A program made the translations under genes and the position numbers. A DNA stretch of 64,000 nt from Candidatus Latescibacterota bacterium (GTDB lineage: Bacteria > Latescibacterota > UBA2968 > UBA8231), in NCBI GenBank assembly GCA_964291625.2, contig OZ220089.1, positions 640,001-704,000 of the forward strand, read 5' to 3'. The stretch's first letter is position 1. The number at the start of each line of letters is the position of its first letter. Under the pieces are notes generated by a model. It was not told the DNA's origin. It worked only from the letters and a program-made list of their open reading frames with translations, and made no database searches. Below are positions 1 through 64,000 of this stretch, piece by piece.

Positions 1-626
1 TCGGAGCCCTGTCGCGGCGCAACGCCGAACCGCACCGGGCCTGTCGCCCCTTCGACCGCGACCGCGACGGCTTCGTCCTCGCCGAAGGTGCGGCCGCCCT
101 GGTTCTGGAGGAGCGGGAGCGCGCCCGCGGACGCGGCGCCCGCGTCTACGCCGAGCTCTCCGGGTACGGAGCGACGACGGACGCCGTCCACGAGACGCGC
201 CCCGACCCGACGGGTGCGGCCGCGGCCCGGGCGATCACCCGGGCCCTGGAGAAGTCCGGGACCGGCCCCCGCGAGGTCGACGCGGTCTTTGCCCACGCCG
301 CCGGCACGCGGGCGGGCGACGCCGCCGAGGGCCGCGCCCTCGGCACCTCTCTCGGGGCGGCCCTCGGCGCCATCCCGGTGACCGCGGTCAAGTCGATGAC
401 GGGCCACATGTTCGCCGCCTCCGGAGCGGCCCAGGCGGTGGCCGCGGTCAAGGCGATCGAGGCGGGGGCCGTCCCCCCCACGATCAACTGCGGGCGCATC
501 GACGTGACCGAGGTCGCCTGCGTGCCCGGCGAGGTGCTGCGGAAGCCGCTGTCGCGGGCGCTTTCGAACTCCTTCGGTTTCGGCGGCCACAACGCCGCCC
601 TCCTCTTCTCGGCGGCGGCCGCCTGA
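1..626 (+). CDS. beta-ketoacyl-ACP synthase (FabF/KAS II-like), 5' end outside the window
   Basis: Frame from nt 3 reads GALSRRNAEPHRACRPFDRDRDGFVLAEGAAALVLEE...AHAAGT...KSMTGH...SNSFGFGGHNAAL, the standard KAS C-terminal motifs. Confidence 0.9.
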   Translation, partial: GALSRRNAEPHRACRPFDRDRDGFVLAEGAAALVLEERERARGRGARVYAELSGYGATTDAVHETRPDPTGAAAARAITRALEKSGTGPREVDAVFAHAAGTRAGDAAEGRALGTSLGAALGAIPVTAVKSMTGHMFAASGAAQAVAAVKAIEAGAVPPTINCGRIDVTEVACVPGEVLRKPLSRALSNSFGFGGHNAALLFSAAAA

Positions 627-653
627 AGGGCCGCTGATCCCACTGCATACCCA

Positions 654-1642
654 ATGGTTGAAACCGCCACCCTTCCCGCCTTCTCCACCCTCGCCGACAA
701 GGCCATCGCCGGCGATCCACTGACCCCCGAGGAGTGCCGCGCGGTGCTCGCCGCCCCCGACGAGGAAGTGCCCGGTCTGCTCGCCGAGACCCACCGGGTG
801 CGCCGCCGCTTCTGCGGCGACAAGGTGCACCTGCACGTCCTGATGAACGCCAAGAGCGGCCTCTGTCCCGAGGACTGCGGCTACTGCTCGCAGTCGCGCC
901 TCTCGGAAGCGGCGATCGAGAAGTACCCCATGGTCAGCCGGGAGCGGCTCCTCGAAGAAGCACACGCCGCCCGCCGCTCCCGGGCCAGGCGTTTCTGCAT
1001 CGTCACCAGCGGCCGGGGCGCCACCTGGGGCGAGGTGGAATACCTGGCCGACGCCGTGCGCGCCATCCGGGAGGAGGTCGGTATCGGGATCTGCGCCTGC
1101 GTCGGTCTCCTCGACGAAGCGAAGGCGAAGGCCCTGAAGGAGGCCGGTGTCGACCGGTTGAACCACAATCTCAATACCAGCGAGCGGTTCACCCCCGGCA
1201 TCGTCACCACCCACGGATATGACGACCGCGTGAAGACGCTGGAGGCGGCGCGCAAGGCGGGCCTCGACCTGTGCAGCGGCGCCATCTTCGGCATGGGGGA
1301 AACCGACGACGACGTGATCGACGTCCTCATGGCGCTGCGCGACCTCGACCCGCAGTCGATACCGGTCAACTTCCTCCACCCCATCGACGGTACCCCGCTC
1401 GAGGGGACCTGGAGGCTGACCCCCCTGCACTGCCTGCGGATCCTGTGCCTGGCGCGGCTGCTGCATCCGCACCGGGAGATCCGCGTCGCCGGCGGGCGCG
1501 AGCTGCATCTGCGGTCGCTGCAGCCGCTGGCTCTCTACGCGGCGAACTCGATCTTCGTCGAGGGCTACCTCACCACCCCCGGACAGGGCACGAGGGAGGC
1601 CCTGCAGATGATCGAGGACATGGGGTTCGAGGTCGAAGAGGC

Positions 1643-1646
<4 letters not shown>
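654..1646 (+). CDS. bioB: biotin synthase (radical SAM)
   Basis: CPEDCGYC motif, NHNLNTS, SIPVNFLHPIDGTP, ANSIFVEGYLTT. Confidence 0.97.
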
Positions 1647-2968
<1,322 letters not shown>

Positions 2969-4098
2969 CTTCCTGCGCTCGGAGCGCGGCCGTCTCGAGC
3001 GGCTCGGCCTGCGCCGGTCGGTGGTGACCCCCGAGAGCCGCGCCGGGGTCCGGGCCTCCCTCCGGGGCCGCGAGTACGTCCTGTTCACCTCGAACGACTA
3101 TCTCGGGCTCGCGGCCCACCCGGAGGTGACCGCAGCCGCCGCCGAGGCGGCCGGCCGGTTCGGCGCCGGGGCGGCGGCGGCGCGGCTGCTGCACGGCTCC
3201 ACGCCCCTCCACGAGGAGCTTCAGGAACGCCTGGCGCGGCTCACGGGGAAGCCCTCCTCCCTGCTGTTCAGCTCGGGGTACATGGCCAACCTCGGGCTGC
3301 TCCCGGCCCTGGCCGGGAACGGGGACGCCGTCTTCTACGACGAGCGCGCCCACGCCTCGATCATCGACGGGGCCAGGTTGTCGCGCGCGGCGGCCCTGCC
3401 CTATCCGCACAACGACGCCGGCCGCCTGGAGGTACTTCTGCGGCGGACCCCCGCCCGGCGCCGGCTGGTCGTCACCGAGAGCGTCTTCAGCATGGACGGC
3501 GACCTGGCGCCCCTCGAGGCCCTGGGGGAAACGGCCAGGCGCCACGATGCCCTGCTGGTCGTCGACGAGGCCCACGCCATCGGGGTCTTCGGAGAGGGCT
3601 CCGGCCTCCTGGGGGGCCTGGAGCTCGACGTCCCGGCCGTCGTCACCGGGACCCTCTCCAAGGCCCTGGGCTCGATCGGCGGTTTCGTCGCCGGCGACCG
3701 GGCTCTCACCGACTTCCTCGTCGACCGGGCGCGCACCTTCATCTTCGACACCGCCCTGCCCCCGTCGGCGGTCGCCGCCGCCGCCGCCGCCCTCGGCGTG
3801 GCGCGGAAGGAGCCGTGGCGCCGGCAGCGGGCCCTCGACCTCGGCGGGACCCTGCGCTCCGGTCTGCAGGGGTCGGGCTTCCCCGCCCCATGCTCCGAAT
3901 CGCAGATCGTGCCCCTGCTCCTCGGCAGGCCGGCCGCCGCGGTCGCCGCGGAGGAGCACCTGAAGGCGCACGGCATCCTGGCGAGGGCCGTGCGTCCCCC
4001 GGCGGTGCCCCGGGGGACGTCGCGGATCCGCTTCGGGTTGACGGCGGCCCACGAGGAGGAGCACCTGGAGCGGGTCGCCGCGGCGATGGAGTGCTTCG

Positions 4099-4800
4099 GT
4101 GGGTAGGATCGTCCTCGTCACCGGGACCGACACCGGCGTCGGCAAGACGGTCGCCTGCGCCTGGCTCGCCTGGAAGGCGTCGAGGGCGGGAAGGGTGGCC
4201 CTGCTCAAGGCGGTCCAGACCGGGGCCGATCCCGGGATCGACGGCGACGAGGCGTTCTACCGCGACGCCCTCGGGGGCACCGACGTGACCCTGGGGACGC
4301 TGGCCTCCTTCCCCGAACCGCTGGCTCCCCTGATCGCCGGGCGCCGCGCCGGGCGGCCCCTCGACTTCGAGAGCCTGGCGCGGCGGTGCGAGTCCGCGGC
4401 CGCGGCCCACGACCTCACCCTCGTGGAGGGATCGGGGGGGCTCCTGGTGCCGCTCGACGAGGAGCGGGACTTCGCCGACCTCGCCATGCGCCTGGACGCC
4501 TCGCTGGCCATCGTCGTCCGCCCCGGCCTGGGGACGCTGAACCACACCGCCCTCACCCTCGAGGCGGCGGAGCGGCGGGGCCTGGAGGTCCCCCTGCTGA
4601 TCTGCAGCGGGGCCTCGCCGGACCCGGACGTTGTGGAGGGCGAGAACCTGCGTTTCTTCGCGGCCCTGGGGGAGGCGCGCCAGGCGCGCGCGCCGATGGC
4701 GCTGATGGTGATCGAGCGCGCCCTCGAAGGCGACGCCTCCAGGCCGGAGCGGCTCGCCGTCAGGATCGAGGGACCGTCGCCGGAGTGGCTGCCCGGTTGA
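4099..4800 (+). CDS. bioD: dethiobiotin synthase
   Basis: VTGTDTGVGKT, KAVQTG, VEGSGGLLVP, GLGTLNHT. Confidence 0.95.
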   Translation: MGRIVLVTGTDTGVGKTVACAWLAWKASRAGRVALLKAVQTGADPGIDGDEAFYRDALGGTDVTLGTLASFPEPLAPLIAGRRAGRPLDFESLARRCESAAAAHDLTLVEGSGGLLVPLDEERDFADLAMRLDASLAIVVRPGLGTLNHTALTLEAAERRGLEVPLLICSGASPDPDVVEGENLRFFAALGEARQARAPMALMVIERALEGDASRPERLAVRIEGPSPEWLPG

Positions 4801-4822
4801 GCACGCCCCGGCCTTGATTCCC

Positions 4823-4852
4823 TTGATGGCCCGCCGCCCCGCCGCGTATACT
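4823..4852 (+). promoter_or_regulatory. candidate sigma70 promoter of the symporter
   Basis: TTGATG-N18-TATACT upstream of the GAGGAGG RBS and ATG 4885. Confidence 0.45.
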
Positions 4853-4884
4853 GACCCGAACCAACCGATGAAGAGGAGGAATCC

Positions 4885-6408
4885 ATGGGCAGAGCCATGG
4901 GAGCCCTGTTCCTGGTAGGCGCGATGGCCTCCGGGGCCCGGGCGGAGGACGACACCTGGAAGGGCGCGATCCAGGGTCAGATGGACCGCCTGGACGCGCT
5001 CTTCGCCGACACCGTCAAGCTGCTGGAGACCTTCCTCTTCGTCGACTTCGGCACCGGCGTCCCCCTCATCGTCGCCGTCCTCGTCGCCGGCGGGGTCTAC
5101 TTCAGCTTCTACTTCGGCTGGCTGTCGATCCGCGGGTTCAAGCACTCCATCGACATCATCCGCGGCCGCTACGACAACCCCGACGACCCGGGCGAGATCT
5201 CCCACTTCCAGGCCCTCACCAGCGCCCTGTCGGCGACGATCGGCCTCGGCAACATCGCCGGCGTGGCGATCGCCGTCAGCGTCGGCGGTCCCGGGGCCGT
5301 GTTCTGGATGCTCCTCACGGCCCTCATCGGCATGTCCTCCAAGCTGGCGTCCTGCACCCTGGCGGTGATGTACCGCAACGTCCACCCCGACGGCCGCGTC
5401 TCCGGCGGGCCGATGTACTACCTCGAGAAGGGGCTGGCGACGATCGGTCTGGCCCAGTTCGGCCGCACCCTGGCGGTGATCTTCGCCTTCCTCACCATCG
5501 GCGGCTCCCTGGGCGGCGGCAACATGTTCCAGGCCAACCAGACCCTCGAGATCCTCGGTACCGTGTCGCCCTGGTTCAAGAGCTACAACTGGGCCATGGG
5601 CATGATCATGGCCGGCCTCGTGGCCCTGGTCATCATCGGCGGCATCCGCCGCATCGGCCGGGTGACCTCGCGCATCGTCCCCGGCATGTGTCTGCTCTAC
5701 GCCATCACCGCGGTCTTCATCATCGTGTGGAACATCCAGGCGGTGCCGGCCACCCTCGCCCGCATCGTCTCCGACGCCTTCACCGGACCGGCAATGTACG
5801 GCGGCTTCCTCGGGGTCCTGGTCATGGGCGTCCGGCGCGCCGCCTTCTCCAACGAGGCCGGCCTCGGCTCGGCCGCCTTCGCCCACGCCGCGGCCAAGAC
5901 CGACGAGCCCGCGCGGGAGGGCATGGTGGCGATGATCGGCCCCTTCATCGACACCATCGTCATCTGCCTGATGACGGCCCTGGTCTGCACCATCACCGGC
6001 GTCTTCGAGCAGCCCGAGTTCCAGTCGGGGGGCGGCAGCATCGTCGGCGTGCGCATGACCGCCGCCGCCTTCGACTCCTTCATCCCCGGGGCCCGCTACG
6101 TGCTGGCCGTGGCCGTCCTGCTCTTCGCCTACTCGACGATGATCTCCTGGTCCTACTACGGCGAGCGCGCCTGGGAGTACCTCTTCGGCCAGGGCTCGGT
6201 CCTCGTCTACCGCCTGATCTTCGTGTTCTTCGTCTTCGCCGGATCGGTGATCACCCTGGGCAACGTCATCGGGTTCTCGGACATGATGATCCTGGGGATG
6301 GCCTTCCCCAACATCATCGGCGGGGTGCTGCTGAGCCCGCAGATCAAGGCGACGCTGAACGAGTACTGGGGACGGCTGCAGCGCGGCGAAATGAAGGTCT
6401 ACCGCTGA
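4885..6408 (+). CDS. alanine/glycine:cation symporter (AGCS/AlsT family)
   Basis: SHFQALTSALSATIGLGNIAGVA, GGPMYY, RAAFSNEAGLGSA; many TM segments. Confidence 0.95.
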   Translation: MGRAMGALFLVGAMASGARAEDDTWKGAIQGQMDRLDALFADTVKLLETFLFVDFGTGVPLIVAVLVAGGVYFSFYFGWLSIRGFKHSIDIIRGRYDNPDDPGEISHFQALTSALSATIGLGNIAGVAIAVSVGGPGAVFWMLLTALIGMSSKLASCTLAVMYRNVHPDGRVSGGPMYYLEKGLATIGLAQFGRTLAVIFAFLTIGGSLGGGNMFQANQTLEILGTVSPWFKSYNWAMGMIMAGLVALVIIGGIRRIGRVTSRIVPGMCLLYAITAVFIIVWNIQAVPATLARIVSDAFTGPAMYGGFLGVLVMGVRRAAFSNEAGLGSAAFAHAAAKTDEPAREGMVAMIGPFIDTIVICLMTALVCTITGVFEQPEFQSGGGSIVGVRMTAAAFDSFIPGARYVLAVAVLLFAYSTMISWSYYGERAWEYLFGQGSVLVYRLIFVFFVFAGSVITLGNVIGFSDMMILGMAFPNIIGGVLLSPQIKATLNEYWGRLQRGEMKVYR

Positions 6409-6412
6409 AAGG

Positions 6413-6435
6413 CCGGGCGGCTTCGGCCGCCCCGG
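6413..6435. terminator. GC hairpin between convergent genes
   Basis: GGGCGGC-TTCG-GCCGCCC stem with a cUUCGg tetraloop; no strong U-tract. Confidence 0.5.
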
Positions 6436-6441
6436 ATCCGG

Positions 6442-8235
6442 TCAGTCGAGGGCGGGCGCCTCGCCGTCCTGAAGGAAGTCCTCCTCGAGGAGCAGGTCGG
6501 AGAACGACCGCCTCCAGGCCTCCGGAAACACCTGGTCGGCCTGGACCTCGAGCCTGATCCGCGACAGCATGGCGAGGCGGCTGACGCCGAAGGTCACGGT
6601 CGCCACCCTCCCGCCCCGGAGCCGCACCTCCAGGCCCTCCTTCACGCCCCGGTGCTCGACCTCGATCCAGTGGGTTCCGGCGGCGAGGTTGTGGAGCACC
6701 ACCCCCTGCAGGTCCGGGCGCAGCAGGTCGATCCGGTAGCGGCCGTCGATGCGCACCGAGACCCCCCCGGGGCCGAAGCTCTCCCCCAGGGGAGAGCGCA
6801 GCACCGCCACCGAGCCGTCGAGGGCGTCGTCCAGGGACGGGTCCACCTCGGAGGCCTCGGCCAGGGCGGCCGGGTCGCCGAGTGGCAGGATGCCGGCGGC
6901 GGCCACCCGCGGCCGGTTGCGGAACCAGGCCGGCTGCTCCTGGCGGCTGGCGAGGGTCCCGGTCCGGGTGAGGGCGTGGACGACCAGGTTGACCCCGGCC
7001 ACCAGGGCCGGTCCCGACCAGCTCGGAGGCGGCGGCTCCTCCCCCTCCTCCGCCGGCTCCCCCTCATCGGCCATATCCGCCCAGGCGCCGTGCAGCGGCA
7101 GATCGCTGACGATGGCCACCAGGGTGTCGCCGAGGGAGACGCCCCACAGGCCGTTGCGCCGGACGGCGTCGGCGGGGTCCACCAGCTCCGGATCGACGTT
7201 GGGCGGCGGCGGAGGAGCCGGAAGCTCCGGCGTCGGGTAGCTCCACGACTGCCCGAGGTCCTCGAGGTAGTCCCACCGTTCCTTGTCCTCGCCGGGAAAG
7301 CCGCCCGGAAAGCTGTAGAACGAGTGATAGAGGGGGTGCCCGGACGGGACCGGCCTTATCCCCGGGGCCTCGGGGAGGAGCTCGCGCAGGAGGGTCACGG
7401 CCTCCTTCAGGAACAGACCGCCCCCCTCGATGTAGAGCAGGCCGCCGCCGCGCAGATACTCCTCGAGGAGCGCCCTCTCCTCCGGGGAGAGCTGCAGCCG
7501 CGGCCAGTCCCCTACCGTCGGCAGGCCTTCGCCCTGCACCAGGAAGTGGACGGGGTCCCGCAGCAGCTGCGGGGTCGTGAAGTAGTGGATCGGCTCGGGC
7601 CGCACCCGCACCAGCAGCGAGGTGCGATCTCGCATGAAGCGCGACAGGTAGTCCAGCCCCCGTCCGCCGCCGGCGCCCCGGGTGTAGACGCGGGTCAGGT
7701 TGACGAAGCCGGTCATGTGCCGGCGGTTGTCGGGGTCGGAGCGGACGATGGCCCGCTCGCGGCCCTGCGCCAGGTCCCAGATCCGCATCAGGTCGAGGGA
7801 CTGGCGGCGGATGGAGTCGCCCAGGGCCTGGGCGGCGGCCAGGGACCTGACGAGATCGGGCTCGGTCTCGGACCGGAAGGAGTCCGCCCGCGCGGCGATA
7901 TCGAAGGAGCGCAGGGCCACCGGGGCGTCCGGCGCCGGCGCCGGACGGTGCGGCAGCGTCGGCTCCTCGAGCCGCGGCCGGGGGAGGAGCCCGGCGCGCC
8001 GGTACTCCATCTCCGTCCGCGGCCGGACCTCCTCCGGGCCGGCGGCCGTGAAGCGCTCGGGCTCGAAACGCAGCACCCGGCTCAGGCGGGCGCGGAAGGC
8101 CTCGGCCTCGCGCTCACCGCGGCGCCAGTCGTCGATGGTCAGCAGCACCGCGAGGTGCAGAATCAGGGAGAGGAGAAGGCTGCCGGAGAGGCGCAGGCCG
8201 GGGCGGCGGCGGGGCTTGCGGGGTCCCTCGTTCAC
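6442..8235 (-). CDS. membrane-anchored DUF4159-like protein
   Basis: N-terminal TM (SLLLSLILHLAVLL); central ERALLEEYLRGGGLLYIE...VPSGHPLYHSFY segment typical of DUF4159. Confidence 0.65.
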   Translation of the reverse strand: MNEGPRKPRRRPGLRLSGSLLLSLILHLAVLLTIDDWRRGEREAEAFRARLSRVLRFEPERFTAAGPEEVRPRTEMEYRRAGLLPRPRLEEPTLPHRPAPAPDAPVALRSFDIAARADSFRSETEPDLVRSLAAAQALGDSIRRQSLDLMRIWDLAQGRERAIVRSDPDNRRHMTGFVNLTRVYTRGAGGGRGLDYLSRFMRDRTSLLVRVRPEPIHYFTTPQLLRDPVHFLVQGEGLPTVGDWPRLQLSPEERALLEEYLRGGGLLYIEGGGLFLKEAVTLLRELLPEAPGIRPVPSGHPLYHSFYSFPGGFPGEDKERWDYLEDLGQSWSYPTPELPAPPPPPNVDPELVDPADAVRRNGLWGVSLGDTLVAIVSDLPLHGAWADMADEGEPAEEGEEPPPPSWSGPALVAGVNLVVHALTRTGTLASRQEQPAWFRNRPRVAAAGILPLGDPAALAEASEVDPSLDDALDGSVAVLRSPLGESFGPGGVSVRIDGRYRIDLLRPDLQGVVLHNLAAGTHWIEVEHRGVKEGLEVRLRGGRVATVTFGVSRLAMLSRIRLEVQADQVFPEAWRRSFSDLLLEEDFLQDGEAPALD

Positions 8236-8374
8236 GTCCTCTGGAGGCCTCCTCCCCGGGTCGAGGCAGGGCGGCCGCCGGAGTTGGCCCTCCGGGCGGC
8301 TTTCCCTATTTTACTCATTCCGGTTCCGATCCGCTTTCCCTCCCGGAACCGCCACTCCCACCTCAGAGAATCCC

Positions 8375-11065
<2,691 letters not shown>

Positions 11066-11073
11066 GGGGACCC

Positions 11074-12408
11074 GTGGCCGAGTTCAAGCTGCCCGACCTG
11101 GGCGAGAACATCGAATCGGGCGAGGTCATCAACGTCCTCGTCGCCGAGGGCGACGCCCTGTCCGAGGACCAGCCCGTGATCGAGCTGGAGACCGACAAGG
11201 CGGTCATCGAGGTGCCCTCCACGGTGAGCGGCACCGTGTCGAGGGTGCTGGTGGCCGAGGGCGACCGCGCCCAGGTGGGCCAGGTGATCCTCACCGTCGA
11301 GGAGACCGGCGCCGACGCCGTTGCGGCCGCCCCCGCCGCTGAGCCTCCGGCCGCCGCCCCGGCCTTCGAGCGGCAGGTCCAGGAGACGGCCGAGCCCGTT
11401 GCGGCTCCCCCGCCCCAGGAGAGCTCCCCCGCGCCTGGCGGGGACCGGGACGCAGCCGACGGCGGCGAGCCCGCCGAGACCGCGCCTGCCGCCGCAGAGC
11501 CCGAGGCGAAGCTGATCCCGGCGGCGCCCTCGGTGCGCCGGCTGGCGCGCGAGATCGGCGTCGACATCGGCCGGGCGGAGGGCACGGGCCCCGGAGGGCG
11601 CATCCGCGAGGAAGACGTGAAGACCCTCTCCCGGCGGCTTCACGAGAGCCCCGCCGCGGCGCCAGGCCCGGCCGCCGCGGCTCCCCTGCCCGACTTCTCG
11701 CGCTGGGGCGAGATCGAGGTCGAGCCCTTCAGCAACGTGCGCCGCATCACGGCACAGCGCATGGCCGCGGCCTGGTCGGCGATCCCCCACGTGACCCAGC
11801 ACGACCAGGCCGACATCACCGGGCTGGAGGCCTGGCGCAAGGGCTACGCCCCCGAGGTGGAGAAGGCCGGCGCCAAGCTGACGCCCACGGCGCTCCTCCT
11901 CAAGGTGGCGGCCTCGGCCCTGCGCGCCTTCCCGAGCTTCAACGCCAGCATCGACATGGCCGGCGAGCAGATCATCTTCAAGAACTACGTGCACATCGGC
12001 GTCGCCGTGGACACGCCCCGGGGGCTGCTGGTGCCGGTCATCCGCGACGTCGACCGCAAGTCGGTGACCGAGATCTCCCTCGAGCTGGGGGAGATGGCGG
12101 AGCGGACCCGCACCGGCAAGGTGGCCGTGGCCGACCTCGAGGGCGGCACCTTCACGGTGAGCAACCTCGGCGGCCTGGGGGGCACCGCCTTCACGCCGAT
12201 CGTCAACGCGCCGGAGGTGGCCATCCTCGGCGCCGCCCGCAGCCGCACCGAGCCCGTCTACGTCGACGGCGAGCTGCAGCCACGCCTGATCCTGCCCCTC
12301 TCCCTGTCCTACGACCACCGGCTGATCGACGGCGCCGACGGGGTCCGCTTCCTGCGCTACCTCTGCCAGGGTCTCGAGAACCCCTGGTTCCTCGCCTTCG
12401 AGAGCTGA
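11074..12408 (+). CDS. aceF: dihydrolipoamide acetyltransferase E2
   Basis: GTG after the aceE stop; single lipoyl domain ELETDKAVIEVPS, PSVRRLARE binding domain, SYDHRLIDG catalytic motif. Confidence 0.95.
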   Translation: MAEFKLPDLGENIESGEVINVLVAEGDALSEDQPVIELETDKAVIEVPSTVSGTVSRVLVAEGDRAQVGQVILTVEETGADAVAAAPAAEPPAAAPAFERQVQETAEPVAAPPPQESSPAPGGDRDAADGGEPAETAPAAAEPEAKLIPAAPSVRRLAREIGVDIGRAEGTGPGGRIREEDVKTLSRRLHESPAAAPGPAAAAPLPDFSRWGEIEVEPFSNVRRITAQRMAAAWSAIPHVTQHDQADITGLEAWRKGYAPEVEKAGAKLTPTALLLKVAASALRAFPSFNASIDMAGEQIIFKNYVHIGVAVDTPRGLLVPVIRDVDRKSVTEISLELGEMAERTRTGKVAVADLEGGTFTVSNLGGLGGTAFTPIVNAPEVAILGAARSRTEPVYVDGELQPRLILPLSLSYDHRLIDGADGVRFLRYLCQGLENPWFLAFES

Positions 12409-12412
12409 ACCG

Positions 12413-13831
12413 ATGGCCGAGCGCACACAAGTCGCCGTGATCGGCGGCGGGCCCGGAGGCTACGTGGCCGCCTTCCGCGCCGCCGACCTGGGTCTGCGGG
12501 TCACCCTCGTCGACCCGGAGGAGCGCCCCGGCGGCGTCTGCCTCTACCGCGGCTGCATCCCCTCCAAGGCGCTGCTGCACGTGGGCCGGCTGCTGTCCGA
12601 GGCGCGGGAAGCGGAGGAGTGGGGGGTCTCCTTCGGCGAGCCCCGGATCGACCTGGGGAAGCTGCGCGCCCACCGGGACCGCGTGGTGGCGAACATGTCC
12701 GGGGGCCTCGGCCAGCTCTCCAGGGGACGGGGCGTAACCCTCGTGCGGGGCCTGGCGCGCCTCACCGGCCCGCAGTCGCTGCGGGTCGAAGCCGCCGACG
12801 GCGGGTCCCGCGAGATCGGCTTCGAGCACGCCGTGCTGGCCACGGGATCGCGGCCGATCCCGCTGCCCGCCTTCGACATCGGCAGCGACCGCGTCATGGA
12901 CTCCACCGGGGCCCTGGAGCTGACCGGCGTGCCCGAGCGGCTGCTCGTGGTGGGCGGCGGCATCATCGGCCTCGAGCTCGGCCAGGTCTACGCGGCCCTG
13001 GGCTCGCGGGTGACGGTGGTGGAGATGACCGACGGCCTCGTCCCCGGCGCCGACCGCGACCTCGTGCGCGTCCTGCACAAACGGCTCGAGGAGCAGTTCG
13101 AGGCGATCCACCTCGGCAGCGCGGTGACCGCGGCGGCCGAGACCGCCGACGGCCTCGCCGTGACCTGGGAGCCGACGGCCGCGGGGACTGCCGAGACGCG
13201 GACCTTCGACGGCGTCCTGCAGTCGGTCGGCCGGCGCCCGAACACCGAGGAGATCGGCCTGGAGACGACGGCTGTCGCCCTCGACCCGAAGGGGTTCGTC
13301 GAGGTCGATGCGCAGCGCCGCACGGCGGAGCCCTCGATCTTCGCCGTGGGCGACGTCATCGGCTCGGCCTTGGCCCACACCGCCTCCCACGAGGGCACGA
13401 TCGCCGCCGACGTCATCGCCGGCCGGCGCGCCGCCTTCGAGCCCAACGCCATCCCGAGTGTCGTCTACACCGACCCGGAGATCGCCTGGTGCGGCCTCAC
13501 CGAGACCGAGGCCCAGGCCCGGAACCTCGACGTCTCGATCGCGCGCTTCCCCTGGTCCGCCTCGGGGCGCGCCATCACCCTCGGCCGCAGCGACGGCGTG
13601 ACCAAGCTCCTCGTCGAGCCCGCCACCGAGCGCATCCTGGGCGTCGGCGTGGCCGGCCCCGGCGCCGGCGAGCTGATCGCCGAGGGCGTGCTGGCCGTGG
13701 AGATGGCCGCCGTGGTGCAGGACCTGGCCCTCTCCATCCATCCCCACCCCACCCTCTCCGAGACCCTGATGGAGGCGGCCGAGGCCTACCACGGGCTCAG
13801 CTCCCACATCATCGCTCCCAAACGACCCTAG
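12413..13831 (+). CDS. lpdA: dihydrolipoamide dehydrogenase E3
   Basis: GGGPGGY, GGVCLYRGCIPSK, HPHPTLSE. Confidence 0.97.
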   Translation: MAERTQVAVIGGGPGGYVAAFRAADLGLRVTLVDPEERPGGVCLYRGCIPSKALLHVGRLLSEAREAEEWGVSFGEPRIDLGKLRAHRDRVVANMSGGLGQLSRGRGVTLVRGLARLTGPQSLRVEAADGGSREIGFEHAVLATGSRPIPLPAFDIGSDRVMDSTGALELTGVPERLLVVGGGIIGLELGQVYAALGSRVTVVEMTDGLVPGADRDLVRVLHKRLEEQFEAIHLGSAVTAAAETADGLAVTWEPTAAGTAETRTFDGVLQSVGRRPNTEEIGLETTAVALDPKGFVEVDAQRRTAEPSIFAVGDVIGSALAHTASHEGTIAADVIAGRRAAFEPNAIPSVVYTDPEIAWCGLTETEAQARNLDVSIARFPWSASGRAITLGRSDGVTKLLVEPATERILGVGVAGPGAGELIAEGVLAVEMAAVVQDLALSIHPHPTLSETLMEAAEAYHGLSSHIIAPKRP

Positions 13832-13928
13832 ACGCCGGCTCCGGTTGCCGGCCGCCGGAGTCCCTGGCTATCTTGTGGGGACTCCCCGCCCGGCCCCGCT
13901 CAACACCACACTCCAGCTACTGTCCCGC

Positions 13929-16076
13929 ATGTCCGTCAAGCTCCGTCAGGCGCTCGGGTCCGCCGTTCTGGCCGGGCTCCTGCTGCTGCCCTTCGCCGCC
14001 CGGCTCTACCGGGAGAGCCCGCCACCGTCGCCGCCGCCGCCACCACCGCTTCCGGCTCTGACGGCGCCCTCCGAGGTGGTGGTCCTGATCCGCCGCCACC
14101 GCTACGAGGAAGCCTACGCCTCCCTTCGCAGGTCCGGCCCCCCGGCGGACCCGGCCCCCGCCACCCTCTACCAGTTCCGCCTGGCCGTGTGCGAGCGCGC
14201 CCTGGGGTTGGCCGACAGCGCCCATGCGCGCCTGCTGCGCCTCGAGGGCCGGCGCCCCGAGATCGAGGCCTACCGCCGTCTGTGGCTGGCCCACACCCTG
14301 CAGTCGCTGGACCGGCGGGAGGAGGCGATCGCAGGCTATGAAGCGCTGCTCGTGGAGGGCGGCAACGAGGCCGTGGCCGACTCCGCCCGCCTCTACCTGG
14401 CCCGGCTCTTCGTGGCCGGCGGGGACCACCGCAGGGCCCTCGCCCTCTACCGCGCTCAGCGCGCCGCCGTGGGTCCCAGCGCGCCGCTGCTGCACAGCAT
14501 CGCCGAGGGGCTGAAGCGCAGCGGCGACGAGGCGGGGCACCGCGAGACCTTGATGGAGCTGATGGAGCGCTACGCCGCCAGCCGCATGGCCCTCCGGGTG
14601 GCGGCGCGCTTTCGGCCGCGCACCATCGACGAGCGTTACACCCGGGCCCAGGTCTACGCCCGCCACGGGGACGACCGTGCCATCTCCGACCTGCAGCAGG
14701 TGGTCCGCAACGCCCCGGGCCACGACCTGGCCCCCCACGCCGCCTACGCCCTAGGCCGCGCCCTGGGGCGCTCCGGACAGTTCGACCGCGCCCGGGCGAC
14801 CTACAGGCGCCTGTACGACGACCACGGCTGGGCCCCCGCCCTCTACCGGATCGCCGGACTCGACGTCCGCGCCGGCCGCGACCAGGAGGCGATCGAGGCC
14901 TACATGGACCTCTCGCGGAAACATCCGCGCCACGCCCTCGCCGACGACGCCCTGTGGCAGGCCGCCAAGGCCGCCGAGCGCAAGGGCCACTTCGAGCGCG
15001 CCGGCAGCATCCACGCCGAGCTGGCCAGTCGGTTCCCCTCGAGCGAGCACGCCGAGGACGCCTCCTGGGGGGCCGGGTTCAGCCTCTACTGCCGGGAGCG
15101 GTTCGAGGAGGCCGCCGCCGGGTTCGCCGAGCTGAGCCGCAAGGCCCGCCAGCCGCACCTGGTAGACCAGAGCCTCTACTGGGCCGGCAAGAGCGCCTGG
15201 CGCCTGGGCCGGGAGGACGAGGCCGGCGGCCACTTCACCGACGCGGCCCTCGGCTTTCCGCGCTCGTACTACTCGGCGCGCGCCGTGAGCCTCGGCTACG
15301 GCGAGGCCCGCCTGCCGGCCCCGGTCCTGGTGTCGAAGGCGCCGGCCCGCGGCGTTCTGCGGGAGGTCGATCACCTGCGGCGGGCCCTGTCCCTCGGCGA
15401 GCTGGGCCTGGCCTCCACCGCCGAGCGCGAGCTGCGCCTGGCGGAGCGGGCCAACGAGGGAGAGAGGGGGGCCCTGCGGGTCCTGCGCGAGGCCTACGAG
15501 TCGCTGGGGCTGCACACGCGCGCCATGCAGCTGACGGCGCGGATCGGCGACGGCGGCGGCAACACCACCCGCCTCTATCCGAGCTACTACTGGGAGGAGG
15601 TCGAGGCCGCCTCGAAGAAGGCCCAGGTCGACCCCTTCCTGGTGCTGTCGGTGATCCGCCAGGAGAGCTTCTTCAACGAGTCCGCCGTCTCCCGGGCCGG
15701 CGCCGTGGGCCTGATGCAGATCATGCCCAAGACGGGCCGCAAGCTCGCCCGCCGCTTCGGCCTGCAGCCGTTCCACCGGCGCCAGCTCTTCGACCCCGGA
15801 CTGTCGATCCAGCTCGGAACCCGCTACCTGGCCGACCAGATGCGCGCCTTCGAGAACGCCGGCGGCGGCGGGCTCCGGTTCCAGCTCGGTCTGGCCGCCT
15901 ACAACGCCGGACCTCACGTGGCCAGGCGCTGGGTGGAGCGCTTCCCCCTCGAGGACGAGGACGTCTTCGTGGAGCGCATCCCCTACCGCGAGACCCGGCT
16001 CTACGTGAAGAAGGTCCTCAAGAGCTACACCATCTACAAGGCTCTCCACCGGAGCCGGGACGCCGACAGGGCATGA
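13929..16076 (+). CDS. soluble lytic transglycosylase (Slt70-like, TPR + SLT domain)
   Basis: TPR-like helices followed by IRQES, GAVGLMQIMP, AAYNAG, IPYRETRLYVKKV. Confidence 0.9.
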   Translation: MSVKLRQALGSAVLAGLLLLPFAARLYRESPPPSPPPPPPLPALTAPSEVVVLIRRHRYEEAYASLRRSGPPADPAPATLYQFRLAVCERALGLADSAHARLLRLEGRRPEIEAYRRLWLAHTLQSLDRREEAIAGYEALLVEGGNEAVADSARLYLARLFVAGGDHRRALALYRAQRAAVGPSAPLLHSIAEGLKRSGDEAGHRETLMELMERYAASRMALRVAARFRPRTIDERYTRAQVYARHGDDRAISDLQQVVRNAPGHDLAPHAAYALGRALGRSGQFDRARATYRRLYDDHGWAPALYRIAGLDVRAGRDQEAIEAYMDLSRKHPRHALADDALWQAAKAAERKGHFERAGSIHAELASRFPSSEHAEDASWGAGFSLYCRERFEEAAAGFAELSRKARQPHLVDQSLYWAGKSAWRLGREDEAGGHFTDAALGFPRSYYSARAVSLGYGEARLPAPVLVSKAPARGVLREVDHLRRALSLGELGLASTAERELRLAERANEGERGALRVLREAYESLGLHTRAMQLTARIGDGGGNTTRLYPSYYWEEVEAASKKAQVDPFLVLSVIRQESFFNESAVSRAGAVGLMQIMPKTGRKLARRFGLQPFHRRQLFDPGLSIQLGTRYLADQMRAFENAGGGGLRFQLGLAAYNAGPHVARRWVERFPLEDEDVFVERIPYRETRLYVKKVLKSYTIYKALHRSRDADRA

Positions 16077-16303
16077 TCCCCTCCCCTTCCGATCCGCAGA
16101 AGCCCGACCCCGGCCGCCGGGGCCGCCTCGCGGAGGACATCTTCATCCTCCTCTGCATCCTGAGCCTGTGGCCGGTGATCCTCGGCTGGAGCCACCCGGC
16201 CTTCGAGTTCCTGCTCTACGCCGCCCTGGCGGGGCTGGTCCTCATCCTCGTCCGGCGCGTGCGCCGCTTCACCCAGGCCCGCCGCGAGGCCGACGGGGAC
16301 TGA
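16073..16303 (+). CDS. small two-TM membrane protein
   Basis: ATG overlaps the slt stop (ATGA); two hydrophobic segments; host-like codon usage. Confidence 0.65.
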   Translation: MIPSPSDPQKPDPGRRGRLAEDIFILLCILSLWPVILGWSHPAFEFLLYAALAGLVLILVRRVRRFTQARREADGD

Positions 16304-16307
16304 CCCT

Positions 16308-16946
16308 TCAGAACCACTCCCCGGCCGCGTAGAGACCCCCCAGAAGCAGGACCACGAAGAGCACGGCCAGCAGGTCGAAGCGGCGGTCGATGAAGTCGCG
16401 CACCGGCTCGCCGTACTTCCACAGCAGCCCGGCCACCAGGAAGAACCGCGCCGACCGGCTCACCAGCGAAGCGCTGACGAAGACCGGGAAGGAGATGTCG
16501 AAGGCCCCGGCCGAGATGGTGATCACCTTGTAGGGCAGGGGCGTGAAGCCGGCGGTGAAGACGACCCAGAACCCCCAGCTCCCGTACTGGGCCTGGACGC
16601 GCTCGAACTTCTCCACGGTGAAGCCCGGGACGCGGTCGAAGAAGAGCTGGGCCACCTGGGACAGCTCCCCCGGCCCCGCCCACCACAGCCAGTGGCCGAT
16701 GCCGTACCCGGCGATGCCGCCGAGGACGGAGGCGGCCGAGGCGATGAGGGCGAAGCGCCAGGCCCGGCTGCGGGCGCCCAGGACCATGGCGATGAGGAAG
16801 GCGTCGGGCGGGATCGGGAAGACCGAGGACTCGAAGAAGGCCCAGAGGAACAGGACGAGGCCGCCGTATGGGGTCCCGGACCAGCCCAGAAGGCCGTCGT
16901 AGAGGCGCCGGAGGGGACCGGCCCGCGAGGTCCGCCCATCAGCCAC
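16308..16946 (-). CDS. YqaA/DedA (VTT domain) membrane protein
   Basis: AFFESSVFPIPPD, AGFTPLPYKVITISAG, SRSARFF. Confidence 0.9.
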   Translation of the reverse strand: MADGRTSRAGPLRRLYDGLLGWSGTPYGGLVLFLWAFFESSVFPIPPDAFLIAMVLGARSRAWRFALIASAASVLGGIAGYGIGHWLWWAGPGELSQVAQLFFDRVPGFTVEKFERVQAQYGSWGFWVVFTAGFTPLPYKVITISAGAFDISFPVFVSASLVSRSARFFLVAGLLWKYGEPVRDFIDRRFDLLAVLFVVLLLGGLYAAGEWF

Positions 16947-18075
16947 CGAGCCAGCCCTCCGTGCGGAAGTGCCCGCGCCGGCGCCCCTCCCACCCGAGGC
17001 GGGCGATGACCTTGCGGTCGGCCCGCGGCATGGCGTAGCCGTCGAGGCCGCCCGGCGAGACCCAGGCCCAGTCGGCGCAGCCGAGGGCGCGGACCCGGCC
17101 GCCGAGGCAGCGGGCGGCGAAGGCGTGGAGCCGGATCGAGCGGTGCGAGTAATCGTGGTCGACGACCGTCAGGGGGCGCTCCACCTCGATGTCGAGGGCC
17201 AGCTCCTCCCGGACCTCCCGGCGCAGGCAGGCGGGCAGGCTCTCCCCCGGCTCCTGCTTGCCGCCGGGGAACTCCCACATCCCCGCGAGCATGCCGCCGG
17301 GCGGGCGCTGGGCCAGCAGCAGGCGGTTCCCCCGGCGGATCAGGCCCGCCGCCACCTCCAGGTGGGGCCGCGGCCGGCGCTCCGGCCGCACGGGCAGCGC
17401 CGACGGGTCGTCCAGCTCGGACCGGGCGCGGCAGTCGCCCCCCCACGGGCAGTCGCCGCAGCGCGGGCTCGACGGCGTGCAGACGCGGCCTCCCAACTCC
17501 ATCAGGGCCTGGTTGAACTCCCCCGGGCGGGACCTCGGCATGAGGGCCTCGCCGGCGGCGATCAGCCGGGCCCGCACCGAGGCGCGCGCCGGGTCGTCCT
17601 CGACCCGCAGGAGCCGGCAGAGGAGGCGGGTCACGTTGCCGTCGAGCACGGGATGGGGCCGGTCGAAGGCGATGGAGCTGACCGCCGCCGCCGTGTACGG
17701 TCCGACCCCGGGCAGGTCGAGGAGGCCGTCGTAGGTGTCGGGCAGCCGGCCGCCGTGCTCCCCGGCGACGGCGCGAGCCGCCCGGTGCAGGTTGCGGGCC
17801 CGGGAGTAGTAGCCCATCCCCTCCCACGCCTTGAGGACCTCGCCCTCGCCGGCGGCGGCCAGGGCCTCGACCGTCGGGAAGCGCTCCAGGAAGCGCTCGT
17901 AGTACCCCCGCGCCGTCTCCACCCGGGTCTGCTGCAGCATCACCTCCGAGACCCAGACCGCGTACGGGTCCGCCGTGCGGCGCCAAGGCAGGTCGCGGCG
18001 GTGGCGGCGGTACCAGGCCAGCAGCCGCCGCCTCAGGCCGGCGCGCCGGCGGGCGTCTCCGAGGTCGCCGGTCAC
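16939..18075 (-). CDS. mutY: A/G-specific adenine glycosylase with C-terminal NUDIX-like domain
   Basis: WVSEVMLQQT, GMGYYSRARNL, LPGVGPYTA, CTPSSPRCGDCPWGGDC Fe-S motif, WEFPGGK. Confidence 0.97.
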   Translation of the reverse strand: MTGDLGDARRRAGLRRRLLAWYRRHRRDLPWRRTADPYAVWVSEVMLQQTRVETARGYYERFLERFPTVEALAAAGEGEVLKAWEGMGYYSRARNLHRAARAVAGEHGGRLPDTYDGLLDLPGVGPYTAAAVSSIAFDRPHPVLDGNVTRLLCRLLRVEDDPARASVRARLIAAGEALMPRSRPGEFNQALMELGGRVCTPSSPRCGDCPWGGDCRARSELDDPSALPVRPERRPRPHLEVAAGLIRRGNRLLLAQRPPGGMLAGMWEFPGGKQEPGESLPACLRREVREELALDIEVERPLTVVDHDYSHRSIRLHAFAARCLGGRVRALGCADWAWVSPGGLDGYAMPRADRKVIARLGWEGRRRGHFRTEGWLGG

Positions 18076-19082
18076 CGGTCCGCTCCCAGGCGATCGGCGG
18101 GCAGGGGCGGGGAGCCGTCGAGGGAGGGCTGATCGCTGGCCGCCACCACGGCGTTGAGGACGGCTTCCTCGCAGCTCTCGGCGGCGGCGGCGAACAGCTC
18201 CGGCAGCTCTCCCTCGGCGGTAGCGGCCGCCGTCACCGCTCCCGGTCCGGCCGGGGTGTCGTCGCGCAGCGCCGTGGTGGACAGGGCGAGGATGGTGCCG
18301 CCGGAGGTGTTCCCGTCGAGCAGCCCCACCCGTACCAGGCCGAAGGAGGCCCGCGAGGCCAGGCGGTCGAGCTGGACCGGCAGCAGGGGGGCGTCGGTGG
18401 CGACCACGGCGGCGAAGGTGCGGCGCCGCTCCGGCGCCAGGGGCTCCAACCCAAGCCGCGGGCCGACGCGCTCGCCGTCGACGGTCAGGGACCCCGGCTC
18501 GCCGCCGTTGGCGGCCAGCAGGACGCCCACCACACCGCCGCCGGTCAGCCGCCGCGAGGCGGTGCCGACGCCGGCCCGCGCCCCGAAGGCGGCCAGGCCG
18601 CGGCCGACGCCGGACTGGCCCTCGGCGGGCGGCTCCCCGGAAGCGGCGGAGAGGGCGGCGGCCGCGTGCTCCTCCGTGAGGCCGGCGTGGAGGGACGCCG
18701 CCGGGGCCGGCACGCCGTCCACGGCGATCAGTCCGGGCGGCCAGCCGGCGTCCTCGGGGAGACCCGCGTCGAGTCCGAAGCCGTAGGCCAGCAGGCCGTC
18801 GTAGATCCGTCCGGCGGCCTGGGGCGGGGCCAGCACCAGCGGCGTGGAGAGGGCGCCGAAGTCCTCGGTCATGGCCAGGCCGCCGATCAGCTCGTCGCCG
18901 CCGTCGAGGGACCAGCGGCCGGCGAAGAACCGCCGCGGCGCCCCGGGGAAGGGGACCAGCGCGGTCACGCCGCTCTGGCCTCCCGCCGCGTGCCCCACGC
19001 GCACGCCTGGCACGTCGGTGACCGCGTTTGCGGCGCCCGGCCCCAGGCGGCCGACGGCGAGGCCGAGGTCGCGCAGCCTCAT
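18072..19082 (-). CDS. P1/S58 (DmpA-like) peptidase paralog, degenerate motifs
   Basis: MRLRDLGLAVGRLGPGAANAVTDVPGVRVGH, VVATDAPL; start ATG 19082 overlaps the upstream stop. Confidence 0.8.
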   Translation of the reverse strand: MRLRDLGLAVGRLGPGAANAVTDVPGVRVGHAAGGQSGVTALVPFPGAPRRFFAGRWSLDGGDELIGGLAMTEDFGALSTPLVLAPPQAAGRIYDGLLAYGFGLDAGLPEDAGWPPGLIAVDGVPAPAASLHAGLTEEHAAAALSAASGEPPAEGQSGVGRGLAAFGARAGVGTASRRLTGGGVVGVLLAANGGEPGSLTVDGERVGPRLGLEPLAPERRRTFAAVVATDAPLLPVQLDRLASRASFGLVRVGLLDGNTSGGTILALSTTALRDDTPAGPGAVTAAATAEGELPELFAAAAESCEEAVLNAVVAASDQPSLDGSPPLPADRLGADR

Positions 19083-20323
19083 CCGCCGCTGGCCTCCTCG
19101 TAGCGCTCCATGACCTCGACGAGTTCCTCCAGGGGCAGGCCGTGGATGGTGTTGCCGTCGCGGCCGACCATGGTCCCGGCCGCGGTCAGGGCGTTCAGGA
19201 TCGCCTCCTCGGCGGCCTCCACGACGCCGGCGAAGAGGCGGCTCATGTGGGAGTAGTGCAGGAGCTGGAGCGAGCCCGCCGCCGAGGCCGGATCGTTGCC
19301 GGTGGAGAAGGCGATCACCAGGTCGCCGCTGCCGTGGGTGGAGATCCCCCCGGTGCGGGCCATGCCGACGAGGGCCCGCTTGCACAGACGCTGCAGCTGC
19401 ACAGGGATCAGCGGCGCGTCGGTGGCCGCCACCATGAGCAGCGAGTTGCCGGGGGCCCCGGCCGACGCCGGCGCTCCTCGCTCGGGGAGGCGGTCCGTCA
19501 GCCGGCGTCCCACGGGCACGCCCTTCACCCGCAGCTGCGGCCGGCGGCCGAAGTTCGCCTGCACCAGGAGGCCCACGGTGTACTCGCCGCCGTCGCGGCC
19601 GACGGGGATGCGCCGCGAGGCGGTGCCGATGCCGGCCTTGAACTGGAAGGCGCGCATGCCGGTGCCGCCGCCCACCGAGCCCTCGGCCACCGGCCCGCCC
19701 GAGGCCCCGTCCAGGGCCCTGGCCACGTGGGCGGGGCCCAGGTGGCCGCCGGCGGTGTCGTGCAGGAATCCGGCCCACGTCTCCCCCACCACGGGGTCCG
19801 GCCGGAAAGGGGCGTCGTAGGCGGCCGGATCCTGGTCCAGGGCCCAGCCGACGGCGCCGTCGTACGCGCGGCCGACGCTGCCGGTGTCGGTGAGCAGGAC
19901 GGGGGCGGCCAGGACGCCGGTGCGGCGCACCGGTCCCAGGCCGGTGAGCTCGCCGTTGCCGTTGATCGTCAGGTCGGCGGCGAAGACCGGCCGGCGCCAG
20001 GGCAGGTCCGGGCGGGGCAGGACGGCGGTGACGCCGGTGCGCACGGGACCGCGGCCGACGACGAGGGGGCCCTGCCCCTGGATGAGGGTGACGTGGCCGA
20101 CGCGCACCCCCGGCACGTCGGTGATGGCGTTGGCCGCTCCGGGCGGCAGTTGGCCGATGACGATGCCGAGGTCGCGCAGCCGCGGGCGGGCCGTGGTGCC
20201 CGGGGCCGCCGGCCCAGCCACCGCGGAAGCCAGGCCGGGAGAGGCCACGGCCGGCAGGGCCGCGGCGGTCAGGCCGAGGCCGAGGAACCGCCTCCGCGAG
20301 AGGGCCGGTCCGGGAGGGCTCAC
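19079..20323 (-). CDS. Tat-exported P1/S58 (DmpA-like) aminopeptidase
   Basis: SRRRFLG twin-arginine signal; NAITDVPGVRVGH, NGNGELTG, EGSVGGGTGM, KAGIGTASR, HGSGD. Confidence 0.9.
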   Translation of the reverse strand: MSPPGPALSRRRFLGLGLTAAALPAVASPGLASAVAGPAAPGTTARPRLRDLGIVIGQLPPGAANAITDVPGVRVGHVTLIQGQGPLVVGRGPVRTGVTAVLPRPDLPWRRPVFAADLTINGNGELTGLGPVRRTGVLAAPVLLTDTGSVGRAYDGAVGWALDQDPAAYDAPFRPDPVVGETWAGFLHDTAGGHLGPAHVARALDGASGGPVAEGSVGGGTGMRAFQFKAGIGTASRRIPVGRDGGEYTVGLLVQANFGRRPQLRVKGVPVGRRLTDRLPERGAPASAGAPGNSLLMVAATDAPLIPVQLQRLCKRALVGMARTGGISTHGSGDLVIAFSTGNDPASAAGSLQLLHYSHMSRLFAGVVEAAEEAILNALTAAGTMVGRDGNTIHGLPLEELVEVMERYEEASGG

Positions 20324-21183
20324 GCCTCGCGCTGGTCGGCGATCGCCTTGCACTGGCGCAGGCCGACGCCGGACCGGTCCTCCAGCCCCTTCCAGGCGTA
20401 GGGGTCCTCGCCGCAGATCATGACGATGTCGCGGAAGTCGGCCCGGGCCGGGCTCTCGCCCTCGAGCGGGTGCCACGGCAGCCGCGACCAGGCGTTCATG
20501 TAGTGGTTCACCAGCACGCGGCGGTAGTCGCCGCTGCGGTTCTTCCGCGAGCGGTGCAGCAGGTAGCCGTTGAAGAACACCGCGTCCCCCGTCTTCGCCT
20601 CCACCGGCACCTCCCCGGAGTCGTCGAAGCCGTAGGACTCGGGGGCGCTGTCGAACTCCTCGGGATCGTCGTGGGGGCGCTGGTCGTAGAGGGCCCACTT
20701 GTGGGAGCCGGGGAGCACCCACATGCAGCCGTTCTCGAGGGTGGCGTCGTCGAGGGCGATCCAGCCGCCGGTGAGCGAGCGGTCGCGGGTGGGGATGAAG
20801 ATCTCGTCCTGGTGCCAGGCCTGGCCCTGGAAGCCGGGCGGCTTGACGAAGAGCATGGACTGCATGCACTTCACGTCCGGCCCGATGAGGCGCGACAGGA
20901 CCCGGGCGAGGCCGGCGTGGCGGACGCCGCGGTCGAGCATCACCGGGGAGATCTTGTGGGGCTGGTGGATGCACAGGAACCCGCGCAGCACCTCGTCGTC
21001 GGTCAGCCCCTCCGGCATCGGCTCCAGGCTCGGGTGGGGGTACTCGCCGCGGCAGACGCGCAGGGCGTCGGCGCGCAGCACCTCCACCTCCTCGGGGCTC
21101 ACCAGCCCCGGCACCACGAGGTAGCCCTGCTCGCGATAGGATTGCACGTCGGCGTCGCTCACCAGTCCGTTCTTCATCTCCAA
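20320..21183 (-). CDS. phytanoyl-CoA dioxygenase (PhyH) family Fe/2OG enzyme
   Basis: WHQDE, WIALDDATLENGCMWVLPGSH, HRSRKNRS. Confidence 0.92.
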   Translation of the reverse strand: MEMKNGLVSDADVQSYREQGYLVVPGLVSPEEVEVLRADALRVCRGEYPHPSLEPMPEGLTDDEVLRGFLCIHQPHKISPVMLDRGVRHAGLARVLSRLIGPDVKCMQSMLFVKPPGFQGQAWHQDEIFIPTRDRSLTGGWIALDDATLENGCMWVLPGSHKWALYDQRPHDDPEEFDSAPESYGFDDSGEVPVEAKTGDAVFFNGYLLHRSRKNRSGDYRRVLVNHYMNAWSRLPWHPLEGESPARADFRDIVMICGEDPYAWKGLEDRSGVGLRQCKAIADQREA

Positions 21184-21191
21184 GCTCTCCT

Positions 21192-22280
21192 TCAGGTCTC
21201 CACGGCCTGCGCCACCGCCCGGCCCAGCTCTTCCGTGGTCATGGCGCCGCCGATGTCGGGGGTGCCCGTGCCCGCCTCGGCCAGGACGGCGGCCACGGCC
21301 GCGTCGATGCGGGAGGCGGCGGCCCGGGCTTCGTCGTCGTCGTGGCGGTCTCCCAACCAGCGCAGCATCATCGCCGCCGAGAGGATGGCGGCCACCGGGT
21401 TGGCGATCCCCCGGCCGGCGATGTCGGGCGCCGTGCCGTGGGAGGGCTGGAAGACGGCGGCCTCCTCGCCGATGTCGCCGGAAGGGGCCATGCCGAGGCC
21501 GCCGATGAGGCCGGCGCCGAGGTCGGAGAGAATGTCGCCGTACATGTTCTCGGTGACCATCACGTCCCAGCTCTCCGGCTGGCGCACGAGGTAGAGGGCC
21601 ATGGCGTCCACGTAGGCGTGGCCGGCGTCGACGTCGAAGCCGGCGGCCACCTCGTCGAAGACCTGGCGGAAGAACGCCATGGAGCGGAAGACGTTCGCCT
21701 TGTCCACCAGGGTAACGCCGGCGGGGCGGTCGCCGCGGCGCCCCTCGAGCCGCTCGGAGCGGCGCTGCAGGGCCAGGCCGAAGGCGTAGCGGGAGATGCG
21801 CTCCGAGCCGGAGCGGGTGATCACCATGGTGTCCACGGCGGTCTCCTCGCGCAGCCGCACGCCGCCGTTCATCGAGGCGAAGAGGCCCTCCACGTTCTCG
21901 CGGAGGATGACGAAGTCGATGTCGCCGGCGCCGTAGCCCTTCAGCGGGCAGTGGTGGGCGGCGTGGAGGTAGATGGGCCGCACGCCGGCGTAGAGGTCGA
22001 GGAGGATGCGCAGGTCGATCTGGGGCCGCATCTCGGTGCCGTCGGGCCAGCGCACGTCGGGCAGACCCATCGCTCCGAGGATGACGGCGTCGGCCCGCCG
22101 GCAGGCATCCACCGTGGACTCCGGCAGGGGATCGCCCTGGTCCAGGTAGCAGCCGGCGCCGCAGGGATGCTCGGTGTACCTCAGCTCCGGCCCTCCGGCC
22201 GCGTCCAGCACGCGCTGAGCCTCGGCCACGACCTCCGGGGCGATGCCGTCCCCCGGCAGGACGGCGATCTCGTAGGCCAT
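21192..22280 (-). CDS. isocitrate/isopropylmalate/tartrate dehydrogenase family protein
   Basis: IAVLPGDGIAPEV, LRENVEG, DKANV, ENMYGDILSD, HGTAPDIAGRGIANP. Confidence 0.9.
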   Translation of the reverse strand: MAYEIAVLPGDGIAPEVVAEAQRVLDAAGGPELRYTEHPCGAGCYLDQGDPLPESTVDACRRADAVILGAMGLPDVRWPDGTEMRPQIDLRILLDLYAGVRPIYLHAAHHCPLKGYGAGDIDFVILRENVEGLFASMNGGVRLREETAVDTMVITRSGSERISRYAFGLALQRRSERLEGRRGDRPAGVTLVDKANVFRSMAFFRQVFDEVAAGFDVDAGHAYVDAMALYLVRQPESWDVMVTENMYGDILSDLGAGLIGGLGMAPSGDIGEEAAVFQPSHGTAPDIAGRGIANPVAAILSAAMMLRWLGDRHDDDEARAAASRIDAAVAAVLAEAGTGTPDIGGAMTTEELGRAVAQAVET

Positions 22281-22285
22281 CGCCC

Positions 22286-23551
22286 TCAGCTCCAGAGCCG
22301 GTCGCTGGAGGTCTCGGAGTTCCAACCCACGGTGGGCCCGAAGGGCTCCCCCGCCTCCGGATCGGCGAACTCGCGCAGCACCTCCTCGTTCAGGCCCTCG
22401 AAGCCGAGGCCCGGCGTCTCGGGCACGGCGATGTGGCCGTCCTCGATCAGCGGCACGGGCAGGCCCGTCACCAGGCTGCTCCAGCGCTCCAGGTCGTCCA
22501 CCGAGTGGTTCTCGAGGACGAGGAAGTTCTCCGTCGCCGCCGCCGCCTGCACCGAGGCCATGGCCGCCACCGGGCTCATGGCCATGTGCAGGGCCATGGC
22601 GATGCCGGCGTCCTGGGCGGCGTCGCCGATCTTCTTGGTCTCCAGGATGCCGCCCGACGAGGCCAGGTCCGGGTGGGCCACGGCGATGGCGCGGCGGCCG
22701 AAGAGGTCGGCGAAGCCCTCCTTCAAGTAGATGTCCTCGCCGGTGCAGACCGGCGTCTCCACCGACTCCGAGAGCCGCTGGTACTGGTCGGCGAGCTGCC
22801 ACGGGATCATGTCCTCGTACCAGGCGAGGCTGAACTGGTCCAGGGCGCGGCCCAGGCGGATGCACGACTCCAGGCCGAGGTGGCCGAAGTGGTCGGCCGC
22901 CAGGGGCACCTCGTAGCCGGTCTCCTCGCGCACGGCGGCGACGTACTCGCACAGCAGGCCGATCCCCCTCTCGGTGATCTGGATGCCGGTGAAGGGGTGC
23001 ATGACGGTGGTCGACTCCAGCATGCCCGGCGGCGCGATGACGCAGTCGGACCGCCCGCGCAGGGTCCTCAGCCCGATGTCCATCTTGAGGAAGGCGAAGC
23101 CGTCCTCCATGCGCTGCCGCAGGCGGCGGCCCATCTCGCGGCCGTCGTCGACGGTGGGAGTGTCGCAGTAGCACAGGACCTTGTCGCGGAAGCGGCCCCC
23201 CGCCAGTTGGTACGCTGGCACGCCGTAGGCCCGCCCCGCCAGGTCCATGAGGGCCATCTCCACGGCGCAGACGCCGCCGGCCTGGCGGGCGTGGTGGCCG
23301 AACTGCTTGATCCGCCGGAAGAGGCGGTCCACGTCGCAGGGGTTCTGCCCGAGGAGGCGGCTCTTGAGCATGAGGGCGTACGTGGGGCTGCCGCCGTCGC
23401 GGACCTCGCCGTACCCGGAGATCCCCTGGTCGGTGTCGATGCGGATGAGGGTGGAGTGGAACGGCGCCCCCTTGAGGCGGGCGACGCGCAGGTCGGTGAT
23501 CCTCAGGCTCGACGGGCGGGAGGCGGTGTGGACGTTGGCTTCCGGGCTCAC
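22286..23551 (-). CDS. mandelate racemase/muconate lactonizing enzyme family (enolase superfamily)
   Basis: GTG 23551; RIDTDQGISGYGE, EMALMDLAG, FLKMDIG, WYED, TGED, HPDLASSGG. Confidence 0.9.
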   Translation of the reverse strand: MSPEANVHTASRPSSLRITDLRVARLKGAPFHSTLIRIDTDQGISGYGEVRDGGSPTYALMLKSRLLGQNPCDVDRLFRRIKQFGHHARQAGGVCAVEMALMDLAGRAYGVPAYQLAGGRFRDKVLCYCDTPTVDDGREMGRRLRQRMEDGFAFLKMDIGLRTLRGRSDCVIAPPGMLESTTVMHPFTGIQITERGIGLLCEYVAAVREETGYEVPLAADHFGHLGLESCIRLGRALDQFSLAWYEDMIPWQLADQYQRLSESVETPVCTGEDIYLKEGFADLFGRRAIAVAHPDLASSGGILETKKIGDAAQDAGIAMALHMAMSPVAAMASVQAAAATENFLVLENHSVDDLERWSSLVTGLPVPLIEDGHIAVPETPGLGFEGLNEEVLREFADPEAGEPFGPTVGWNSETSSDRLWS

Positions 23552-23787
23552 GTGGGGTTCCTGGCGGGTGTCGGTGAAGAAGAGGCTGGGCGGCGCTTCG
23601 AAGCGGGATAGGGTAGCCGGGGGCCGGGGCGGGCGCAACGCGGAGGGCACGACCACTTGCCGCCCGGCGCGATGCGGGGTTCTCCATCCACCGTTATCTT
23701 TCGCAGGCCTGCCTCCCCTCCCAGGACAGACCCTCTGGCTCGCTCCCCGGCGGGACGGTGACCAGCCTCACAACTGAAGCTCATACC

Positions 23788-25242
23788 ATGGGTTACGTCT
23801 GGACTCCCATCGAAGACTACGAGTCACACGAAGTGCTCGCACACAAGGAGCTCGGCGCCTTGGCCGAGGTCTGGCGAGAACGACGCCAACAGCTGACCAA
23901 TCAGCGGGAGTACCGTGACTTCGAGCAGCGGCTGAAGCGCGAGTGGGCCATCGAGACTGGCTTGATCGAGCGCCTCTACACGCTGGACCGCGGTATCACT
24001 CAACTACTCATCGAGCACGGCATTCAGGCGGCCTTGATCCCCCATGGGAGCGGTGCGAACCCGGAAGCGACCGTGGCCATGATCGAGGATCATGAAGCGG
24101 CGGTCGAAGGTGTGTTCCAGTTCGTGAAAGACCAGCGATCACTGTCCACGAGCTACATCAAGGAACTTCACGCCTTGATGACGCGGCACCAGTATACCGT
24201 GGAAGGTGTCGACCCCCGCGGGAGAAAGACGGAGGTCCCTCTCATCCGCGGCGATTACAAGCGGCTGCCGAACAATCCCAATCGGCCGGACGGCTCGGTC
24301 CATGAGTATTGCCCACCGGAGCAGGTCACCGCCGAGATGGACCGGCTCATCGCCATGCACGAGGCCCACGCCGGCGCCGCTCCCGAGGTGGAGGCGGCCT
24401 GGCTCCACCACCGGTTCACCCAGATCCATCCTTTCCAGGACGGCAACGGACGGATCGCCCGCGCCCTCGCCACCCTGGTGTTCATCAAGGGAGGTTGGTT
24501 CCCGCTCGTGGTCAGGGACCGGGACCGGGCCCGCTACATCGAAGCCTTGGAGCATGCCGATTCCGGCGACCTGAAACCCCTGGTGGGCTACTTCGCGCGC
24601 CTGCAGAAGGACGAGTTCGTCCGGGCTCTCAGCATTGCCGAGGACGTCAGGAGGTCACGCCGCGCCGAGGACGCGATCAGGTCCGTGCGGGAGCGGTTGC
24701 AGGCCCGCAGGGACGCGCTCGTCGCCGAATGGGAGACAGCGAAGTCCATCGCCTCCTCGCTGCGCGACCATGCCCAGGAGCGCCTCAATAGCGTTGCGGA
24801 CGAGTTGGGCCGCGAGATGGGCGATGTGCTGGAGCACGGCTCCTACTTCGCCGATGGCGCGGCCGAGGGTGGGGACAGGAGCCATTACTACCGCTACCAG
24901 ATCATCCAGACCGCAAGGCAGCTCGACTACTTCGCAGGTACCCACACATACCGTTCCTGGGCGCGCTTGGTGATGAGAAACGCCAATCAGACGGAGTTGT
25001 TGATCGCCTTCCACGGAATCGGGCACGAGTTTCAGGGGGTACTCGCATGCTCGGCGACGTGGTTCCAGCGCGTGGAGACGGAGCAGGGCGAGAGGGAGAT
25101 TGGCCCGGTGACACCGCTCTCGGACGACGTATTCCAGATCAACTACAAGGAACCTCACGAGGATGTCGAGGCCAGATTCTCGAACTGGCTGGAAGACGCC
25201 ATCGTCCGTGGTCTCAGTCTGTGGCAGGAGACGTCGTTGTGA
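23788..25242 (+). CDS. Fic family protein (AMPylase motif intact)
   Basis: HPFQDGNGRIAR; N-terminal ETGLIE resembles the inhibitory helix; codon usage less GC-biased than neighbours. Confidence 0.92.
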   Translation: MGYVWTPIEDYESHEVLAHKELGALAEVWRERRQQLTNQREYRDFEQRLKREWAIETGLIERLYTLDRGITQLLIEHGIQAALIPHGSGANPEATVAMIEDHEAAVEGVFQFVKDQRSLSTSYIKELHALMTRHQYTVEGVDPRGRKTEVPLIRGDYKRLPNNPNRPDGSVHEYCPPEQVTAEMDRLIAMHEAHAGAAPEVEAAWLHHRFTQIHPFQDGNGRIARALATLVFIKGGWFPLVVRDRDRARYIEALEHADSGDLKPLVGYFARLQKDEFVRALSIAEDVRRSRRAEDAIRSVRERLQARRDALVAEWETAKSIASSLRDHAQERLNSVADELGREMGDVLEHGSYFADGAAEGGDRSHYYRYQIIQTARQLDYFAGTHTYRSWARLVMRNANQTELLIAFHGIGHEFQGVLACSATWFQRVETEQGEREIGPVTPLSDDVFQINYKEPHEDVEARFSNWLEDAIVRGLSLWQETSL

Positions 25243-25305
25243 CACCGGCGCCCCTTGTCCTGCCGTCGATGATCTGCCCGCTGGTCTCGGGCTGAGCCCA
25301 CCCCA

Positions 25306-25422
25306 CCCGTCTGCCGAGAGGTCCCTCGCGCACCGTCACCGGCAGCCTGCGCGGCCGCAGGATCCCCGTCGGCTCGAGCCGCCAGGGGGACATCGGCGTC
25401 ACCCCGGGGCGCCTGAAGGAGG
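25306..25422 (+). repeat. diverged copy of the rsmD RBS and 5' end (28587..28702)
   Basis: caccgtcaccggcagcctgcgcggccgcaggatccccgtc...gcctgaaggagg aligns with catcgtcaccggcagcctgcgaggccgcaggatccccgtc...gcctgaaggagg; TTG start is TCG in the copy. Confidence 0.92.
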
Positions 25423-25544
25423 AGGCGGTGCGGACCTTGGCTTGCGGGCTCACGCAGGGCTCCTGGGGGGGTGGGACGAGCCCCCCGGGCGGGGCGCTCG
25501 AAGCGGGACAGGGTAGCCGGGGCGAGGGCCCCGCAACGCGGCGG
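25421..25544 (+). repeat. diverged copy of the enolase-superfamily gene 5' end and upstream region (23519..23646)
   Basis: ggaggcggtgcggaccttggcttgcgggctcacg...tcgaagcgggacagggtagccgggg vs ggaggcggtgtggacgttggcttccgggctcacg...tcgaagcgggatagggtagccgggg. Confidence 0.88.
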
Positions 25545-25599
25545 GTCAGGGGGCTGCCGATGTTCCGGCAGAGCGATCCAGGCGTGAAGCTGACCCCGT

Positions 25600-26760
25600 C
25601 TAGAAGTAGGTAGCGGCGCTGAAGAGCAGGGCCGCCCCCCGAACCTCGTTGTTCAGACGATCCCGCGTGCTCTCGCGCTGATAGTCCAGCTTGAAGACCG
25701 AGTCCGGGTGGGGACGGAAATTCAACCCGTACGTCAGGCGGCGCCGGCTGTCCCCCGCGGCGTCGGCGTCGAAGTCGACCCTTCCGTAGCGGAGCACCCC
25801 GGTGCACACCGACTCGGGAAGAGCGGAGAGGATCCCCCGGGCAAAGTGGGCGTTGGCCTGTATGTAGACCCCCGCCTGGCTCTCCTGCAGCAGGGCCATC
25901 TCCGCCGGCACCTCGATCGCGGCCCTCGCGTACTCGCCCAGCAGTTCGAGGCCGCGCCAGGATGCGTCCCAGTCCAGGGCCCAGATCGTCAGCCCGCGAG
26001 CGGTGTCGATGGCCAGACCATCCGCCTCCCACTCGTTGTAGGGACCCGTATGCAGGGATACTCCCAGCTCCCAGGCCGTCCGGGGACTGACGGCGAGGCG
26101 CCCGACCAGGGAAGGGCGATTGTTGTTGTCGGTGAGATTGCCCCTGCCCTCCGGGATCCTCGTGCCGTCTCCGCTGGCTTCTATCACCCCTTCGTCGAAC
26201 CCGTTCACAGCGTAGAGCTCGTAGGTGATCCGGGACGAGGCCCTCGGGTACCAGGCGCCATAGACGCCCATCCCCGCCTCCGACAAGGCCGTCGGGATGA
26301 TCTCGGTGCTGACCAGGGGCCGGTCCGTCAGATCGTTGGCCGGGCTGTCATGTGAGAGATTGAAACGCCCCAGGGGGGAGAGGATGATGCCGCCCCGGAA
26401 GGTCAGGGCCGGATGGAGCTCGAAATCGAGGACCGCGATCTCGAGCTTGATCTCCTCCCCGCCTTCCTCGAACTCGAGCTCCGAGGCCACCCGCAAGCGC
26501 TCGGTTACGGGCGTGTAGGAGAACAGGTTGAAGCGCTCGGCCACGAAGGAGAGTTCCTCGGTGATCCCGTCCTTCCGCCCGTAGCGGAGGTGGACCTCGG
26601 AATAGCCGCCGATGCGGGTCCGGCCCGGCCGGGCGCTCATGAAGGGCTTGTCACCGATCCCTCCCTCGACCAGGGGCCGCTCCTCCGCTGCGGCGCCGTC
26701 GGTCCACCAGAGAATCGCGCAGGCCAGAGAGGGGATCAGGGCCTTGCTGCCGTCGCGCAT
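25600..26760 (-). CDS. outer-membrane beta-barrel/porin-like protein
   Basis: Signal peptide; IGGYSE, SELEFE; alternating beta strands; terminal ATYF. Confidence 0.75.
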   Translation of the reverse strand: MRDGSKALIPSLACAILWWTDGAAAEERPLVEGGIGDKPFMSARPGRTRIGGYSEVHLRYGRKDGITEELSFVAERFNLFSYTPVTERLRVASELEFEEGGEEIKLEIAVLDFELHPALTFRGGIILSPLGRFNLSHDSPANDLTDRPLVSTEIIPTALSEAGMGVYGAWYPRASSRITYELYAVNGFDEGVIEASGDGTRIPEGRGNLTDNNNRPSLVGRLAVSPRTAWELGVSLHTGPYNEWEADGLAIDTARGLTIWALDWDASWRGLELLGEYARAAIEVPAEMALLQESQAGVYIQANAHFARGILSALPESVCTGVLRYGRVDFDADAAGDSRRRLTYGLNFRPHPDSVFKLDYQRESTRDRLNNEVRGAALLFSAATYF

Positions 26761-26766
26761 GTTCCT

Positions 26767-27180
26767 CTATCTCACGGAGGCATGGATGGTTAAGCGATCT
26801 TCGGATACCGCCACCCGGTAGCTGGTGAGCGGCTTCTGGGCCGGCCCGCGCACCACCGCCCCCTGCCGGTCGAAGGTCGAGCCGTGGCAGGGGCAGACCA
26901 GGAACTCTCCCCCCGGCCGCACCTGGCAGCCCAGGTGGCTGCACGTCGTACCCAGGGCCCGCAGCGAACCGTCCTCGAGGCGCAGGAGGGCGATCTCCTC
27001 CACGAGGCCTGAAGCCCGTACCCGCACCGCATTCCCCTCCCCGAAGGTGCTTTCCACTTCGCCCCGATCCAGCTCGATGGCGCCGCCTTCGAGGGTTGCC
27101 AGGTAGGTCGGCAGACCCGCACAGCCGCACAGGCCCACCAGGCCGGCGCCCAGGCGCCCGAGCGCCTGCCGGCGGTCCAT
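26767..27180 (-). CDS. Rieske [2Fe-2S] protein with Tat/lipoprotein-like leader
   Basis: CSHLGC and CPCHGS boxes; MDRRQALG...LCGC N-terminus. Confidence 0.92.
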   Translation of the reverse strand: MDRRQALGRLGAGLVGLCGCAGLPTYLATLEGGAIELDRGEVESTFGEGNAVRVRASGLVEEIALLRLEDGSLRALGTTCSHLGCQVRPGGEFLVCPCHGSTFDRQGAVVRGPAQKPLTSYRVAVSEDRLTIHASVR

Positions 27181-28424
27181 CACAGCGACCTCACAAAGGC
27201 CGCCACGGCCTGCTGCTCACCTGAATCGAGCGCCTCATAGCGCTCTCTCGGCCCTTCGGCCTCTCCGCCGTGCAGGCGAATCGCCTCGTCCACCGAGCGG
27301 GCCCGGCCGTCGTGCAGGTAGAACTCCTCGCCATCGAGAAAGTCGCCGACCAGGCGCGTTCCCCACAGCGGGGCCGTGCGCCATTCGCGGCCCGTGGCGT
27401 CTCCATCCGGCCGGTAGTCGGCCAGGTCTGCTCCCATGTCGTGCAGGAGCAGGTCCGAGTAGAGGTGGACGTCGACCGCGCTGAGCCCGGGTATGGGACC
27501 GGGCCCGGTCCGCATCGCCGGCACGTGGCAGCTGGCACAGCCTATCCGGCCGAACAGTTCCTCGCCGCGCAGCACTGCGGCCGTCTGTGGGCCCCGGGCC
27601 GGCGGCTTGAGCAGCCGCACGTACATGGTCGTTTCCAGAACCGTGGCGGCCGGGACCTCCGGATCGGCCACCCCGTCGCCCAGGGCCACCCCCCCGCCGG
27701 CCTGGGGATGCGTGTTCTCAAGGGGGATGAAGTCGCTGGTGATGCCCATGTCCTGGTGATAGGCCAGCGCCACCTGCTCGATCAGGGAAGAGACCTGGGC
27801 CTTGCGCGAGAAGCGGCCCAACTGGGGCCCGTCGCCGCCCCCGACGTGGTGAGAGGGAACGAAGTCGGGGGGGGTCACCCAGTGCGGGCGCCCCGAGATC
27901 CCGTCTCCGTCCTCGTCGTCCGGGTCGGCGTGGGCCAGGATCGCCGCCGCGGGAATCGCCTCGATGAGCCCTGCCCCGAACACCGGGGGCGGCATGCGGA
28001 AGGATACCTCGACCCCTTCGGGAACCCGCTCGGGGGGAATCCCCGCGATCGCCTTGTCCTGGTGCTGAGGTCCGCCGATATCCACGGCCGGGTCGGTCCC
28101 GCGACTGAAGCGGGTGAACCCCCGGTCCGGCGTGCCCCGGCCATCGCCGGGATGGCACCCCTCGCAGGACACGTTGTTGAAGATCGGGCCCAGGCCCTCG
28201 GCGACGGCAAACGCTTTTTCGAAGTTTTCGTCCCCTGCGACAAAGGCGGCGTTCAGGTCGCGGGACAAACCCTCCGGGGGGGACTCGAAATCGTCGCCCG
28301 CCGTGGGGAGCCGGGTCATCATCGCATCGCATCCCAGCCAGGCCATCCCGAGCAGACCCGCGAGGACGGGCCAGTGGATCGCGGTCGTCGTGCAGACCCT
28401 CTCCGGAAGCCGTATTAGTCTCAT
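27180..28424 (-). CDS. di-heme oxidoreductase (DHOR/DUF1111) family lipoprotein
   Basis: GLGPIFNNVSCEGCH, GCASCH, YSDLLLHDMG, EWRTAPLWG, YLHDGRARS; WLGC lipobox-like; start uncertain. Confidence 0.88.
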   Translation of the reverse strand: MRLIRLPERVCTTTAIHWPVLAGLLGMAWLGCDAMMTRLPTAGDDFESPPEGLSRDLNAAFVAGDENFEKAFAVAEGLGPIFNNVSCEGCHPGDGRGTPDRGFTRFSRGTDPAVDIGGPQHQDKAIAGIPPERVPEGVEVSFRMPPPVFGAGLIEAIPAAAILAHADPDDEDGDGISGRPHWVTPPDFVPSHHVGGGDGPQLGRFSRKAQVSSLIEQVALAYHQDMGITSDFIPLENTHPQAGGGVALGDGVADPEVPAATVLETTMYVRLLKPPARGPQTAAVLRGEELFGRIGCASCHVPAMRTGPGPIPGLSAVDVHLYSDLLLHDMGADLADYRPDGDATGREWRTAPLWGTRLVGDFLDGEEFYLHDGRARSVDEAIRLHGGEAEGPRERYEALDSGEQQAVAAFVRSL

Positions 28425-28435
28425 CTTAAGATTGT

Positions 28436-28451
28436 TTTAGTCAAGGCTAAA
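28436..28451. promoter_or_regulatory. DtxR/MntR-like palindromic operator
   Basis: TTTAG-tcaagg-CTAAA in an AT-rich patch directly upstream of the DHOR gene. Confidence 0.55.
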
Positions 28452-28605
28452 TCAGATTACGGCACAGACCGGCCTGAAGCAAGGGGAAAGATCCTGGCGG
28501 CCCTGACCGGCCCGGCTTCGCCCGCCGGGTCCGCCGTTGCCGGGAGCCCGGAGAAGGCGTTCATTCCCGGAGACCCCTCCCCAGCTCCCGTCCGCCGAGG
28601 ATCCC

Positions 28606-29175
28606 TTGCGCATCGTCACCGGCAGCCTGCGAGGCCGCAGGATCCCCGTCAGCTCGAGCCGCCAGGGGGACATCGGCGTCACCTCGAGCCGCCTGAAGGA
28701 GGCCCTCTTCGACCGCCTCGGTCCGTCCCTGGAGGGGATCGCCTTCCTCGACCTGTGCGCCGGCTCCGGCCAGATCGCCCTGGAGGCGTACAGCCGCGGC
28801 GCCCGGGTGACCGCGGTGGAGCCCGACCGCCGGCGGCGCGAGGCCCTGCGCCGGCTCATGGAGAGCTGGGGCGTCAACCACCTCGAGCTGCTGGGCGGCC
28901 GCGCCCAGACGGTGATGAGGACGCTGGCCGCCGAGGGCCGGCGCTTCGACGTGGTCTACCTCGACCCGCCGTACCGGGCGCTGCACAACGGCCGCCCCCT
29001 GAGCCAGATCCTGCTCGCCGCCGCCGGCCGCTCGGGGATCCTCGCCGGCGGCGGCCGGCTCCTCGTGCAGCACCCGAAGAGCCTGGAGCTGCCCGAGTCC
29101 CCGGAGGGGCTGCGGCGGGTCGACGCCAGGCGGCACGGGACCACCGGGCTGAGCGAGTACCGCCCGGCCTCTTGA
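28606..29175 (+). CDS. rsmD: 16S rRNA m2G966 methyltransferase family
   Basis: TTG after GAGG; MRIVTGSLRGRRI, LKEALF, FLDLCAGSG, YLDPPY. Confidence 0.88.
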   Translation: MRIVTGSLRGRRIPVSSSRQGDIGVTSSRLKEALFDRLGPSLEGIAFLDLCAGSGQIALEAYSRGARVTAVEPDRRRREALRRLMESWGVNHLELLGGRAQTVMRTLAAEGRRFDVVYLDPPYRALHNGRPLSQILLAAAGRSGILAGGGRLLVQHPKSLELPESPEGLRRVDARRHGTTGLSEYRPAS

Positions 29176-29207
29176 CCCCCCTGTCGCCGGAGCTATCCTA
29201 GTCGGCC

Positions 29208-30065
29208 ATGGAGTTCACCCCCCTCACCGACCAACAGCGCCAGAGCTTCGACCGCGACGGCTTCCTCGTCGTGCCGGGGGCCCTGCCCGACGACCTGCTG
29301 CAACGGCTCGAGGCCGCCTGCGACCGCCTCTACGCCGAGGGCCGGGCCGCCGAGGGCCTCAACGACCGCGGCTTCTGGCAGATGCGCAACTGCCTGCCCC
29401 GGGACGACGCCTTCGTCGAGCTGCTCGACTGCCCGGCCACGGTCCCCCTCGTGGTTCAGCTCCTCACCCACAACGTGCAGCTCATCACCTCGCACCTCGT
29501 GGTGCGCCCGCCGAACGCCGACGGTCCCGGGGGCGACCACAAGGTCTCGGGCTGGCACCGCGACGGCGGCACCTCGCCCAGCGACCTGGGTCTGGCCCAG
29601 CCGCGCATGTTCATCAAGATCGCCTACTGGCTCTCGGACCTGTCCGAGCCCGGACGGGGCGCCATCCGCCTGCTGCCGGGAAGCAACGACACCTCCATGC
29701 CCAAGCCCGATGGCGACGCCGACGGCGAGCACCTCGAGATCCGCGCCCGTCCCGGCGACGCCGTGCTCTTCGAGAACCGCACCCTCCACGCCGTGGGCGA
29801 CAACTACTCGACGATCACGCGCAAGAGCGTGTTCTTCGGCTACGGGTACCGGTGGATCCGGCCCATGGACTACAGCGCCCACTCCGAGGAGCTGCTGGCC
29901 CGCTGCGACCCCATCCGCCGGCAGCTGCTCGGCGACAGCTCCGGCCCCATGGGCTTCCAGCTCCCCGAGCAGGGTGAGGTGCCGCTCAGGGAGTGGCTCG
30001 CCGAGCACACGGGCGAGGTCGTCTCGGCCCGGGCCGAGACCCCCGGCGTCTTCGCCACCCGCTGA
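29208..30065 (+). CDS. PhyH family Fe/2OG dioxygenase
   Basis: FDRDGFLVVPG, WHRDG, LLPGS, PGDAVLFENRTLHA. Confidence 0.88.
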   Translation: MEFTPLTDQQRQSFDRDGFLVVPGALPDDLLQRLEAACDRLYAEGRAAEGLNDRGFWQMRNCLPRDDAFVELLDCPATVPLVVQLLTHNVQLITSHLVVRPPNADGPGGDHKVSGWHRDGGTSPSDLGLAQPRMFIKIAYWLSDLSEPGRGAIRLLPGSNDTSMPKPDGDADGEHLEIRARPGDAVLFENRTLHAVGDNYSTITRKSVFFGYGYRWIRPMDYSAHSEELLARCDPIRRQLLGDSSGPMGFQLPEQGEVPLREWLAEHTGEVVSARAETPGVFATR

Positions 30066-30139
30066 GCCCCCTCCCCGAGGCCTGCTCCCCACGCCGGTCC
30101 CGGATTCCCGGGCCCGATCCGCGCCACCCCGGACCTGCC

Positions 30140-30919
30140 ATGCGCTTCCGCCCCTGCATCGACCTCCACGAAGGACGGGTGAAACAGATCGTCGGCGGCA
30201 GCCTGCGCGAGGGCCGGGCTCCGCGGACGAACTTCGACGCCGGGAGGCCCCCGGCGTACTACGCGGACCTCTACCGGCGGGACGGCCTGCCCGGCGGCCA
30301 CGTGATCATGCTCGGCCCGGGGAACGAGGCCGCCGCCGCCGAGGCCCTGGCCGCCTTCCCCGGCGGCCTGCAGGTGGGCGGCGGCATCGACCCCGCCAAC
30401 GCCGCCGCCTGGCTGGACCGGGGAGCCGCCGCGGTCATCGCCACCTCCTTCGTCTTCCACGGCGGCAGCTTCCGACCCGAGGCCCTGCGGGAGCTGTCCG
30501 CGGCCGTGGGCCGCGAGAGGCTGGTCCTCGACCTCAGCTGCGCCCCCCTGGAGGACGGCCGCTACGTGGTCGCCGCCGACCGCTGGCAGCGCCTGACCGA
30601 CTTCGAGATCACCGGGGAGGGACTCGAAGGCCTGGCGGCGTACTGCTCGGAGTTCCTCGTCCACGCCACCCAGGTGGAGGGCCTGCAGGAGGGCGTGGAC
30701 GAGCGCCTGATCGCCCTGCTGGCCGAGGTCTCCCCCCTGCCCACGACCTACGCCGGCGGGGTCCGCTCCCTGGCCGACGTGGACCGCATCGCCGAGCTGG
30801 GAGGCGGCCGCCTCGACTTCACCGTGGGCAGCGCCCTGGACCTGTTCGGGGGTTCGGGGGTGAGGTACGCGGAGTTGGTGGAGCGGGAGGGGAGGCGCCA
30901 AGGTGCCTGGAACCAGTAG
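30140..30919 (+). CDS. hisA: ProFAR isomerase, eukaryotic His6-type
   Basis: MRFRPCIDLHEGRVKQIVGGSL, GGHVIMLG, LQVGGGI, LVLDLSC, TVGSALDLFGG. Confidence 0.92.
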   Translation: MRFRPCIDLHEGRVKQIVGGSLREGRAPRTNFDAGRPPAYYADLYRRDGLPGGHVIMLGPGNEAAAAEALAAFPGGLQVGGGIDPANAAAWLDRGAAAVIATSFVFHGGSFRPEALRELSAAVGRERLVLDLSCAPLEDGRYVVAADRWQRLTDFEITGEGLEGLAAYCSEFLVHATQVEGLQEGVDERLIALLAEVSPLPTTYAGGVRSLADVDRIAELGGGRLDFTVGSALDLFGGSGVRYAELVEREGRRQGAWNQ

Positions 30920-30966
30920 GGGCCTCACACACAGCGCGGCTGTGAGATCGGTTCAGAAGCAATCGC

Positions 30967-30995
30967 TTGCATGGGCCACCCTTGGTCGGTAGTGT
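30967..30995 (+). promoter_or_regulatory. candidate sigma70 promoter of the cas operon
   Basis: TTGCAT-N17-TAGTGT about 55 nt upstream of csb1. Confidence 0.5.
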
Positions 30996-31050
30996 GGTCC
31001 CCGAAGTGCCGCCGAAGTAGCAATCAGTCCACCGAATGGGAGATGGCCAC

Positions 31051-32241
31051 ATGGCTCGTACGATCAACCTCGAAGCGCTGCTGAAGGGCTGCGCCGACGA
31101 TTCCTTCGACGATGGGATCTGCATCGACACGCAGCTTGAGCCCCTGTCCGGCCCCGGGGGCATGGTGAAGCCCGCCGTCTACGAAGGGGGTACATACCAG
31201 ACGGACCGGCGTTGGGCTTCGCCTGACGACGACGGGCCGACTCCGGTGATCGTGATCGACAACGTGCCGTCGCAGGCCAACCGCCTGGAGGAAGCCCTCC
31301 GCCGGGACTCCGCGACGCCTGTTCCGGAGTTCGTGCTCGATCTGACCGGTTTGCCCAACATGCCCGCCCATCTGCCGAGACGTCTTTCGAGCCTGGAGTT
31401 TCCCCATCGCAACGCTGACGCCTATCTCCGGGATGCCAAGCTCGACGACCAGGACTTCATCAGGACCGACCTCGGCCGAGAGATCTTCGCAGCCACCGCC
31501 CACGAGTGCGGGCCCCTGATGGCCTGGTTCCCGCAGGCGTTGTTGTACGGATTCTGGCAGTCGCACCTCGGCAAGAAGCGCCACAATACCAAGCACGCTC
31601 GAGCCTGGGTCTCGGAGATCCTGGGCTGGAATCCGGCCACGACGGAAACCCGCGTTCTCGGACTGAAGGGCGACGCCCTGAACCTCAATACGGATGAAGC
31701 GATCACCTCCAACGAGGACGACCGCATCGAATGGGGAATCGGCCGGGAGCAGGGGATCGAGGGCGGCAAGAAGGACAAGCTCTCGGAGATCGGTCATGGC
31801 CAGGTGCCGTTCATGGGAGACGACGCCTCCGCCGCAGCCATCTCCTTCTCGCGCGTAACCCAGAGAGCCACCGTGTCATTTGCCCAGTTGCGACGAGTCA
31901 GCCTGGGACCAGACCGCAGCGAAGCCGATGCGGCGGCGCGCGCCCTTCTTGTGGCTCTCGGGCTGCACGCCCACCATCTCGCCTTTGGACGGGGCTTCGC
32001 CCTGCGCTCCGGGGCGGACCTGCGTCCCCGGGAGACGGCTGCCTCGTGGCTCGGCAGCGACGGGGACGAGTCCTGCCTCTTCGGCAACCCCGAGGAGAGC
32101 CGATCTCTCCTGCGCAGTGCCATGGAGCATGCCGGGTCCGTGGGCGTGCCCCTCGACGGCTGGGGTCAGCAGCAGCAGCTCACCCCCAAGGACAACCTCC
32201 TCAAGGCGATCCGCGCCACTTGGCCGGATCTCGAGGACTGA
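31051..32241 (+). CDS. csb1: type I-G (I-U) Cas7/Csb1
   Basis: VKPAVY, VIDNVPSQANRLEEAL, LEFPHRNADAYLRD, PQALLYGFW, SEIGHGQVP, LRSGADL. Confidence 0.9.
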   Translation: MARTINLEALLKGCADDSFDDGICIDTQLEPLSGPGGMVKPAVYEGGTYQTDRRWASPDDDGPTPVIVIDNVPSQANRLEEALRRDSATPVPEFVLDLTGLPNMPAHLPRRLSSLEFPHRNADAYLRDAKLDDQDFIRTDLGREIFAATAHECGPLMAWFPQALLYGFWQSHLGKKRHNTKHARAWVSEILGWNPATTETRVLGLKGDALNLNTDEAITSNEDDRIEWGIGREQGIEGGKKDKLSEIGHGQVPFMGDDASAAAISFSRVTQRATVSFAQLRRVSLGPDRSEADAAARALLVALGLHAHHLAFGRGFALRSGADLRPRETAASWLGSDGDESCLFGNPEESRSLLRSAMEHAGSVGVPLDGWGQQQQLTPKDNLLKAIRATWPDLED

Positions 32242-33659
32242 TGCTCGCCGTCTCGGTAGAACTGCTGCACGGGACCTTTCGCGGCGACCCCGACGGCGCG
32301 GCCAACACCGGCCAGTCGATCCGAGGGGAGTGGCCGCCCTCGCCGGCCCGCCTGTTCGCGGCGCTGGTCGCGGCGGACGGCACCGGGGAGCGCTGCCGGG
32401 TAACCGACGGCACGGAACTGGAGTGGTTCGAGCAACTGCCGCCGCCAGAGATACATGCCCACGCGGAGCCATGGCATCAGCCGCTGCAACCGCGGTACGT
32501 CGTCCAGCACAGGGGCACGGCCAGCAAGTCCACGCATCAGGAGTACGTCGGCCGTGTGGGTGCCCTCATCCGGCCAGGGGTGCGGGTTTCGCCGCGCCAT
32601 CCCCAAGTGGTCTACGTCTGGAACCTCTCCCCGCCTGACGGGACGCTCTCGGCTCTACGGCGCCGCGCCTCCCGCGTCGGCTACCTCGGGGCCGCCGACT
32701 CACCGGTGCGTGTGCGCGTCAGATCGGAAATGCCCGATGCAGCCGCCGACGCCTTCCATCCAGATCCAGACGGAGATCTGACGATCAACGTCCCGGCGCC
32801 CGGCGATCTGGTCATCCTCGACCGGATGTACGCCGCCTGGTGCGAACACGGCGCCGACATCGGGCGCGCCCAGTTCCCGGCGCTACGCCATGAAGTCGCC
32901 TACCGCTCACCGGGGTCCGTGGCCCCCGTGCAAGCCGACGCCGTTGTAGCGTGGCTGCGCCTCGAATCGGCGGTCTCCGGACGGAGAATCTCGACGGTGA
33001 CGGAATTGTTCAAGGCCGCCGTTCTCAGCTGGCATCAGGAAATCCACGGAGAGCCTCCGGCGATCCTGCACGGCCACGGGTTTCACGAGAAGGGCTACGA
33101 GATCGCTCGCTACCTTGCCCTGCCAGACGTCGGCTTCCGGAGGTCTCGAGGTCGCATTCACGGTCTTGCGCTCTGGCTGCCGGCCGACTCCGATCAGGTG
33201 GAACGTCGGCGGTGTCGCGATGCTGCCCTCGCCGTGCGCAGGCTCGCCGGCCGCGGCTTGGACATCTCCGTTTCACCTCACGATGACGAGCAGGGTCCCT
33301 GGGCCGCGAACCCGAAGCGCTGGGTCGCCATGTCGAAGCGCTGGGCTACGGCCTTCCCCGCGCTGCACGAACGCCGCGGGGACCTCGATCTGGCAGAGGT
33401 GGCGCGCTGGTGCCGTCACGCGGGCCTGCCCGAGCCCGTGGCCTTCCGGGGGACTCGCGGCCCTCTCGTCCCCGGAGCCGTAGACCTGGCCCCGGTAGAG
33501 GTCAACCGGCCGGGCCGGCCGGGCCTTCCCTACTCTCATGTCGAGATCCATTTCGCCGAGGCGGTCCGGGGGCCGGTGGTCATCGGCGCCGGGCGGCAGC
33601 GGGGCTTCGGCCTCTGCGTGCCGGTGCGGTCGGCGGATGAAGGGGACCCCGCATCTTGA
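32241..33659 (+). CDS. csb2: type I-G Cas5/Cas6 fusion Csb2
   Basis: EWPPSPARLFAALVA, YLGAADSPV, C-terminal GPVVIGAGRQRGFGLC glycine loop. Confidence 0.9.
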   Translation: MLAVSVELLHGTFRGDPDGAANTGQSIRGEWPPSPARLFAALVAADGTGERCRVTDGTELEWFEQLPPPEIHAHAEPWHQPLQPRYVVQHRGTASKSTHQEYVGRVGALIRPGVRVSPRHPQVVYVWNLSPPDGTLSALRRRASRVGYLGAADSPVRVRVRSEMPDAAADAFHPDPDGDLTINVPAPGDLVILDRMYAAWCEHGADIGRAQFPALRHEVAYRSPGSVAPVQADAVVAWLRLESAVSGRRISTVTELFKAAVLSWHQEIHGEPPAILHGHGFHEKGYEIARYLALPDVGFRRSRGRIHGLALWLPADSDQVERRRCRDAALAVRRLAGRGLDISVSPHDDEQGPWAANPKRWVAMSKRWATAFPALHERRGDLDLAEVARWCRHAGLPEPVAFRGTRGPLVPGAVDLAPVEVNRPGRPGLPYSHVEIHFAEAVRGPVVIGAGRQRGFGLCVPVRSADEGDPAS

Positions 33660-36472
33660 TGGGTGCCAAGAACCCGGATGCTCCGGTCCTGCCGCCCATG
33701 CCCGGCTTCGAGGAGTTCTATCGAGCCATCAACGGCCGTGATCCGTTTCCCTGGCAGGAGCGTCTGGCTGGCCAAGTCGCTCATTGCGAGAAGTGGCCTG
33801 GAGAGATAGGCGTCCCTACAGGTCTGGGGAAGACGGCCTGCCTGGACATCGCCGTCTGGTGGCTGGCCTCACAGGCAGACCGCCTGCCCGCGAACCGGAC
33901 GGCGCCGACCCGGGTCTGGTGGCTGGTCAATCGGCGGCTGCTCGTAGACGCCGTGACCGACCATGCCGAGGCCATGGGCAGGGCCCTTGCCGATCCGGCC
34001 TCCCATGGAATCGGTGATCGGGGTGCTGGTGTCCTGGCTGCGGTGGCTGAACGCTTGCGCTCGCTCTCCGCTGGCGCCGGCGCTGCCCCGCTGGAAGTGA
34101 TCCGCCTTCGCGGCGGAGTCCAATCGCGCCGCCCAACCGATCCGTCCACGCCCGCGGTCTTGCTGTCCACGCTACCCATGTACGGGTCCCGGCTGCTCTT
34201 CCGCGGCTATGGATCGACCCGGTCCATGCGCCCCATCGACGCCGCGATGGCCGGCACCGACAGCTTGGTCCTGCTGGACGAGGCGCACTTGGCGCCCCAC
34301 CTGCGGACCCTGATTTCCGCCCTCGCGGAATGCACGCCCGGCGCGCAGGCCACTATCGGTGAGGCTCGCTCGCGACCGAGCGTGGCAGCGTTGACGGCCA
34401 CTGGGAATGCGGGCGAGACCTCCCGGTTCGATCTCGACGCCTACGATGAGGCACACCCGGTCGTGCGGCAGCGGCTGGACGCGTCGAAACCGGTGGAGGT
34501 GCGTTCCTTCGACACCGGAGAGATCGGGCCTCGGCTGGCCGACGCGGCTCTCTCCCTGATCCAGGCGGCGCGCAACCCGGCGGCCTGCCTGGTGTTCGCC
34601 AACACTCCCGTCAACGCGAGGGCGGCCTTCCAGCAACTGCAGAAGGACGGAACGGCGGAGGTCCTGCTTCTGACCGGCCGCTCCAGGGAACGGGAGGCGG
34701 CGCAGACCCGGGCGCTGATTCTCGATCCGGTGGACGGCATGGCCGCCACGCGGGACCCCTCCGCCGCCCGCCAGCGTCATCTGATCGTCGTCGCCACCCA
34801 GACCCTGGAGGTCGGGGCCGATGTGGACGCGGAGTACCTCGTAACCGAGGCGTGCGGCGTGCGGGCGCTCACCCAGCGCCTCGGCCGACTCAACCGCCTG
34901 GGCCATCATGACCACGCCCGCGCCATCTACGTACACCTGCCGCCCAAGACGGTGAAGAAGCGAAAGCAGGCTGTCAGTGGATGGCCGGTCTACGGAGAGG
35001 AACCGCACACCGTGCGCGACAGGCTGCAGGCGGCCCTGGACAGAGACCGCTCGGTGACGGTCAACCTCTCGCCCCGCCGGATCTCCGGGGTGCTGGGGGC
35101 GCCGATCGATGATCCCGGTCGGGCGCCCGAAGTCCTGCCCGGAATCCTCTGGGAGTGGGTGAAGACCACCGCTCCTCCTGAAGGCGAGGCGCCCGTCGAG
35201 CCCTACTTCTCCGGCATCGCGGGCCCCGACTACTCGGTGTCGCTGATCTGGCGAGCCCATGTCCCCGATGGGGGCGAACTGTTGTGGCCGCGGGCCAGCG
35301 ACAAGGAGGCCGTCGAGGTCCCCATCGGCGAGGCCCGGGACGCCTTCGGCGACCAAGAGGATCTGCGCCGGATTGGGCCGGACGGGGTAACCGTGCAGGA
35401 GGTCGCCCGCGACGATATCCGGCCCGGAGACACCATCGTGTTGCCCTGCGACCGTGGGCTTCTGGATGAGTTCGGATGGGATCCGTCCTCCGCCTCGCCC
35501 GTCGTAGACATCTCCATCCTGGAGCACGGCCTGCCCCTGGAAGCCACAGCGCTTCAGAGGCTCTGCGGGATCTCCGTCGGTGATCTCGTCGACAAGGCCC
35601 TGGGGATCTCGGATGATGGTGGCGATGAGATCGACGAGGGCGAGCGGAACGAGGCGCTGGAAGAGATACTGACGGATCTGGCCGGCACAACGCCCCAGGG
35701 TTGGCACAGAGATGAATGGCAGGATCTGCTCGCCGCCCTGGACCGGCAGGTTCTCACAGCCCGCAAGGAGGTACCCCGGCTTGCCCGGCGCTCCCCCGGC
35801 CGGGACGGCCTAACCCTCAGCGACGAACTCGACGAGGTCTCGCTGACCGAGACCGCGGTCCTGCTGGATGGCCACTGCCAAGCAGTCGCCCTGCGCGCGC
35901 GCCAGATCGCCGTTCGTCTGGGCCTTCCGGACGACTTGGCACAAGTCCTGGAGCGCTCCGGCGCCCTGCACGACATCGGCAAGTCGGACCCGCGGTTCCA
36001 GCGCTGGCTCGATCCCGAGGAGAGAGCCGCTGGCGTCAAGGTGGCCAAGTCGAACATGCCTCGTCACCTGTGGAATGGCGCCCGCGTAGCGGCCGGGTGG
36101 CCTGCCGGAGGCCGGCACGAAGAATTGTCGGCCCGACTCGTCCGCCGTCGGCTGGAACTGGGCCCAAGCTCCTGTGACTCGGGCCTCCAGGACCTGCTCC
36201 TGCACCTTGTCATCAGCCATCACGGCAGCGGGCGGCCGCTCCTGCCGCCGGTCGATGACGCAACCAGCACCGTCGTCGCCGAGATGATCGAAGGGAAACT
36301 CGTGGAAGCGCCGGCTGACCTCGCTCTCGTCGACTGGGATCAACCCGCCCGGTTCCGGCGCTTGTGCGACCGCTTCGGCCCTTGGGGACTGGCCCTGCTC
36401 GAGGCAATCCTGCGCCAGTCGGACCATGCGGTCTCGGCGGGCACCGACGTCGGCCATGCGGAGGTACGCTGA
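33656..36472 (+). CDS. cas3: type I-G Cas3 (SF2 helicase with C-terminal HD nuclease)
   Basis: PFPWQ, PTGLGKT, LLDEAH, VATQTLEVGADVD, QRLGRLNR; C-terminal LHDIGK, RHE, SHHG. Confidence 0.95.
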   Translation: MMGAKNPDAPVLPPMPGFEEFYRAINGRDPFPWQERLAGQVAHCEKWPGEIGVPTGLGKTACLDIAVWWLASQADRLPANRTAPTRVWWLVNRRLLVDAVTDHAEAMGRALADPASHGIGDRGAGVLAAVAERLRSLSAGAGAAPLEVIRLRGGVQSRRPTDPSTPAVLLSTLPMYGSRLLFRGYGSTRSMRPIDAAMAGTDSLVLLDEAHLAPHLRTLISALAECTPGAQATIGEARSRPSVAALTATGNAGETSRFDLDAYDEAHPVVRQRLDASKPVEVRSFDTGEIGPRLADAALSLIQAARNPAACLVFANTPVNARAAFQQLQKDGTAEVLLLTGRSREREAAQTRALILDPVDGMAATRDPSAARQRHLIVVATQTLEVGADVDAEYLVTEACGVRALTQRLGRLNRLGHHDHARAIYVHLPPKTVKKRKQAVSGWPVYGEEPHTVRDRLQAALDRDRSVTVNLSPRRISGVLGAPIDDPGRAPEVLPGILWEWVKTTAPPEGEAPVEPYFSGIAGPDYSVSLIWRAHVPDGGELLWPRASDKEAVEVPIGEARDAFGDQEDLRRIGPDGVTVQEVARDDIRPGDTIVLPCDRGLLDEFGWDPSSASPVVDISILEHGLPLEATALQRLCGISVGDLVDKALGISDDGGDEIDEGERNEALEEILTDLAGTTPQGWHRDEWQDLLAALDRQVLTARKEVPRLARRSPGRDGLTLSDELDEVSLTETAVLLDGHCQAVALRARQIAVRLGLPDDLAQVLERSGALHDIGKSDPRFQRWLDPEERAAGVKVAKSNMPRHLWNGARVAAGWPAGGRHEELSARLVRRRLELGPSSCDSGLQDLLLHLVISHHGSGRPLLPPVDDATSTVVAEMIEGKLVEAPADLALVDWDQPARFRRLCDRFGPWGLALLEAILRQSDHAVSAGTDVGHAEVR

Positions 36473-37371
36473 TGCCCAGCGTGACATGCCCAGGCCTGCA
36501 GGCGTCCTGGCTCAACGGATGGCTGGCCGCGGTGGGAGCCACGGTGCTCGACACCCGGATCCGCCTTCACTGGACGGAGGACAGCACTCCCGCGGCTGTC
36601 CTTTCAGCAGAGGATACCGACCCCGTGGGGGCGCTGGTCGCTGCCTGGCCGGAGAAGACCCGGTTGGTGGACATGCCGATTGCGGAGACTTGGAGGGGCG
36701 CCGGGCTGTTGCGCCGCAAGGTCTCCGTCGAAGAATTCTCTGTCCGAGCCCGAGCCGCACGCGGTCACGATCATGCGTGGACCCTCTCCTCAACCATGAC
36801 CGACTTGTGCGTCGACCAAAACGGCGAGGTGGCTCATGCTCCCTTCGATCCTGCGGGCCCAGGTACGATCAAGTGGATGCATCATCGGCTGCTGAAGGTC
36901 CATGCGCAGGCAGAGACGACCATCGGACGCATCCGCGAATCCCTTGAGGGTTGCGCCATCCGGGTGAAGGACAACGGCCTTGGCTTCGACCAGACGAGAC
37001 TGGGTTCCCAGTCGGATACCACCTCCATCTGGGTCGACCCTGTGGTCGAGGTACTCGCCTTCTTCGGCCTCGCGATCCTGCCGGTGCGGGGTTCCGGCAT
37101 CGACAGGCGGCTGGGAGCCTCCTTCCTGTCTCGCGAGATTCAGAGAGGATGGCGGACAAACGCCGGGGATAGCCCTGGACGTCGCTTCATGTGGCCAGCT
37201 TGGAGTCAGCCCTTGGACTCGCCCGGGATCGACGCTCTCCTGGACGCATGGACGCCTGACAGAAGGGATCTCTGGCCGCGAACGGGGGTCCATGCCGCCT
37301 GGCAGACTGTCCAGTTCCAGCCCAGAGGATCGGCCGATACGACTCGCGCCTTTGGGGCGGCGCGGTTGTGA
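36472..37371 (+). CDS. short type I-G large subunit (Cas8u/Csb3-like)
   Basis: Between cas3 and cas4 with overlapping stop/start; LNGWLAAVG, VEVLAFFGLAILP, FMWPAWSQPL resemble Csb3-type proteins. Confidence 0.7.
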   Translation: MPSVTCPGLQASWLNGWLAAVGATVLDTRIRLHWTEDSTPAAVLSAEDTDPVGALVAAWPEKTRLVDMPIAETWRGAGLLRRKVSVEEFSVRARAARGHDHAWTLSSTMTDLCVDQNGEVAHAPFDPAGPGTIKWMHHRLLKVHAQAETTIGRIRESLEGCAIRVKDNGLGFDQTRLGSQSDTTSIWVDPVVEVLAFFGLAILPVRGSGIDRRLGASFLSREIQRGWRTNAGDSPGRRFMWPAWSQPLDSPGIDALLDAWTPDRRDLWPRTGVHAAWQTVQFQPRGSADTTRAFGAARL

Positions 37372-37985
37372 CCGACGAACCGATTGTCCCCATCTCCGCC
37401 CTTGAGCACTACGTCTACTGCCCCCGGCAGTGCGCCCTGATCCACTGCGACGGCGTATGGAGCGACAACGCCCATACGGTCAGAGGTTCCCATGCGCACC
37501 GCCGCGTCGACAGTGGACGACATCGGCGTGAACGAGGGCGGCAGGTGCTCCGGGCCATCCCCCTTTGGTCGGAGAGGCTGGGCCTGTCAGGACGTGCGGA
37601 CGCGGTCGAGATGGAGCAAGGGGAGGTGTGGCCGGTCGAGTACAAGGCGGGCGTACGGCATGGCAAGGCCGCCGACATGCAGCTCTGCGCTCAGGCCATG
37701 TGCCTCGAAGAGATGCTCGGCGTCGGCATATCGCACGGCTACGTGTGGTACGGCGGACCACGACGCCGCGTTCAGGTCGATTTCACCTCGCAACTGCGTA
37801 GCGAGGTGGAGGCAACCATCGATGACATCCGGCGGCAGCTGCTGGCGGCCATTCTGCCGGAAGCCCCGAACGATGCCCGGTGCGCTGAGTGCCAGCTGCA
37901 GAACCACTGCCTGCCTGGGTTGACGAGCGCTCCTCAAAGGGTCAGCAGGTACATGACCAACGCTGTATTCCAATGCGCTACCTGA
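37368..37985 (+). CDS. cas4: CRISPR-associated Cas4
   Basis: ISALEHYVYCPRQC, GRAD, PVEYK, QLCAQAMCLE, CAECQLQNHCLP. Confidence 0.95.
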   Translation: MTDEPIVPISALEHYVYCPRQCALIHCDGVWSDNAHTVRGSHAHRRVDSGRHRRERGRQVLRAIPLWSERLGLSGRADAVEMEQGEVWPVEYKAGVRHGKAADMQLCAQAMCLEEMLGVGISHGYVWYGGPRRRVQVDFTSQLRSEVEATIDDIRRQLLAAILPEAPNDARCAECQLQNHCLPGLTSAPQRVSRYMTNAVFQCAT

Positions 37986-38989
37986 GCACGGTCTACGTCC
38001 GCGACCATCGAGCCCGGGTGAAGCATCGGCGCGGTTCCCTTCTGGTATCCTCGCCCGAAGGCAGTCAACGGATACCCCTGGAAGCCATCGATTCGGTGGT
38101 CATGCTGGGCAGCGGGCAGATCACCAGCCAGGCATTGGAAGCCTGCGTGCAGCGCGGCGTCCGGGTCGCCGCGTTGAGGATGAGCGGAGCGGTCCGGTAT
38201 GTCGTCGGGGCGCCTACGGGCGGCAACGTCCACTTGCGAATGGCCCTGTACCGGGCGGTGGCAGATGCCGCTCACTCGCTGACACTGTCGAAGGCGATCG
38301 TAGCGGCCAAACTGCAGAACAGCAGGAAGGTTGTCGATCGCTGGTCGCGAGATGAAGGAGACCCGGACGCGACACTCCGCTTGTCCGAGTGCGCTGAGCA
38401 GATACTGGGCCGGATTCCGCGGCTGGGAGAAGTCGACACCCCCGACCTCGTTCGTGGCGTCGAAGGAGATGCCGCGAGAGCGTACTTCGGCGCGGTTGCT
38501 CAGGTCGTTTCCAAGAGCGGCTTGCCATTCTCGCGGCGCACGCGGCGACCGCCCCGCGACCCGGTCAATGCCATGCTCGGCTTCTGTTACGGCCTGCTCG
38601 TCACAGAGTACATCGGGGCGGTAGAGAGCGTCGGGCTCGACTACCAGATGGGGTTCTTTCACCGCCCCCGTTCCGGCAGACCCTCCCTTGCCCTCGATCT
38701 TGCCGAGGAGCTCCGAGCACTGACGGACCGCTTCGTCGTCACCCTGGTCCGACGCAAGCAGGTTGGGCCCGAGGATTTCATCCGCACCCCCGGTGGCGGG
38801 GTGTACATGACCGATGAGGGGAGGACCGCCTTGATCAAGGCATGGGAGGCCCACAAGGAAGAAGAGATCTCTCATTCCATTCTGGATCGACGCATAGGCA
38901 GGTGGGCCTTGCCATCGGTGCAGGCCACCCTCCTGGCCCGTCACCTTCGCGGCGATCTTCCGGCATACCCACCCTACGTCTTGCCGTAG
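37973..38989 (+). CDS. cas1: CRISPR-associated Cas1
   Basis: RGVEGDAARAYF, RRPPRDPVNAMLGFCY, GFFH, SLALDLAEE. Confidence 0.96.
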   Translation: MRYLSTVYVRDHRARVKHRRGSLLVSSPEGSQRIPLEAIDSVVMLGSGQITSQALEACVQRGVRVAALRMSGAVRYVVGAPTGGNVHLRMALYRAVADAAHSLTLSKAIVAAKLQNSRKVVDRWSRDEGDPDATLRLSECAEQILGRIPRLGEVDTPDLVRGVEGDAARAYFGAVAQVVSKSGLPFSRRTRRPPRDPVNAMLGFCYGLLVTEYIGAVESVGLDYQMGFFHRPRSGRPSLALDLAEELRALTDRFVVTLVRRKQVGPEDFIRTPGGGVYMTDEGRTALIKAWEAHKEEEISHSILDRRIGRWALPSVQATLLARHLRGDLPAYPPYVLP

Positions 38990-38990
38990 C

Positions 38991-39281
38991 ATGGACGTCC
39001 TGGTCACCTACGATATCGCCGACACCGAAGGGGCCGGAGCGAGACGGCTCAGACGCATCGCCGAAGTCTGCGAGAAGTACGGGCAGCGCGTGCAACTGTC
39101 CGTCTTCGAGTGCCGTCTCTCCCCCGAGCGGCTCGCTCGCATGGTAACCGAGCTCCAGGACACCATCGACAGTCGCCGTGATTCGGTGATCGTCTACCGG
39201 TTCCCCGGCCAAATGAAGGACGCCAGACTGCGCTTCGGTCGAAGCCAAGTCCACGAAGTAGGCCAGCCCTGGGTCCTCTGA
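38991..39281 (+). CDS. cas2: CRISPR-associated Cas2
   Basis: VLVTYDI, YGQRVQLSVFEC, DSVIVY. Confidence 0.96.
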   Translation: MDVLVTYDIADTEGAGARRLRRIAEVCEKYGQRVQLSVFECRLSPERLARMVTELQDTIDSRRDSVIVYRFPGQMKDARLRFGRSQVHEVGQPWVL

Positions 39282-39482
39282 CCGCTTGCGAACCCCGGGT
39301 GATCCCTGGAAGCCGGGGACAGACCGCCTCATCCATGGAGATTTCTACCCCCTCAGGCTTGTTTTCTGAGGAATTGGAGTGCACATATCCGCAACTCTTG
39401 CCTCCTGCTGCCATTCCCGAGCTTTCTACTCCCGCACAGGGGCCTCGTTTGGTGGAAATCCCCCCTTTCTGCAGCAATAGCA
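39282..39482 (+). promoter_or_regulatory. CRISPR leader
   Basis: Lower-GC non-coding stretch between cas2 and the first perfect repeat; degenerate repeats lie at the far end. Confidence 0.8.
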
Positions 39483-42400
39483 GTGTCGCCGGGGTGAACG
39501 CCCCGGCCTTCGTTGAGCGTCTGGTGGCAATGGCGGTTAATGGGGTGATCCTCGCGTGTCGCCGGGGTGAACGCCCCGGCCTTCGTTGAGCGGGTCGGGC
39601 GCCCTTCGGTTATGCGGCCGATGTCCTGTGTCGCCGGGGTGAACGCCCCGGCCTTCGTTGAGCGGTGTCAGGCCGCGGCGGAGACGCTGTTGCTGTGTCG
39701 CCGGGGTGAACGCCCCGGCCTTCGTTGAGCGGTGGAACTTTGAGGGAGGTGCATAATGCGCCACCGGGGTGTCGCCGGGGTGAACGCCCCGGCCTTCGTT
39801 GAGCGCGGAAGCGCAGGCGGTGAAGTGGTGCAAGGGCACGGGTGTCGCCGGGGTGAACGCCCCGGCCTTCGTTGAGCGGGTCTGGGCAATGGGTGATTCC
39901 CGGGAGATCCGAGGTGTCGCCGGGGTGAACGCCCCGGCCTTCGTTGAGCGGCATTGCCGACCGGCTCCGGCGATGGGACTGTCGTGTGTCGCCGGGGTGA
40001 ACGCCCCGGCCTTCGTTGAGCGTCGTTCTACATGATCTACAACGTGACCGGCGTGTGGGTGTCGCCGGGGTGAACGCCCCGGCCTTCGTTGAGCGGCCGT
40101 GTTGAGCGCCACAGGAACCCTGCCGTCGGAGTGTCGCCGGGGTGAACGCCCCGGCCTTCGTTGAGCGCGCCAGCTGCCGGAGGAGACGCGCCGAGAGGTC
40201 ATCGGGTGTCGCCGGGGTGAACGCCCCGGCCTTCGTTGAGCGATCTGGCATCAGGTCGCTAGCATTGAGGATATGGTCGTGTCGCCGGGGTGAACGCCCC
40301 GGCCTTCGTTGAGCGCGCCTGTCCCCCGTGGACGTGCCCGCGGCGACGGAGTGTGTCGCCGGGGTGAACGCCCCGGCCTTCGTTGAGCGAAGAAGGCTCT
40401 GTATGACTTCGCCACGATGGTGCAGGGGTGTCGCCGGGGTGAACGCCCCGGCCTTCGTTGAGCGCAGAACAAGGCCCTCGGCGAGCTGGTGCCGCGGGTG
40501 TGTCGCCGGGGTGAACGCCCCGGCCTTCGTTGAGCGCAGGCCGTCCTCGACGACTTCCGGGACAACCAGGGGGGTGTCGCCGGGGTGAACGCCCCGGCCT
40601 TCGTTGAGCGTCGACCACGACGTAGCCCTTCGGCCCCTTCGCGCACGTGTCGCCGGGGTGAACGCCCCGGCCTTCGTTGAGCGTTCGCGCACGTCGTGGA
40701 TATAGTAAACGACCCCCGGTGTCGCCGGGGTGAACGCCCCGGCCTTCGTTGAGCGACCCAGGTGCTGCTGGCGGGCATCCTGGCCTTGCTTGTGTCGCCG
40801 GGGTGAACGCCCCGGCCTTCGTTGAGCGCCCACGGAGGCGGTGCCCCTCCCTCGGTCTCATGGAGGTGTCGCCGGGGTGAACGCCCCGGCCTTCGTTGAG
40901 CGCTGCGCAGCAACAGCCCGCGGGTGCCGCCCGATCCGGGCGCGTGTCGCCGGGGTGAACGCCCCGGCCTTCGTTGAGCGACCTGGAAGCTGGACGTGCC
41001 AACGTCGATGCCCGGTGTCGCCGGGGTGAACGCCCCGGCCTTCGTTGAGCGGTGCAGGAAGCCAGCGGCCGCGGGGCGGACGTGGACGTGTCGCCGGGGT
41101 GAACGCCCCGGCCTTCGTTGAGCGTTCTACTTCTCCGAGAGCATGGATCGCGTGCAGGAGGTGTCGCCGGGGTGAACGCCCCGGCCTTCGTTGAGCGCGC
41201 CGCATCCGGAAGGATCTCGGCCTGACGCTGGCAGTGTCGCCGGGGTGAACGCCCCGGCCTTCGTTGAGCGTCGGTGATGTGGAACGCCTCGGGACACGCC
41301 TCGGGGGTGTGTCGCCGGGGTGAACGCCCCGGCCTTCGTTGAGCGGGGGCCGCAGCACCCCCCCGACCTTGATTTCCGTATCGTGTCGCCGGGGTGAACG
41401 CCCCGGCCTTCGTTGAGCGACGCCGACCGAGGTCACCTACGACGCCGACGCCGAGTGTCGCCGGGGTGAACGCCCCGGCCTTCGTTGAGCGCGGCAGCAG
41501 CAGCGGGGGCAGCGCCTGCGCCCCATGTGTCGCCGGGGTGAACGCCCCGGCCTTCGTTGAGCGGTCAACGCGATCGATCCGGACCCGCAGAAGTGCGTGG
41601 TGTCGCCGGGGTGAACGCCCCGGCCTTCGTTGAGCGAACGTCCAGCTCACCGGCACCGTGGAGCGCCCCGAGTGTCGCCGGGGTGAACGCCCCGGCCTTC
41701 GTTGAGCGCGGAAAGCCAGGGCGACGCCCCAGAGCAGGGCATGGTGTCGCCGGGGTGAACGCCCCGGCCTTCGTTGAGCGCTCTTCCATCAGTTCAATGG
41801 CTCCGTGTACGTCCAGTGTCGCCGGGGTGAACGCCCCGGCCTTCGTTGAGCGCCGCAAGGTGTCGACGCACGTCCCGGTGACCCGCGAGTGTCGCCGGGG
41901 TGAACGCCCCGGCCTTCGTTGAGCGGGCGTAGGCAACGCCGGCTTGCCCTTGATCGAGACGTGTCGCCGGGGTGAACGCCCCGGCCTTCGTTGAGCGGAG
42001 GACGAAATCAGGAGGCACTGATGCCGACGCTCGCGTGTCGCCGGGGTGAACGCCCCGGCCTTCGTTGAGCGCCTTCCGCCCTTCCCCTTTGCCCGGCCGC
42101 CGTAGGGGCGTGTCGCCGGGGTGAACGCCCCGGCCTTCGTTGAGCGTACGTCAACATCGAGGATGCTCCCCAGGACTACCAGGTGTCGCCGGGGTGAACG
42201 CCCCGGCCTTCGTTGAGCGAGGACGGCCAGGTGCAGGTCACGAAGAAAGTCGGGCGAGTGTCGCCGGGGTGAACGCCCCGGCCTTCGTTGAGCGGTCTGC
42301 AAGGTCACGTCCTCGACTTCCGCCGATCCGTGTGTCGCCGGGGTGAACGCCCCGGCCTTCGTTGAGCGTGGGACGGCAAGGCCGGGGCCTTCGTCAGTCC

Positions 42401-43068
42401 CGAGTGTCGCCGGGGTGAACGCCCCGGCCTTCGTTGAGCGATCCGGGAGTGGTTCCGGACCGGCGGCAAGGCGAGAGTGTCGCCGGGGTGAACGCCCCGG
42501 CCTTCGTTGAGCGTGCCCCGTCTCGGTGGCGGCCTGTTCCACTTCGCGGGCGTGTCGCCGGGGTGAACGCCCCGGCCTTCGTTGAGCGGGGCCGGAAGTC
42601 TCGCCCCTTAACCTATCCTTGCCCGTGTGTCGCCGGGGTGAAAGCCCCGGCCTTCGTTGAGCGCTACCCTTGCCCGTGCAAGGTGGACAGTGCCACACAT
42701 TGTGTCGCCGGGGTGAACGGCCCGGCCTTCGTTGAGCGGAGTGGGTGGACCACGACGACGACACTTGAACCTGTGTCGCCGGGGTGAAAGCCCCGGCCTT
42801 CGTTGAGCGCGGATGGTCTCGAGGGTGGTCTGCGCGAGGAGGTAGGTGTCGCCGGGGTGAGCGCCCCGGCCTTCGTTGAACGGTCAATGGTGTCGCCGGG
42901 GTGAACGCCCGGCCCTCGTTGAGCGTTTCCCTTTGACAACCATTGGTCACAGTACGGGCGCGTCTCCGGGGTGAACGCCCCGGCCCGTTGAGCGTTGACG
43001 GTGATGTCTCGCCAGCGCTGAAGGATCCGGGGTGTCGTCGCGGTGAGAGCCCCCGCCACCGTTGAGCG
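39483..43068 (+). CRISPR. CRISPR array, about 50 repeats and 49 spacers
   Basis: 37-bp repeat GTGTCGCCGGGGTGAACGCCCCGGCCTTCGTTGAGCG with GCCGGGG/CCCCGGC hairpin; manual count 43 identical plus 7 progressively degenerate copies from 42627; spacers mostly 34-38 nt (range 7-41). Confidence 0.98.
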
Positions 43069-43076
43069 CTGGAAGC

Positions 43077-43108
43077 GTCCGCCGGGTCTCGCCCGAGACT
43101 CGGCGGAC
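43077..43108 (+). terminator. long hairpin immediately after the array trailer
   Basis: gtccgccgggtctcg-cc-cgagactcggcggac, a 15-bp stem with one G-U pair. Confidence 0.5.
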
Positions 43109-43514
43109 ATTGGACGCACTCCGCGTACCTACTCGAGCTACTTTACGAATCTGCTCCAGTTCCGCCGGTTGATGCGGGGCACCCTGGGCTGACGTCCTGC
43201 CGCTCCACGTCTGAGTTGGCACGCTCCCGTTGAGTTCGCTTTCGGTCACGCTGAATCACTCGCCTCGCAATCCGATCGAACTCTTCAGAAAGAGTCTCCA
43301 GGCTTCGAGACTTCCTCTTCGTCCGTGCCACCAGTCCAGCCTCCTTTTCGCCAGGACACAGTGCCCCGGCGTGTGATGGCCATTCGTCCTCGTAACCCGA
43401 CGACCCCTCCCCGGGTGGGCCCGCCGGAGTTCGGCCTGTAGGGTCAGACTACGGATTGGCAGAGTGATGTCAACCGTGTCGCGGACGACCGGGGTGGGTC
43501 CAGGAAGCAGGCTT

Positions 43515-43578
43515 GACAATTCGGCACTCGACTCCCTTTTTATCATGATAATTCGGGAGTTAAATCCCGATTCATCAT
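43515..43578 (+). repeat. 2 x 32-bp tandem repeat with nested palindromes upstream of the AAA gene
   Basis: gacaattcggcactcgactccctttttatcat / gataattcgggagttaaatcccgattcatcat (23/32 identical); overlaps TTGACA and the ATG. Confidence 0.7.
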
Positions 43579-44761
43579 GTCCCTCCAGCGTCGCTACCTC
43601 CAGGCCCACATCCGGGAAGATCTCGACCGGCGTATGGTCTTCGTCGGCGGTCCCCGCCAGGTGGGCAAGACCACGCTGGCGCGTCTGCTGGGCGAGAACT
43701 TTGGCGCCACGACCTACCGGAACTGGGACCACCGCCCCCACCGGCAGGCCCTGCTCGAGGGGCACTGGCCTCCAAGTATCGACCTGCTCATCCTCGACGA
43801 GATCCACAAGTGGCCCCGGTGGAAGGGGCTGGTCAAGGGGCTGTGGGACACCCGTCCTTCGGGCGAGCGCATCATCGTCACGGGCAGCTCCCGGCTCGAT
43901 ATCTTCCGGCGCGGCGGCGATTCGCTTCTGGGGCGCTACCGCTACTACCGGCTCCATCCCTTCTCGCTGGCCGAGCTGAACGACCCCGGCGCCGCTGCCG
44001 CTCCCTTCCCCACCGCGCCGCCCACCCTGGACTTTGAGCAGGACGGCCGCCACCTGGATACCCTCCTCACCTTCGGCGGATTCCCCGAGCCCTGCCTCTC
44101 CGGACGCGAGCGCACCCTCAGGCGCTGGCAGAAGGAGCGCTTCGAGCGGGTCTTCCGGGAGGACATCCGCGAGACCGAGGCGGTGCGCTTCCTGGCCCGA
44201 GTCGAGCTGCTGGGCAGCCTGCTGCCGGGGCGGGTTGGCTCCCCCCTGCCGATCAGCAGCCTGGCCGAGGATGTCGAGGCCAGCCCCAAGACCGTTCGCA
44301 GCTGGATCGAGCTGCTGGCCCGCAACTACTACCTGTTCCGCGTGCCCCCCTGGCACCGGCGCCTCGAGAGGGCCCTCAAGAAGGAGTCGAAGTACTACCT
44401 GTGGGACTGGTCCGAGGTGAAGGAGAAAGGCCCCCGCTTCGAGAACATGGTCGCCGCCCACCTGCTGAAGCTCTGCCACTACTACGAGGACGCCCACGGC
44501 ATCGACGCGGCGCTCTACTACGTGCGCGACCAGCAGAAGCGGGAGGTCGACTTTCTGGTGGTGTGGGAGGGCGAGCCCTGGTTCCTGGTGGAGTGCAAGG
44601 CCGGCGCCCCAGGAGGACTCGGCCACCTGCGCTACTTCGGCGGCAAGCTGGAAGTCGAGCAGAGGTTCTGCGTCACCCCGTCAGACCAGCACGACTACCT
44701 GGATCTCAACACCGGCATCCGGGTGGTGCCTGCCCGCCGGTTCCTCATGGCGCTGGTGTGA
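43577..44761 (+). CDS. AAA_14 ATPase + DUF4143 (wHTH, PD-(D/E)XK-like C-terminus)
   Basis: GPRQVGKTT, ILDEIHK, VTGSS, GGFPEP, KYYLWD, FENMVA, REVDF...VECK. Confidence 0.93.
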   Translation: MSLQRRYLQAHIREDLDRRMVFVGGPRQVGKTTLARLLGENFGATTYRNWDHRPHRQALLEGHWPPSIDLLILDEIHKWPRWKGLVKGLWDTRPSGERIIVTGSSRLDIFRRGGDSLLGRYRYYRLHPFSLAELNDPGAAAAPFPTAPPTLDFEQDGRHLDTLLTFGGFPEPCLSGRERTLRRWQKERFERVFREDIRETEAVRFLARVELLGSLLPGRVGSPLPISSLAEDVEASPKTVRSWIELLARNYYLFRVPPWHRRLERALKKESKYYLWDWSEVKEKGPRFENMVAAHLLKLCHYYEDAHGIDAALYYVRDQQKREVDFLVVWEGEPWFLVECKAGAPGGLGHLRYFGGKLEVEQRFCVTPSDQHDYLDLNTGIRVVPARRFLMALV

Positions 44762-44792
44762 GCGACGTACGTTGCAGCGACTGCCGGACTGA

Positions 44793-45596
44793 GTGATGAA
44801 CCTCGCATCCTTCACGGGCCCCCAGGCCTTCGGCAGGGCATACCGGCAGATGCTCGACAGCGATGCCCACGCCCCCGGCAGCGTCGATCGCGAGATCGCG
44901 TCGAGCATGGTGCGGCTCCGCGAGGAGACCGCCCCTTACCTCTACGACGCGTACACGGACCTGCGCATCGGGTATATCGCGGGATCTCGTCCAGGCCTCG
45001 AGAGTTTCCTCGCCCGGGCTGAGCCGTCACCCCCTGACCCTGAACGGCAGGTTGCCGCCATCGCCCAGCTCACGGCTGGCTTGGCCGCGAACAGCCGCCC
45101 CGGCGGACTGTCCGAGATGAGATTCGGAGGTAGCGAAGAGGAGATCATCGACAGGGGCTCCGACTGGTGCACCGACGTGGCTCGCGTGGGGTGCGCGCTC
45201 TATCAGGTGGCTGGATTCCCCTGCCGCATGGTGCATCTCTTCAACCTCCATGCAGCGTACAGCGGGCACGTGATCGTCGAGGTCCATCGGTCCGGGCCCT
45301 GGGGAGCCGTCGACACCAGCTCTGGCGTCGTCTACCGAAGTGCTGATGGACTCCCAGCAACGACCTGGGAGCTCATGAACGACGCCGAGCTGGTGACCCG
45401 GCACCAAGGCCCTGAGGCGTGGTACACACACCCGGAGCAGTTCGCGGCGGCGGGCATCGCCAACTACTACCTGTGGAATTGTGGTCGGTACGACTATACG
45501 GTCGCCGGCTTGAACGACTACTACCGCGCCATTCTGTCCATGGCCGACCGGGGCTGGCCGGGCGGCCTCCGCTGGCTCCATGGCGAGGACGGGTGA
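44793..45596 (+). CDS. transglutaminase-like domain protein
   Basis: WCTDVARV...GHVIVEV...WGAVD gives a Cys-His-Asp triad. Confidence 0.8.
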   Translation: MMNLASFTGPQAFGRAYRQMLDSDAHAPGSVDREIASSMVRLREETAPYLYDAYTDLRIGYIAGSRPGLESFLARAEPSPPDPERQVAAIAQLTAGLAANSRPGGLSEMRFGGSEEEIIDRGSDWCTDVARVGCALYQVAGFPCRMVHLFNLHAAYSGHVIVEVHRSGPWGAVDTSSGVVYRSADGLPATTWELMNDAELVTRHQGPEAWYTHPEQFAAAGIANYYLWNCGRYDYTVAGLNDYYRAILSMADRGWPGGLRWLHGEDG

Positions 45597-45614
45597 ACAC
45601 GGAGTTCGAGTCCC

Positions 45615-46352
45615 ATGAAACGGTCTGACACGTCAGAGGAAGGCGACCGTTACTTCGCCGCCGTGGCCGGGTCGTACGATCGGCTCCAGCCCGTGCTGAG
45701 TCCTCCCTACGAGAAGGGCCTTGGGATGATCGTCGATCTCATCCCCTTCGATCCAGAGGAGACCTTCGAGTTCGTCGATCTCGGGTGCGGCACGGCGGAA
45801 CCGAGCCTTCGCGTGCTGCAGCACTTCCCGCAGGCCACCGGTACATGCATCGACGGCGAGCCGGGGATGCTCTCCATGGCCAGGAAGAAGCTCGCCGCCT
45901 TTGAAGGCCGGGCGGAGGTGCTGCAGGGGGACATGACCCGCTGCGAGATCCCCGGGTGCGACGTGGTGCTCTCGGCCAAGGCCGTTCACCACGTGCCCCC
46001 GGACCACCTCTCCGCCCTCTTCGCCAGGGTCCGCGGCGCCCTCCGGCCCGGCGGATGCTTCATCCTCTACGACGCCATATCAGTTGGACCGACCTGGGGA
46101 CCGGTTGCCCGGCTGCAGGCGTCGCGCTTCCGCCAGCGTCACGTTCAGAAGGCCATCGACTCGGGGATCGCCACCCGCGAGGAGATCGAGCGCAGGCAGG
46201 GCTACAAGCGGCGGATGAAGGCCGCGGGAAAGGACGTCGAGTACAAGCACGACGCCGAGGGCTTGATGCGCAGGATGGAGAAGGCCGGGTTCGACGAGGT
46301 CTCCGTCGCCTGGCGGATGTTCGCCGACACGATCCTGGTGGCCTTCAGCTAA
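45615..46352 (+). CDS. class I SAM-dependent methyltransferase
   Basis: VDLGCGTA, CIDG, AVHHV, LRPGGCFILYD. Confidence 0.9.
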   Translation: MKRSDTSEEGDRYFAAVAGSYDRLQPVLSPPYEKGLGMIVDLIPFDPEETFEFVDLGCGTAEPSLRVLQHFPQATGTCIDGEPGMLSMARKKLAAFEGRAEVLQGDMTRCEIPGCDVVLSAKAVHHVPPDHLSALFARVRGALRPGGCFILYDAISVGPTWGPVARLQASRFRQRHVQKAIDSGIATREEIERRQGYKRRMKAAGKDVEYKHDAEGLMRRMEKAGFDEVSVAWRMFADTILVAFS

Positions 46353-46546
46353 GAGGACCGGACCGGAGCGGCGGCGCCTCGAAGGCCCGGCGCATGCACC
46401 CCTGCCCGGTTACGGCAGGCGCCTCGACCCAGGCCTACGAGATCGCCAGGAAGGTCATGCGGCTCCCTCCTCGGACGGAGCCCGAACGCGTCCGACAGAC
46501 CGCCGACCAGACGCGGGGACAGATTCTCGTCAAAGAGGAACTTCAC
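46349..46546 (-). pseudogene. truncated DUF5615 PIN-like toxin
   Basis: MKFLFDENLSPRL matches the family N-terminus; similarity is lost after about 21 residues. Confidence 0.75.
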
Positions 46547-46771
46547 CCGGGCGGGATGGAAACGAGCCTGCGTTCACGCTCCGCCGCGAAGGCGAGGCGC
46601 CGCCCGGATGTCGGCGCGCTCCAAGTCCGGAAAGTCGGCCAGTATCTCCGCTTCCGTCATCCCGGCTGCCAGGTATTCGAGGACATCGTACACCGTGATC
46701 CTGAGCCCGCGAATGCACGGCTTCCCGCCCCTCTTCCCCGGCTCCAGCGTGATGCGATCCAGTCTGCTCAT
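46543..46771 (-). pseudogene. frameshifted DUF433 antitoxin
   Basis: RITLEPGKRGGKPCIRGLRITVYDVLEYLAAGM...DFPDL; expected tail LAFAAERERRLVSIPPG lies in the +1 frame. Confidence 0.8.
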
Positions 46772-46840
46772 GCCTTGTACAATACCCGGTGGCCGAGTCG
46801 AAGGTCAATTGTCGCCGTTCGGCGCTGGGATGGCACGCCC

Positions 46841-46868
46841 ATGTTCGCCGACACGATCCTGTTGGCCT
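46841..46868 (+). repeat. copy of the methyltransferase 3' end (46317..46344)
   Basis: atgttcgccgacacgatcctgttggcct vs atgttcgccgacacgatcctggtggcct (27/28). Confidence 0.85.
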
Positions 46869-46871
46869 CGC

Positions 46872-48206
46872 TCAACCGCCCCCCGTCCACTTGAGATACA
46901 GGTTGACGGCGGTGAAGTTGACGATCGCCCAGAGGCTGGCCAGCAGGCCCAGCTCCAGCCACATCGACATGCGCCGGTCCCGCGCCTCGCGCATGGCCAG
47001 GTGGAGGACGCCGAAGGCCAGGGGGATGAGCAGCAGGTTGTTGGCGTTGGCCCCGAGCAGCACCAGCAGGAAGGGCGTGTCCGACTTCACCAGGATGACG
47101 CACAGCCAGAAGGCCGGGAAGGCCACCTGCAGGGCGCGGGCGACGCGCATGCGTCCGGCCTCGCCGGCGGCGGCGGGCAGCTTCAGGCGCTGCAGGAGGT
47201 CGGCGCCGATCCGTCCCGAGCTGGCGGCGAAGACCAGCAGGGTCGAGAACAGGGTGCAGAAGGCGCCGAACATGAAGACCGCCTTGGCCGCCGGCCCCAG
47301 GGTCTCGGTGAAGATCAGGGAGACCCGGTCGGCCACGTCGATGCCGGCGGGCAGGACCTGCAGCCGCGACAGGACGGAGGCGCCGAGCAGGTAGTAGGCG
47401 CAGGTGATCGCCAGGGCGATCGCCGTGCACACCCCGGCGTCGGTGGCCAGGACCCGCATCCAGCCGCGGTAGCGGGCGCGCCACTCGGGGGTGCCGTCGT
47501 CGGGGCCGACGAAGCGCGGGTAGCCCTTCTCGCGCACCCAGTAGGGATACATGAACAGCTCCACCGCCGTGGCCCCCACCGAGCCCATGACGGCCAGGGC
47601 CACGAAGGCCCCCTCGGCGGGCATCTCGAAGCGGAACCCCGAGGCCAGCTCGGCCGCCGACATGGCGTGGGGGGTGGTCTGCAGCACGATCAGGCAGCCG
47701 ATGACGATGGTGCTGAAGGTCGCCACCAGGACGGTGACCATCTTCTCCAGGTCCTGGTAGAGCCCCCGCCACAGCAACACTGTCAGTACCACGAAGACCA
47801 GCACCGCCCACACCTGGTGGGAGAGGACGGGCAGGACCGTCTGCAACAGGCCGGCCACCGAGCCGAGGATGCCGATGACGGCGATGAAGACCGAGAAGTA
47901 GCCGGCCACGCAGATCCAGGTGGCCAGCGAGACGCCGCCGGGGCGGAACCCGGGGAGCCGGTCGAGGGCGTCGATGGTGGTGTCGTCGTGGAGCAGGCAC
48001 TGGCGGCCCAGCTCCAGCTGGATGAAGAACTTGATGACGCAGGCCAGGATCACTCCCCAGAGGAAGACGAACCCGACCTCGGCGCCCATGCGGGTGGTGA
48101 CCAGCAGCTCGCCGGAGCCGACCACCGAGCCGGAGACCACGACCCCCGGGCCGATGTTGCGCAGCAGGCCCCACAAGCCCCGGGGCGGCGGGCGCCCGGC
48201 GCTCAC
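46872..48206 (-). CDS. Nramp/YcsG-like divalent metal or solute transporter
   Basis: IGPGVVVSGSVVGSGEL, YPYWVREKG, about 11 TM segments. Confidence 0.8.
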   Translation of the reverse strand: MSAGRPPPRGLWGLLRNIGPGVVVSGSVVGSGELLVTTRMGAEVGFVFLWGVILACVIKFFIQLELGRQCLLHDDTTIDALDRLPGFRPGGVSLATWICVAGYFSVFIAVIGILGSVAGLLQTVLPVLSHQVWAVLVFVVLTVLLWRGLYQDLEKMVTVLVATFSTIVIGCLIVLQTTPHAMSAAELASGFRFEMPAEGAFVALAVMGSVGATAVELFMYPYWVREKGYPRFVGPDDGTPEWRARYRGWMRVLATDAGVCTAIALAITCAYYLLGASVLSRLQVLPAGIDVADRVSLIFTETLGPAAKAVFMFGAFCTLFSTLLVFAASSGRIGADLLQRLKLPAAAGEAGRMRVARALQVAFPAFWLCVILVKSDTPFLLVLLGANANNLLLIPLAFGVLHLAMREARDRRMSMWLELGLLASLWAIVNFTAVNLYLKWTGGG

Positions 48207-48529
48207 GTGCGATTCTCCGGGCGGACAGCGGCCCGGCCGCGGGGGAACTCGCCGCCCTGTCGCGCGGCTCGAGCCCCGAGCTCCGGGCGGGCGCGGCTCC
48301 GGCGCCCCGGGAGTCCCTGGTCGCCCCCGGCCGCGGGGCGGGTCCCGGGCTCGCCCGGGGTGGCCTCTTGTCCGGCGATCGGCATTGCCATCGGTCCTCC
48401 TCCAGATGAGCGTCGGCCCTCATCTACGCAGATCGCCGCCGTTCCGGCAAGGGAGGATCGCACCCAGGCTCGCCCGCCTTGCCCTTTGGCGGGGGTCCGG
48501 CTTTCGTTGGCCGCAGGAAAGGAGCCGCC

Positions 48530-49282
48530 ATGCTGTCCACCGAGCAGACCGAACGCTTTCACGACGAGGGATACCTGATCCTGGATCCGTGCCTGGAGGA
48601 GGGGGAGGTGGAGGCCCTGCGCGAGCGCGTGCGGGGGATCGCCGACGGCGAGGTCGATTTCCCCGAGAGCTCCGTCGAGTACGAGCCCGGGGCCTCGGGC
48701 CGGCGCATGGATCACCTTCGCAAGATCAACCACCCCAGCCGCCACGACCCGTTCTTCGTCGACCACGCCCGCCATCCGCGCATCCTCGAGGCGATGGTCG
48801 ACCTCCTGGGCGAGGACGTGAAGCTCTTCGGCGACCAGCTCTTCATGAAGCCCCCCGGCGGCATCGAGAAGACCTACCACCAGGACTGCCCCTACTTCCC
48901 CGTCCGCCCCATGGAGGTGATCACCGCCTGGGTCGCCCTCGACGAGGTGACCCTGGAGAACGGCTGCATGTACGTGGTCCCCGGCAGCCACAAGCTCGGC
49001 GCCGTCGACCACAGCGAGCCGTGGATGGTGGGCGAGCGCAAGGACATGAAGATCCCCGACGCCGCCATCGACCGGGAGCGGGAGCGGCCCGTGACCCTGC
49101 GGGCCGGAGGCTGCTCCTTCCACCACGGCCTGATCCAGCACCGCTCCGGCGCCAACCGCACCCGGAGCTTCCGCCGCGGCCTGGCCACCCACTACATGAC
49201 GGCCAAGTCCCGCTGGACCGGCGAGGGCGAGCAGCCGAGCTACCACCTGCTCAGCGGCCGCGAGTACGAGGGCTGCGTCTGA
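48530..49282 (+). CDS. PhyH family Fe/2OG dioxygenase
   Basis: AAGGAG RBS; YHQDC, AWVALDEVTLENGCMYVVPGSH, HRSGANRT. Confidence 0.92.
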   Translation: MLSTEQTERFHDEGYLILDPCLEEGEVEALRERVRGIADGEVDFPESSVEYEPGASGRRMDHLRKINHPSRHDPFFVDHARHPRILEAMVDLLGEDVKLFGDQLFMKPPGGIEKTYHQDCPYFPVRPMEVITAWVALDEVTLENGCMYVVPGSHKLGAVDHSEPWMVGERKDMKIPDAAIDRERERPVTLRAGGCSFHHGLIQHRSGANRTRSFRRGLATHYMTAKSRWTGEGEQPSYHLLSGREYEGCV

Positions 49283-49340
49283 GCGCCGGCGCCTGAAACG
49301 GCCCTCCGGTGACCTTCCGAGCCCGCCCGGGCCCGCGGAT

Positions 49341-49406
49341 CCCGACGATCACCAGCTCGGCGCCGGGCCAGACCTCCTTCAGCTCCCAAGCGTTGGCGAT
49401 CGGCGC
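49341..49406 (-). pseudogene. fragment resembling the prolyl aminopeptidase C-terminus
   Basis: Reverse strand reads APIANAWELKEVWPGAELVIVG, like the P..AW.L...WP.AEL.IV motif. Confidence 0.45.
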
Positions 49407-49437
49407 CTGGGCCGCGGCCACCTGACTCGTTGCCGCC

Positions 49438-50460
49438 TCAGGCCGGCGCCCGGCGGTCGAGATTCTCCAGAAGCTCCCGGGCCTTCTCGCGGCGCCCGGG
49501 GTCCTTGTCGCGGGCGACGATCCGCTGCAGGGCCGAGCGCGCCCGCGGGTCCCCCTTCTCCGCCATCTCCATGGCCATGGCGTCCCGCCTGTGGTGGTAG
49601 CTGAGATCGTACTCCTTCAGGTCCAGAGTGTGCCCCTCCCAGTAGTAGCGGTACGGCGAGTCGGCCGGCCAGCCGGCGTAGATCTCCTCCCACGTCTGGG
49701 GACGGGTGAAGGGCATCAGCGTCTCCGGGGTGATCGGGTCGCCGACGCGCTGGAAGCGGGCGTCGAGGGACATGCGCAGGCTCTCGGAGACGTTCGGCAC
49801 CCCCCGGTGCACGGCGAGGCTGTGGAAGAACAGGACGTCCCCCTGGGCGAAGGGCCCCCCGCGCCAGGTGCCGTCGAAGGAGCGGGTGATTTCGATGCCG
49901 CCGGCGCCGAGTCCCGGCCGGAAGTCGTAGACCCCGCCCAGGTGCGAGCCCTCGGCGATCTGCACGCCCCCCATCTCCGCGGACAGGTCCGAGAGCGGGA
50001 TCCAGGCGGTGTAGGTCGATTCCGTGCCCTGGATGGGGATGAAGTCCTGGTGCGGAGGCGTCGTGTACGCCTCCCGCTGCGGGAAGATGGCCCGCGGGAT
50101 CAGCCGAGGGTGGGGCAGGATCTCGGCGCCGCCGCAGAGGCGTCCGATCAGGTCGAGCAGCCCGGGGTCGTGCTGCAGGGCGTGGAACTCCTCCAGCCCG
50201 TGGACGGCGCGGATCACGGCCATGTACTCCGGCTGCGGCTCGACGGTGAAACCCTCGAGGTCGGCCACGGCCTCGGCGGGGTCCGTGCCCTCCAGGAGCC
50301 AGCCGGCGTCGCCGGCGAAGTCCAGGAAGCGCCGGCGGACGCGCTCCAAGTGGTCCGCGGGCAGCAGGCCGGGCACGAAGAGGTAGCCGTCGCGGGCCAT
50401 GCGCCGCGCCAGCTCGGGGCCGTCGTCCACGGCGTCGGTGGAATCGAGAAACGGTTTCAC
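49438..50460 (-). CDS. PhyH family Fe/2OG dioxygenase
   Basis: RDGYLFVPG, TPPHQDF, TAWIPL, EGSH, GDVLFFHSLAVHRG. Confidence 0.9.
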   Translation of the reverse strand: MKPFLDSTDAVDDGPELARRMARDGYLFVPGLLPADHLERVRRRFLDFAGDAGWLLEGTDPAEAVADLEGFTVEPQPEYMAVIRAVHGLEEFHALQHDPGLLDLIGRLCGGAEILPHPRLIPRAIFPQREAYTTPPHQDFIPIQGTESTYTAWIPLSDLSAEMGGVQIAEGSHLGGVYDFRPGLGAGGIEITRSFDGTWRGGPFAQGDVLFFHSLAVHRGVPNVSESLRMSLDARFQRVGDPITPETLMPFTRPQTWEEIYAGWPADSPYRYYWEGHTLDLKEYDLSYHHRRDAMAMEMAEKGDPRARSALQRIVARDKDPGRREKARELLENLDRRAPA

Positions 50461-50582
50461 GCTCTTCCCCCAGGTGACGGTGTGGGACGGGTTGCGGCGT
50501 CAAAGGTAGGACATGGCGGAGGGGACCCGCAGGCGCCGCCACCGGGCTCTGCGCCTCCTTGCCGGCGCCTGCGCCCGGGATC

Positions 50583-50864
50583 TGTTGTCGGCTCTCGCCG
50601 CGGCCCCCGCGCCTGGCATCGGCCGCCCGGCCACCGCCGGGAGACGAGGGCGGGAGGGGATCCGCGGACGGCAGTGGGCCGCGGCAACTCCTTGGCCCCT
50701 CGTTCGCCCCCGGATATGTTGTCGGCTCCGTTGCGGCCGCCACCCGCCTGGGCCCGGTCTCTACTGACGGCATCGGGTTTGCCTTCGGCCCATCGCAGCC
50801 GCTGGCCCCCCGTCGGCGGCGTCCACCGCCGGCCGTCACCATGTTGTCGGCTCGCCGCCGACAA
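50583..50864. promoter_or_regulatory. three copies of TGTTGTCGGCTC, the last in an inverted repeat
   Basis: Copies at 50583, 50717 and 50842; TTGTCGGC-N5-GCCGACAA at 50844..50864. Confidence 0.6.
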
Positions 50865-50897
50865 GCCATGACCCACCTCATCCGGAGGACCACGATC

Positions 50898-52769
50898 ATG
50901 TTGCACGCCATGGCGCCCGATCAGCCCCTCCTCCTGCGGACCCGCCTCTCCCTGTGCCTCGTGGCCGCCGCCGGGATGCTCGCACTCGCCGCCCTTCCCG
51001 CCGGCGCGGAGACCCTGCACAAGGGGCCGGGCCTGCTGCTCGAGGACCGCGACGGCCGCATCTACGCCGCGGTCCCCGGTCCGGCGGCCGTGGTCATCCG
51101 GGGCGGCGACGAGGACCGCTGGGAAGTCCTCGCCGAGGGCCGCCTCGGGGGCCTGCAGGTCACCCCCGACGGCGACCTGTGGATGGCCCTCGGGGACGAG
51201 GTCCTCCGCTACCCGCGGGCCGGGGGCGCCCCCGTATCCCGGACGCCGTCCTTCCGTCCGGAGGGGCCGCCGGGGCGGATGCTGGCCACCCGCTGGGGAG
51301 ACGTCTGGTGCGCCGGCTGCGCCGACGTGCGGCTGGGCGACGCCATGTTCCAGGCCGCGCCCCTGGCCCCGCCGGGGTGGGAGGTCACGCCGGTCTGCGA
51401 CGACCCCTTCGGCAACGTCTGGGCCGTGGCCGCGCACGGCGAGCGGCTGGACCTGGCCGTGCTCAGCGACCGGGGCCCCCACGCCTGGCAGCTCCTCGAC
51501 CTGCCCGCCGACCTTCTCGCCGGCCCGTGGTGGGACGCCGCCACCGACGACGCCGGCTTCGTCTGGGCGGCGGTGGACAACTCCCTCGTGCGCGCCGACG
51601 CGCGCTCCGCCGGCCACCGCTCCTTCGCCAATCCCGCCGACTCCCCCATCACCGCCATCGGCCGCGGCGGCGGCCAACTGCTGGTGGGCTTCGCCGACGG
51701 CAGCCTGCGGGAGCTGGTGGTGAACGCCGACGATCCTCCCGAGTGGCGGGACGTGCTGCCGGCCGGGGAGGGTCCGGTGCAGGCCCTGCTCCACGCCGGC
51801 TCCGGCGGTCTGTGGGTGCTCAGGGCGGGAGAGGTCCAGCGCTTCGCCGATCTCGAGAAGCCCTGGCACGAGCACTGGGAGGAACTGCCCTTCATGCCGG
51901 CGGGCAACCACGACAACATCTTCGCCCGCATCGGCGACCGCCTCTACACCGCCGGCGGCAAGACCTTCTTCGGCTGGCCCGCCGACGAGTGGGTCAACCT
52001 CGACCACGTCTGGTCCTACGACATCCCCTCCGGCACCTGGCGCGTGGAGGCGCCCATGCTGGAGCCGGGCAAGGCCTACTCCGGCATCGCCGTCCTCGAT
52101 GACGAGCTGTGGCTCCTGGGGGGCCTCTTCCGCCACGGCGAGGGCGACGCCACGCGGCCCACGGCGACGGTGGAGATCTTCGATCCGGCCACGCAGCGCT
52201 ACCGTCTCGGCCCGCCCCTGCCCCAGAAGGCCGGCCAGGTGGTGGCCCTGAGCACCGGGGGGCGGCTCTACGGCGTCGGCGGCTCCGCCGAGGAAGGCCA
52301 CCTGGCGCAGCTGCTCAGCATCGGCCCCGGGGAGTCGGACTGGCGCGTCGACGCGCCGCCCCCCGGCACGGTCTACCAGGCCAGCGGCTGCGTCCTGAAC
52401 GGCCGGCTCTACATCGCCGCGGGACCGAAGAGCCAGTGTCCCGGCCTGTTCATCTACGACCCCGGGCGAGACGAGTGGAGCGAGGTGGACCACCCGGTCA
52501 AGGCGCCCAATGCCCCCCTGTGCACGGCCTTCGAGAATCGCGTCTGGGTGCTGGGCGGGCGCGCCGACGGGGGCCGCACCGAGAGCTACGCCTACGACCC
52601 GAGCAGCGGCGAGTGGACCCGGGGCCCGGACCTGCCCCTCGAGCTGAGCTGGGCGGCGGCGGCCGACGCCGACGGCCGGCTGCTGATCGCCGGCGGGGCG
52701 TTCTGGGACGACCGCGTCAACGATGTGCTCAACACCGACCGGGTCTTCCTGATGCGGGCGGGCCCGTAG
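50898..52769 (+). CDS. secreted double beta-propeller protein with C-terminal Kelch repeats
   Basis: GGAGG RBS, signal peptide; D..G.VW repeats then Kelch motifs (LYTAGG, LWLLGG, YDP...W). Confidence 0.85.
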   Translation: MLHAMAPDQPLLLRTRLSLCLVAAAGMLALAALPAGAETLHKGPGLLLEDRDGRIYAAVPGPAAVVIRGGDEDRWEVLAEGRLGGLQVTPDGDLWMALGDEVLRYPRAGGAPVSRTPSFRPEGPPGRMLATRWGDVWCAGCADVRLGDAMFQAAPLAPPGWEVTPVCDDPFGNVWAVAAHGERLDLAVLSDRGPHAWQLLDLPADLLAGPWWDAATDDAGFVWAAVDNSLVRADARSAGHRSFANPADSPITAIGRGGGQLLVGFADGSLRELVVNADDPPEWRDVLPAGEGPVQALLHAGSGGLWVLRAGEVQRFADLEKPWHEHWEELPFMPAGNHDNIFARIGDRLYTAGGKTFFGWPADEWVNLDHVWSYDIPSGTWRVEAPMLEPGKAYSGIAVLDDELWLLGGLFRHGEGDATRPTATVEIFDPATQRYRLGPPLPQKAGQVVALSTGGRLYGVGGSAEEGHLAQLLSIGPGESDWRVDAPPPGTVYQASGCVLNGRLYIAAGPKSQCPGLFIYDPGRDEWSEVDHPVKAPNAPLCTAFENRVWVLGGRADGGRTESYAYDPSSGEWTRGPDLPLELSWAAAADADGRLLIAGGAFWDDRVNDVLNTDRVFLMRAGP

Positions 52770-52853
52770 TCGGAAGGGCAAGACCCGGCACCGAAGATTT
52801 CGCCCAGGGCGGCGATGCTTCTCAGGCGGCTTCCGACGGTCGGTCTCGGACCG

Positions 52854-54194
52854 TTACTCCCACAGGCGGGGAATCGGAACGGCGTACAGGCCGTCTCCGA
52901 AGGGGACGGTGGTCTCTCCGTCGTACAGCACGACTCCCTGGCGGAAACGGTCGCCCGCGACGCCCCGCAGCTTCCGGAGCCCGTTGAAATCGCTGCGCCT
53001 GACGGTCGCCGATGCCTTGACCTCGACACCGGCGATGGCGTGCGAGCCCTGCTCCATCACGATGTCCACCTCCACTCCATCCCTGTCCCGGAAGTGGGAG
53101 AACTCGACGGGAACGTCCTGCCAGCTGCCCTGCCTCCGCAGTTCCTGGAAGACGAACGTCTCGAGGAGTTGCCCCAGCAGGGAACGATCCGCCGCCAGCT
53201 GCGCGGGACCGAGGCCGAGAAGCGCGGTGGCCAGACCCGTGTCTCCGAGGTGGAGCTTGGGAGTCTTGACCAGACGGCTCAGACGATTGCTGTGCCAGGG
53301 CGGGAGTCTCTCGAGAAGGAACAGGCGTTCGAGAAGCGTGACGTACTCCCCGATCGTGGGACGGCTGAGCTGGAACGGCGCGGCCAGATCGGAGAGGTTG
53401 AAGATCCGGCCCGTCTGCGAGGCGGCAGCGCGCAGGAGTGGCGGGAGGGTCTCGAGCGATCTGATGCGGGCCAGGTCGCGCACGTCGCGTTGAACCAGTG
53501 TCTCGACGTAGTCGCGATACCAGTTGGCCTGTCGCCGAGGGGTGGGCCGCGCCAGCGCCGGCGGGAATCCGCCGGCGACGATGAGCTCTGCCAGTCGCGA
53601 ACCGAGCCTGCGGGTCTGAACGATCTTGAACCCCTCCCCGAACAGGTCGGCTACGAATCCCCTGCCCGGATTCGGTGGGATCACGGAAGACCGCGACGCC
53701 ACTTCGTACCGCGACAGCGGATGGAGTCGGACGATCTGCAGCCGTCCGGCAAGGGACTCGGAGAGGGCCGGCAGGAGCAGGACGTTGGTGGAGCCGGCAA
53801 GGATGAATCGGCCGGGTACCCGGTTCCGGTCGACTTCGAGCTTCAGGGCCGGGAAGAGCTCTGGAACGAGCTGAATCTCGTCCAGGATGACGCGTTCCGG
53901 GAGGCCGGCGACAAACCCGGCGGGGTCCGCTCGAGCGCCGTCCCTCGCGATGGCATCGTCGAAGCTGATGTATCCGTAGTCCCGCTGCTGCCGTGACACT
54001 CCCCAACTCAGCCGTTCCTCCCCCCACAGCAAGTATTCGCCACGCCACGTGAGGTAGTCCGGCGCATAGGCGTACTGGGCGAGTGTCGTCTTGCCGCACT
54101 GGCGCGGGCCGTGGATGAGTACGACCGGCGAGTCCTCCAGGGCCTCGGCGAGGCGGGGCTCGATGAGTCGCGGATAGAAGGTCTGTTCGGACAT
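52854..54194 (-). CDS. AAA_14 ATPase + DUF4143
   Basis: GPRQCGKTT, ILDEIQ, LAGR, GGFP, KTPKLHLGDTG, ETFVFQEL, FRDRDGVEVD...GVEVK. Confidence 0.93.
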   Translation of the reverse strand: MSEQTFYPRLIEPRLAEALEDSPVVLIHGPRQCGKTTLAQYAYAPDYLTWRGEYLLWGEERLSWGVSRQQRDYGYISFDDAIARDGARADPAGFVAGLPERVILDEIQLVPELFPALKLEVDRNRVPGRFILAGSTNVLLLPALSESLAGRLQIVRLHPLSRYEVASRSSVIPPNPGRGFVADLFGEGFKIVQTRRLGSRLAELIVAGGFPPALARPTPRRQANWYRDYVETLVQRDVRDLARIRSLETLPPLLRAAASQTGRIFNLSDLAAPFQLSRPTIGEYVTLLERLFLLERLPPWHSNRLSRLVKTPKLHLGDTGLATALLGLGPAQLAADRSLLGQLLETFVFQELRRQGSWQDVPVEFSHFRDRDGVEVDIVMEQGSHAIAGVEVKASATVRRSDFNGLRKLRGVAGDRFRQGVVLYDGETTVPFGDGLYAVPIPRLWE

Positions 54195-54216
54195 CGAGGG
54201 GATTCCCGGTGCGACT

Positions 54217-54302
54217 TCGGCTGATCGCAAGGTTCGGGGTCGGCCAATTGTAACCTCAAATAGCGGCTAATTGCAAGTTTCAGTGTCGGCTGATCGAAAG
54301 GT
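54217..54302 (-). repeat. 4 direct repeats with exact 23-bp period upstream of the AAA gene
   Basis: tcggctgatcgcaa (54217), tcggccaattgtaa (54240), gcggctaattgcaa (54263), tcggctgatcgaaa (54286). Confidence 0.8.
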
Positions 54303-54346
54303 AACGGCCTTGCGGGCGGCTGGAACTGGCCCGGGCGTGGTATGCC

Positions 54347-54535
54347 GCCGAACGCTCCCCTGGGCACGGCCTTCGAGGATCGCGTCCGAGTGCTGGGCGG
54401 GCGCGCCGACGGGGGCGCACCGAGAGCTACGCCTACGACCCGGCCAGCGGCGAGTGGGCGCGGGGCCCGGACCTGCCCCTGGAGCTGAGCCGGGCGGCGG
54501 CGGCCGACGCCGACGGCCGGATGCGGGCGGTAGTC
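54347..54535 (+). repeat. diverged, internally deleted copy of the Kelch gene 3' end (52505..52771)
   Basis: gcacggccttcgag.atcgcgtc...gagagctacgcctacgaccc...gccgacgccgacggccgg, then jumps to atgcgggcgg(tag)tc at the original stop. Confidence 0.92.
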
Positions 54536-54897
54536 AGCGCGGCCAGCAGCATGGGCAGGGACCGCAGTTCCCGCTTCAGGGGATCCAGCACGTAGCCCAG
54601 GGCCTCGAGGGTGACCACACCGAGAAGATTGCTGTCGCCGGGTTCGCCGAAGACGACCGGCGCGGCCCCCCGGTGCTCCTTGTAGCGGAACAAAGCGTCG
54701 CCCAGGGGACGTTCGATCTGGTCGCCGTTGGCCAGGGTAAAGGTCCGGCTCGAGTGCGGCTCGATGCCCAGCTCCTCCAGGAGCGTCCGCTGCACTACCG
54801 AGTAGACGGCCCCCGAGTCGATCAGGAACCGCTCGCTGCGGAACTCCTCCGGCCGGGCGGGAGAGGCGATGTCGATAGCGAGATATGTGAGTCCCAC
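54433..54897 (-). CDS. clan AA (retropepsin-like) aspartyl protease
   Basis: GTG after GGAGG; FLIDSGAVYSV, FTLANG, LLGVVTLEALG.VLDP. Confidence 0.88.
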   Translation of the reverse strand: MGLTYLAIDIASPARPEEFRSERFLIDSGAVYSVVQRTLLEELGIEPHSSRTFTLANGDQIERPLGDALFRYKEHRGAAPVVFGEPGDSNLLGVVTLEALGYVLDPLKRELRSLPMLLAALTTARIRPSASAAAARLSSRGRSGPRAHSPLAGS

Positions 54898-54972
54898 GTG
54901 AGAGCCTCCATCACTGGCATCCATGGGCGTCGGGTTTACCTATCTTCGCCTTCGAAGCCGCGAAGTCAAGTC

Positions 54973-55153
54973 CCCGCCAGCGTGGCCTCCATCACGGCAT
55001 CCACCACCGCCCGCAGGGCCTCCTCGGGCGTCGCCCCCGCCTCCAACGCCTCCCGGTAGCAGGCCGCCTGCCTGTGGGAGCTGGTCCCCCGCTCGACGAT
55101 GGTGCTGACGTGCTCCACCTCGGCGAGGCTCCCGAGGTGCTCGGCGTCCTCCC
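54973..55153 (-). repeat. diverged copy of the carboxylate-amine ligase 3' end (56759..56939)
   Basis: Copy encodes EDAEHLGSLAEVEHVSTIVERGTSSHRQAACYREALEAGATPEEALRAVVDAVMEATLAG vs original EDAEHFGCVAEVEHARTIVERGTSSHMQAACYREALAAGATPEEALRAVVDAVMEATLAG. Confidence 0.95.
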
Positions 55154-55246
55154 CGACAAGGCGATTTTCTTTTCGAACGGACAGTACCTGACCGGTTGGC
55201 ACGTAGATTTGCCGGACTTTCTCGCCATTCCCAGAGGAGGGATGCC

Positions 55247-55477
55247 ATGAAGAGGATACTGATGGTCCTGCTGGCCGCCGTGACTATCACCGTAGACGGA
55301 GGCTGTGGTTTCCTGGATCTCAGTCTGAGCAGCGGGTCGGACGGTGGCGGATCGGACGGCAGCGGATCGGACGGCAGCGGGTCGGACGGCGGTGGGTCAG
55401 GCGGTGGGTCAGGTGGCGGCTCGGGCGGCGGGTCGGGCGGCGGCGGCGGGTCGGGCGGCGGCGGCGGGTCGGCCTGA
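55247..55477 (+). CDS. small exported Gly/Ser-rich repeat protein
   Basis: GAGGAGG RBS; MKRILMVLLAAVTI signal-like N-terminus, one Cys, then GSDG[GS] and GGGS repeats. Confidence 0.55.
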   Translation: MKRILMVLLAAVTITVDGGCGFLDLSLSSGSDGGGSDGSGSDGSGSDGGGSGGGSGGGSGGGSGGGGGSGGGGGSA

Positions 55478-55489
55478 GAAGCAACCGGG

Positions 55490-55696
55490 TTGGGTAACTC
55501 CTTCGACTTCGCCTTCCAGACCCGCATCGACAAGGGCCGGATCGACCTGTTGGCCACCTCCGGGTGCGTGCGCCGCAAGGAGGTGGTGCTGCTGTGGGGC
55601 CCCGGGCGTGGGCAGGTCCCGCTCGCGGCCGGACTGGGCGTCAAGAAGGACTGTCGTGTCGCCAAGCAACTCCACACTCGGGTGAAGGTGGCGTAG
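55490..55696 (+). pseudogene. istB: IS21-family IstB helper ATPase fragment
   Basis: FDFAFQTRIDKGRIDLLAT...KEVVLLWGP...LAAGLGVK; Walker A destroyed. Confidence 0.75.
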
Positions 55697-55737
55697 GGGT
55701 AAGCCTCTGGAGACGAGGCGATATGGAGGAGTTGCCC

Positions 55738-56694
55738 GTGCAGCCAGGATCGGTTTGCCATGTCCTTCGATACTCTCGAAGGGTTCTTCTCATCCTCGTA
55801 CTTGCAGCTGTCTCGACGCCTGCTGCTCAACCTGACTCATCGAAGACGCGGCAACAGGAAGTCGATCTCAAGCGCCTGGGCTATACAGGTGCCGGTGCTG
55901 CTGGTCTGCATTGGTACGGCTTCCGGCATCTTGAGAGAAACTGGTGGCAAGGGGAAAAGGTCCCTCTCCGCCTGGTTCACGATTGGTCTGGTGATTCCTA
56001 TCTCAATCTGGACCACGCCAGTCACTTCATGTGGGGGCTCTTTCTCGCGCAAGCCACAGGCGATCTCTACCACTGGATAGGCTTTTCTCAGCGCACCGCA
56101 GCTCTGCTCGGCTCTCTCAGCAGCATAGCCGAGATGTTCTATGTCGAGTACCGCGACGGGAGATATGGTCACTGGGGTTTCAGCACTCCCGATGCCACGG
56201 CCGATGTGCTCGGCGCACTGGTTCCCCTGATCCACGCAAGTATTCCGGCGACTCGAATCGTCCAGTTCAAGCTCAGCTACTTCCCCTCCCCGCTCTTTCG
56301 CTATGGACACGCACGCCAGGCTGATGGACACCCGTATGTCCTCTCGTTCATGGACGACTACGAGGGGATGACGTTCTGGATGGTGATGGACCCCAGGCCC
56401 CTGCTACCGAGGCATGCCGCCGGGCGGTGGCCCGATTGGCTGGGAGTGGCGGTAGGGGTCGGGGCTCAGGGACTGCACGGCTATGGCCGCACAAGCCGCG
56501 GTCCCGACCGCTGGTATCCCGACATGCCGGATGCGCAGCGCGAGATCTACCTCTCGCTGGACTTCGACTTCGCGCATTCGTTGGCCAATTTCGAAGTACT
56601 TCGCAGGTTCACGCCCTACTTCCGTCTCCTCCGCTTTCCCACCCCCGCCCTTCGCATTCACCCCACGCCGACCCTCTACCTGTTCTATTTCTGA
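55738..56694 (+). CDS. YfiM/DUF2279-like exported or outer-membrane protein
   Basis: GTG after GGAGGAG; LNLDHASH, VEYRDG, WGFS, DDYEGMTFW, REIYLSLDFD, terminal F; lower GC. Confidence 0.75.
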   Translation: MQPGSVCHVLRYSRRVLLILVLAAVSTPAAQPDSSKTRQQEVDLKRLGYTGAGAAGLHWYGFRHLERNWWQGEKVPLRLVHDWSGDSYLNLDHASHFMWGLFLAQATGDLYHWIGFSQRTAALLGSLSSIAEMFYVEYRDGRYGHWGFSTPDATADVLGALVPLIHASIPATRIVQFKLSYFPSPLFRYGHARQADGHPYVLSFMDDYEGMTFWMVMDPRPLLPRHAAGRWPDWLGVAVGVGAQGLHGYGRTSRGPDRWYPDMPDAQREIYLSLDFDFAHSLANFEVLRRFTPYFRLLRFPTPALRIHPTPTLYLFYF

Positions 56695-56754
56695 CCGCCG
56701 TGGCTGTTCTCACGCTGGTTGGGGTCGGGCGTCCCTGATGCAGTCGACCCGTCG

Positions 56755-57888
56755 TCAGCCCGCCAGCGTGGCCTCCATCACCGCATCCACCACCGCCCGC
56801 AGGGCCTCCTCGGGCGTCGCCCCCGCCGCCAACGCCTCCCGGTAGCACGCCGCCTGCATGTGGGAGCTGGTCCCCCGCTCGACGATGGTGCGGGCGTGCT
56901 CCACCTCGGCGACGCAGCCGAAGTGCTCGGCGTCCTCCCTCACCAGCTCCAGCAGCTCGTCCATCAGCTGCGGGAAGGGAACGATCTCGCCGCGGCCGAA
57001 GTCGACCATCCCTTCGTCGATGCCGTAGCGCTGGGCCCGCCAGCGGTTCTCGTCGACCAGGGTGCGGGTGTAGATCCGCCAGCGCTGGTTGTCGCGGCGC
57101 AGCCGGTAGAGCATGCGGCAGATGCAGCGGAAGAGGGCGGTGCAGCAGAGGGCGTCCTCCAGGCGGGTGCAGACGTCGGTGACCCGCATCTCGAGGGTGG
57201 GGAAGCGGGCGCTCGGGCGCACGTCCCACCACAGCTTGGTGGCGTCCTCGATCAGGCCCGCCGCGGTCATGAGCTCCACCGTGCGCCGGTACTCGTCGTG
57301 GCTCTCGAAGCGCTCGGGCAGGCCGGTCCGGGGCAGCTCGTCGAAGACGCACAGGCGGTAGGACTGCAGGCCCGTCTCCGTGCCCTCCCAGAAGGGCGAG
57401 GAGGTGCTCAGGGCCAGCAGGTGGGGCAGGAAGTAGGAGACCTGGTTGAGGATGTCGACGCGCAGCTCGTCGTCCTCGAGGCCCACGTGGACGTGCATGC
57501 CGCAGATGAGCAGGCGCTGGGCGACGACCTGCATGTCCTGGTGCAGGATGTTGTAGCGCGGCTTGTCGGTGTGCTTCTGGTCCCGCCAGCGGGCGAAGGG
57601 ATGGGTCGAGGCGGCGATCAGCCCGAGGCCGTGGCCGCCGGCGATCCCGGCCACGGTGCGCCGCAGGTGCTCCAGGTCGGCGCGGATCTCGGCCGTGGAG
57701 TCGCGCACCGGGGTGCCGACCTCGACCTGGGGCCGCAGGAACTCGGGGCTGAAGTGGGCGCCGAGCTCCTGCTCGAAGCGGTCGAGCAGCTCCGCCGGCG
57801 GCTCGCTCACCAGGTCCCGCGTGTTCCGGTCGACGAGGAGGTACTCCTCTTCCACGCCGAGGCTGAAGGTAGGCTCGCGCAGGGCCAT
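56755..57888 (-). CDS. carboxylate-amine ligase (YbdK/GCS2 family)
   Basis: FSLGVEEEYLLVD, ASTHPF, CGMHVHVG, SSPFW, WWDVRPS..FPTLEMRVTD. Confidence 0.95.
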   Translation of the reverse strand: MALREPTFSLGVEEEYLLVDRNTRDLVSEPPAELLDRFEQELGAHFSPEFLRPQVEVGTPVRDSTAEIRADLEHLRRTVAGIAGGHGLGLIAASTHPFARWRDQKHTDKPRYNILHQDMQVVAQRLLICGMHVHVGLEDDELRVDILNQVSYFLPHLLALSTSSPFWEGTETGLQSYRLCVFDELPRTGLPERFESHDEYRRTVELMTAAGLIEDATKLWWDVRPSARFPTLEMRVTDVCTRLEDALCCTALFRCICRMLYRLRRDNQRWRIYTRTLVDENRWRAQRYGIDEGMVDFGRGEIVPFPQLMDELLELVREDAEHFGCVAEVEHARTIVERGTSSHMQAACYREALAAGATPEEALRAVVDAVMEATLAG

Positions 57889-58679
57889 CAGGGCAGGACC
57901 TCCTCCAGGACCTCGGCCAGGATCCGCTCGCAGCGCGCGATCCCGTCGTCGGCGGCGAGCAGGTCCTCGCGGATCTCGATCATGGCGTTGGGGAGCCCGG
58001 CCGGCGCGGCGTGGTGGCCGTTGGAGAAGGCGCCGTGGTCGCGCCCGGAGTAGGGCTCGTTGTCGCCGACGATCAGTCCCGGCCGCCGGCGCAGGGCCTC
58101 GATCAGGGGCCGGGCGATGCGGGCGTCGCGGTCCCAGAGGACGCCGAAGTGCCAGGGGCGCGCCATGCCGTTCATGTTGGGGGTGAAAGTGTGTAGGGCG
58201 ACGTAGGCCGGGGCCTCCCCCCGCGAGCGGACGCGCCCGAGGACCTCGGCGATCGCCTCGTGGTAGGGATGGAACAGCTCCCGGGCCCGCCGCTCCGCCT
58301 CCTCCGGCGTGAGGCCCTGGTTGCCGGGGACGGGGGTGCCGTCGCTCTCGGACAGGATCGACTCCGGATGGCCGGGACTGCGGTTGCAGTCGATGACCAG
58401 GCGGGAGTAGCCGGAGAGCACGGCGGGGGCGTCGAAGCGCCGCGACAGCCGGCGGGCCAGCTCGGCGGCGCCCGCGTCCCAGCCGATGTGGCGGCGCAGG
58501 TCGGCCGGGTCGAGCCCCAGGCCGTCCAGGGCCGCGGGCACGGCGTGGGAGGCGTGGTCGCAGGTGAGCACCATCGAGCCCCGGCCTTCGGGGTTGACGA
58601 CCTCGAAGGGCGGTGGATCGCCGTCGGCCAGCAACCCGGCTCTACCTGGCGACGACCTGTCCAAGTACTCGTGTCTCAC
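57888..58679 (-). CDS. N-formylglutamate amidohydrolase family
   Basis: LTCDHAS, HIGWDAG, YSRLVIDCNR, FHPYH, LHTFTP, GDNEPY, IEIREDL. Confidence 0.92.
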   Translation of the reverse strand: MRHEYLDRSSPGRAGLLADGDPPPFEVVNPEGRGSMVLTCDHASHAVPAALDGLGLDPADLRRHIGWDAGAAELARRLSRRFDAPAVLSGYSRLVIDCNRSPGHPESILSESDGTPVPGNQGLTPEEAERRARELFHPYHEAIAEVLGRVRSRGEAPAYVALHTFTPNMNGMARPWHFGVLWDRDARIARPLIEALRRRPGLIVGDNEPYSGRDHGAFSNGHHAAPAGLPNAMIEIREDLLAADDGIARCERILAEVLEEVLP

Positions 58680-58804
58680 TTCTCGCTCCCCAAGCTCATG
58701 TCGGGCTCGGCAGCGGTCCCGAAGCCGCCGCCCCCCAAAAGGGTACACGGAGATCGCCCGGTGAGGAAAGCGCGAACCTCCCTCCGGCTCTCTGGCGCCT
58801 CTCG

Positions 58805-59992
58805 TCAAGGCGGCGGCGGCGGCGTGGACCCACGGCTCTCCCACCAGCGCCTCCAGGCTTCGGCGTCGGTGCCCCATCTCTCGCCGGTCAGGGATCGCAG
58901 GGCCTCAGCCGCCTGCCGCTGCACGAGTGGGGCGTCACGGCTCAGCACCTCGATCAGCAGCGGCACCGCGGTCTCGCCGCCGATCCGGCCCAGGGCCTCG
59001 GCGGCGCTGGCGCGCAGGGCCGGATCGAAGGCGGAGCGCAGGACCTCCATCAGGTCCGCGGTGGCGCGCCCGTCCCCGATCCGGCCGAGGGCGGTCACGA
59101 GGGCCTCCTGGAGCTGGAAGTTGGCGGTCTCGCCCAGCATCGTCCGCAGCGGTTGCACCGTCGTCGAGTCGCCCAGGCCGCCCAAGGCCTCGATGGCCGA
59201 CACCCTCAGGGCCGACGAGCCTCCCATCGCGGTCTCGACCAGCGGCCCGGGGCCGTAGAGCCGTCCGATCATGACCGCCAGTTCGGGCGCCACGATGGCG
59301 TCGAAGGCTGCCTCGAAGGGCGCGTCCTCGGGCCGCGGGAAGTCCGCCGAGTCGATGCGCTCCGGCGGGCTGTACATGCCATCGAAGGACCGGTCGTAGA
59401 GCCTCTCCCCCGCCGTCGACAGCGAGACCGACCCGCGCAGGCCGGCACCCGCGTACCGCCTGGTCACGGCGCTGGAGGCTTGGTTGCGCTCGTTCACCGG
59501 CGCGTAGGGCTGGCTCACGGCGCGACCCTCGAGGCGCAGGACCAGCACACCATCGGCTGCCCCGGCCCCGTCCCGCGCGATCCTCAGGCCCGCCGGCCGC
59601 AGCAGCGCCTCCGCCGTCTGGGCCACGGGCAGGGCCAGGCCGTCGATCTCCCGGTCGGCGCGACCGTGGACGTAGCTCTGGCGGATCTCGAGGTGAACGG
59701 ACTCGATGCGACGCAGGGCCTCGTAGAGCGCCTTCAGACGCTCCCGCGCCGCCTCGGACCGGGGGCCGCCGGGGTAGCGCTCGAGAAACGTCTCGTAGGC
59801 CGGGATCGTGCCCGTCCTGCGGGTCGCCTTCCACAGCTGGCTCTCCAGCGACGGCGCGCAGGCGATGACGACGACAGCCGGCAACGGCCAGAGATGTGGG
59901 ATGGGAGAACGGATGGCTCGGCTCGCCGGTGGCAGCCCGGGACCGCTGGTTGCCGAACGGGGCGGGTACAACCTAGTTCCGGGGATCTCCAA
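58805..59992 (-). CDS. HEAT-repeat protein (start uncertain)
   Basis: AIEALGGLG, VTALGRIG, AAEALGRIG, AAEALRSLTG repeats; YETFLERYPGG motif. Confidence 0.7.
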   Translation of the reverse strand: MEIPGTRLYPPRSATSGPGLPPASRAIRSPIPHLWPLPAVVVIACAPSLESQLWKATRRTGTIPAYETFLERYPGGPRSEAARERLKALYEALRRIESVHLEIRQSYVHGRADREIDGLALPVAQTAEALLRPAGLRIARDGAGAADGVLVLRLEGRAVSQPYAPVNERNQASSAVTRRYAGAGLRGSVSLSTAGERLYDRSFDGMYSPPERIDSADFPRPEDAPFEAAFDAIVAPELAVMIGRLYGPGPLVETAMGGSSALRVSAIEALGGLGDSTTVQPLRTMLGETANFQLQEALVTALGRIGDGRATADLMEVLRSAFDPALRASAAEALGRIGGETAVPLLIEVLSRDAPLVQRQAAEALRSLTGERWGTDAEAWRRWWESRGSTPPPPP

Positions 59993-60033
59993 CGGAAAGG
60001 AGTCACTCGCGATAGGTCATACAGGTCAAGGCA

Positions 60034-60330
60034 ATCCCCTGCTGGTCGGCCAGGATGCCTTCCCGAATCGAGTTCATCCGGTTGGACCCGTTCCGCGGCA
60101 CCTTCTGGCGCGGCGGACCGGTGCTGCAGTCGGCCCTCGCCGGCATTGACCTGGCGCTGTGGGACCTCAAGCGCCAGGCCCTCGGCGTGCCCGGGTACCG
60201 CCGCCTCGGAGGCCCCGCCCGCGACAAGGTCCTCCTCTACCGGCACGTCGGCGGCGACACGCCGGAGGCTGGTCGAGAGCTCCCGAGCCCTGCTCGACGA
60301 GGGCTGGAACGTGGTGCGCATCTCGCCGAA
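60034..60330 (+). pseudogene. frameshifted galactonate-dehydratase-like (enolase superfamily) fragment
   Basis: PLLVGQDAF / RIEF..DPFRGTFWRGGPVLQSALAGIDLALWDLK..ALGVP..RLGG.ARDKV / RALLDEGWNVVR spread over different frames. Confidence 0.75.
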
Positions 60331-60751
60331 CGCCCGTGCGCGCCATGGAGCTGTGCTGGCAACTACAGGCACTGCGCGGCCCTTCTGCGTCCAGGGCCCG
60401 ATCCGCTTGGAATACCCCCCCTGCGTGGCTTGACCCAGGCGCAGCTTGATGACGCTTGCGAGGACCGAGACAGGCCGCCAATGTTGAGTGGCCTCCTTGA
60501 TGGTGATACACCCAAGCCCCTAGTTTGGCTTGGAAGGACCATGACCCGCTAAGGCCCTATATCCGGTACAGGTAAGCTGGGGCAGCCCCAATGTGAGTTG
60601 GGCTGCCATGACAGGCTTGAGCTATAAGGACGGCTCAAGTACGTTCGACCAAAACACAAACGTCGACTGGAAAGGCCTGTTCATGCTGGGGAAGCAACAG
60701 ATGGTGCTCGCCCCGAGGCGCCTCCTGGCACAAGGTTTGGAAGACAAACTG

Positions 60752-62779
60752 ATGGAAGAAGAGCCCACTACACCGATCTCCGTACTGACGATTGCCGACA
60801 TAGACTCAGTTGACGAACTGATGAAGCGTAACGGCAACACCCTTGGCTTTCTGCCACGTCCTGCCCTCGAAGAGTATCTGGCCAAGGAAGGCGTGCTGGG
60901 AGCCAAGAATCAGGACGGGCAACTCGTCGGCTATCTCATGTACGCAGGTAATCGTGACCGATTCCGCATCGCGCAACTCTGCGTAACTGATAGCCGAAGG
61001 GGGGAGGGTGTTGCGAGGGACCTTCTCGAAGTGTTGAAGGAGTCTGCCAGCACTCAGAAGGTCATTACGCTTAGGTGTCGTAACGATTTTCCGGCGCATC
61101 GGCTGTGGCCGAAGCTAGGATTCGTGCCGATAAGCGAGAGCACCGGTAGATCGAAAGAAGGTCACCTTCTGACTTTCTGGCGCTATCAATTGGCGCGTCA
61201 CGATCAGCTGGAATTGTTTCGTGCCAATATGTCCGATGACGTACTAGATGCTGTTATCGACGCTCAGGTGTTTTTCGACTTTGATAGACCGGATAGCAAC
61301 CTCACACAGCCATCAAAGGTCTTGATTTCCGACCTGTTCCTCGATTCGGTGAATCTTTGGTTCACCGATGAACTCCTTAGCGAAATCAATCGGAGCAGTA
61401 GTGCAGCCAAGAGGGAAGAAGCGAGAACACGAGCCAGACAGTTCTTAGAGGCGAAGCACCATCCGTCCTTGGTCGACAGCTTTCGGGCTAAGCTAAAGCA
61501 GATCTTGCCTAGCCGGACCCCGAATCAGCTTTCGGACATCATGCATCTGGCGAAGACCGCCGCCTCAGAGATCGACCTCTTCGTAACCAGAGACCAATTG
61601 CTCCTGGACAGAGCTGCACAGATTGGTGTCGCGGCTAGTGTCCAGGTGTTATCCCCAACGGCGCTGATCCTCAAGTTACAGGAACTGTCTGGGGATCATC
61701 CCTATGCACCCGAGCATGTGTCTGGCCCCGGTCTCTCATGGCGCCGCTTGACCTCCGAAGAGCTATTAGGCTTTCCCTTCGATCGCTTCCTCCAACATCG
61801 AGAACGTCCTGGAGACCTCAGGACAAGAGTCCACTCATTTCTCTCGGATACTCCTAGGACTGAAGTTGAAGCCCTATGGTCCAGTAAGGAACCGGTTGCC
61901 ATTCGGGGAATGGCGTATAGCTCCCCAAGCGTCCTCACTGTACTCTTGTGCAGAGTGGCGAGTTCTGTCAGATCCTCGTCTATGAGACTCTTTCCGATTG
62001 CGGACGTCATCAATAGGGCCGTCACGAGGGGTATCGATGTAGTAAAGGTGGACAATTCCGCAGTTCCGCTAGACCTTCTACCGGCGACTTTGGAAATGGG
62101 ATTCACCCGATGGGACGGCGGGTTCGTCCGTTTTTGCTTCACGCGCTATCTGGAACAAGACGGAGTATTGTCGACGATCGCCGGGCTTTTGCCAGGATGC
62201 GGGGACAACTACGGGGACATGTCGAGTCTAGAGCTGGAACGTTCCTGTTCGCCTCTGATTACCGACGCGGCCCAGAGCTACTTCTTGATACCAATAAGGC
62301 CGAACTTCGCCCGCAGTCTCATCGACAGGCACCTATCGTCGTCCGATATGTTTGGAGGGGATCCGGACGTACTCCTGCGTTGGAGCAATGTGTATTATCG
62401 AACGGCGAGTCAACACAGAATGCTAACGGCCCCGGGGCGGATATTGTGGTACGTGAGTGGTAACTCAAGAGAGATTGTGGCAACGTCTCATCTTGACCAA
62501 GTTGTACTCGACAGGCCCAAAGAGCTGTTCAGGAGATTCAGGAGGTACGGAGCCTTCGAGTGGAGGCATCTCTACAAGACATGCGATGGAGACGTATCCA
62601 AGAAGGTAATGGCCTTGCTGTTCTCACACACCTTTCCTTTTCGGAGACGTGTTCCACTGAACGAAATCTGGGAAGTGTTCGATGAGGATGGAGTAGCGCG
62701 ATCGCTGCAATCGCCCAGGAGTATTCATCTTGGCACGTTTCAGAAGCTGTTGGAACTAGGATATTCGGAGCAATCATGA
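60752..62779 (+). CDS. GNAT-PIN-(degenerate GNAT)-EVE/PUA multidomain protein
   Basis: GNAT: IAQLCVTDSRRGEGVAR...RLWPKLGF; PIN: VIDAQVF...ELLSEI...DIMHL...FVTRD; C-terminal LIPIRP...NVYYR...PGRILWYVS; markedly lower GC. Confidence 0.8.
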   Translation: MEEEPTTPISVLTIADIDSVDELMKRNGNTLGFLPRPALEEYLAKEGVLGAKNQDGQLVGYLMYAGNRDRFRIAQLCVTDSRRGEGVARDLLEVLKESASTQKVITLRCRNDFPAHRLWPKLGFVPISESTGRSKEGHLLTFWRYQLARHDQLELFRANMSDDVLDAVIDAQVFFDFDRPDSNLTQPSKVLISDLFLDSVNLWFTDELLSEINRSSSAAKREEARTRARQFLEAKHHPSLVDSFRAKLKQILPSRTPNQLSDIMHLAKTAASEIDLFVTRDQLLLDRAAQIGVAASVQVLSPTALILKLQELSGDHPYAPEHVSGPGLSWRRLTSEELLGFPFDRFLQHRERPGDLRTRVHSFLSDTPRTEVEALWSSKEPVAIRGMAYSSPSVLTVLLCRVASSVRSSSMRLFPIADVINRAVTRGIDVVKVDNSAVPLDLLPATLEMGFTRWDGGFVRFCFTRYLEQDGVLSTIAGLLPGCGDNYGDMSSLELERSCSPLITDAAQSYFLIPIRPNFARSLIDRHLSSSDMFGGDPDVLLRWSNVYYRTASQHRMLTAPGRILWYVSGNSREIVATSHLDQVVLDRPKELFRRFRRYGAFEWRHLYKTCDGDVSKKVMALLFSHTFPFRRRVPLNEIWEVFDEDGVARSLQSPRSIHLGTFQKLLELGYSEQS

Positions 62780-63237
62780 GCGAGACACCAAGACCGCTGC
62801 TTCTTTCCTTGAAACCTCGCTATGCAGACCTAGTATTTGAGGGAGTCAAGAGAGCCGAGCTCCGCAGGCGTGCTCTTTTGCAGATGGAGGGGCGCCACGT
62901 GTTCGTCTACGTTACTAGTCCCATTATGCTGTTGCGGGGAGGATTCCGTGTCGGAGAGGTGTGGGCAGGGACGCCGCAGGACATCTGGGACAGGATCTCC
63001 GAGTGGGCTGGCGTCGAGAAGGACGATTTCGATGCCTACTACGCAGGACAGTCCATAGCATATGCTCTGGAGATCACCGAGGTCTGGGAGTACGCAAACC
63101 CGCCGGGACTTACTACATTGAGGAGCAGGTTCGATGACTTCATCGTTCCTCAATCTTGGCGGTATGTAAAGCCAGAGGAGCATCGATCTTTCCGAAGGAT
63201 GGAGCGTACGATGGAAGTAGAGAGCTGCGCCCGATAG
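62776..63237 (+). CDS. ASCH domain protein
   Basis: ATGA overlap; LLSLKPRYADLVFEGVKRAELRR (GxKxxExR), VYVTSP, PQSWRY. Confidence 0.9.
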   Translation: MSETPRPLLLSLKPRYADLVFEGVKRAELRRRALLQMEGRHVFVYVTSPIMLLRGGFRVGEVWAGTPQDIWDRISEWAGVEKDDFDAYYAGQSIAYALEITEVWEYANPPGLTTLRSRFDDFIVPQSWRYVKPEEHRSFRRMERTMEVESCAR

Positions 63238-63634
63238 TCTGATAGGACTAGTCGTAGTCAGGCTTCAAGATTCCCTCCAGTTTTGACCTGATGACTAGCG
63301 CGTCCGGGAGATCTCTTGCTTGGTCAACCGCCGCAATCGGACAGGGCGTTCGGGCCCGGGGGGCCGGCAGTATGTTCGTGAGCCGTAGTGGGGTGGAGCC
63401 CTGCATGAAAAGTGAGCGCTGCGGCGTATCAGCGGGATGAGTTGCTGGGCTGGTGAGGAGGAGGGCTGGCTCCATCCGAGGGGGAGCGGGTCGACCGGTC
63501 TTGGTCGTATCTTGCCTCCGGGGAGAGCGTTGAGGTGGTCATGGACTGGATCTCGAAACGGAACTCTCTCGATGACGCAAGAGCCCCCAGGGGTGAGGCG
63601 TAGTGACTTTCGGAATTCAAGGAGTCCATAACCA

Positions 63635-64000
63635 ATGCTGCCGACACCGCCGGGACCGAGACCGATCAAGCCCCGGGGCGATATCCGCCTGCTCTTCGCC
63701 GCCGACCTCTCGAGTCACGCGCGGGAACCGTTCGTCGGCGACCCGGCAACCCCCGAACAGATCCGCACGCTCGTCGACCACTTCGCCCTGAGTGGGGCGG
63801 ACGCCCTTGGGCAGGAGGTCTTCGGACAGGGGTGGGTCCTGCACTTCTACTCCGACACCTACGAGTACGATCAGCGGCCGCAGCATCGCCGCTGGATTCC
63901 CATGCTGGATCGGGGCATCCATCCCATCGAGGTATTCAGCGACCGGGCGCACGAGCATGGGATGAGGTTCATCGCGGGGGCACGGTTCGGCGACGACCAC
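63635..64000 (+). CDS. putative glycosyl hydrolase-like (GHL10-type TIM barrel) protein, 3' end outside the window
   Basis: AAGGAG RBS, ATG 63635, open to the window end; IHPIEVFSDRAHEHGMRFIAGARFGDDH resembles the D.AH..GM.F....R..D.H motif. Confidence 0.55.
   Translation, partial: MLPTPPGPRPIKPRGDIRLLFAADLSSHAREPFVGDPATPEQIRTLVDHFALSGADALGQEVFGQGWVLHFYSDTYEYDQRPQHRRWIPMLDRGIHPIEVFSDRAHEHGMRFIAGARFGDDH

Follow-up and report, generated by a model that had tools for sequence, protein, structure and literature searches.

Eroded copies of flanking-gene ends suggest stacking of hotspot alleles in a Candidatus Latescibacterota chromosome

Introduction

Site-specific integrative elements are classically recognized by the displaced gene ends that they leave next to their cargo, and integrons and att-site elements by IntI, by attC or att sites and by cassette arrays. 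However, fewer than half of the hotspots of horizontal gene transfer encode an integrase, and double crossover at the flanking core genes has been proposed for them (PMC5635113). Restriction-modification genes have been described as inserting with a long target duplication, the repeats exceeding 30 bp and the insert staying below 20 kb; these repeats often span start or stop codons, and many of the cases come from competent species (PMC2853133). In E. coli, a homologous arm was duplicated in 56 of 60 recombinants (109-950 bp in the 14 that were sequenced), which was attributed to circularisation followed by a single, recA-dependent crossover (PMC3240628). The arrays of T6SS immunity and rhs modules have been explicitly compared with integrons (PMC5361080).

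Here, we analysed 64,000 bp (the window) of a Candidatus Latescibacterota chromosome in which accessory genes had been reported to be separated by copies of the ends of neighbouring genes. The relatives used for comparison are other species of 88-96% nucleotide identity, with loci chosen around one hotspot.

Results

Gene-end copies in the window

Self-BLASTn of the window returned exactly the five same-orientation pairs that the original prediction had placed at three loci (Table 1), with copies of 28-181 bp that are 77-96% identical to their originals. Seven same-orientation matches of at least 45 bits lay less than 10 kb apart once the CRISPR array was removed, namely these five pairs and two matches between tandem peptidase S58 paralogues (18.5-20.2 kb), which were excluded from the copy count. 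The same search found no inverted match in the window, and none of 24 Markov-simulated sequences gave such a match. Repeat length is 125-188 bp in four of the five copies, and spacings are 524-3,278 bp. A sixth copy, d', absent from the prediction, was detected at locus D. Copies occupy 4 of 5 variable intervals and 0 of 7 conserved adjacencies, as expected if they accompany accessory DNA (Fisher p 0.01, in a small and partly circular comparison). The pattern is common beside cargo yet not universal, since the largest accessory block, a 12.5-kb type I-G CRISPR-Cas system (31.0-43.1 kb), has no significant flank copy.

Table 1. Features of the four variable loci of the window (alignments by self-BLASTn)
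Locus	Feature	Position	Strand	Remarks
A	Left flank, enolase/mandelate racemase-family gene	22286..23551	-	Pfam MR_MLE; GC3 0.98; putative start GTG 23551
A	Original a	23519-23647	-	First 11 codons of enolase-family gene and promoter
A	Cargo X, Fic-domain protein	23788..25242	+	Pfam; PADLOC SoFic / PDC-S04 models
A	Fic-rsmD spacer and copy b'	25243..25422	+	b' 25294-25422 vs 28572-28702, 88.6% identity, E 7e-41
A	Copy a', enolase-family promoter and 5' end	25421..25545	-	76.9% to 23519-23647, E 1e-17
A	Cargo Y	25600..28424	-	DHOR (di-haem oxidoreductase), Rieske protein, 386-aa protein
A	Right flank, rsmD	28572..29175	+	Start TTG 28606; original b 28572-28702
B	Class I SAM methyltransferase	45615..46352	+	Pfam; 46317-46344 original of m'
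B	Cargo, decayed DUF433/DUF5615 toxin-antitoxin-type pair	46349..46840	-	Pfam and gap-frame search
B	Copy m', methyltransferase 3' end	46841..46868	+	Adjoins Nramp stop; 28 bp, 96.4%, E 4.5e-5
B	Right flank, Nramp-family transporter	46872..48206	-	
C	Left flank, kelch-repeat protein	50898..52769	+	Pfam; 52504-52769 original of k'
C	Cargo, AAA_14 + DUF4143 ATPase	52854..54194	-	Pfam; PADLOC candidate PDC-S01
C	Copy k', kelch 3' end	54346..54533	+	-1 frameshift, 72-bp internal deletion, stop kept; 54346-54524 vs 52504-52683, 91.7% identity
C	Cargo, clan AA aspartic protease-like gene	54433..54924	-	Likely start 54897
C	Copy y', ybdK 3' end with stop	54966..55153	-	54973-55153 vs 56759-56939, 94.5% identity
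C	Cargo Z	55247..56694	+	Three parts, below
C	Z: Gly/Ser-rich small protein	55247-55477	+	Lipoprotein-like N-terminus
C	Z: IS21 IstB fragment	55478-55693	+	Pfam, E 1.6e-5
C	Z: DUF2279 protein	55723-56694	+	
C	Right flank, ybdK/GCS2 carboxylate-amine ligase	56755..57888	-	Pfam; 56759-56939 original of y'
D	Copy d', 5' part of enolase-family dehydratase	60004..60418	+	Frameshifted, deletion-eroded
D	Cargo, low-GC GNAT-domain and ASCH proteins	60704..63237	+	PADLOC candidates PDC-M11A/B

The predicted absence of an integrase, a tRNA att site and an intact transposase from the window was confirmed. No integrase or recombinase, IntI included, was found by Pfam in 55 ORFs and 96 gap reading frames, a tRNA search of the window found none and an Rfam search gave no match, so that neither the tRNA/tmRNA target nor the integrase gene of an att-site element was found there. 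Transposase traces were limited to the IstB fragment of cargo Z and a below-cutoff DDE match within the Fic protein. No common 6-8-mer rose above the random background when 42 copy ends were compared. The copies were also considered as att sites, and this was rejected: they have no fixed core at both ends, kelch breakpoints number six in five genomes, and the repeats of locus A cross.

Layout of the individual loci

At locus A, b' abuts a' directly, forming a seam of far flank to near flank (rsmD 5'/enolase 5'), and the two repeats cross rather than nest. The break lies at GGAGGC, present in both originals, with an exact overlap of 2 bp. The enolase-side pair is real, but what had been called a gene terminus is mostly promoter, with a coding part of 33 bp. 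Copy b' covers the rsmD upstream region and the first ~32 codons, and its start TTG is now TCG. Its Fic-linked spacer and two non-synonymous states (sites 28684 and 28687) are otherwise found only in L003, with which it groups at 60% support, and these states persist up to 15-18 bp from the seam. Two sites and a spacer in this one copy make up what is a thin allele signal. No relative of a' was found among the fetched loci. In cargo Y, the 386-aa protein has no Pfam match and looks porin-like by eye.

At locus B, the 28-bp copy is real, yet the methyltransferase is not clearly the core gene it had been taken for, because it has a cargo-like GC3 of 0.87 and is truncated in L004. The copy recurs in L001 (32 bp) and in L004, there without its original. 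The toxin gene is internally deleted relative to L003, and a promoter-like TTGACC-N17-TATTGT of the pair's own can be read from the sequence.

At locus C, the kelch copy had been recognized, but it extends beyond the 72-bp internal deletion to 54533 and includes the stop, which overlaps the protease end here as in L004 and L002. The k..k' span is 1,842 bp and the y'..y span 1,786 bp. Two weak, post hoc remnants are possible, a 20-bp y-type piece at 54904-54923 (p~0.006) and a 27-bp kelch end at 56726-56752 (p 0.014-0.27).

At locus D, the intact original of d' probably lies beyond base 64,000, outside the window, because in L001, L003 and L004 an intact dehydratase gene follows the GHL10-like gene. 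The GNAT/ASCH cargo is absent from these three relatives, and in L004 a 114-bp repeat surrounds the GHL10-like gene.

Seams and stacking order in relatives

Gene-end pieces occur near the kelch gene in all five close relatives, with differing breakpoints (left breakpoints of the kelch copies at offsets 1043, 1251, 1338, 1619, 1671 and 1823), and in 4 of 26 sister-clade loci. Far flank is joined directly to near flank, in the layout a-X-b'/a'-Y-b, at three seams: window locus A, L001 (ybdK offsets 546-650/kelch offsets 1338-end) and L002 (FGase fragments/kelch fragment, the FGase gene lying there beyond ybdK). The resident allele and both inner flanks are kept at all three. Only one flank is seen at three of the five window copies (m', k' and y'), and we infer the seam for these from the relatives. 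The y'/Z seam is common to the window and L001.

The rsmD-side junction of each locus A allele exists separately, with intact rsmD directly after the Fic gene in L003 and a DHOR-rsmD junction in L001. Likewise, in L004 the protease gene directly adjoins intact kelch, without copies; the DNA methylase cargo of that genome has no detected flanking copy. In the window, L001 and L003 the AAA gene precedes the protease gene, whereas in L002 a protease remnant precedes AAA. L001 holds AAA remnants together with an intact AAA gene, fragments of an IS91-like transposase (Y2_Tnp) abut the stack in L036, and the phyH-kelch spacer contains tandem units without cargo.

Erosion of the copies

Judged from their alignments, the copies are deletion-eroded remnants of longer duplications, not ends of fixed length. 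The pieces of multi-piece copies are colinear in 7 of 7 cases, with spans of 112-2,345 bp (coordinates from earlier alignments); longer-duplication spans reach 839 and 2,345 bp. The 30-190 bp once read as the unit of insertion is what deletions left. Differences between copies and originals comprise 9 synonymous and 23 non-synonymous changes, and their pN/pS of 0.89, against 0.27-0.39 for orthologues, is indistinguishable from neutral (binomial p 0.84). Of 36 differences, 21 occur in the copy alone, and divergence mostly reflects neutral decay and not the donor alleles that had been suggested, a signal of which is confined to the rsmD copy. Trees for k' and y' do not resolve their grouping.

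Discussion

A model of additive allele stacking

The far/near seams, the rsmD-side junctions found separately in relatives and the two stacking orders point to alternative whole alleles of a hotspot having been stacked head-to-tail and then eroded, by some housekeeping route, a reading to which we give a probability of about 0.8. Each locus would be a variable interval between stable genes a and b, with cargo differing by lineage, and an incoming a-X-b would be added beside the resident a-Y-b instead of replacing it. The most likely route, with about even chances in our analysis, is an end-joined circular fragment and one crossover. A linear chromosomal fragment of a relative, reaching from inside a to inside b, would be end-joined into a circle, creating the b'/a' seam, and the circle would integrate at either flank through one RecA-type crossover. 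The inner halves of a and b would be dead at once and decay neutrally; deletions would trim them, while the parts beside a cargo stop, promoter or ribosome-binding site would persist as copies of 28-190 bp, and repeated rounds would give stacks of two or three tiers. We infer the donor origin, the circular intermediate, the RecA dependence, the transfer route and the persistence of the ends.

The joining of far end to near end with both flanks duplicated (locus A, L001, L002) fits a circle and single crossover, which also allows either allele order, as observed. The original prediction that parts of the flanking genes move along with the cargo is supported, its combination of one homologous and one non-homologous joint accounts for the layout, and no dedicated recombinase is in view in the window. 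These data from an uncultured bacterium and its relatives suggest that additional genes can build up in chromosomes with no specialized enzyme to insert them. The seams are eroded, and the original joints may be gone.

Alternative routes

The same end product is expected under the two nearest alternatives. One is the classic homology-facilitated illegitimate recombination that had been predicted, where the donor anchors in one flank, its other end is joined by microhomology and resident cargo is pushed along. Copies of one flank (m', k', y') would be explained in this way, and a route of this kind has been suggested for the T6SS immunity and rhs arrays (PMC5361080). Of the 3-10 bp of microhomology expected, the purine-rich GGAGGC where locus A is broken and CCCAGAAGG close to the seam of L001 are candidates, but exact overlaps are only about 2 bp, and the seams may be secondary deletions. 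Moreover, this route usually yields an insertion coupled to the loss of about as much DNA, and in E. coli it accounted for 4 of the 60 events (PMC3240628), whereas no insertion-coupled deletion of recipient DNA is seen at the three seams, where the resident allele is kept; both inner flanks could be retained only if the illegitimate joint landed back within the anchor. We consider it unlikely, circularisation with a single crossover fitting the two-flank seams better. Slightly less likely again is an intrachromosomal tandem duplication, by unequal exchange at b/a microhomology, with later double-crossover replacement of cargo by a donor allele and erosion. The product is the same, tandem duplications triggered by transformation have been described (PMC3784515), cargo exchange at hotspots has been proposed to proceed by double crossover in the flanking core genes (PMC5635113), duplicated cargo exists, as the AAA genes of L001 attest, and the cargo-free tandem units also suit it. 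However, two events per tier are required, b' keeps its L003-type states almost to the seam, and none of the seven conserved adjacencies has a duplicated gene end.

Mobile elements seem improbable sources. Cargo could have been carried, along with the chromosomal DNA beside it, by insertion sequences (IS91-type rolling circle, IS21) that worked in trans or have since disappeared, as the Y2_Tnp fragments of L036, the IstB fragment of cargo Z and an AAA family common on plasmids (44-46% identity in 10 listed of 375 records) might indicate. Yet no terminal repeats bracket cargo among the longest inverted pairs listed, the ends have no motif in common, the seams of the window and of L001, L002 and L003 show no IS sequence, and transposition does not explain the return to an orthologous site; of the traits of a composite transposon (intact transposase, terminal inverted repeats, short target duplication), only the IstB fragment was seen. 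Still less credible are site-specific elements that entered gene ends, supplied a replacement end and later lost their integrases: the similar spans at locus C would suit them, but breakpoints differ in every genome, the locus A repeats cross, the copying extends to both flanks, to the next gene but one (FGase) and to cargo genes, and neither an integrase or tRNA in the window nor a phage match for locus C was found. A strain-chimeric assembly concatenating two alleles is the least credible of all. The relatives are metagenome-assembled and L002 has an N run in its seam region, but the copies have diverged by 5-23% and carry frameshifts and internal deletions, and independent assemblies have seams in common (y'/Z in L001, m' in L001 and L004); the records of L018, L019 and L040 bear the title 'chromosome: 1'.

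Implications

Additive stacking by end-joining and single crossover might even be the main means of accessory-gene gain in this Latescibacterota lineage, with the majority of variable intervals building up tiered, reshufflable arrays of surface and defence genes that are free of mobile elements, although we put this forward only tentatively. If true, the far/near seam would be a general, so far uncounted signature, and would explain how element-free hotspots grow. The usual account, a double crossover within the flanks, exchanges content without adding any; the seam would be a searchable trace of the additive route, its decay would date stacking events and, if common, it would allow the growth of hotspots and defence islands to be tested directly. 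Annotators might then read short pseudogene ends beside cargo as stacking remnants, not as att sites or misassemblies.

Comparison with known systems

These loci resemble integrons in their cassette-like arrays, whose cargo is of the defence type (Fic, AAA-DUF4143, GNAT/ASCH, toxin-antitoxin). The predicted label of integron-like arrays holds only loosely, as copy ends have no common site and cassette order differs between genomes; in contrast to integrons and att elements, our data show neither an integrase such as IntI nor an attC/att consensus nor a fixed breakpoint. The predicted contrast with short att cores is also less new than implied, because long integrase-free target duplications are described in PMC2853133. 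As in that description, cargo lies between direct repeats of variable length above 30 bp without mobile-element genes. Four of the five copies have such a repeat around an insert below 20 kb (m' is 28 bp), and the simple single-repeat form fits locus D of L004 and L040 (77 bp), while loci A and C have copies from two distinct flanks and no empty site was found for them. Our cargo is not restriction-modification (no model matched among 14 window proteins scanned, and the methylase of L004 lacks a copy), the repeats are eroded remnants of longer duplications, and both flanks are copied, far to near, in several tiers of variable order.

The E. coli events share arm duplication, with foreign DNA between the copies and no integrase (PMC3240628); those were laboratory plasmid constructs at about 4e-9 per recipient, whereas here the process is deduced from natural chromosomal hotspots. 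In the T6SS immunity/rhs orphan modules, arrays likewise arise from successive one-site additions without an integrase, displaced ends being kept (PMC5361080). Those are effector-immunity modules behind one conserved gene, a type not seen in our cargo annotation; here, unrelated cargo lies between housekeeping genes and copies come from both sides. Double-crossover hotspots also have variable cargo between conserved flanks, no integrase and several alleles per site in relatives, but replacement swaps alleles and leaves no copies, whereas here alleles accumulate. Long target duplications and T6SS/rhs displacement arrays are known already, and the two-flank, eroded, multi-tier stacks described here differ from both.

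Copies of gene ends in the window

The original prediction of five same-orientation copies of gene ends was borne out, self-BLASTn of the window recovering all five pairs (see the table). With the CRISPR array taken out before counting, there were seven same-orientation self-matches of at least 45 bits within 10 kb, namely the five pairs and two matches between peptidase S58 paralogues that were left out of the copy count, and no inverted self-match was found in the window. Such matches were absent from 24 of 24 Markov-simulated sequences, and the output of a sensitive 1/-1 self-BLAST of the window was mainly GC-rich noise. The count of five was nevertheless incomplete, as relatives exposed a sixth copy, the eroded 5' part of a dehydratase gene that is intact in three of them (L001, L003 and L004), after the counterpart of the gene starting at window position 63635. 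Low-GC GNAT and ASCH genes come after this sixth copy, and L004 has a 114-bp repeat (93.8%) at the same site.

At locus A (23.5-28.7 kb), the order is enolase-family gene, a, Fic, b', a', a di-haem oxidoreductase (DHOR)/Rieske cluster of three genes, b and rsmD. The repeats a/a' and b/b' cross, and b' and a' abut directly, so this arrangement is not the product of one att core. Locus B (46.3-46.9 kb) runs from a methyltransferase through a decayed DUF433/DUF5615 pair and m' to Nramp. Locus C (52.5-56.9 kb) comprises kelch, AAA-DUF4143, k', a clan AA protease, y', cargo Z (a small Gly/Ser-rich protein, an IS21 IstB fragment and a DUF2279 protein) and ybdK. The true end of k' is at 54533, the kelch stop being retained beyond a 72-bp deletion in the form found at the kelch-protease junction of relatives. 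GC3 is 0.90-0.98 in the flanks versus 0.60-0.91 in the cargo, and several cargo genes have PADLOC matches (SoFic/PDC-S04, PDC-S01, PDC-M11A/B), mostly to candidate systems.

Copies and other features of the window and of the kelch-centred comparison loci (window positions unless a locus is named)
Feature	Position	Remark
a / a' (original end / copy)	23519-23647 / 25421-25545	same orientation, 76.9% (self-BLASTn)
b / b'	28572-28702 / 25294-25422	same orientation, 88.6% (self-BLASTn)
m / m'	46317-46344 / 46841-46868	same orientation, 96.4% (self-BLASTn)
k / k'	52504-52683 / 54346-54524	same orientation, 91.7% (self-BLASTn)
y / y'	56759-56939 / 54973-55153	same orientation, 94.5% (self-BLASTn)
Sixth copy, d'	60004-60418	
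Peptidase S58 paralogues	18072-20181	two in tandem; origin of two self-matches
PhyH-family dioxygenase genes	20320-21183, 29208-30065, 48479-49282, 49438-50460	four per 64 kb
AT-rich near-palindrome	28425-28460	upstream of DHOR/Rieske cluster; we take it to resemble a metal-repressor box
Type I-G CRISPR-Cas	31036-43070	cas7g, csb2, cas3g, extension protein, cas4, cas1, cas2; array of ~50 copies of a 37-bp repeat, distal end degenerate
Second AAA-DUF4143 gene	43577-44761	homologue (77-79%) directly after kelch in many sister-clade loci; L003 retains only the promoter region
Degenerate tandem units between phyH and kelch	50461-50885; L003 9427-9839	~135-164 bp; expanded in L003
In-frame insertion in AAA-DUF4143 gene of locus C	53979-54053	~25 codons; missing in L003
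Palindrome GGACAG-N3-CTGWCC	55176-55196; L001 12059; L002 6637; L036 12360	
IstB fragment	55478-55693	
GNAT-domain and ASCH proteins	60704-63237	GC 53-54%; match PADLOC candidates PDC-M11A/B; middle part of GNAT-domain protein PIN-like by eye
L018 copy		69 bp; sister-clade locus
L019 copy		three colinear pieces, span 2,345 bp; sister-clade locus
L040 copy		77 bp; sister-clade locus
L038 copy		36 bp, both partners remnants; sister-clade locus
L009 repeat round single gene	2980-3018 and 3765-3843	integron attC-type palindrome by eye
L032 (Kiritimatiellia) duplicates	3224-3486/5337-5595, 7914-8011/9738-9835, 2990-3041/6575-6626	same orientation, 52-265 bp
L036 IS91-like (Y2_Tnp) copies	9382-10004, 12517-13344, 17373-18384	three, partial

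Copies stand at 4 of 5 variable intervals of the window versus none of 7 conserved adjacencies (p 0.01), a small and partly circular comparison in which bases 1-28,000 are without relatives. Fifteen further gaps compared with their own flanks gave no convincing copy (best p 0.035, for a match to a kelch position far away). Two observations count against a universal pattern: the CRISPR-Cas block, which is missing in L001, L003 and L004, has no detected flank copy, and the phyH-kelch spacer has tandem units without cargo. A copy of the hisA end was not found at the far side of the block (p 0.83). The 46 CRISPR spacers had no match in the window or the 42 comparison loci.

Relatives at the kelch locus

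The comparison set of 42 loci, mostly titled Ca. Latescibacterota, was drawn from GTDB genomes by kelch alignment in a single kelch-centred scan, the left flank of locus A (a/a') lying outside the comparison. Five loci (L001, L002, L003, L004 and L036) are close, belonging to other species at 86-93% protein identity. The region after kelch is different in each of the six genomes compared. L004 has kelch, protease, DNA methylase and ybdK, with copies absent, and L003 has kelch, AAA, k' in two pieces (offsets 1043-1077 and 1650-1881 along the gene copied), protease and ybdK. L001 carries kelch, two AAA remnants, a ybdK remnant, Z, a kelch remnant and an intact AAA, followed by a join between ybdK offsets 546-650 and kelch offsets 1338-end, then protease and ybdK. 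In L002, a 29-bp protease piece and new cargo follow kelch; after them come two pieces of FGase, which lies past ybdK, fused to a kelch fragment, and then AAA. L036 has kelch, an outer-membrane protein, a 48-56 bp kelch end, a protease remnant and an IS91-like fragment; its kelch gene lies amid IS91-like copies and synteny is lost. A far-near seam, where a far-flank piece is joined to a near-flank piece between two cargoes, was thus found three times, and both stacking orders of the AAA and protease alleles occur among the genomes. At rsmD, Fic is immediately 5' of the intact gene in L003 and DHOR precedes it in L001, both loci stopping short of the enolase gene.

Across 95,122 bp, the five close loci gave 20 self-matches at E<1e-3, every one same-orientation. 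Gene pieces made up 13; the seven left out were three tandem units, three IS copies and one paralogue-like match. In the sister clade, 4 of 26 loci (525,716 bp) were judged to have such copies, after leaving out an 852/855-bp repeat in seven loci (translated only in L008, as an ABC-type ATPase), paralogue-like matches in L008 and L020, an attC-like pair in L009, inverted matches in L007, L020 and L022, and weak matches. All these loci are centred on one hotspot, and the copy counts are not genome-wide rates. The L032 duplicates may be a case of this pattern from another lineage.

Erosion of the copies

Over 150 codons, 9 synonymous and 23 non-synonymous positions distinguish copies from originals (pS 0.077, pN 0.069, ratio 0.89), the orthologue ratios being 0.27, 0.28 and 0.39 (Fisher p 0.056, 0.030 and 0.109 against the copies). 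The b, k and y pairs together show 36 differences, of which 21 are specific to the copy and 7 to the original, the other 8 being mixed. By this ratio and the copy-specific differences, decay dominates over the donor-strain alleles that the original prediction named as a possible partial cause, although an allele signal does exist at b', two of its non-synonymous states and the spacer upstream of it being shared only with the Fic-linked rsmD of L003. In trees of the copy segments, only this b'-L003 grouping emerges, weakly (60% support). Each of the 7 multi-piece copies consists of colinear pieces, spanning 112-2,345 bp, so the short copies are deletion remnants. From their position, the surviving parts may protect cargo stops and promoters, as with the protease stop inside the kelch end.

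Possible routes of stacking

As predicted, the window has no integrase (among 55 ORFs and 96 gap frames), tRNA or intact transposase; the IstB fragment is its only mobile-element trace. No Rfam match was found in the window, and locus C had no match to phage genomes. The GGACAG-N3-CTGWCC palindrome, with an adjacent A/T tract, precedes three small cargo genes that are unrelated to one another; it was rejected as a recombination site, since it falls in the promoter region of these genes and no other seam has it, and its probable role is that of an operator or promoter element.

Two joints, one homologous and the other non-homologous, are needed to produce the layout. The original prediction, of cargo added with pieces of donor flanks by homology-facilitated recombination, was right in part; the stacks read as whole hotspot alleles, seemingly stacked head to tail repeatedly, with eroding seams. 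Linear incoming DNA would be ligated into a circle and then integrated by a single crossover. We rank this route first, with a probability of about 0.5, because it would give a far-near seam with both flanks duplicated, in either order, as observed. In the available part of PMC3240628, E. coli ligates linear DNA into circles that integrate by single crossover, with a duplicated arm in 56/60 clones. One-sided homology-facilitated illegitimate recombination would leave the same end product in such eroded, between-species data, but generally couples insertion with deletion (same part of PMC3240628), and we consider it unlikely. Duplication followed by allele replacement would also converge on that product in these data; we hold it to be less probable still.

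Enzyme-driven routes are disfavoured. IS91-like fragments do adjoin the L036 stack, but breakpoints vary, the 42 copy ends share no motif above background, and no terminal inverted repeats bracketing cargo were found among the longest pairs listed. An assembly artefact is unlikely because independent assemblies share seams.

Comparison with known systems

This Latescibacterota lineage is known from sponges. Sponge-associated members are described in PMC12993501, in the available part of which the words "recombination" and "competence" do not occur. Our searches found no report of hotspot-allele stacking in the lineage, nor the exact layout in the literature; word searches miss subscription papers, so this is weak evidence of novelty. 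A tentative and rather doubtful proposal is that the lineage gains its genes mainly by stacking, which would also be a general signature of hotspots.

Several systems, as far as the available parts of their reports describe them, are closest in working to the stacking described here. Transformation-made merodiploids (PMC3784515) are one. Mobile-element-free hotspots (PMC5635113) are another, although their pure replacement is not the case here, and displacement arrays in T6SS clusters (PMC5361080) a third, although their effector-immunity modules are missing here. Insertion with long target duplication (PMC2853133) is a fourth, although the restriction-modification cargo that is a feature of it is missing here too.
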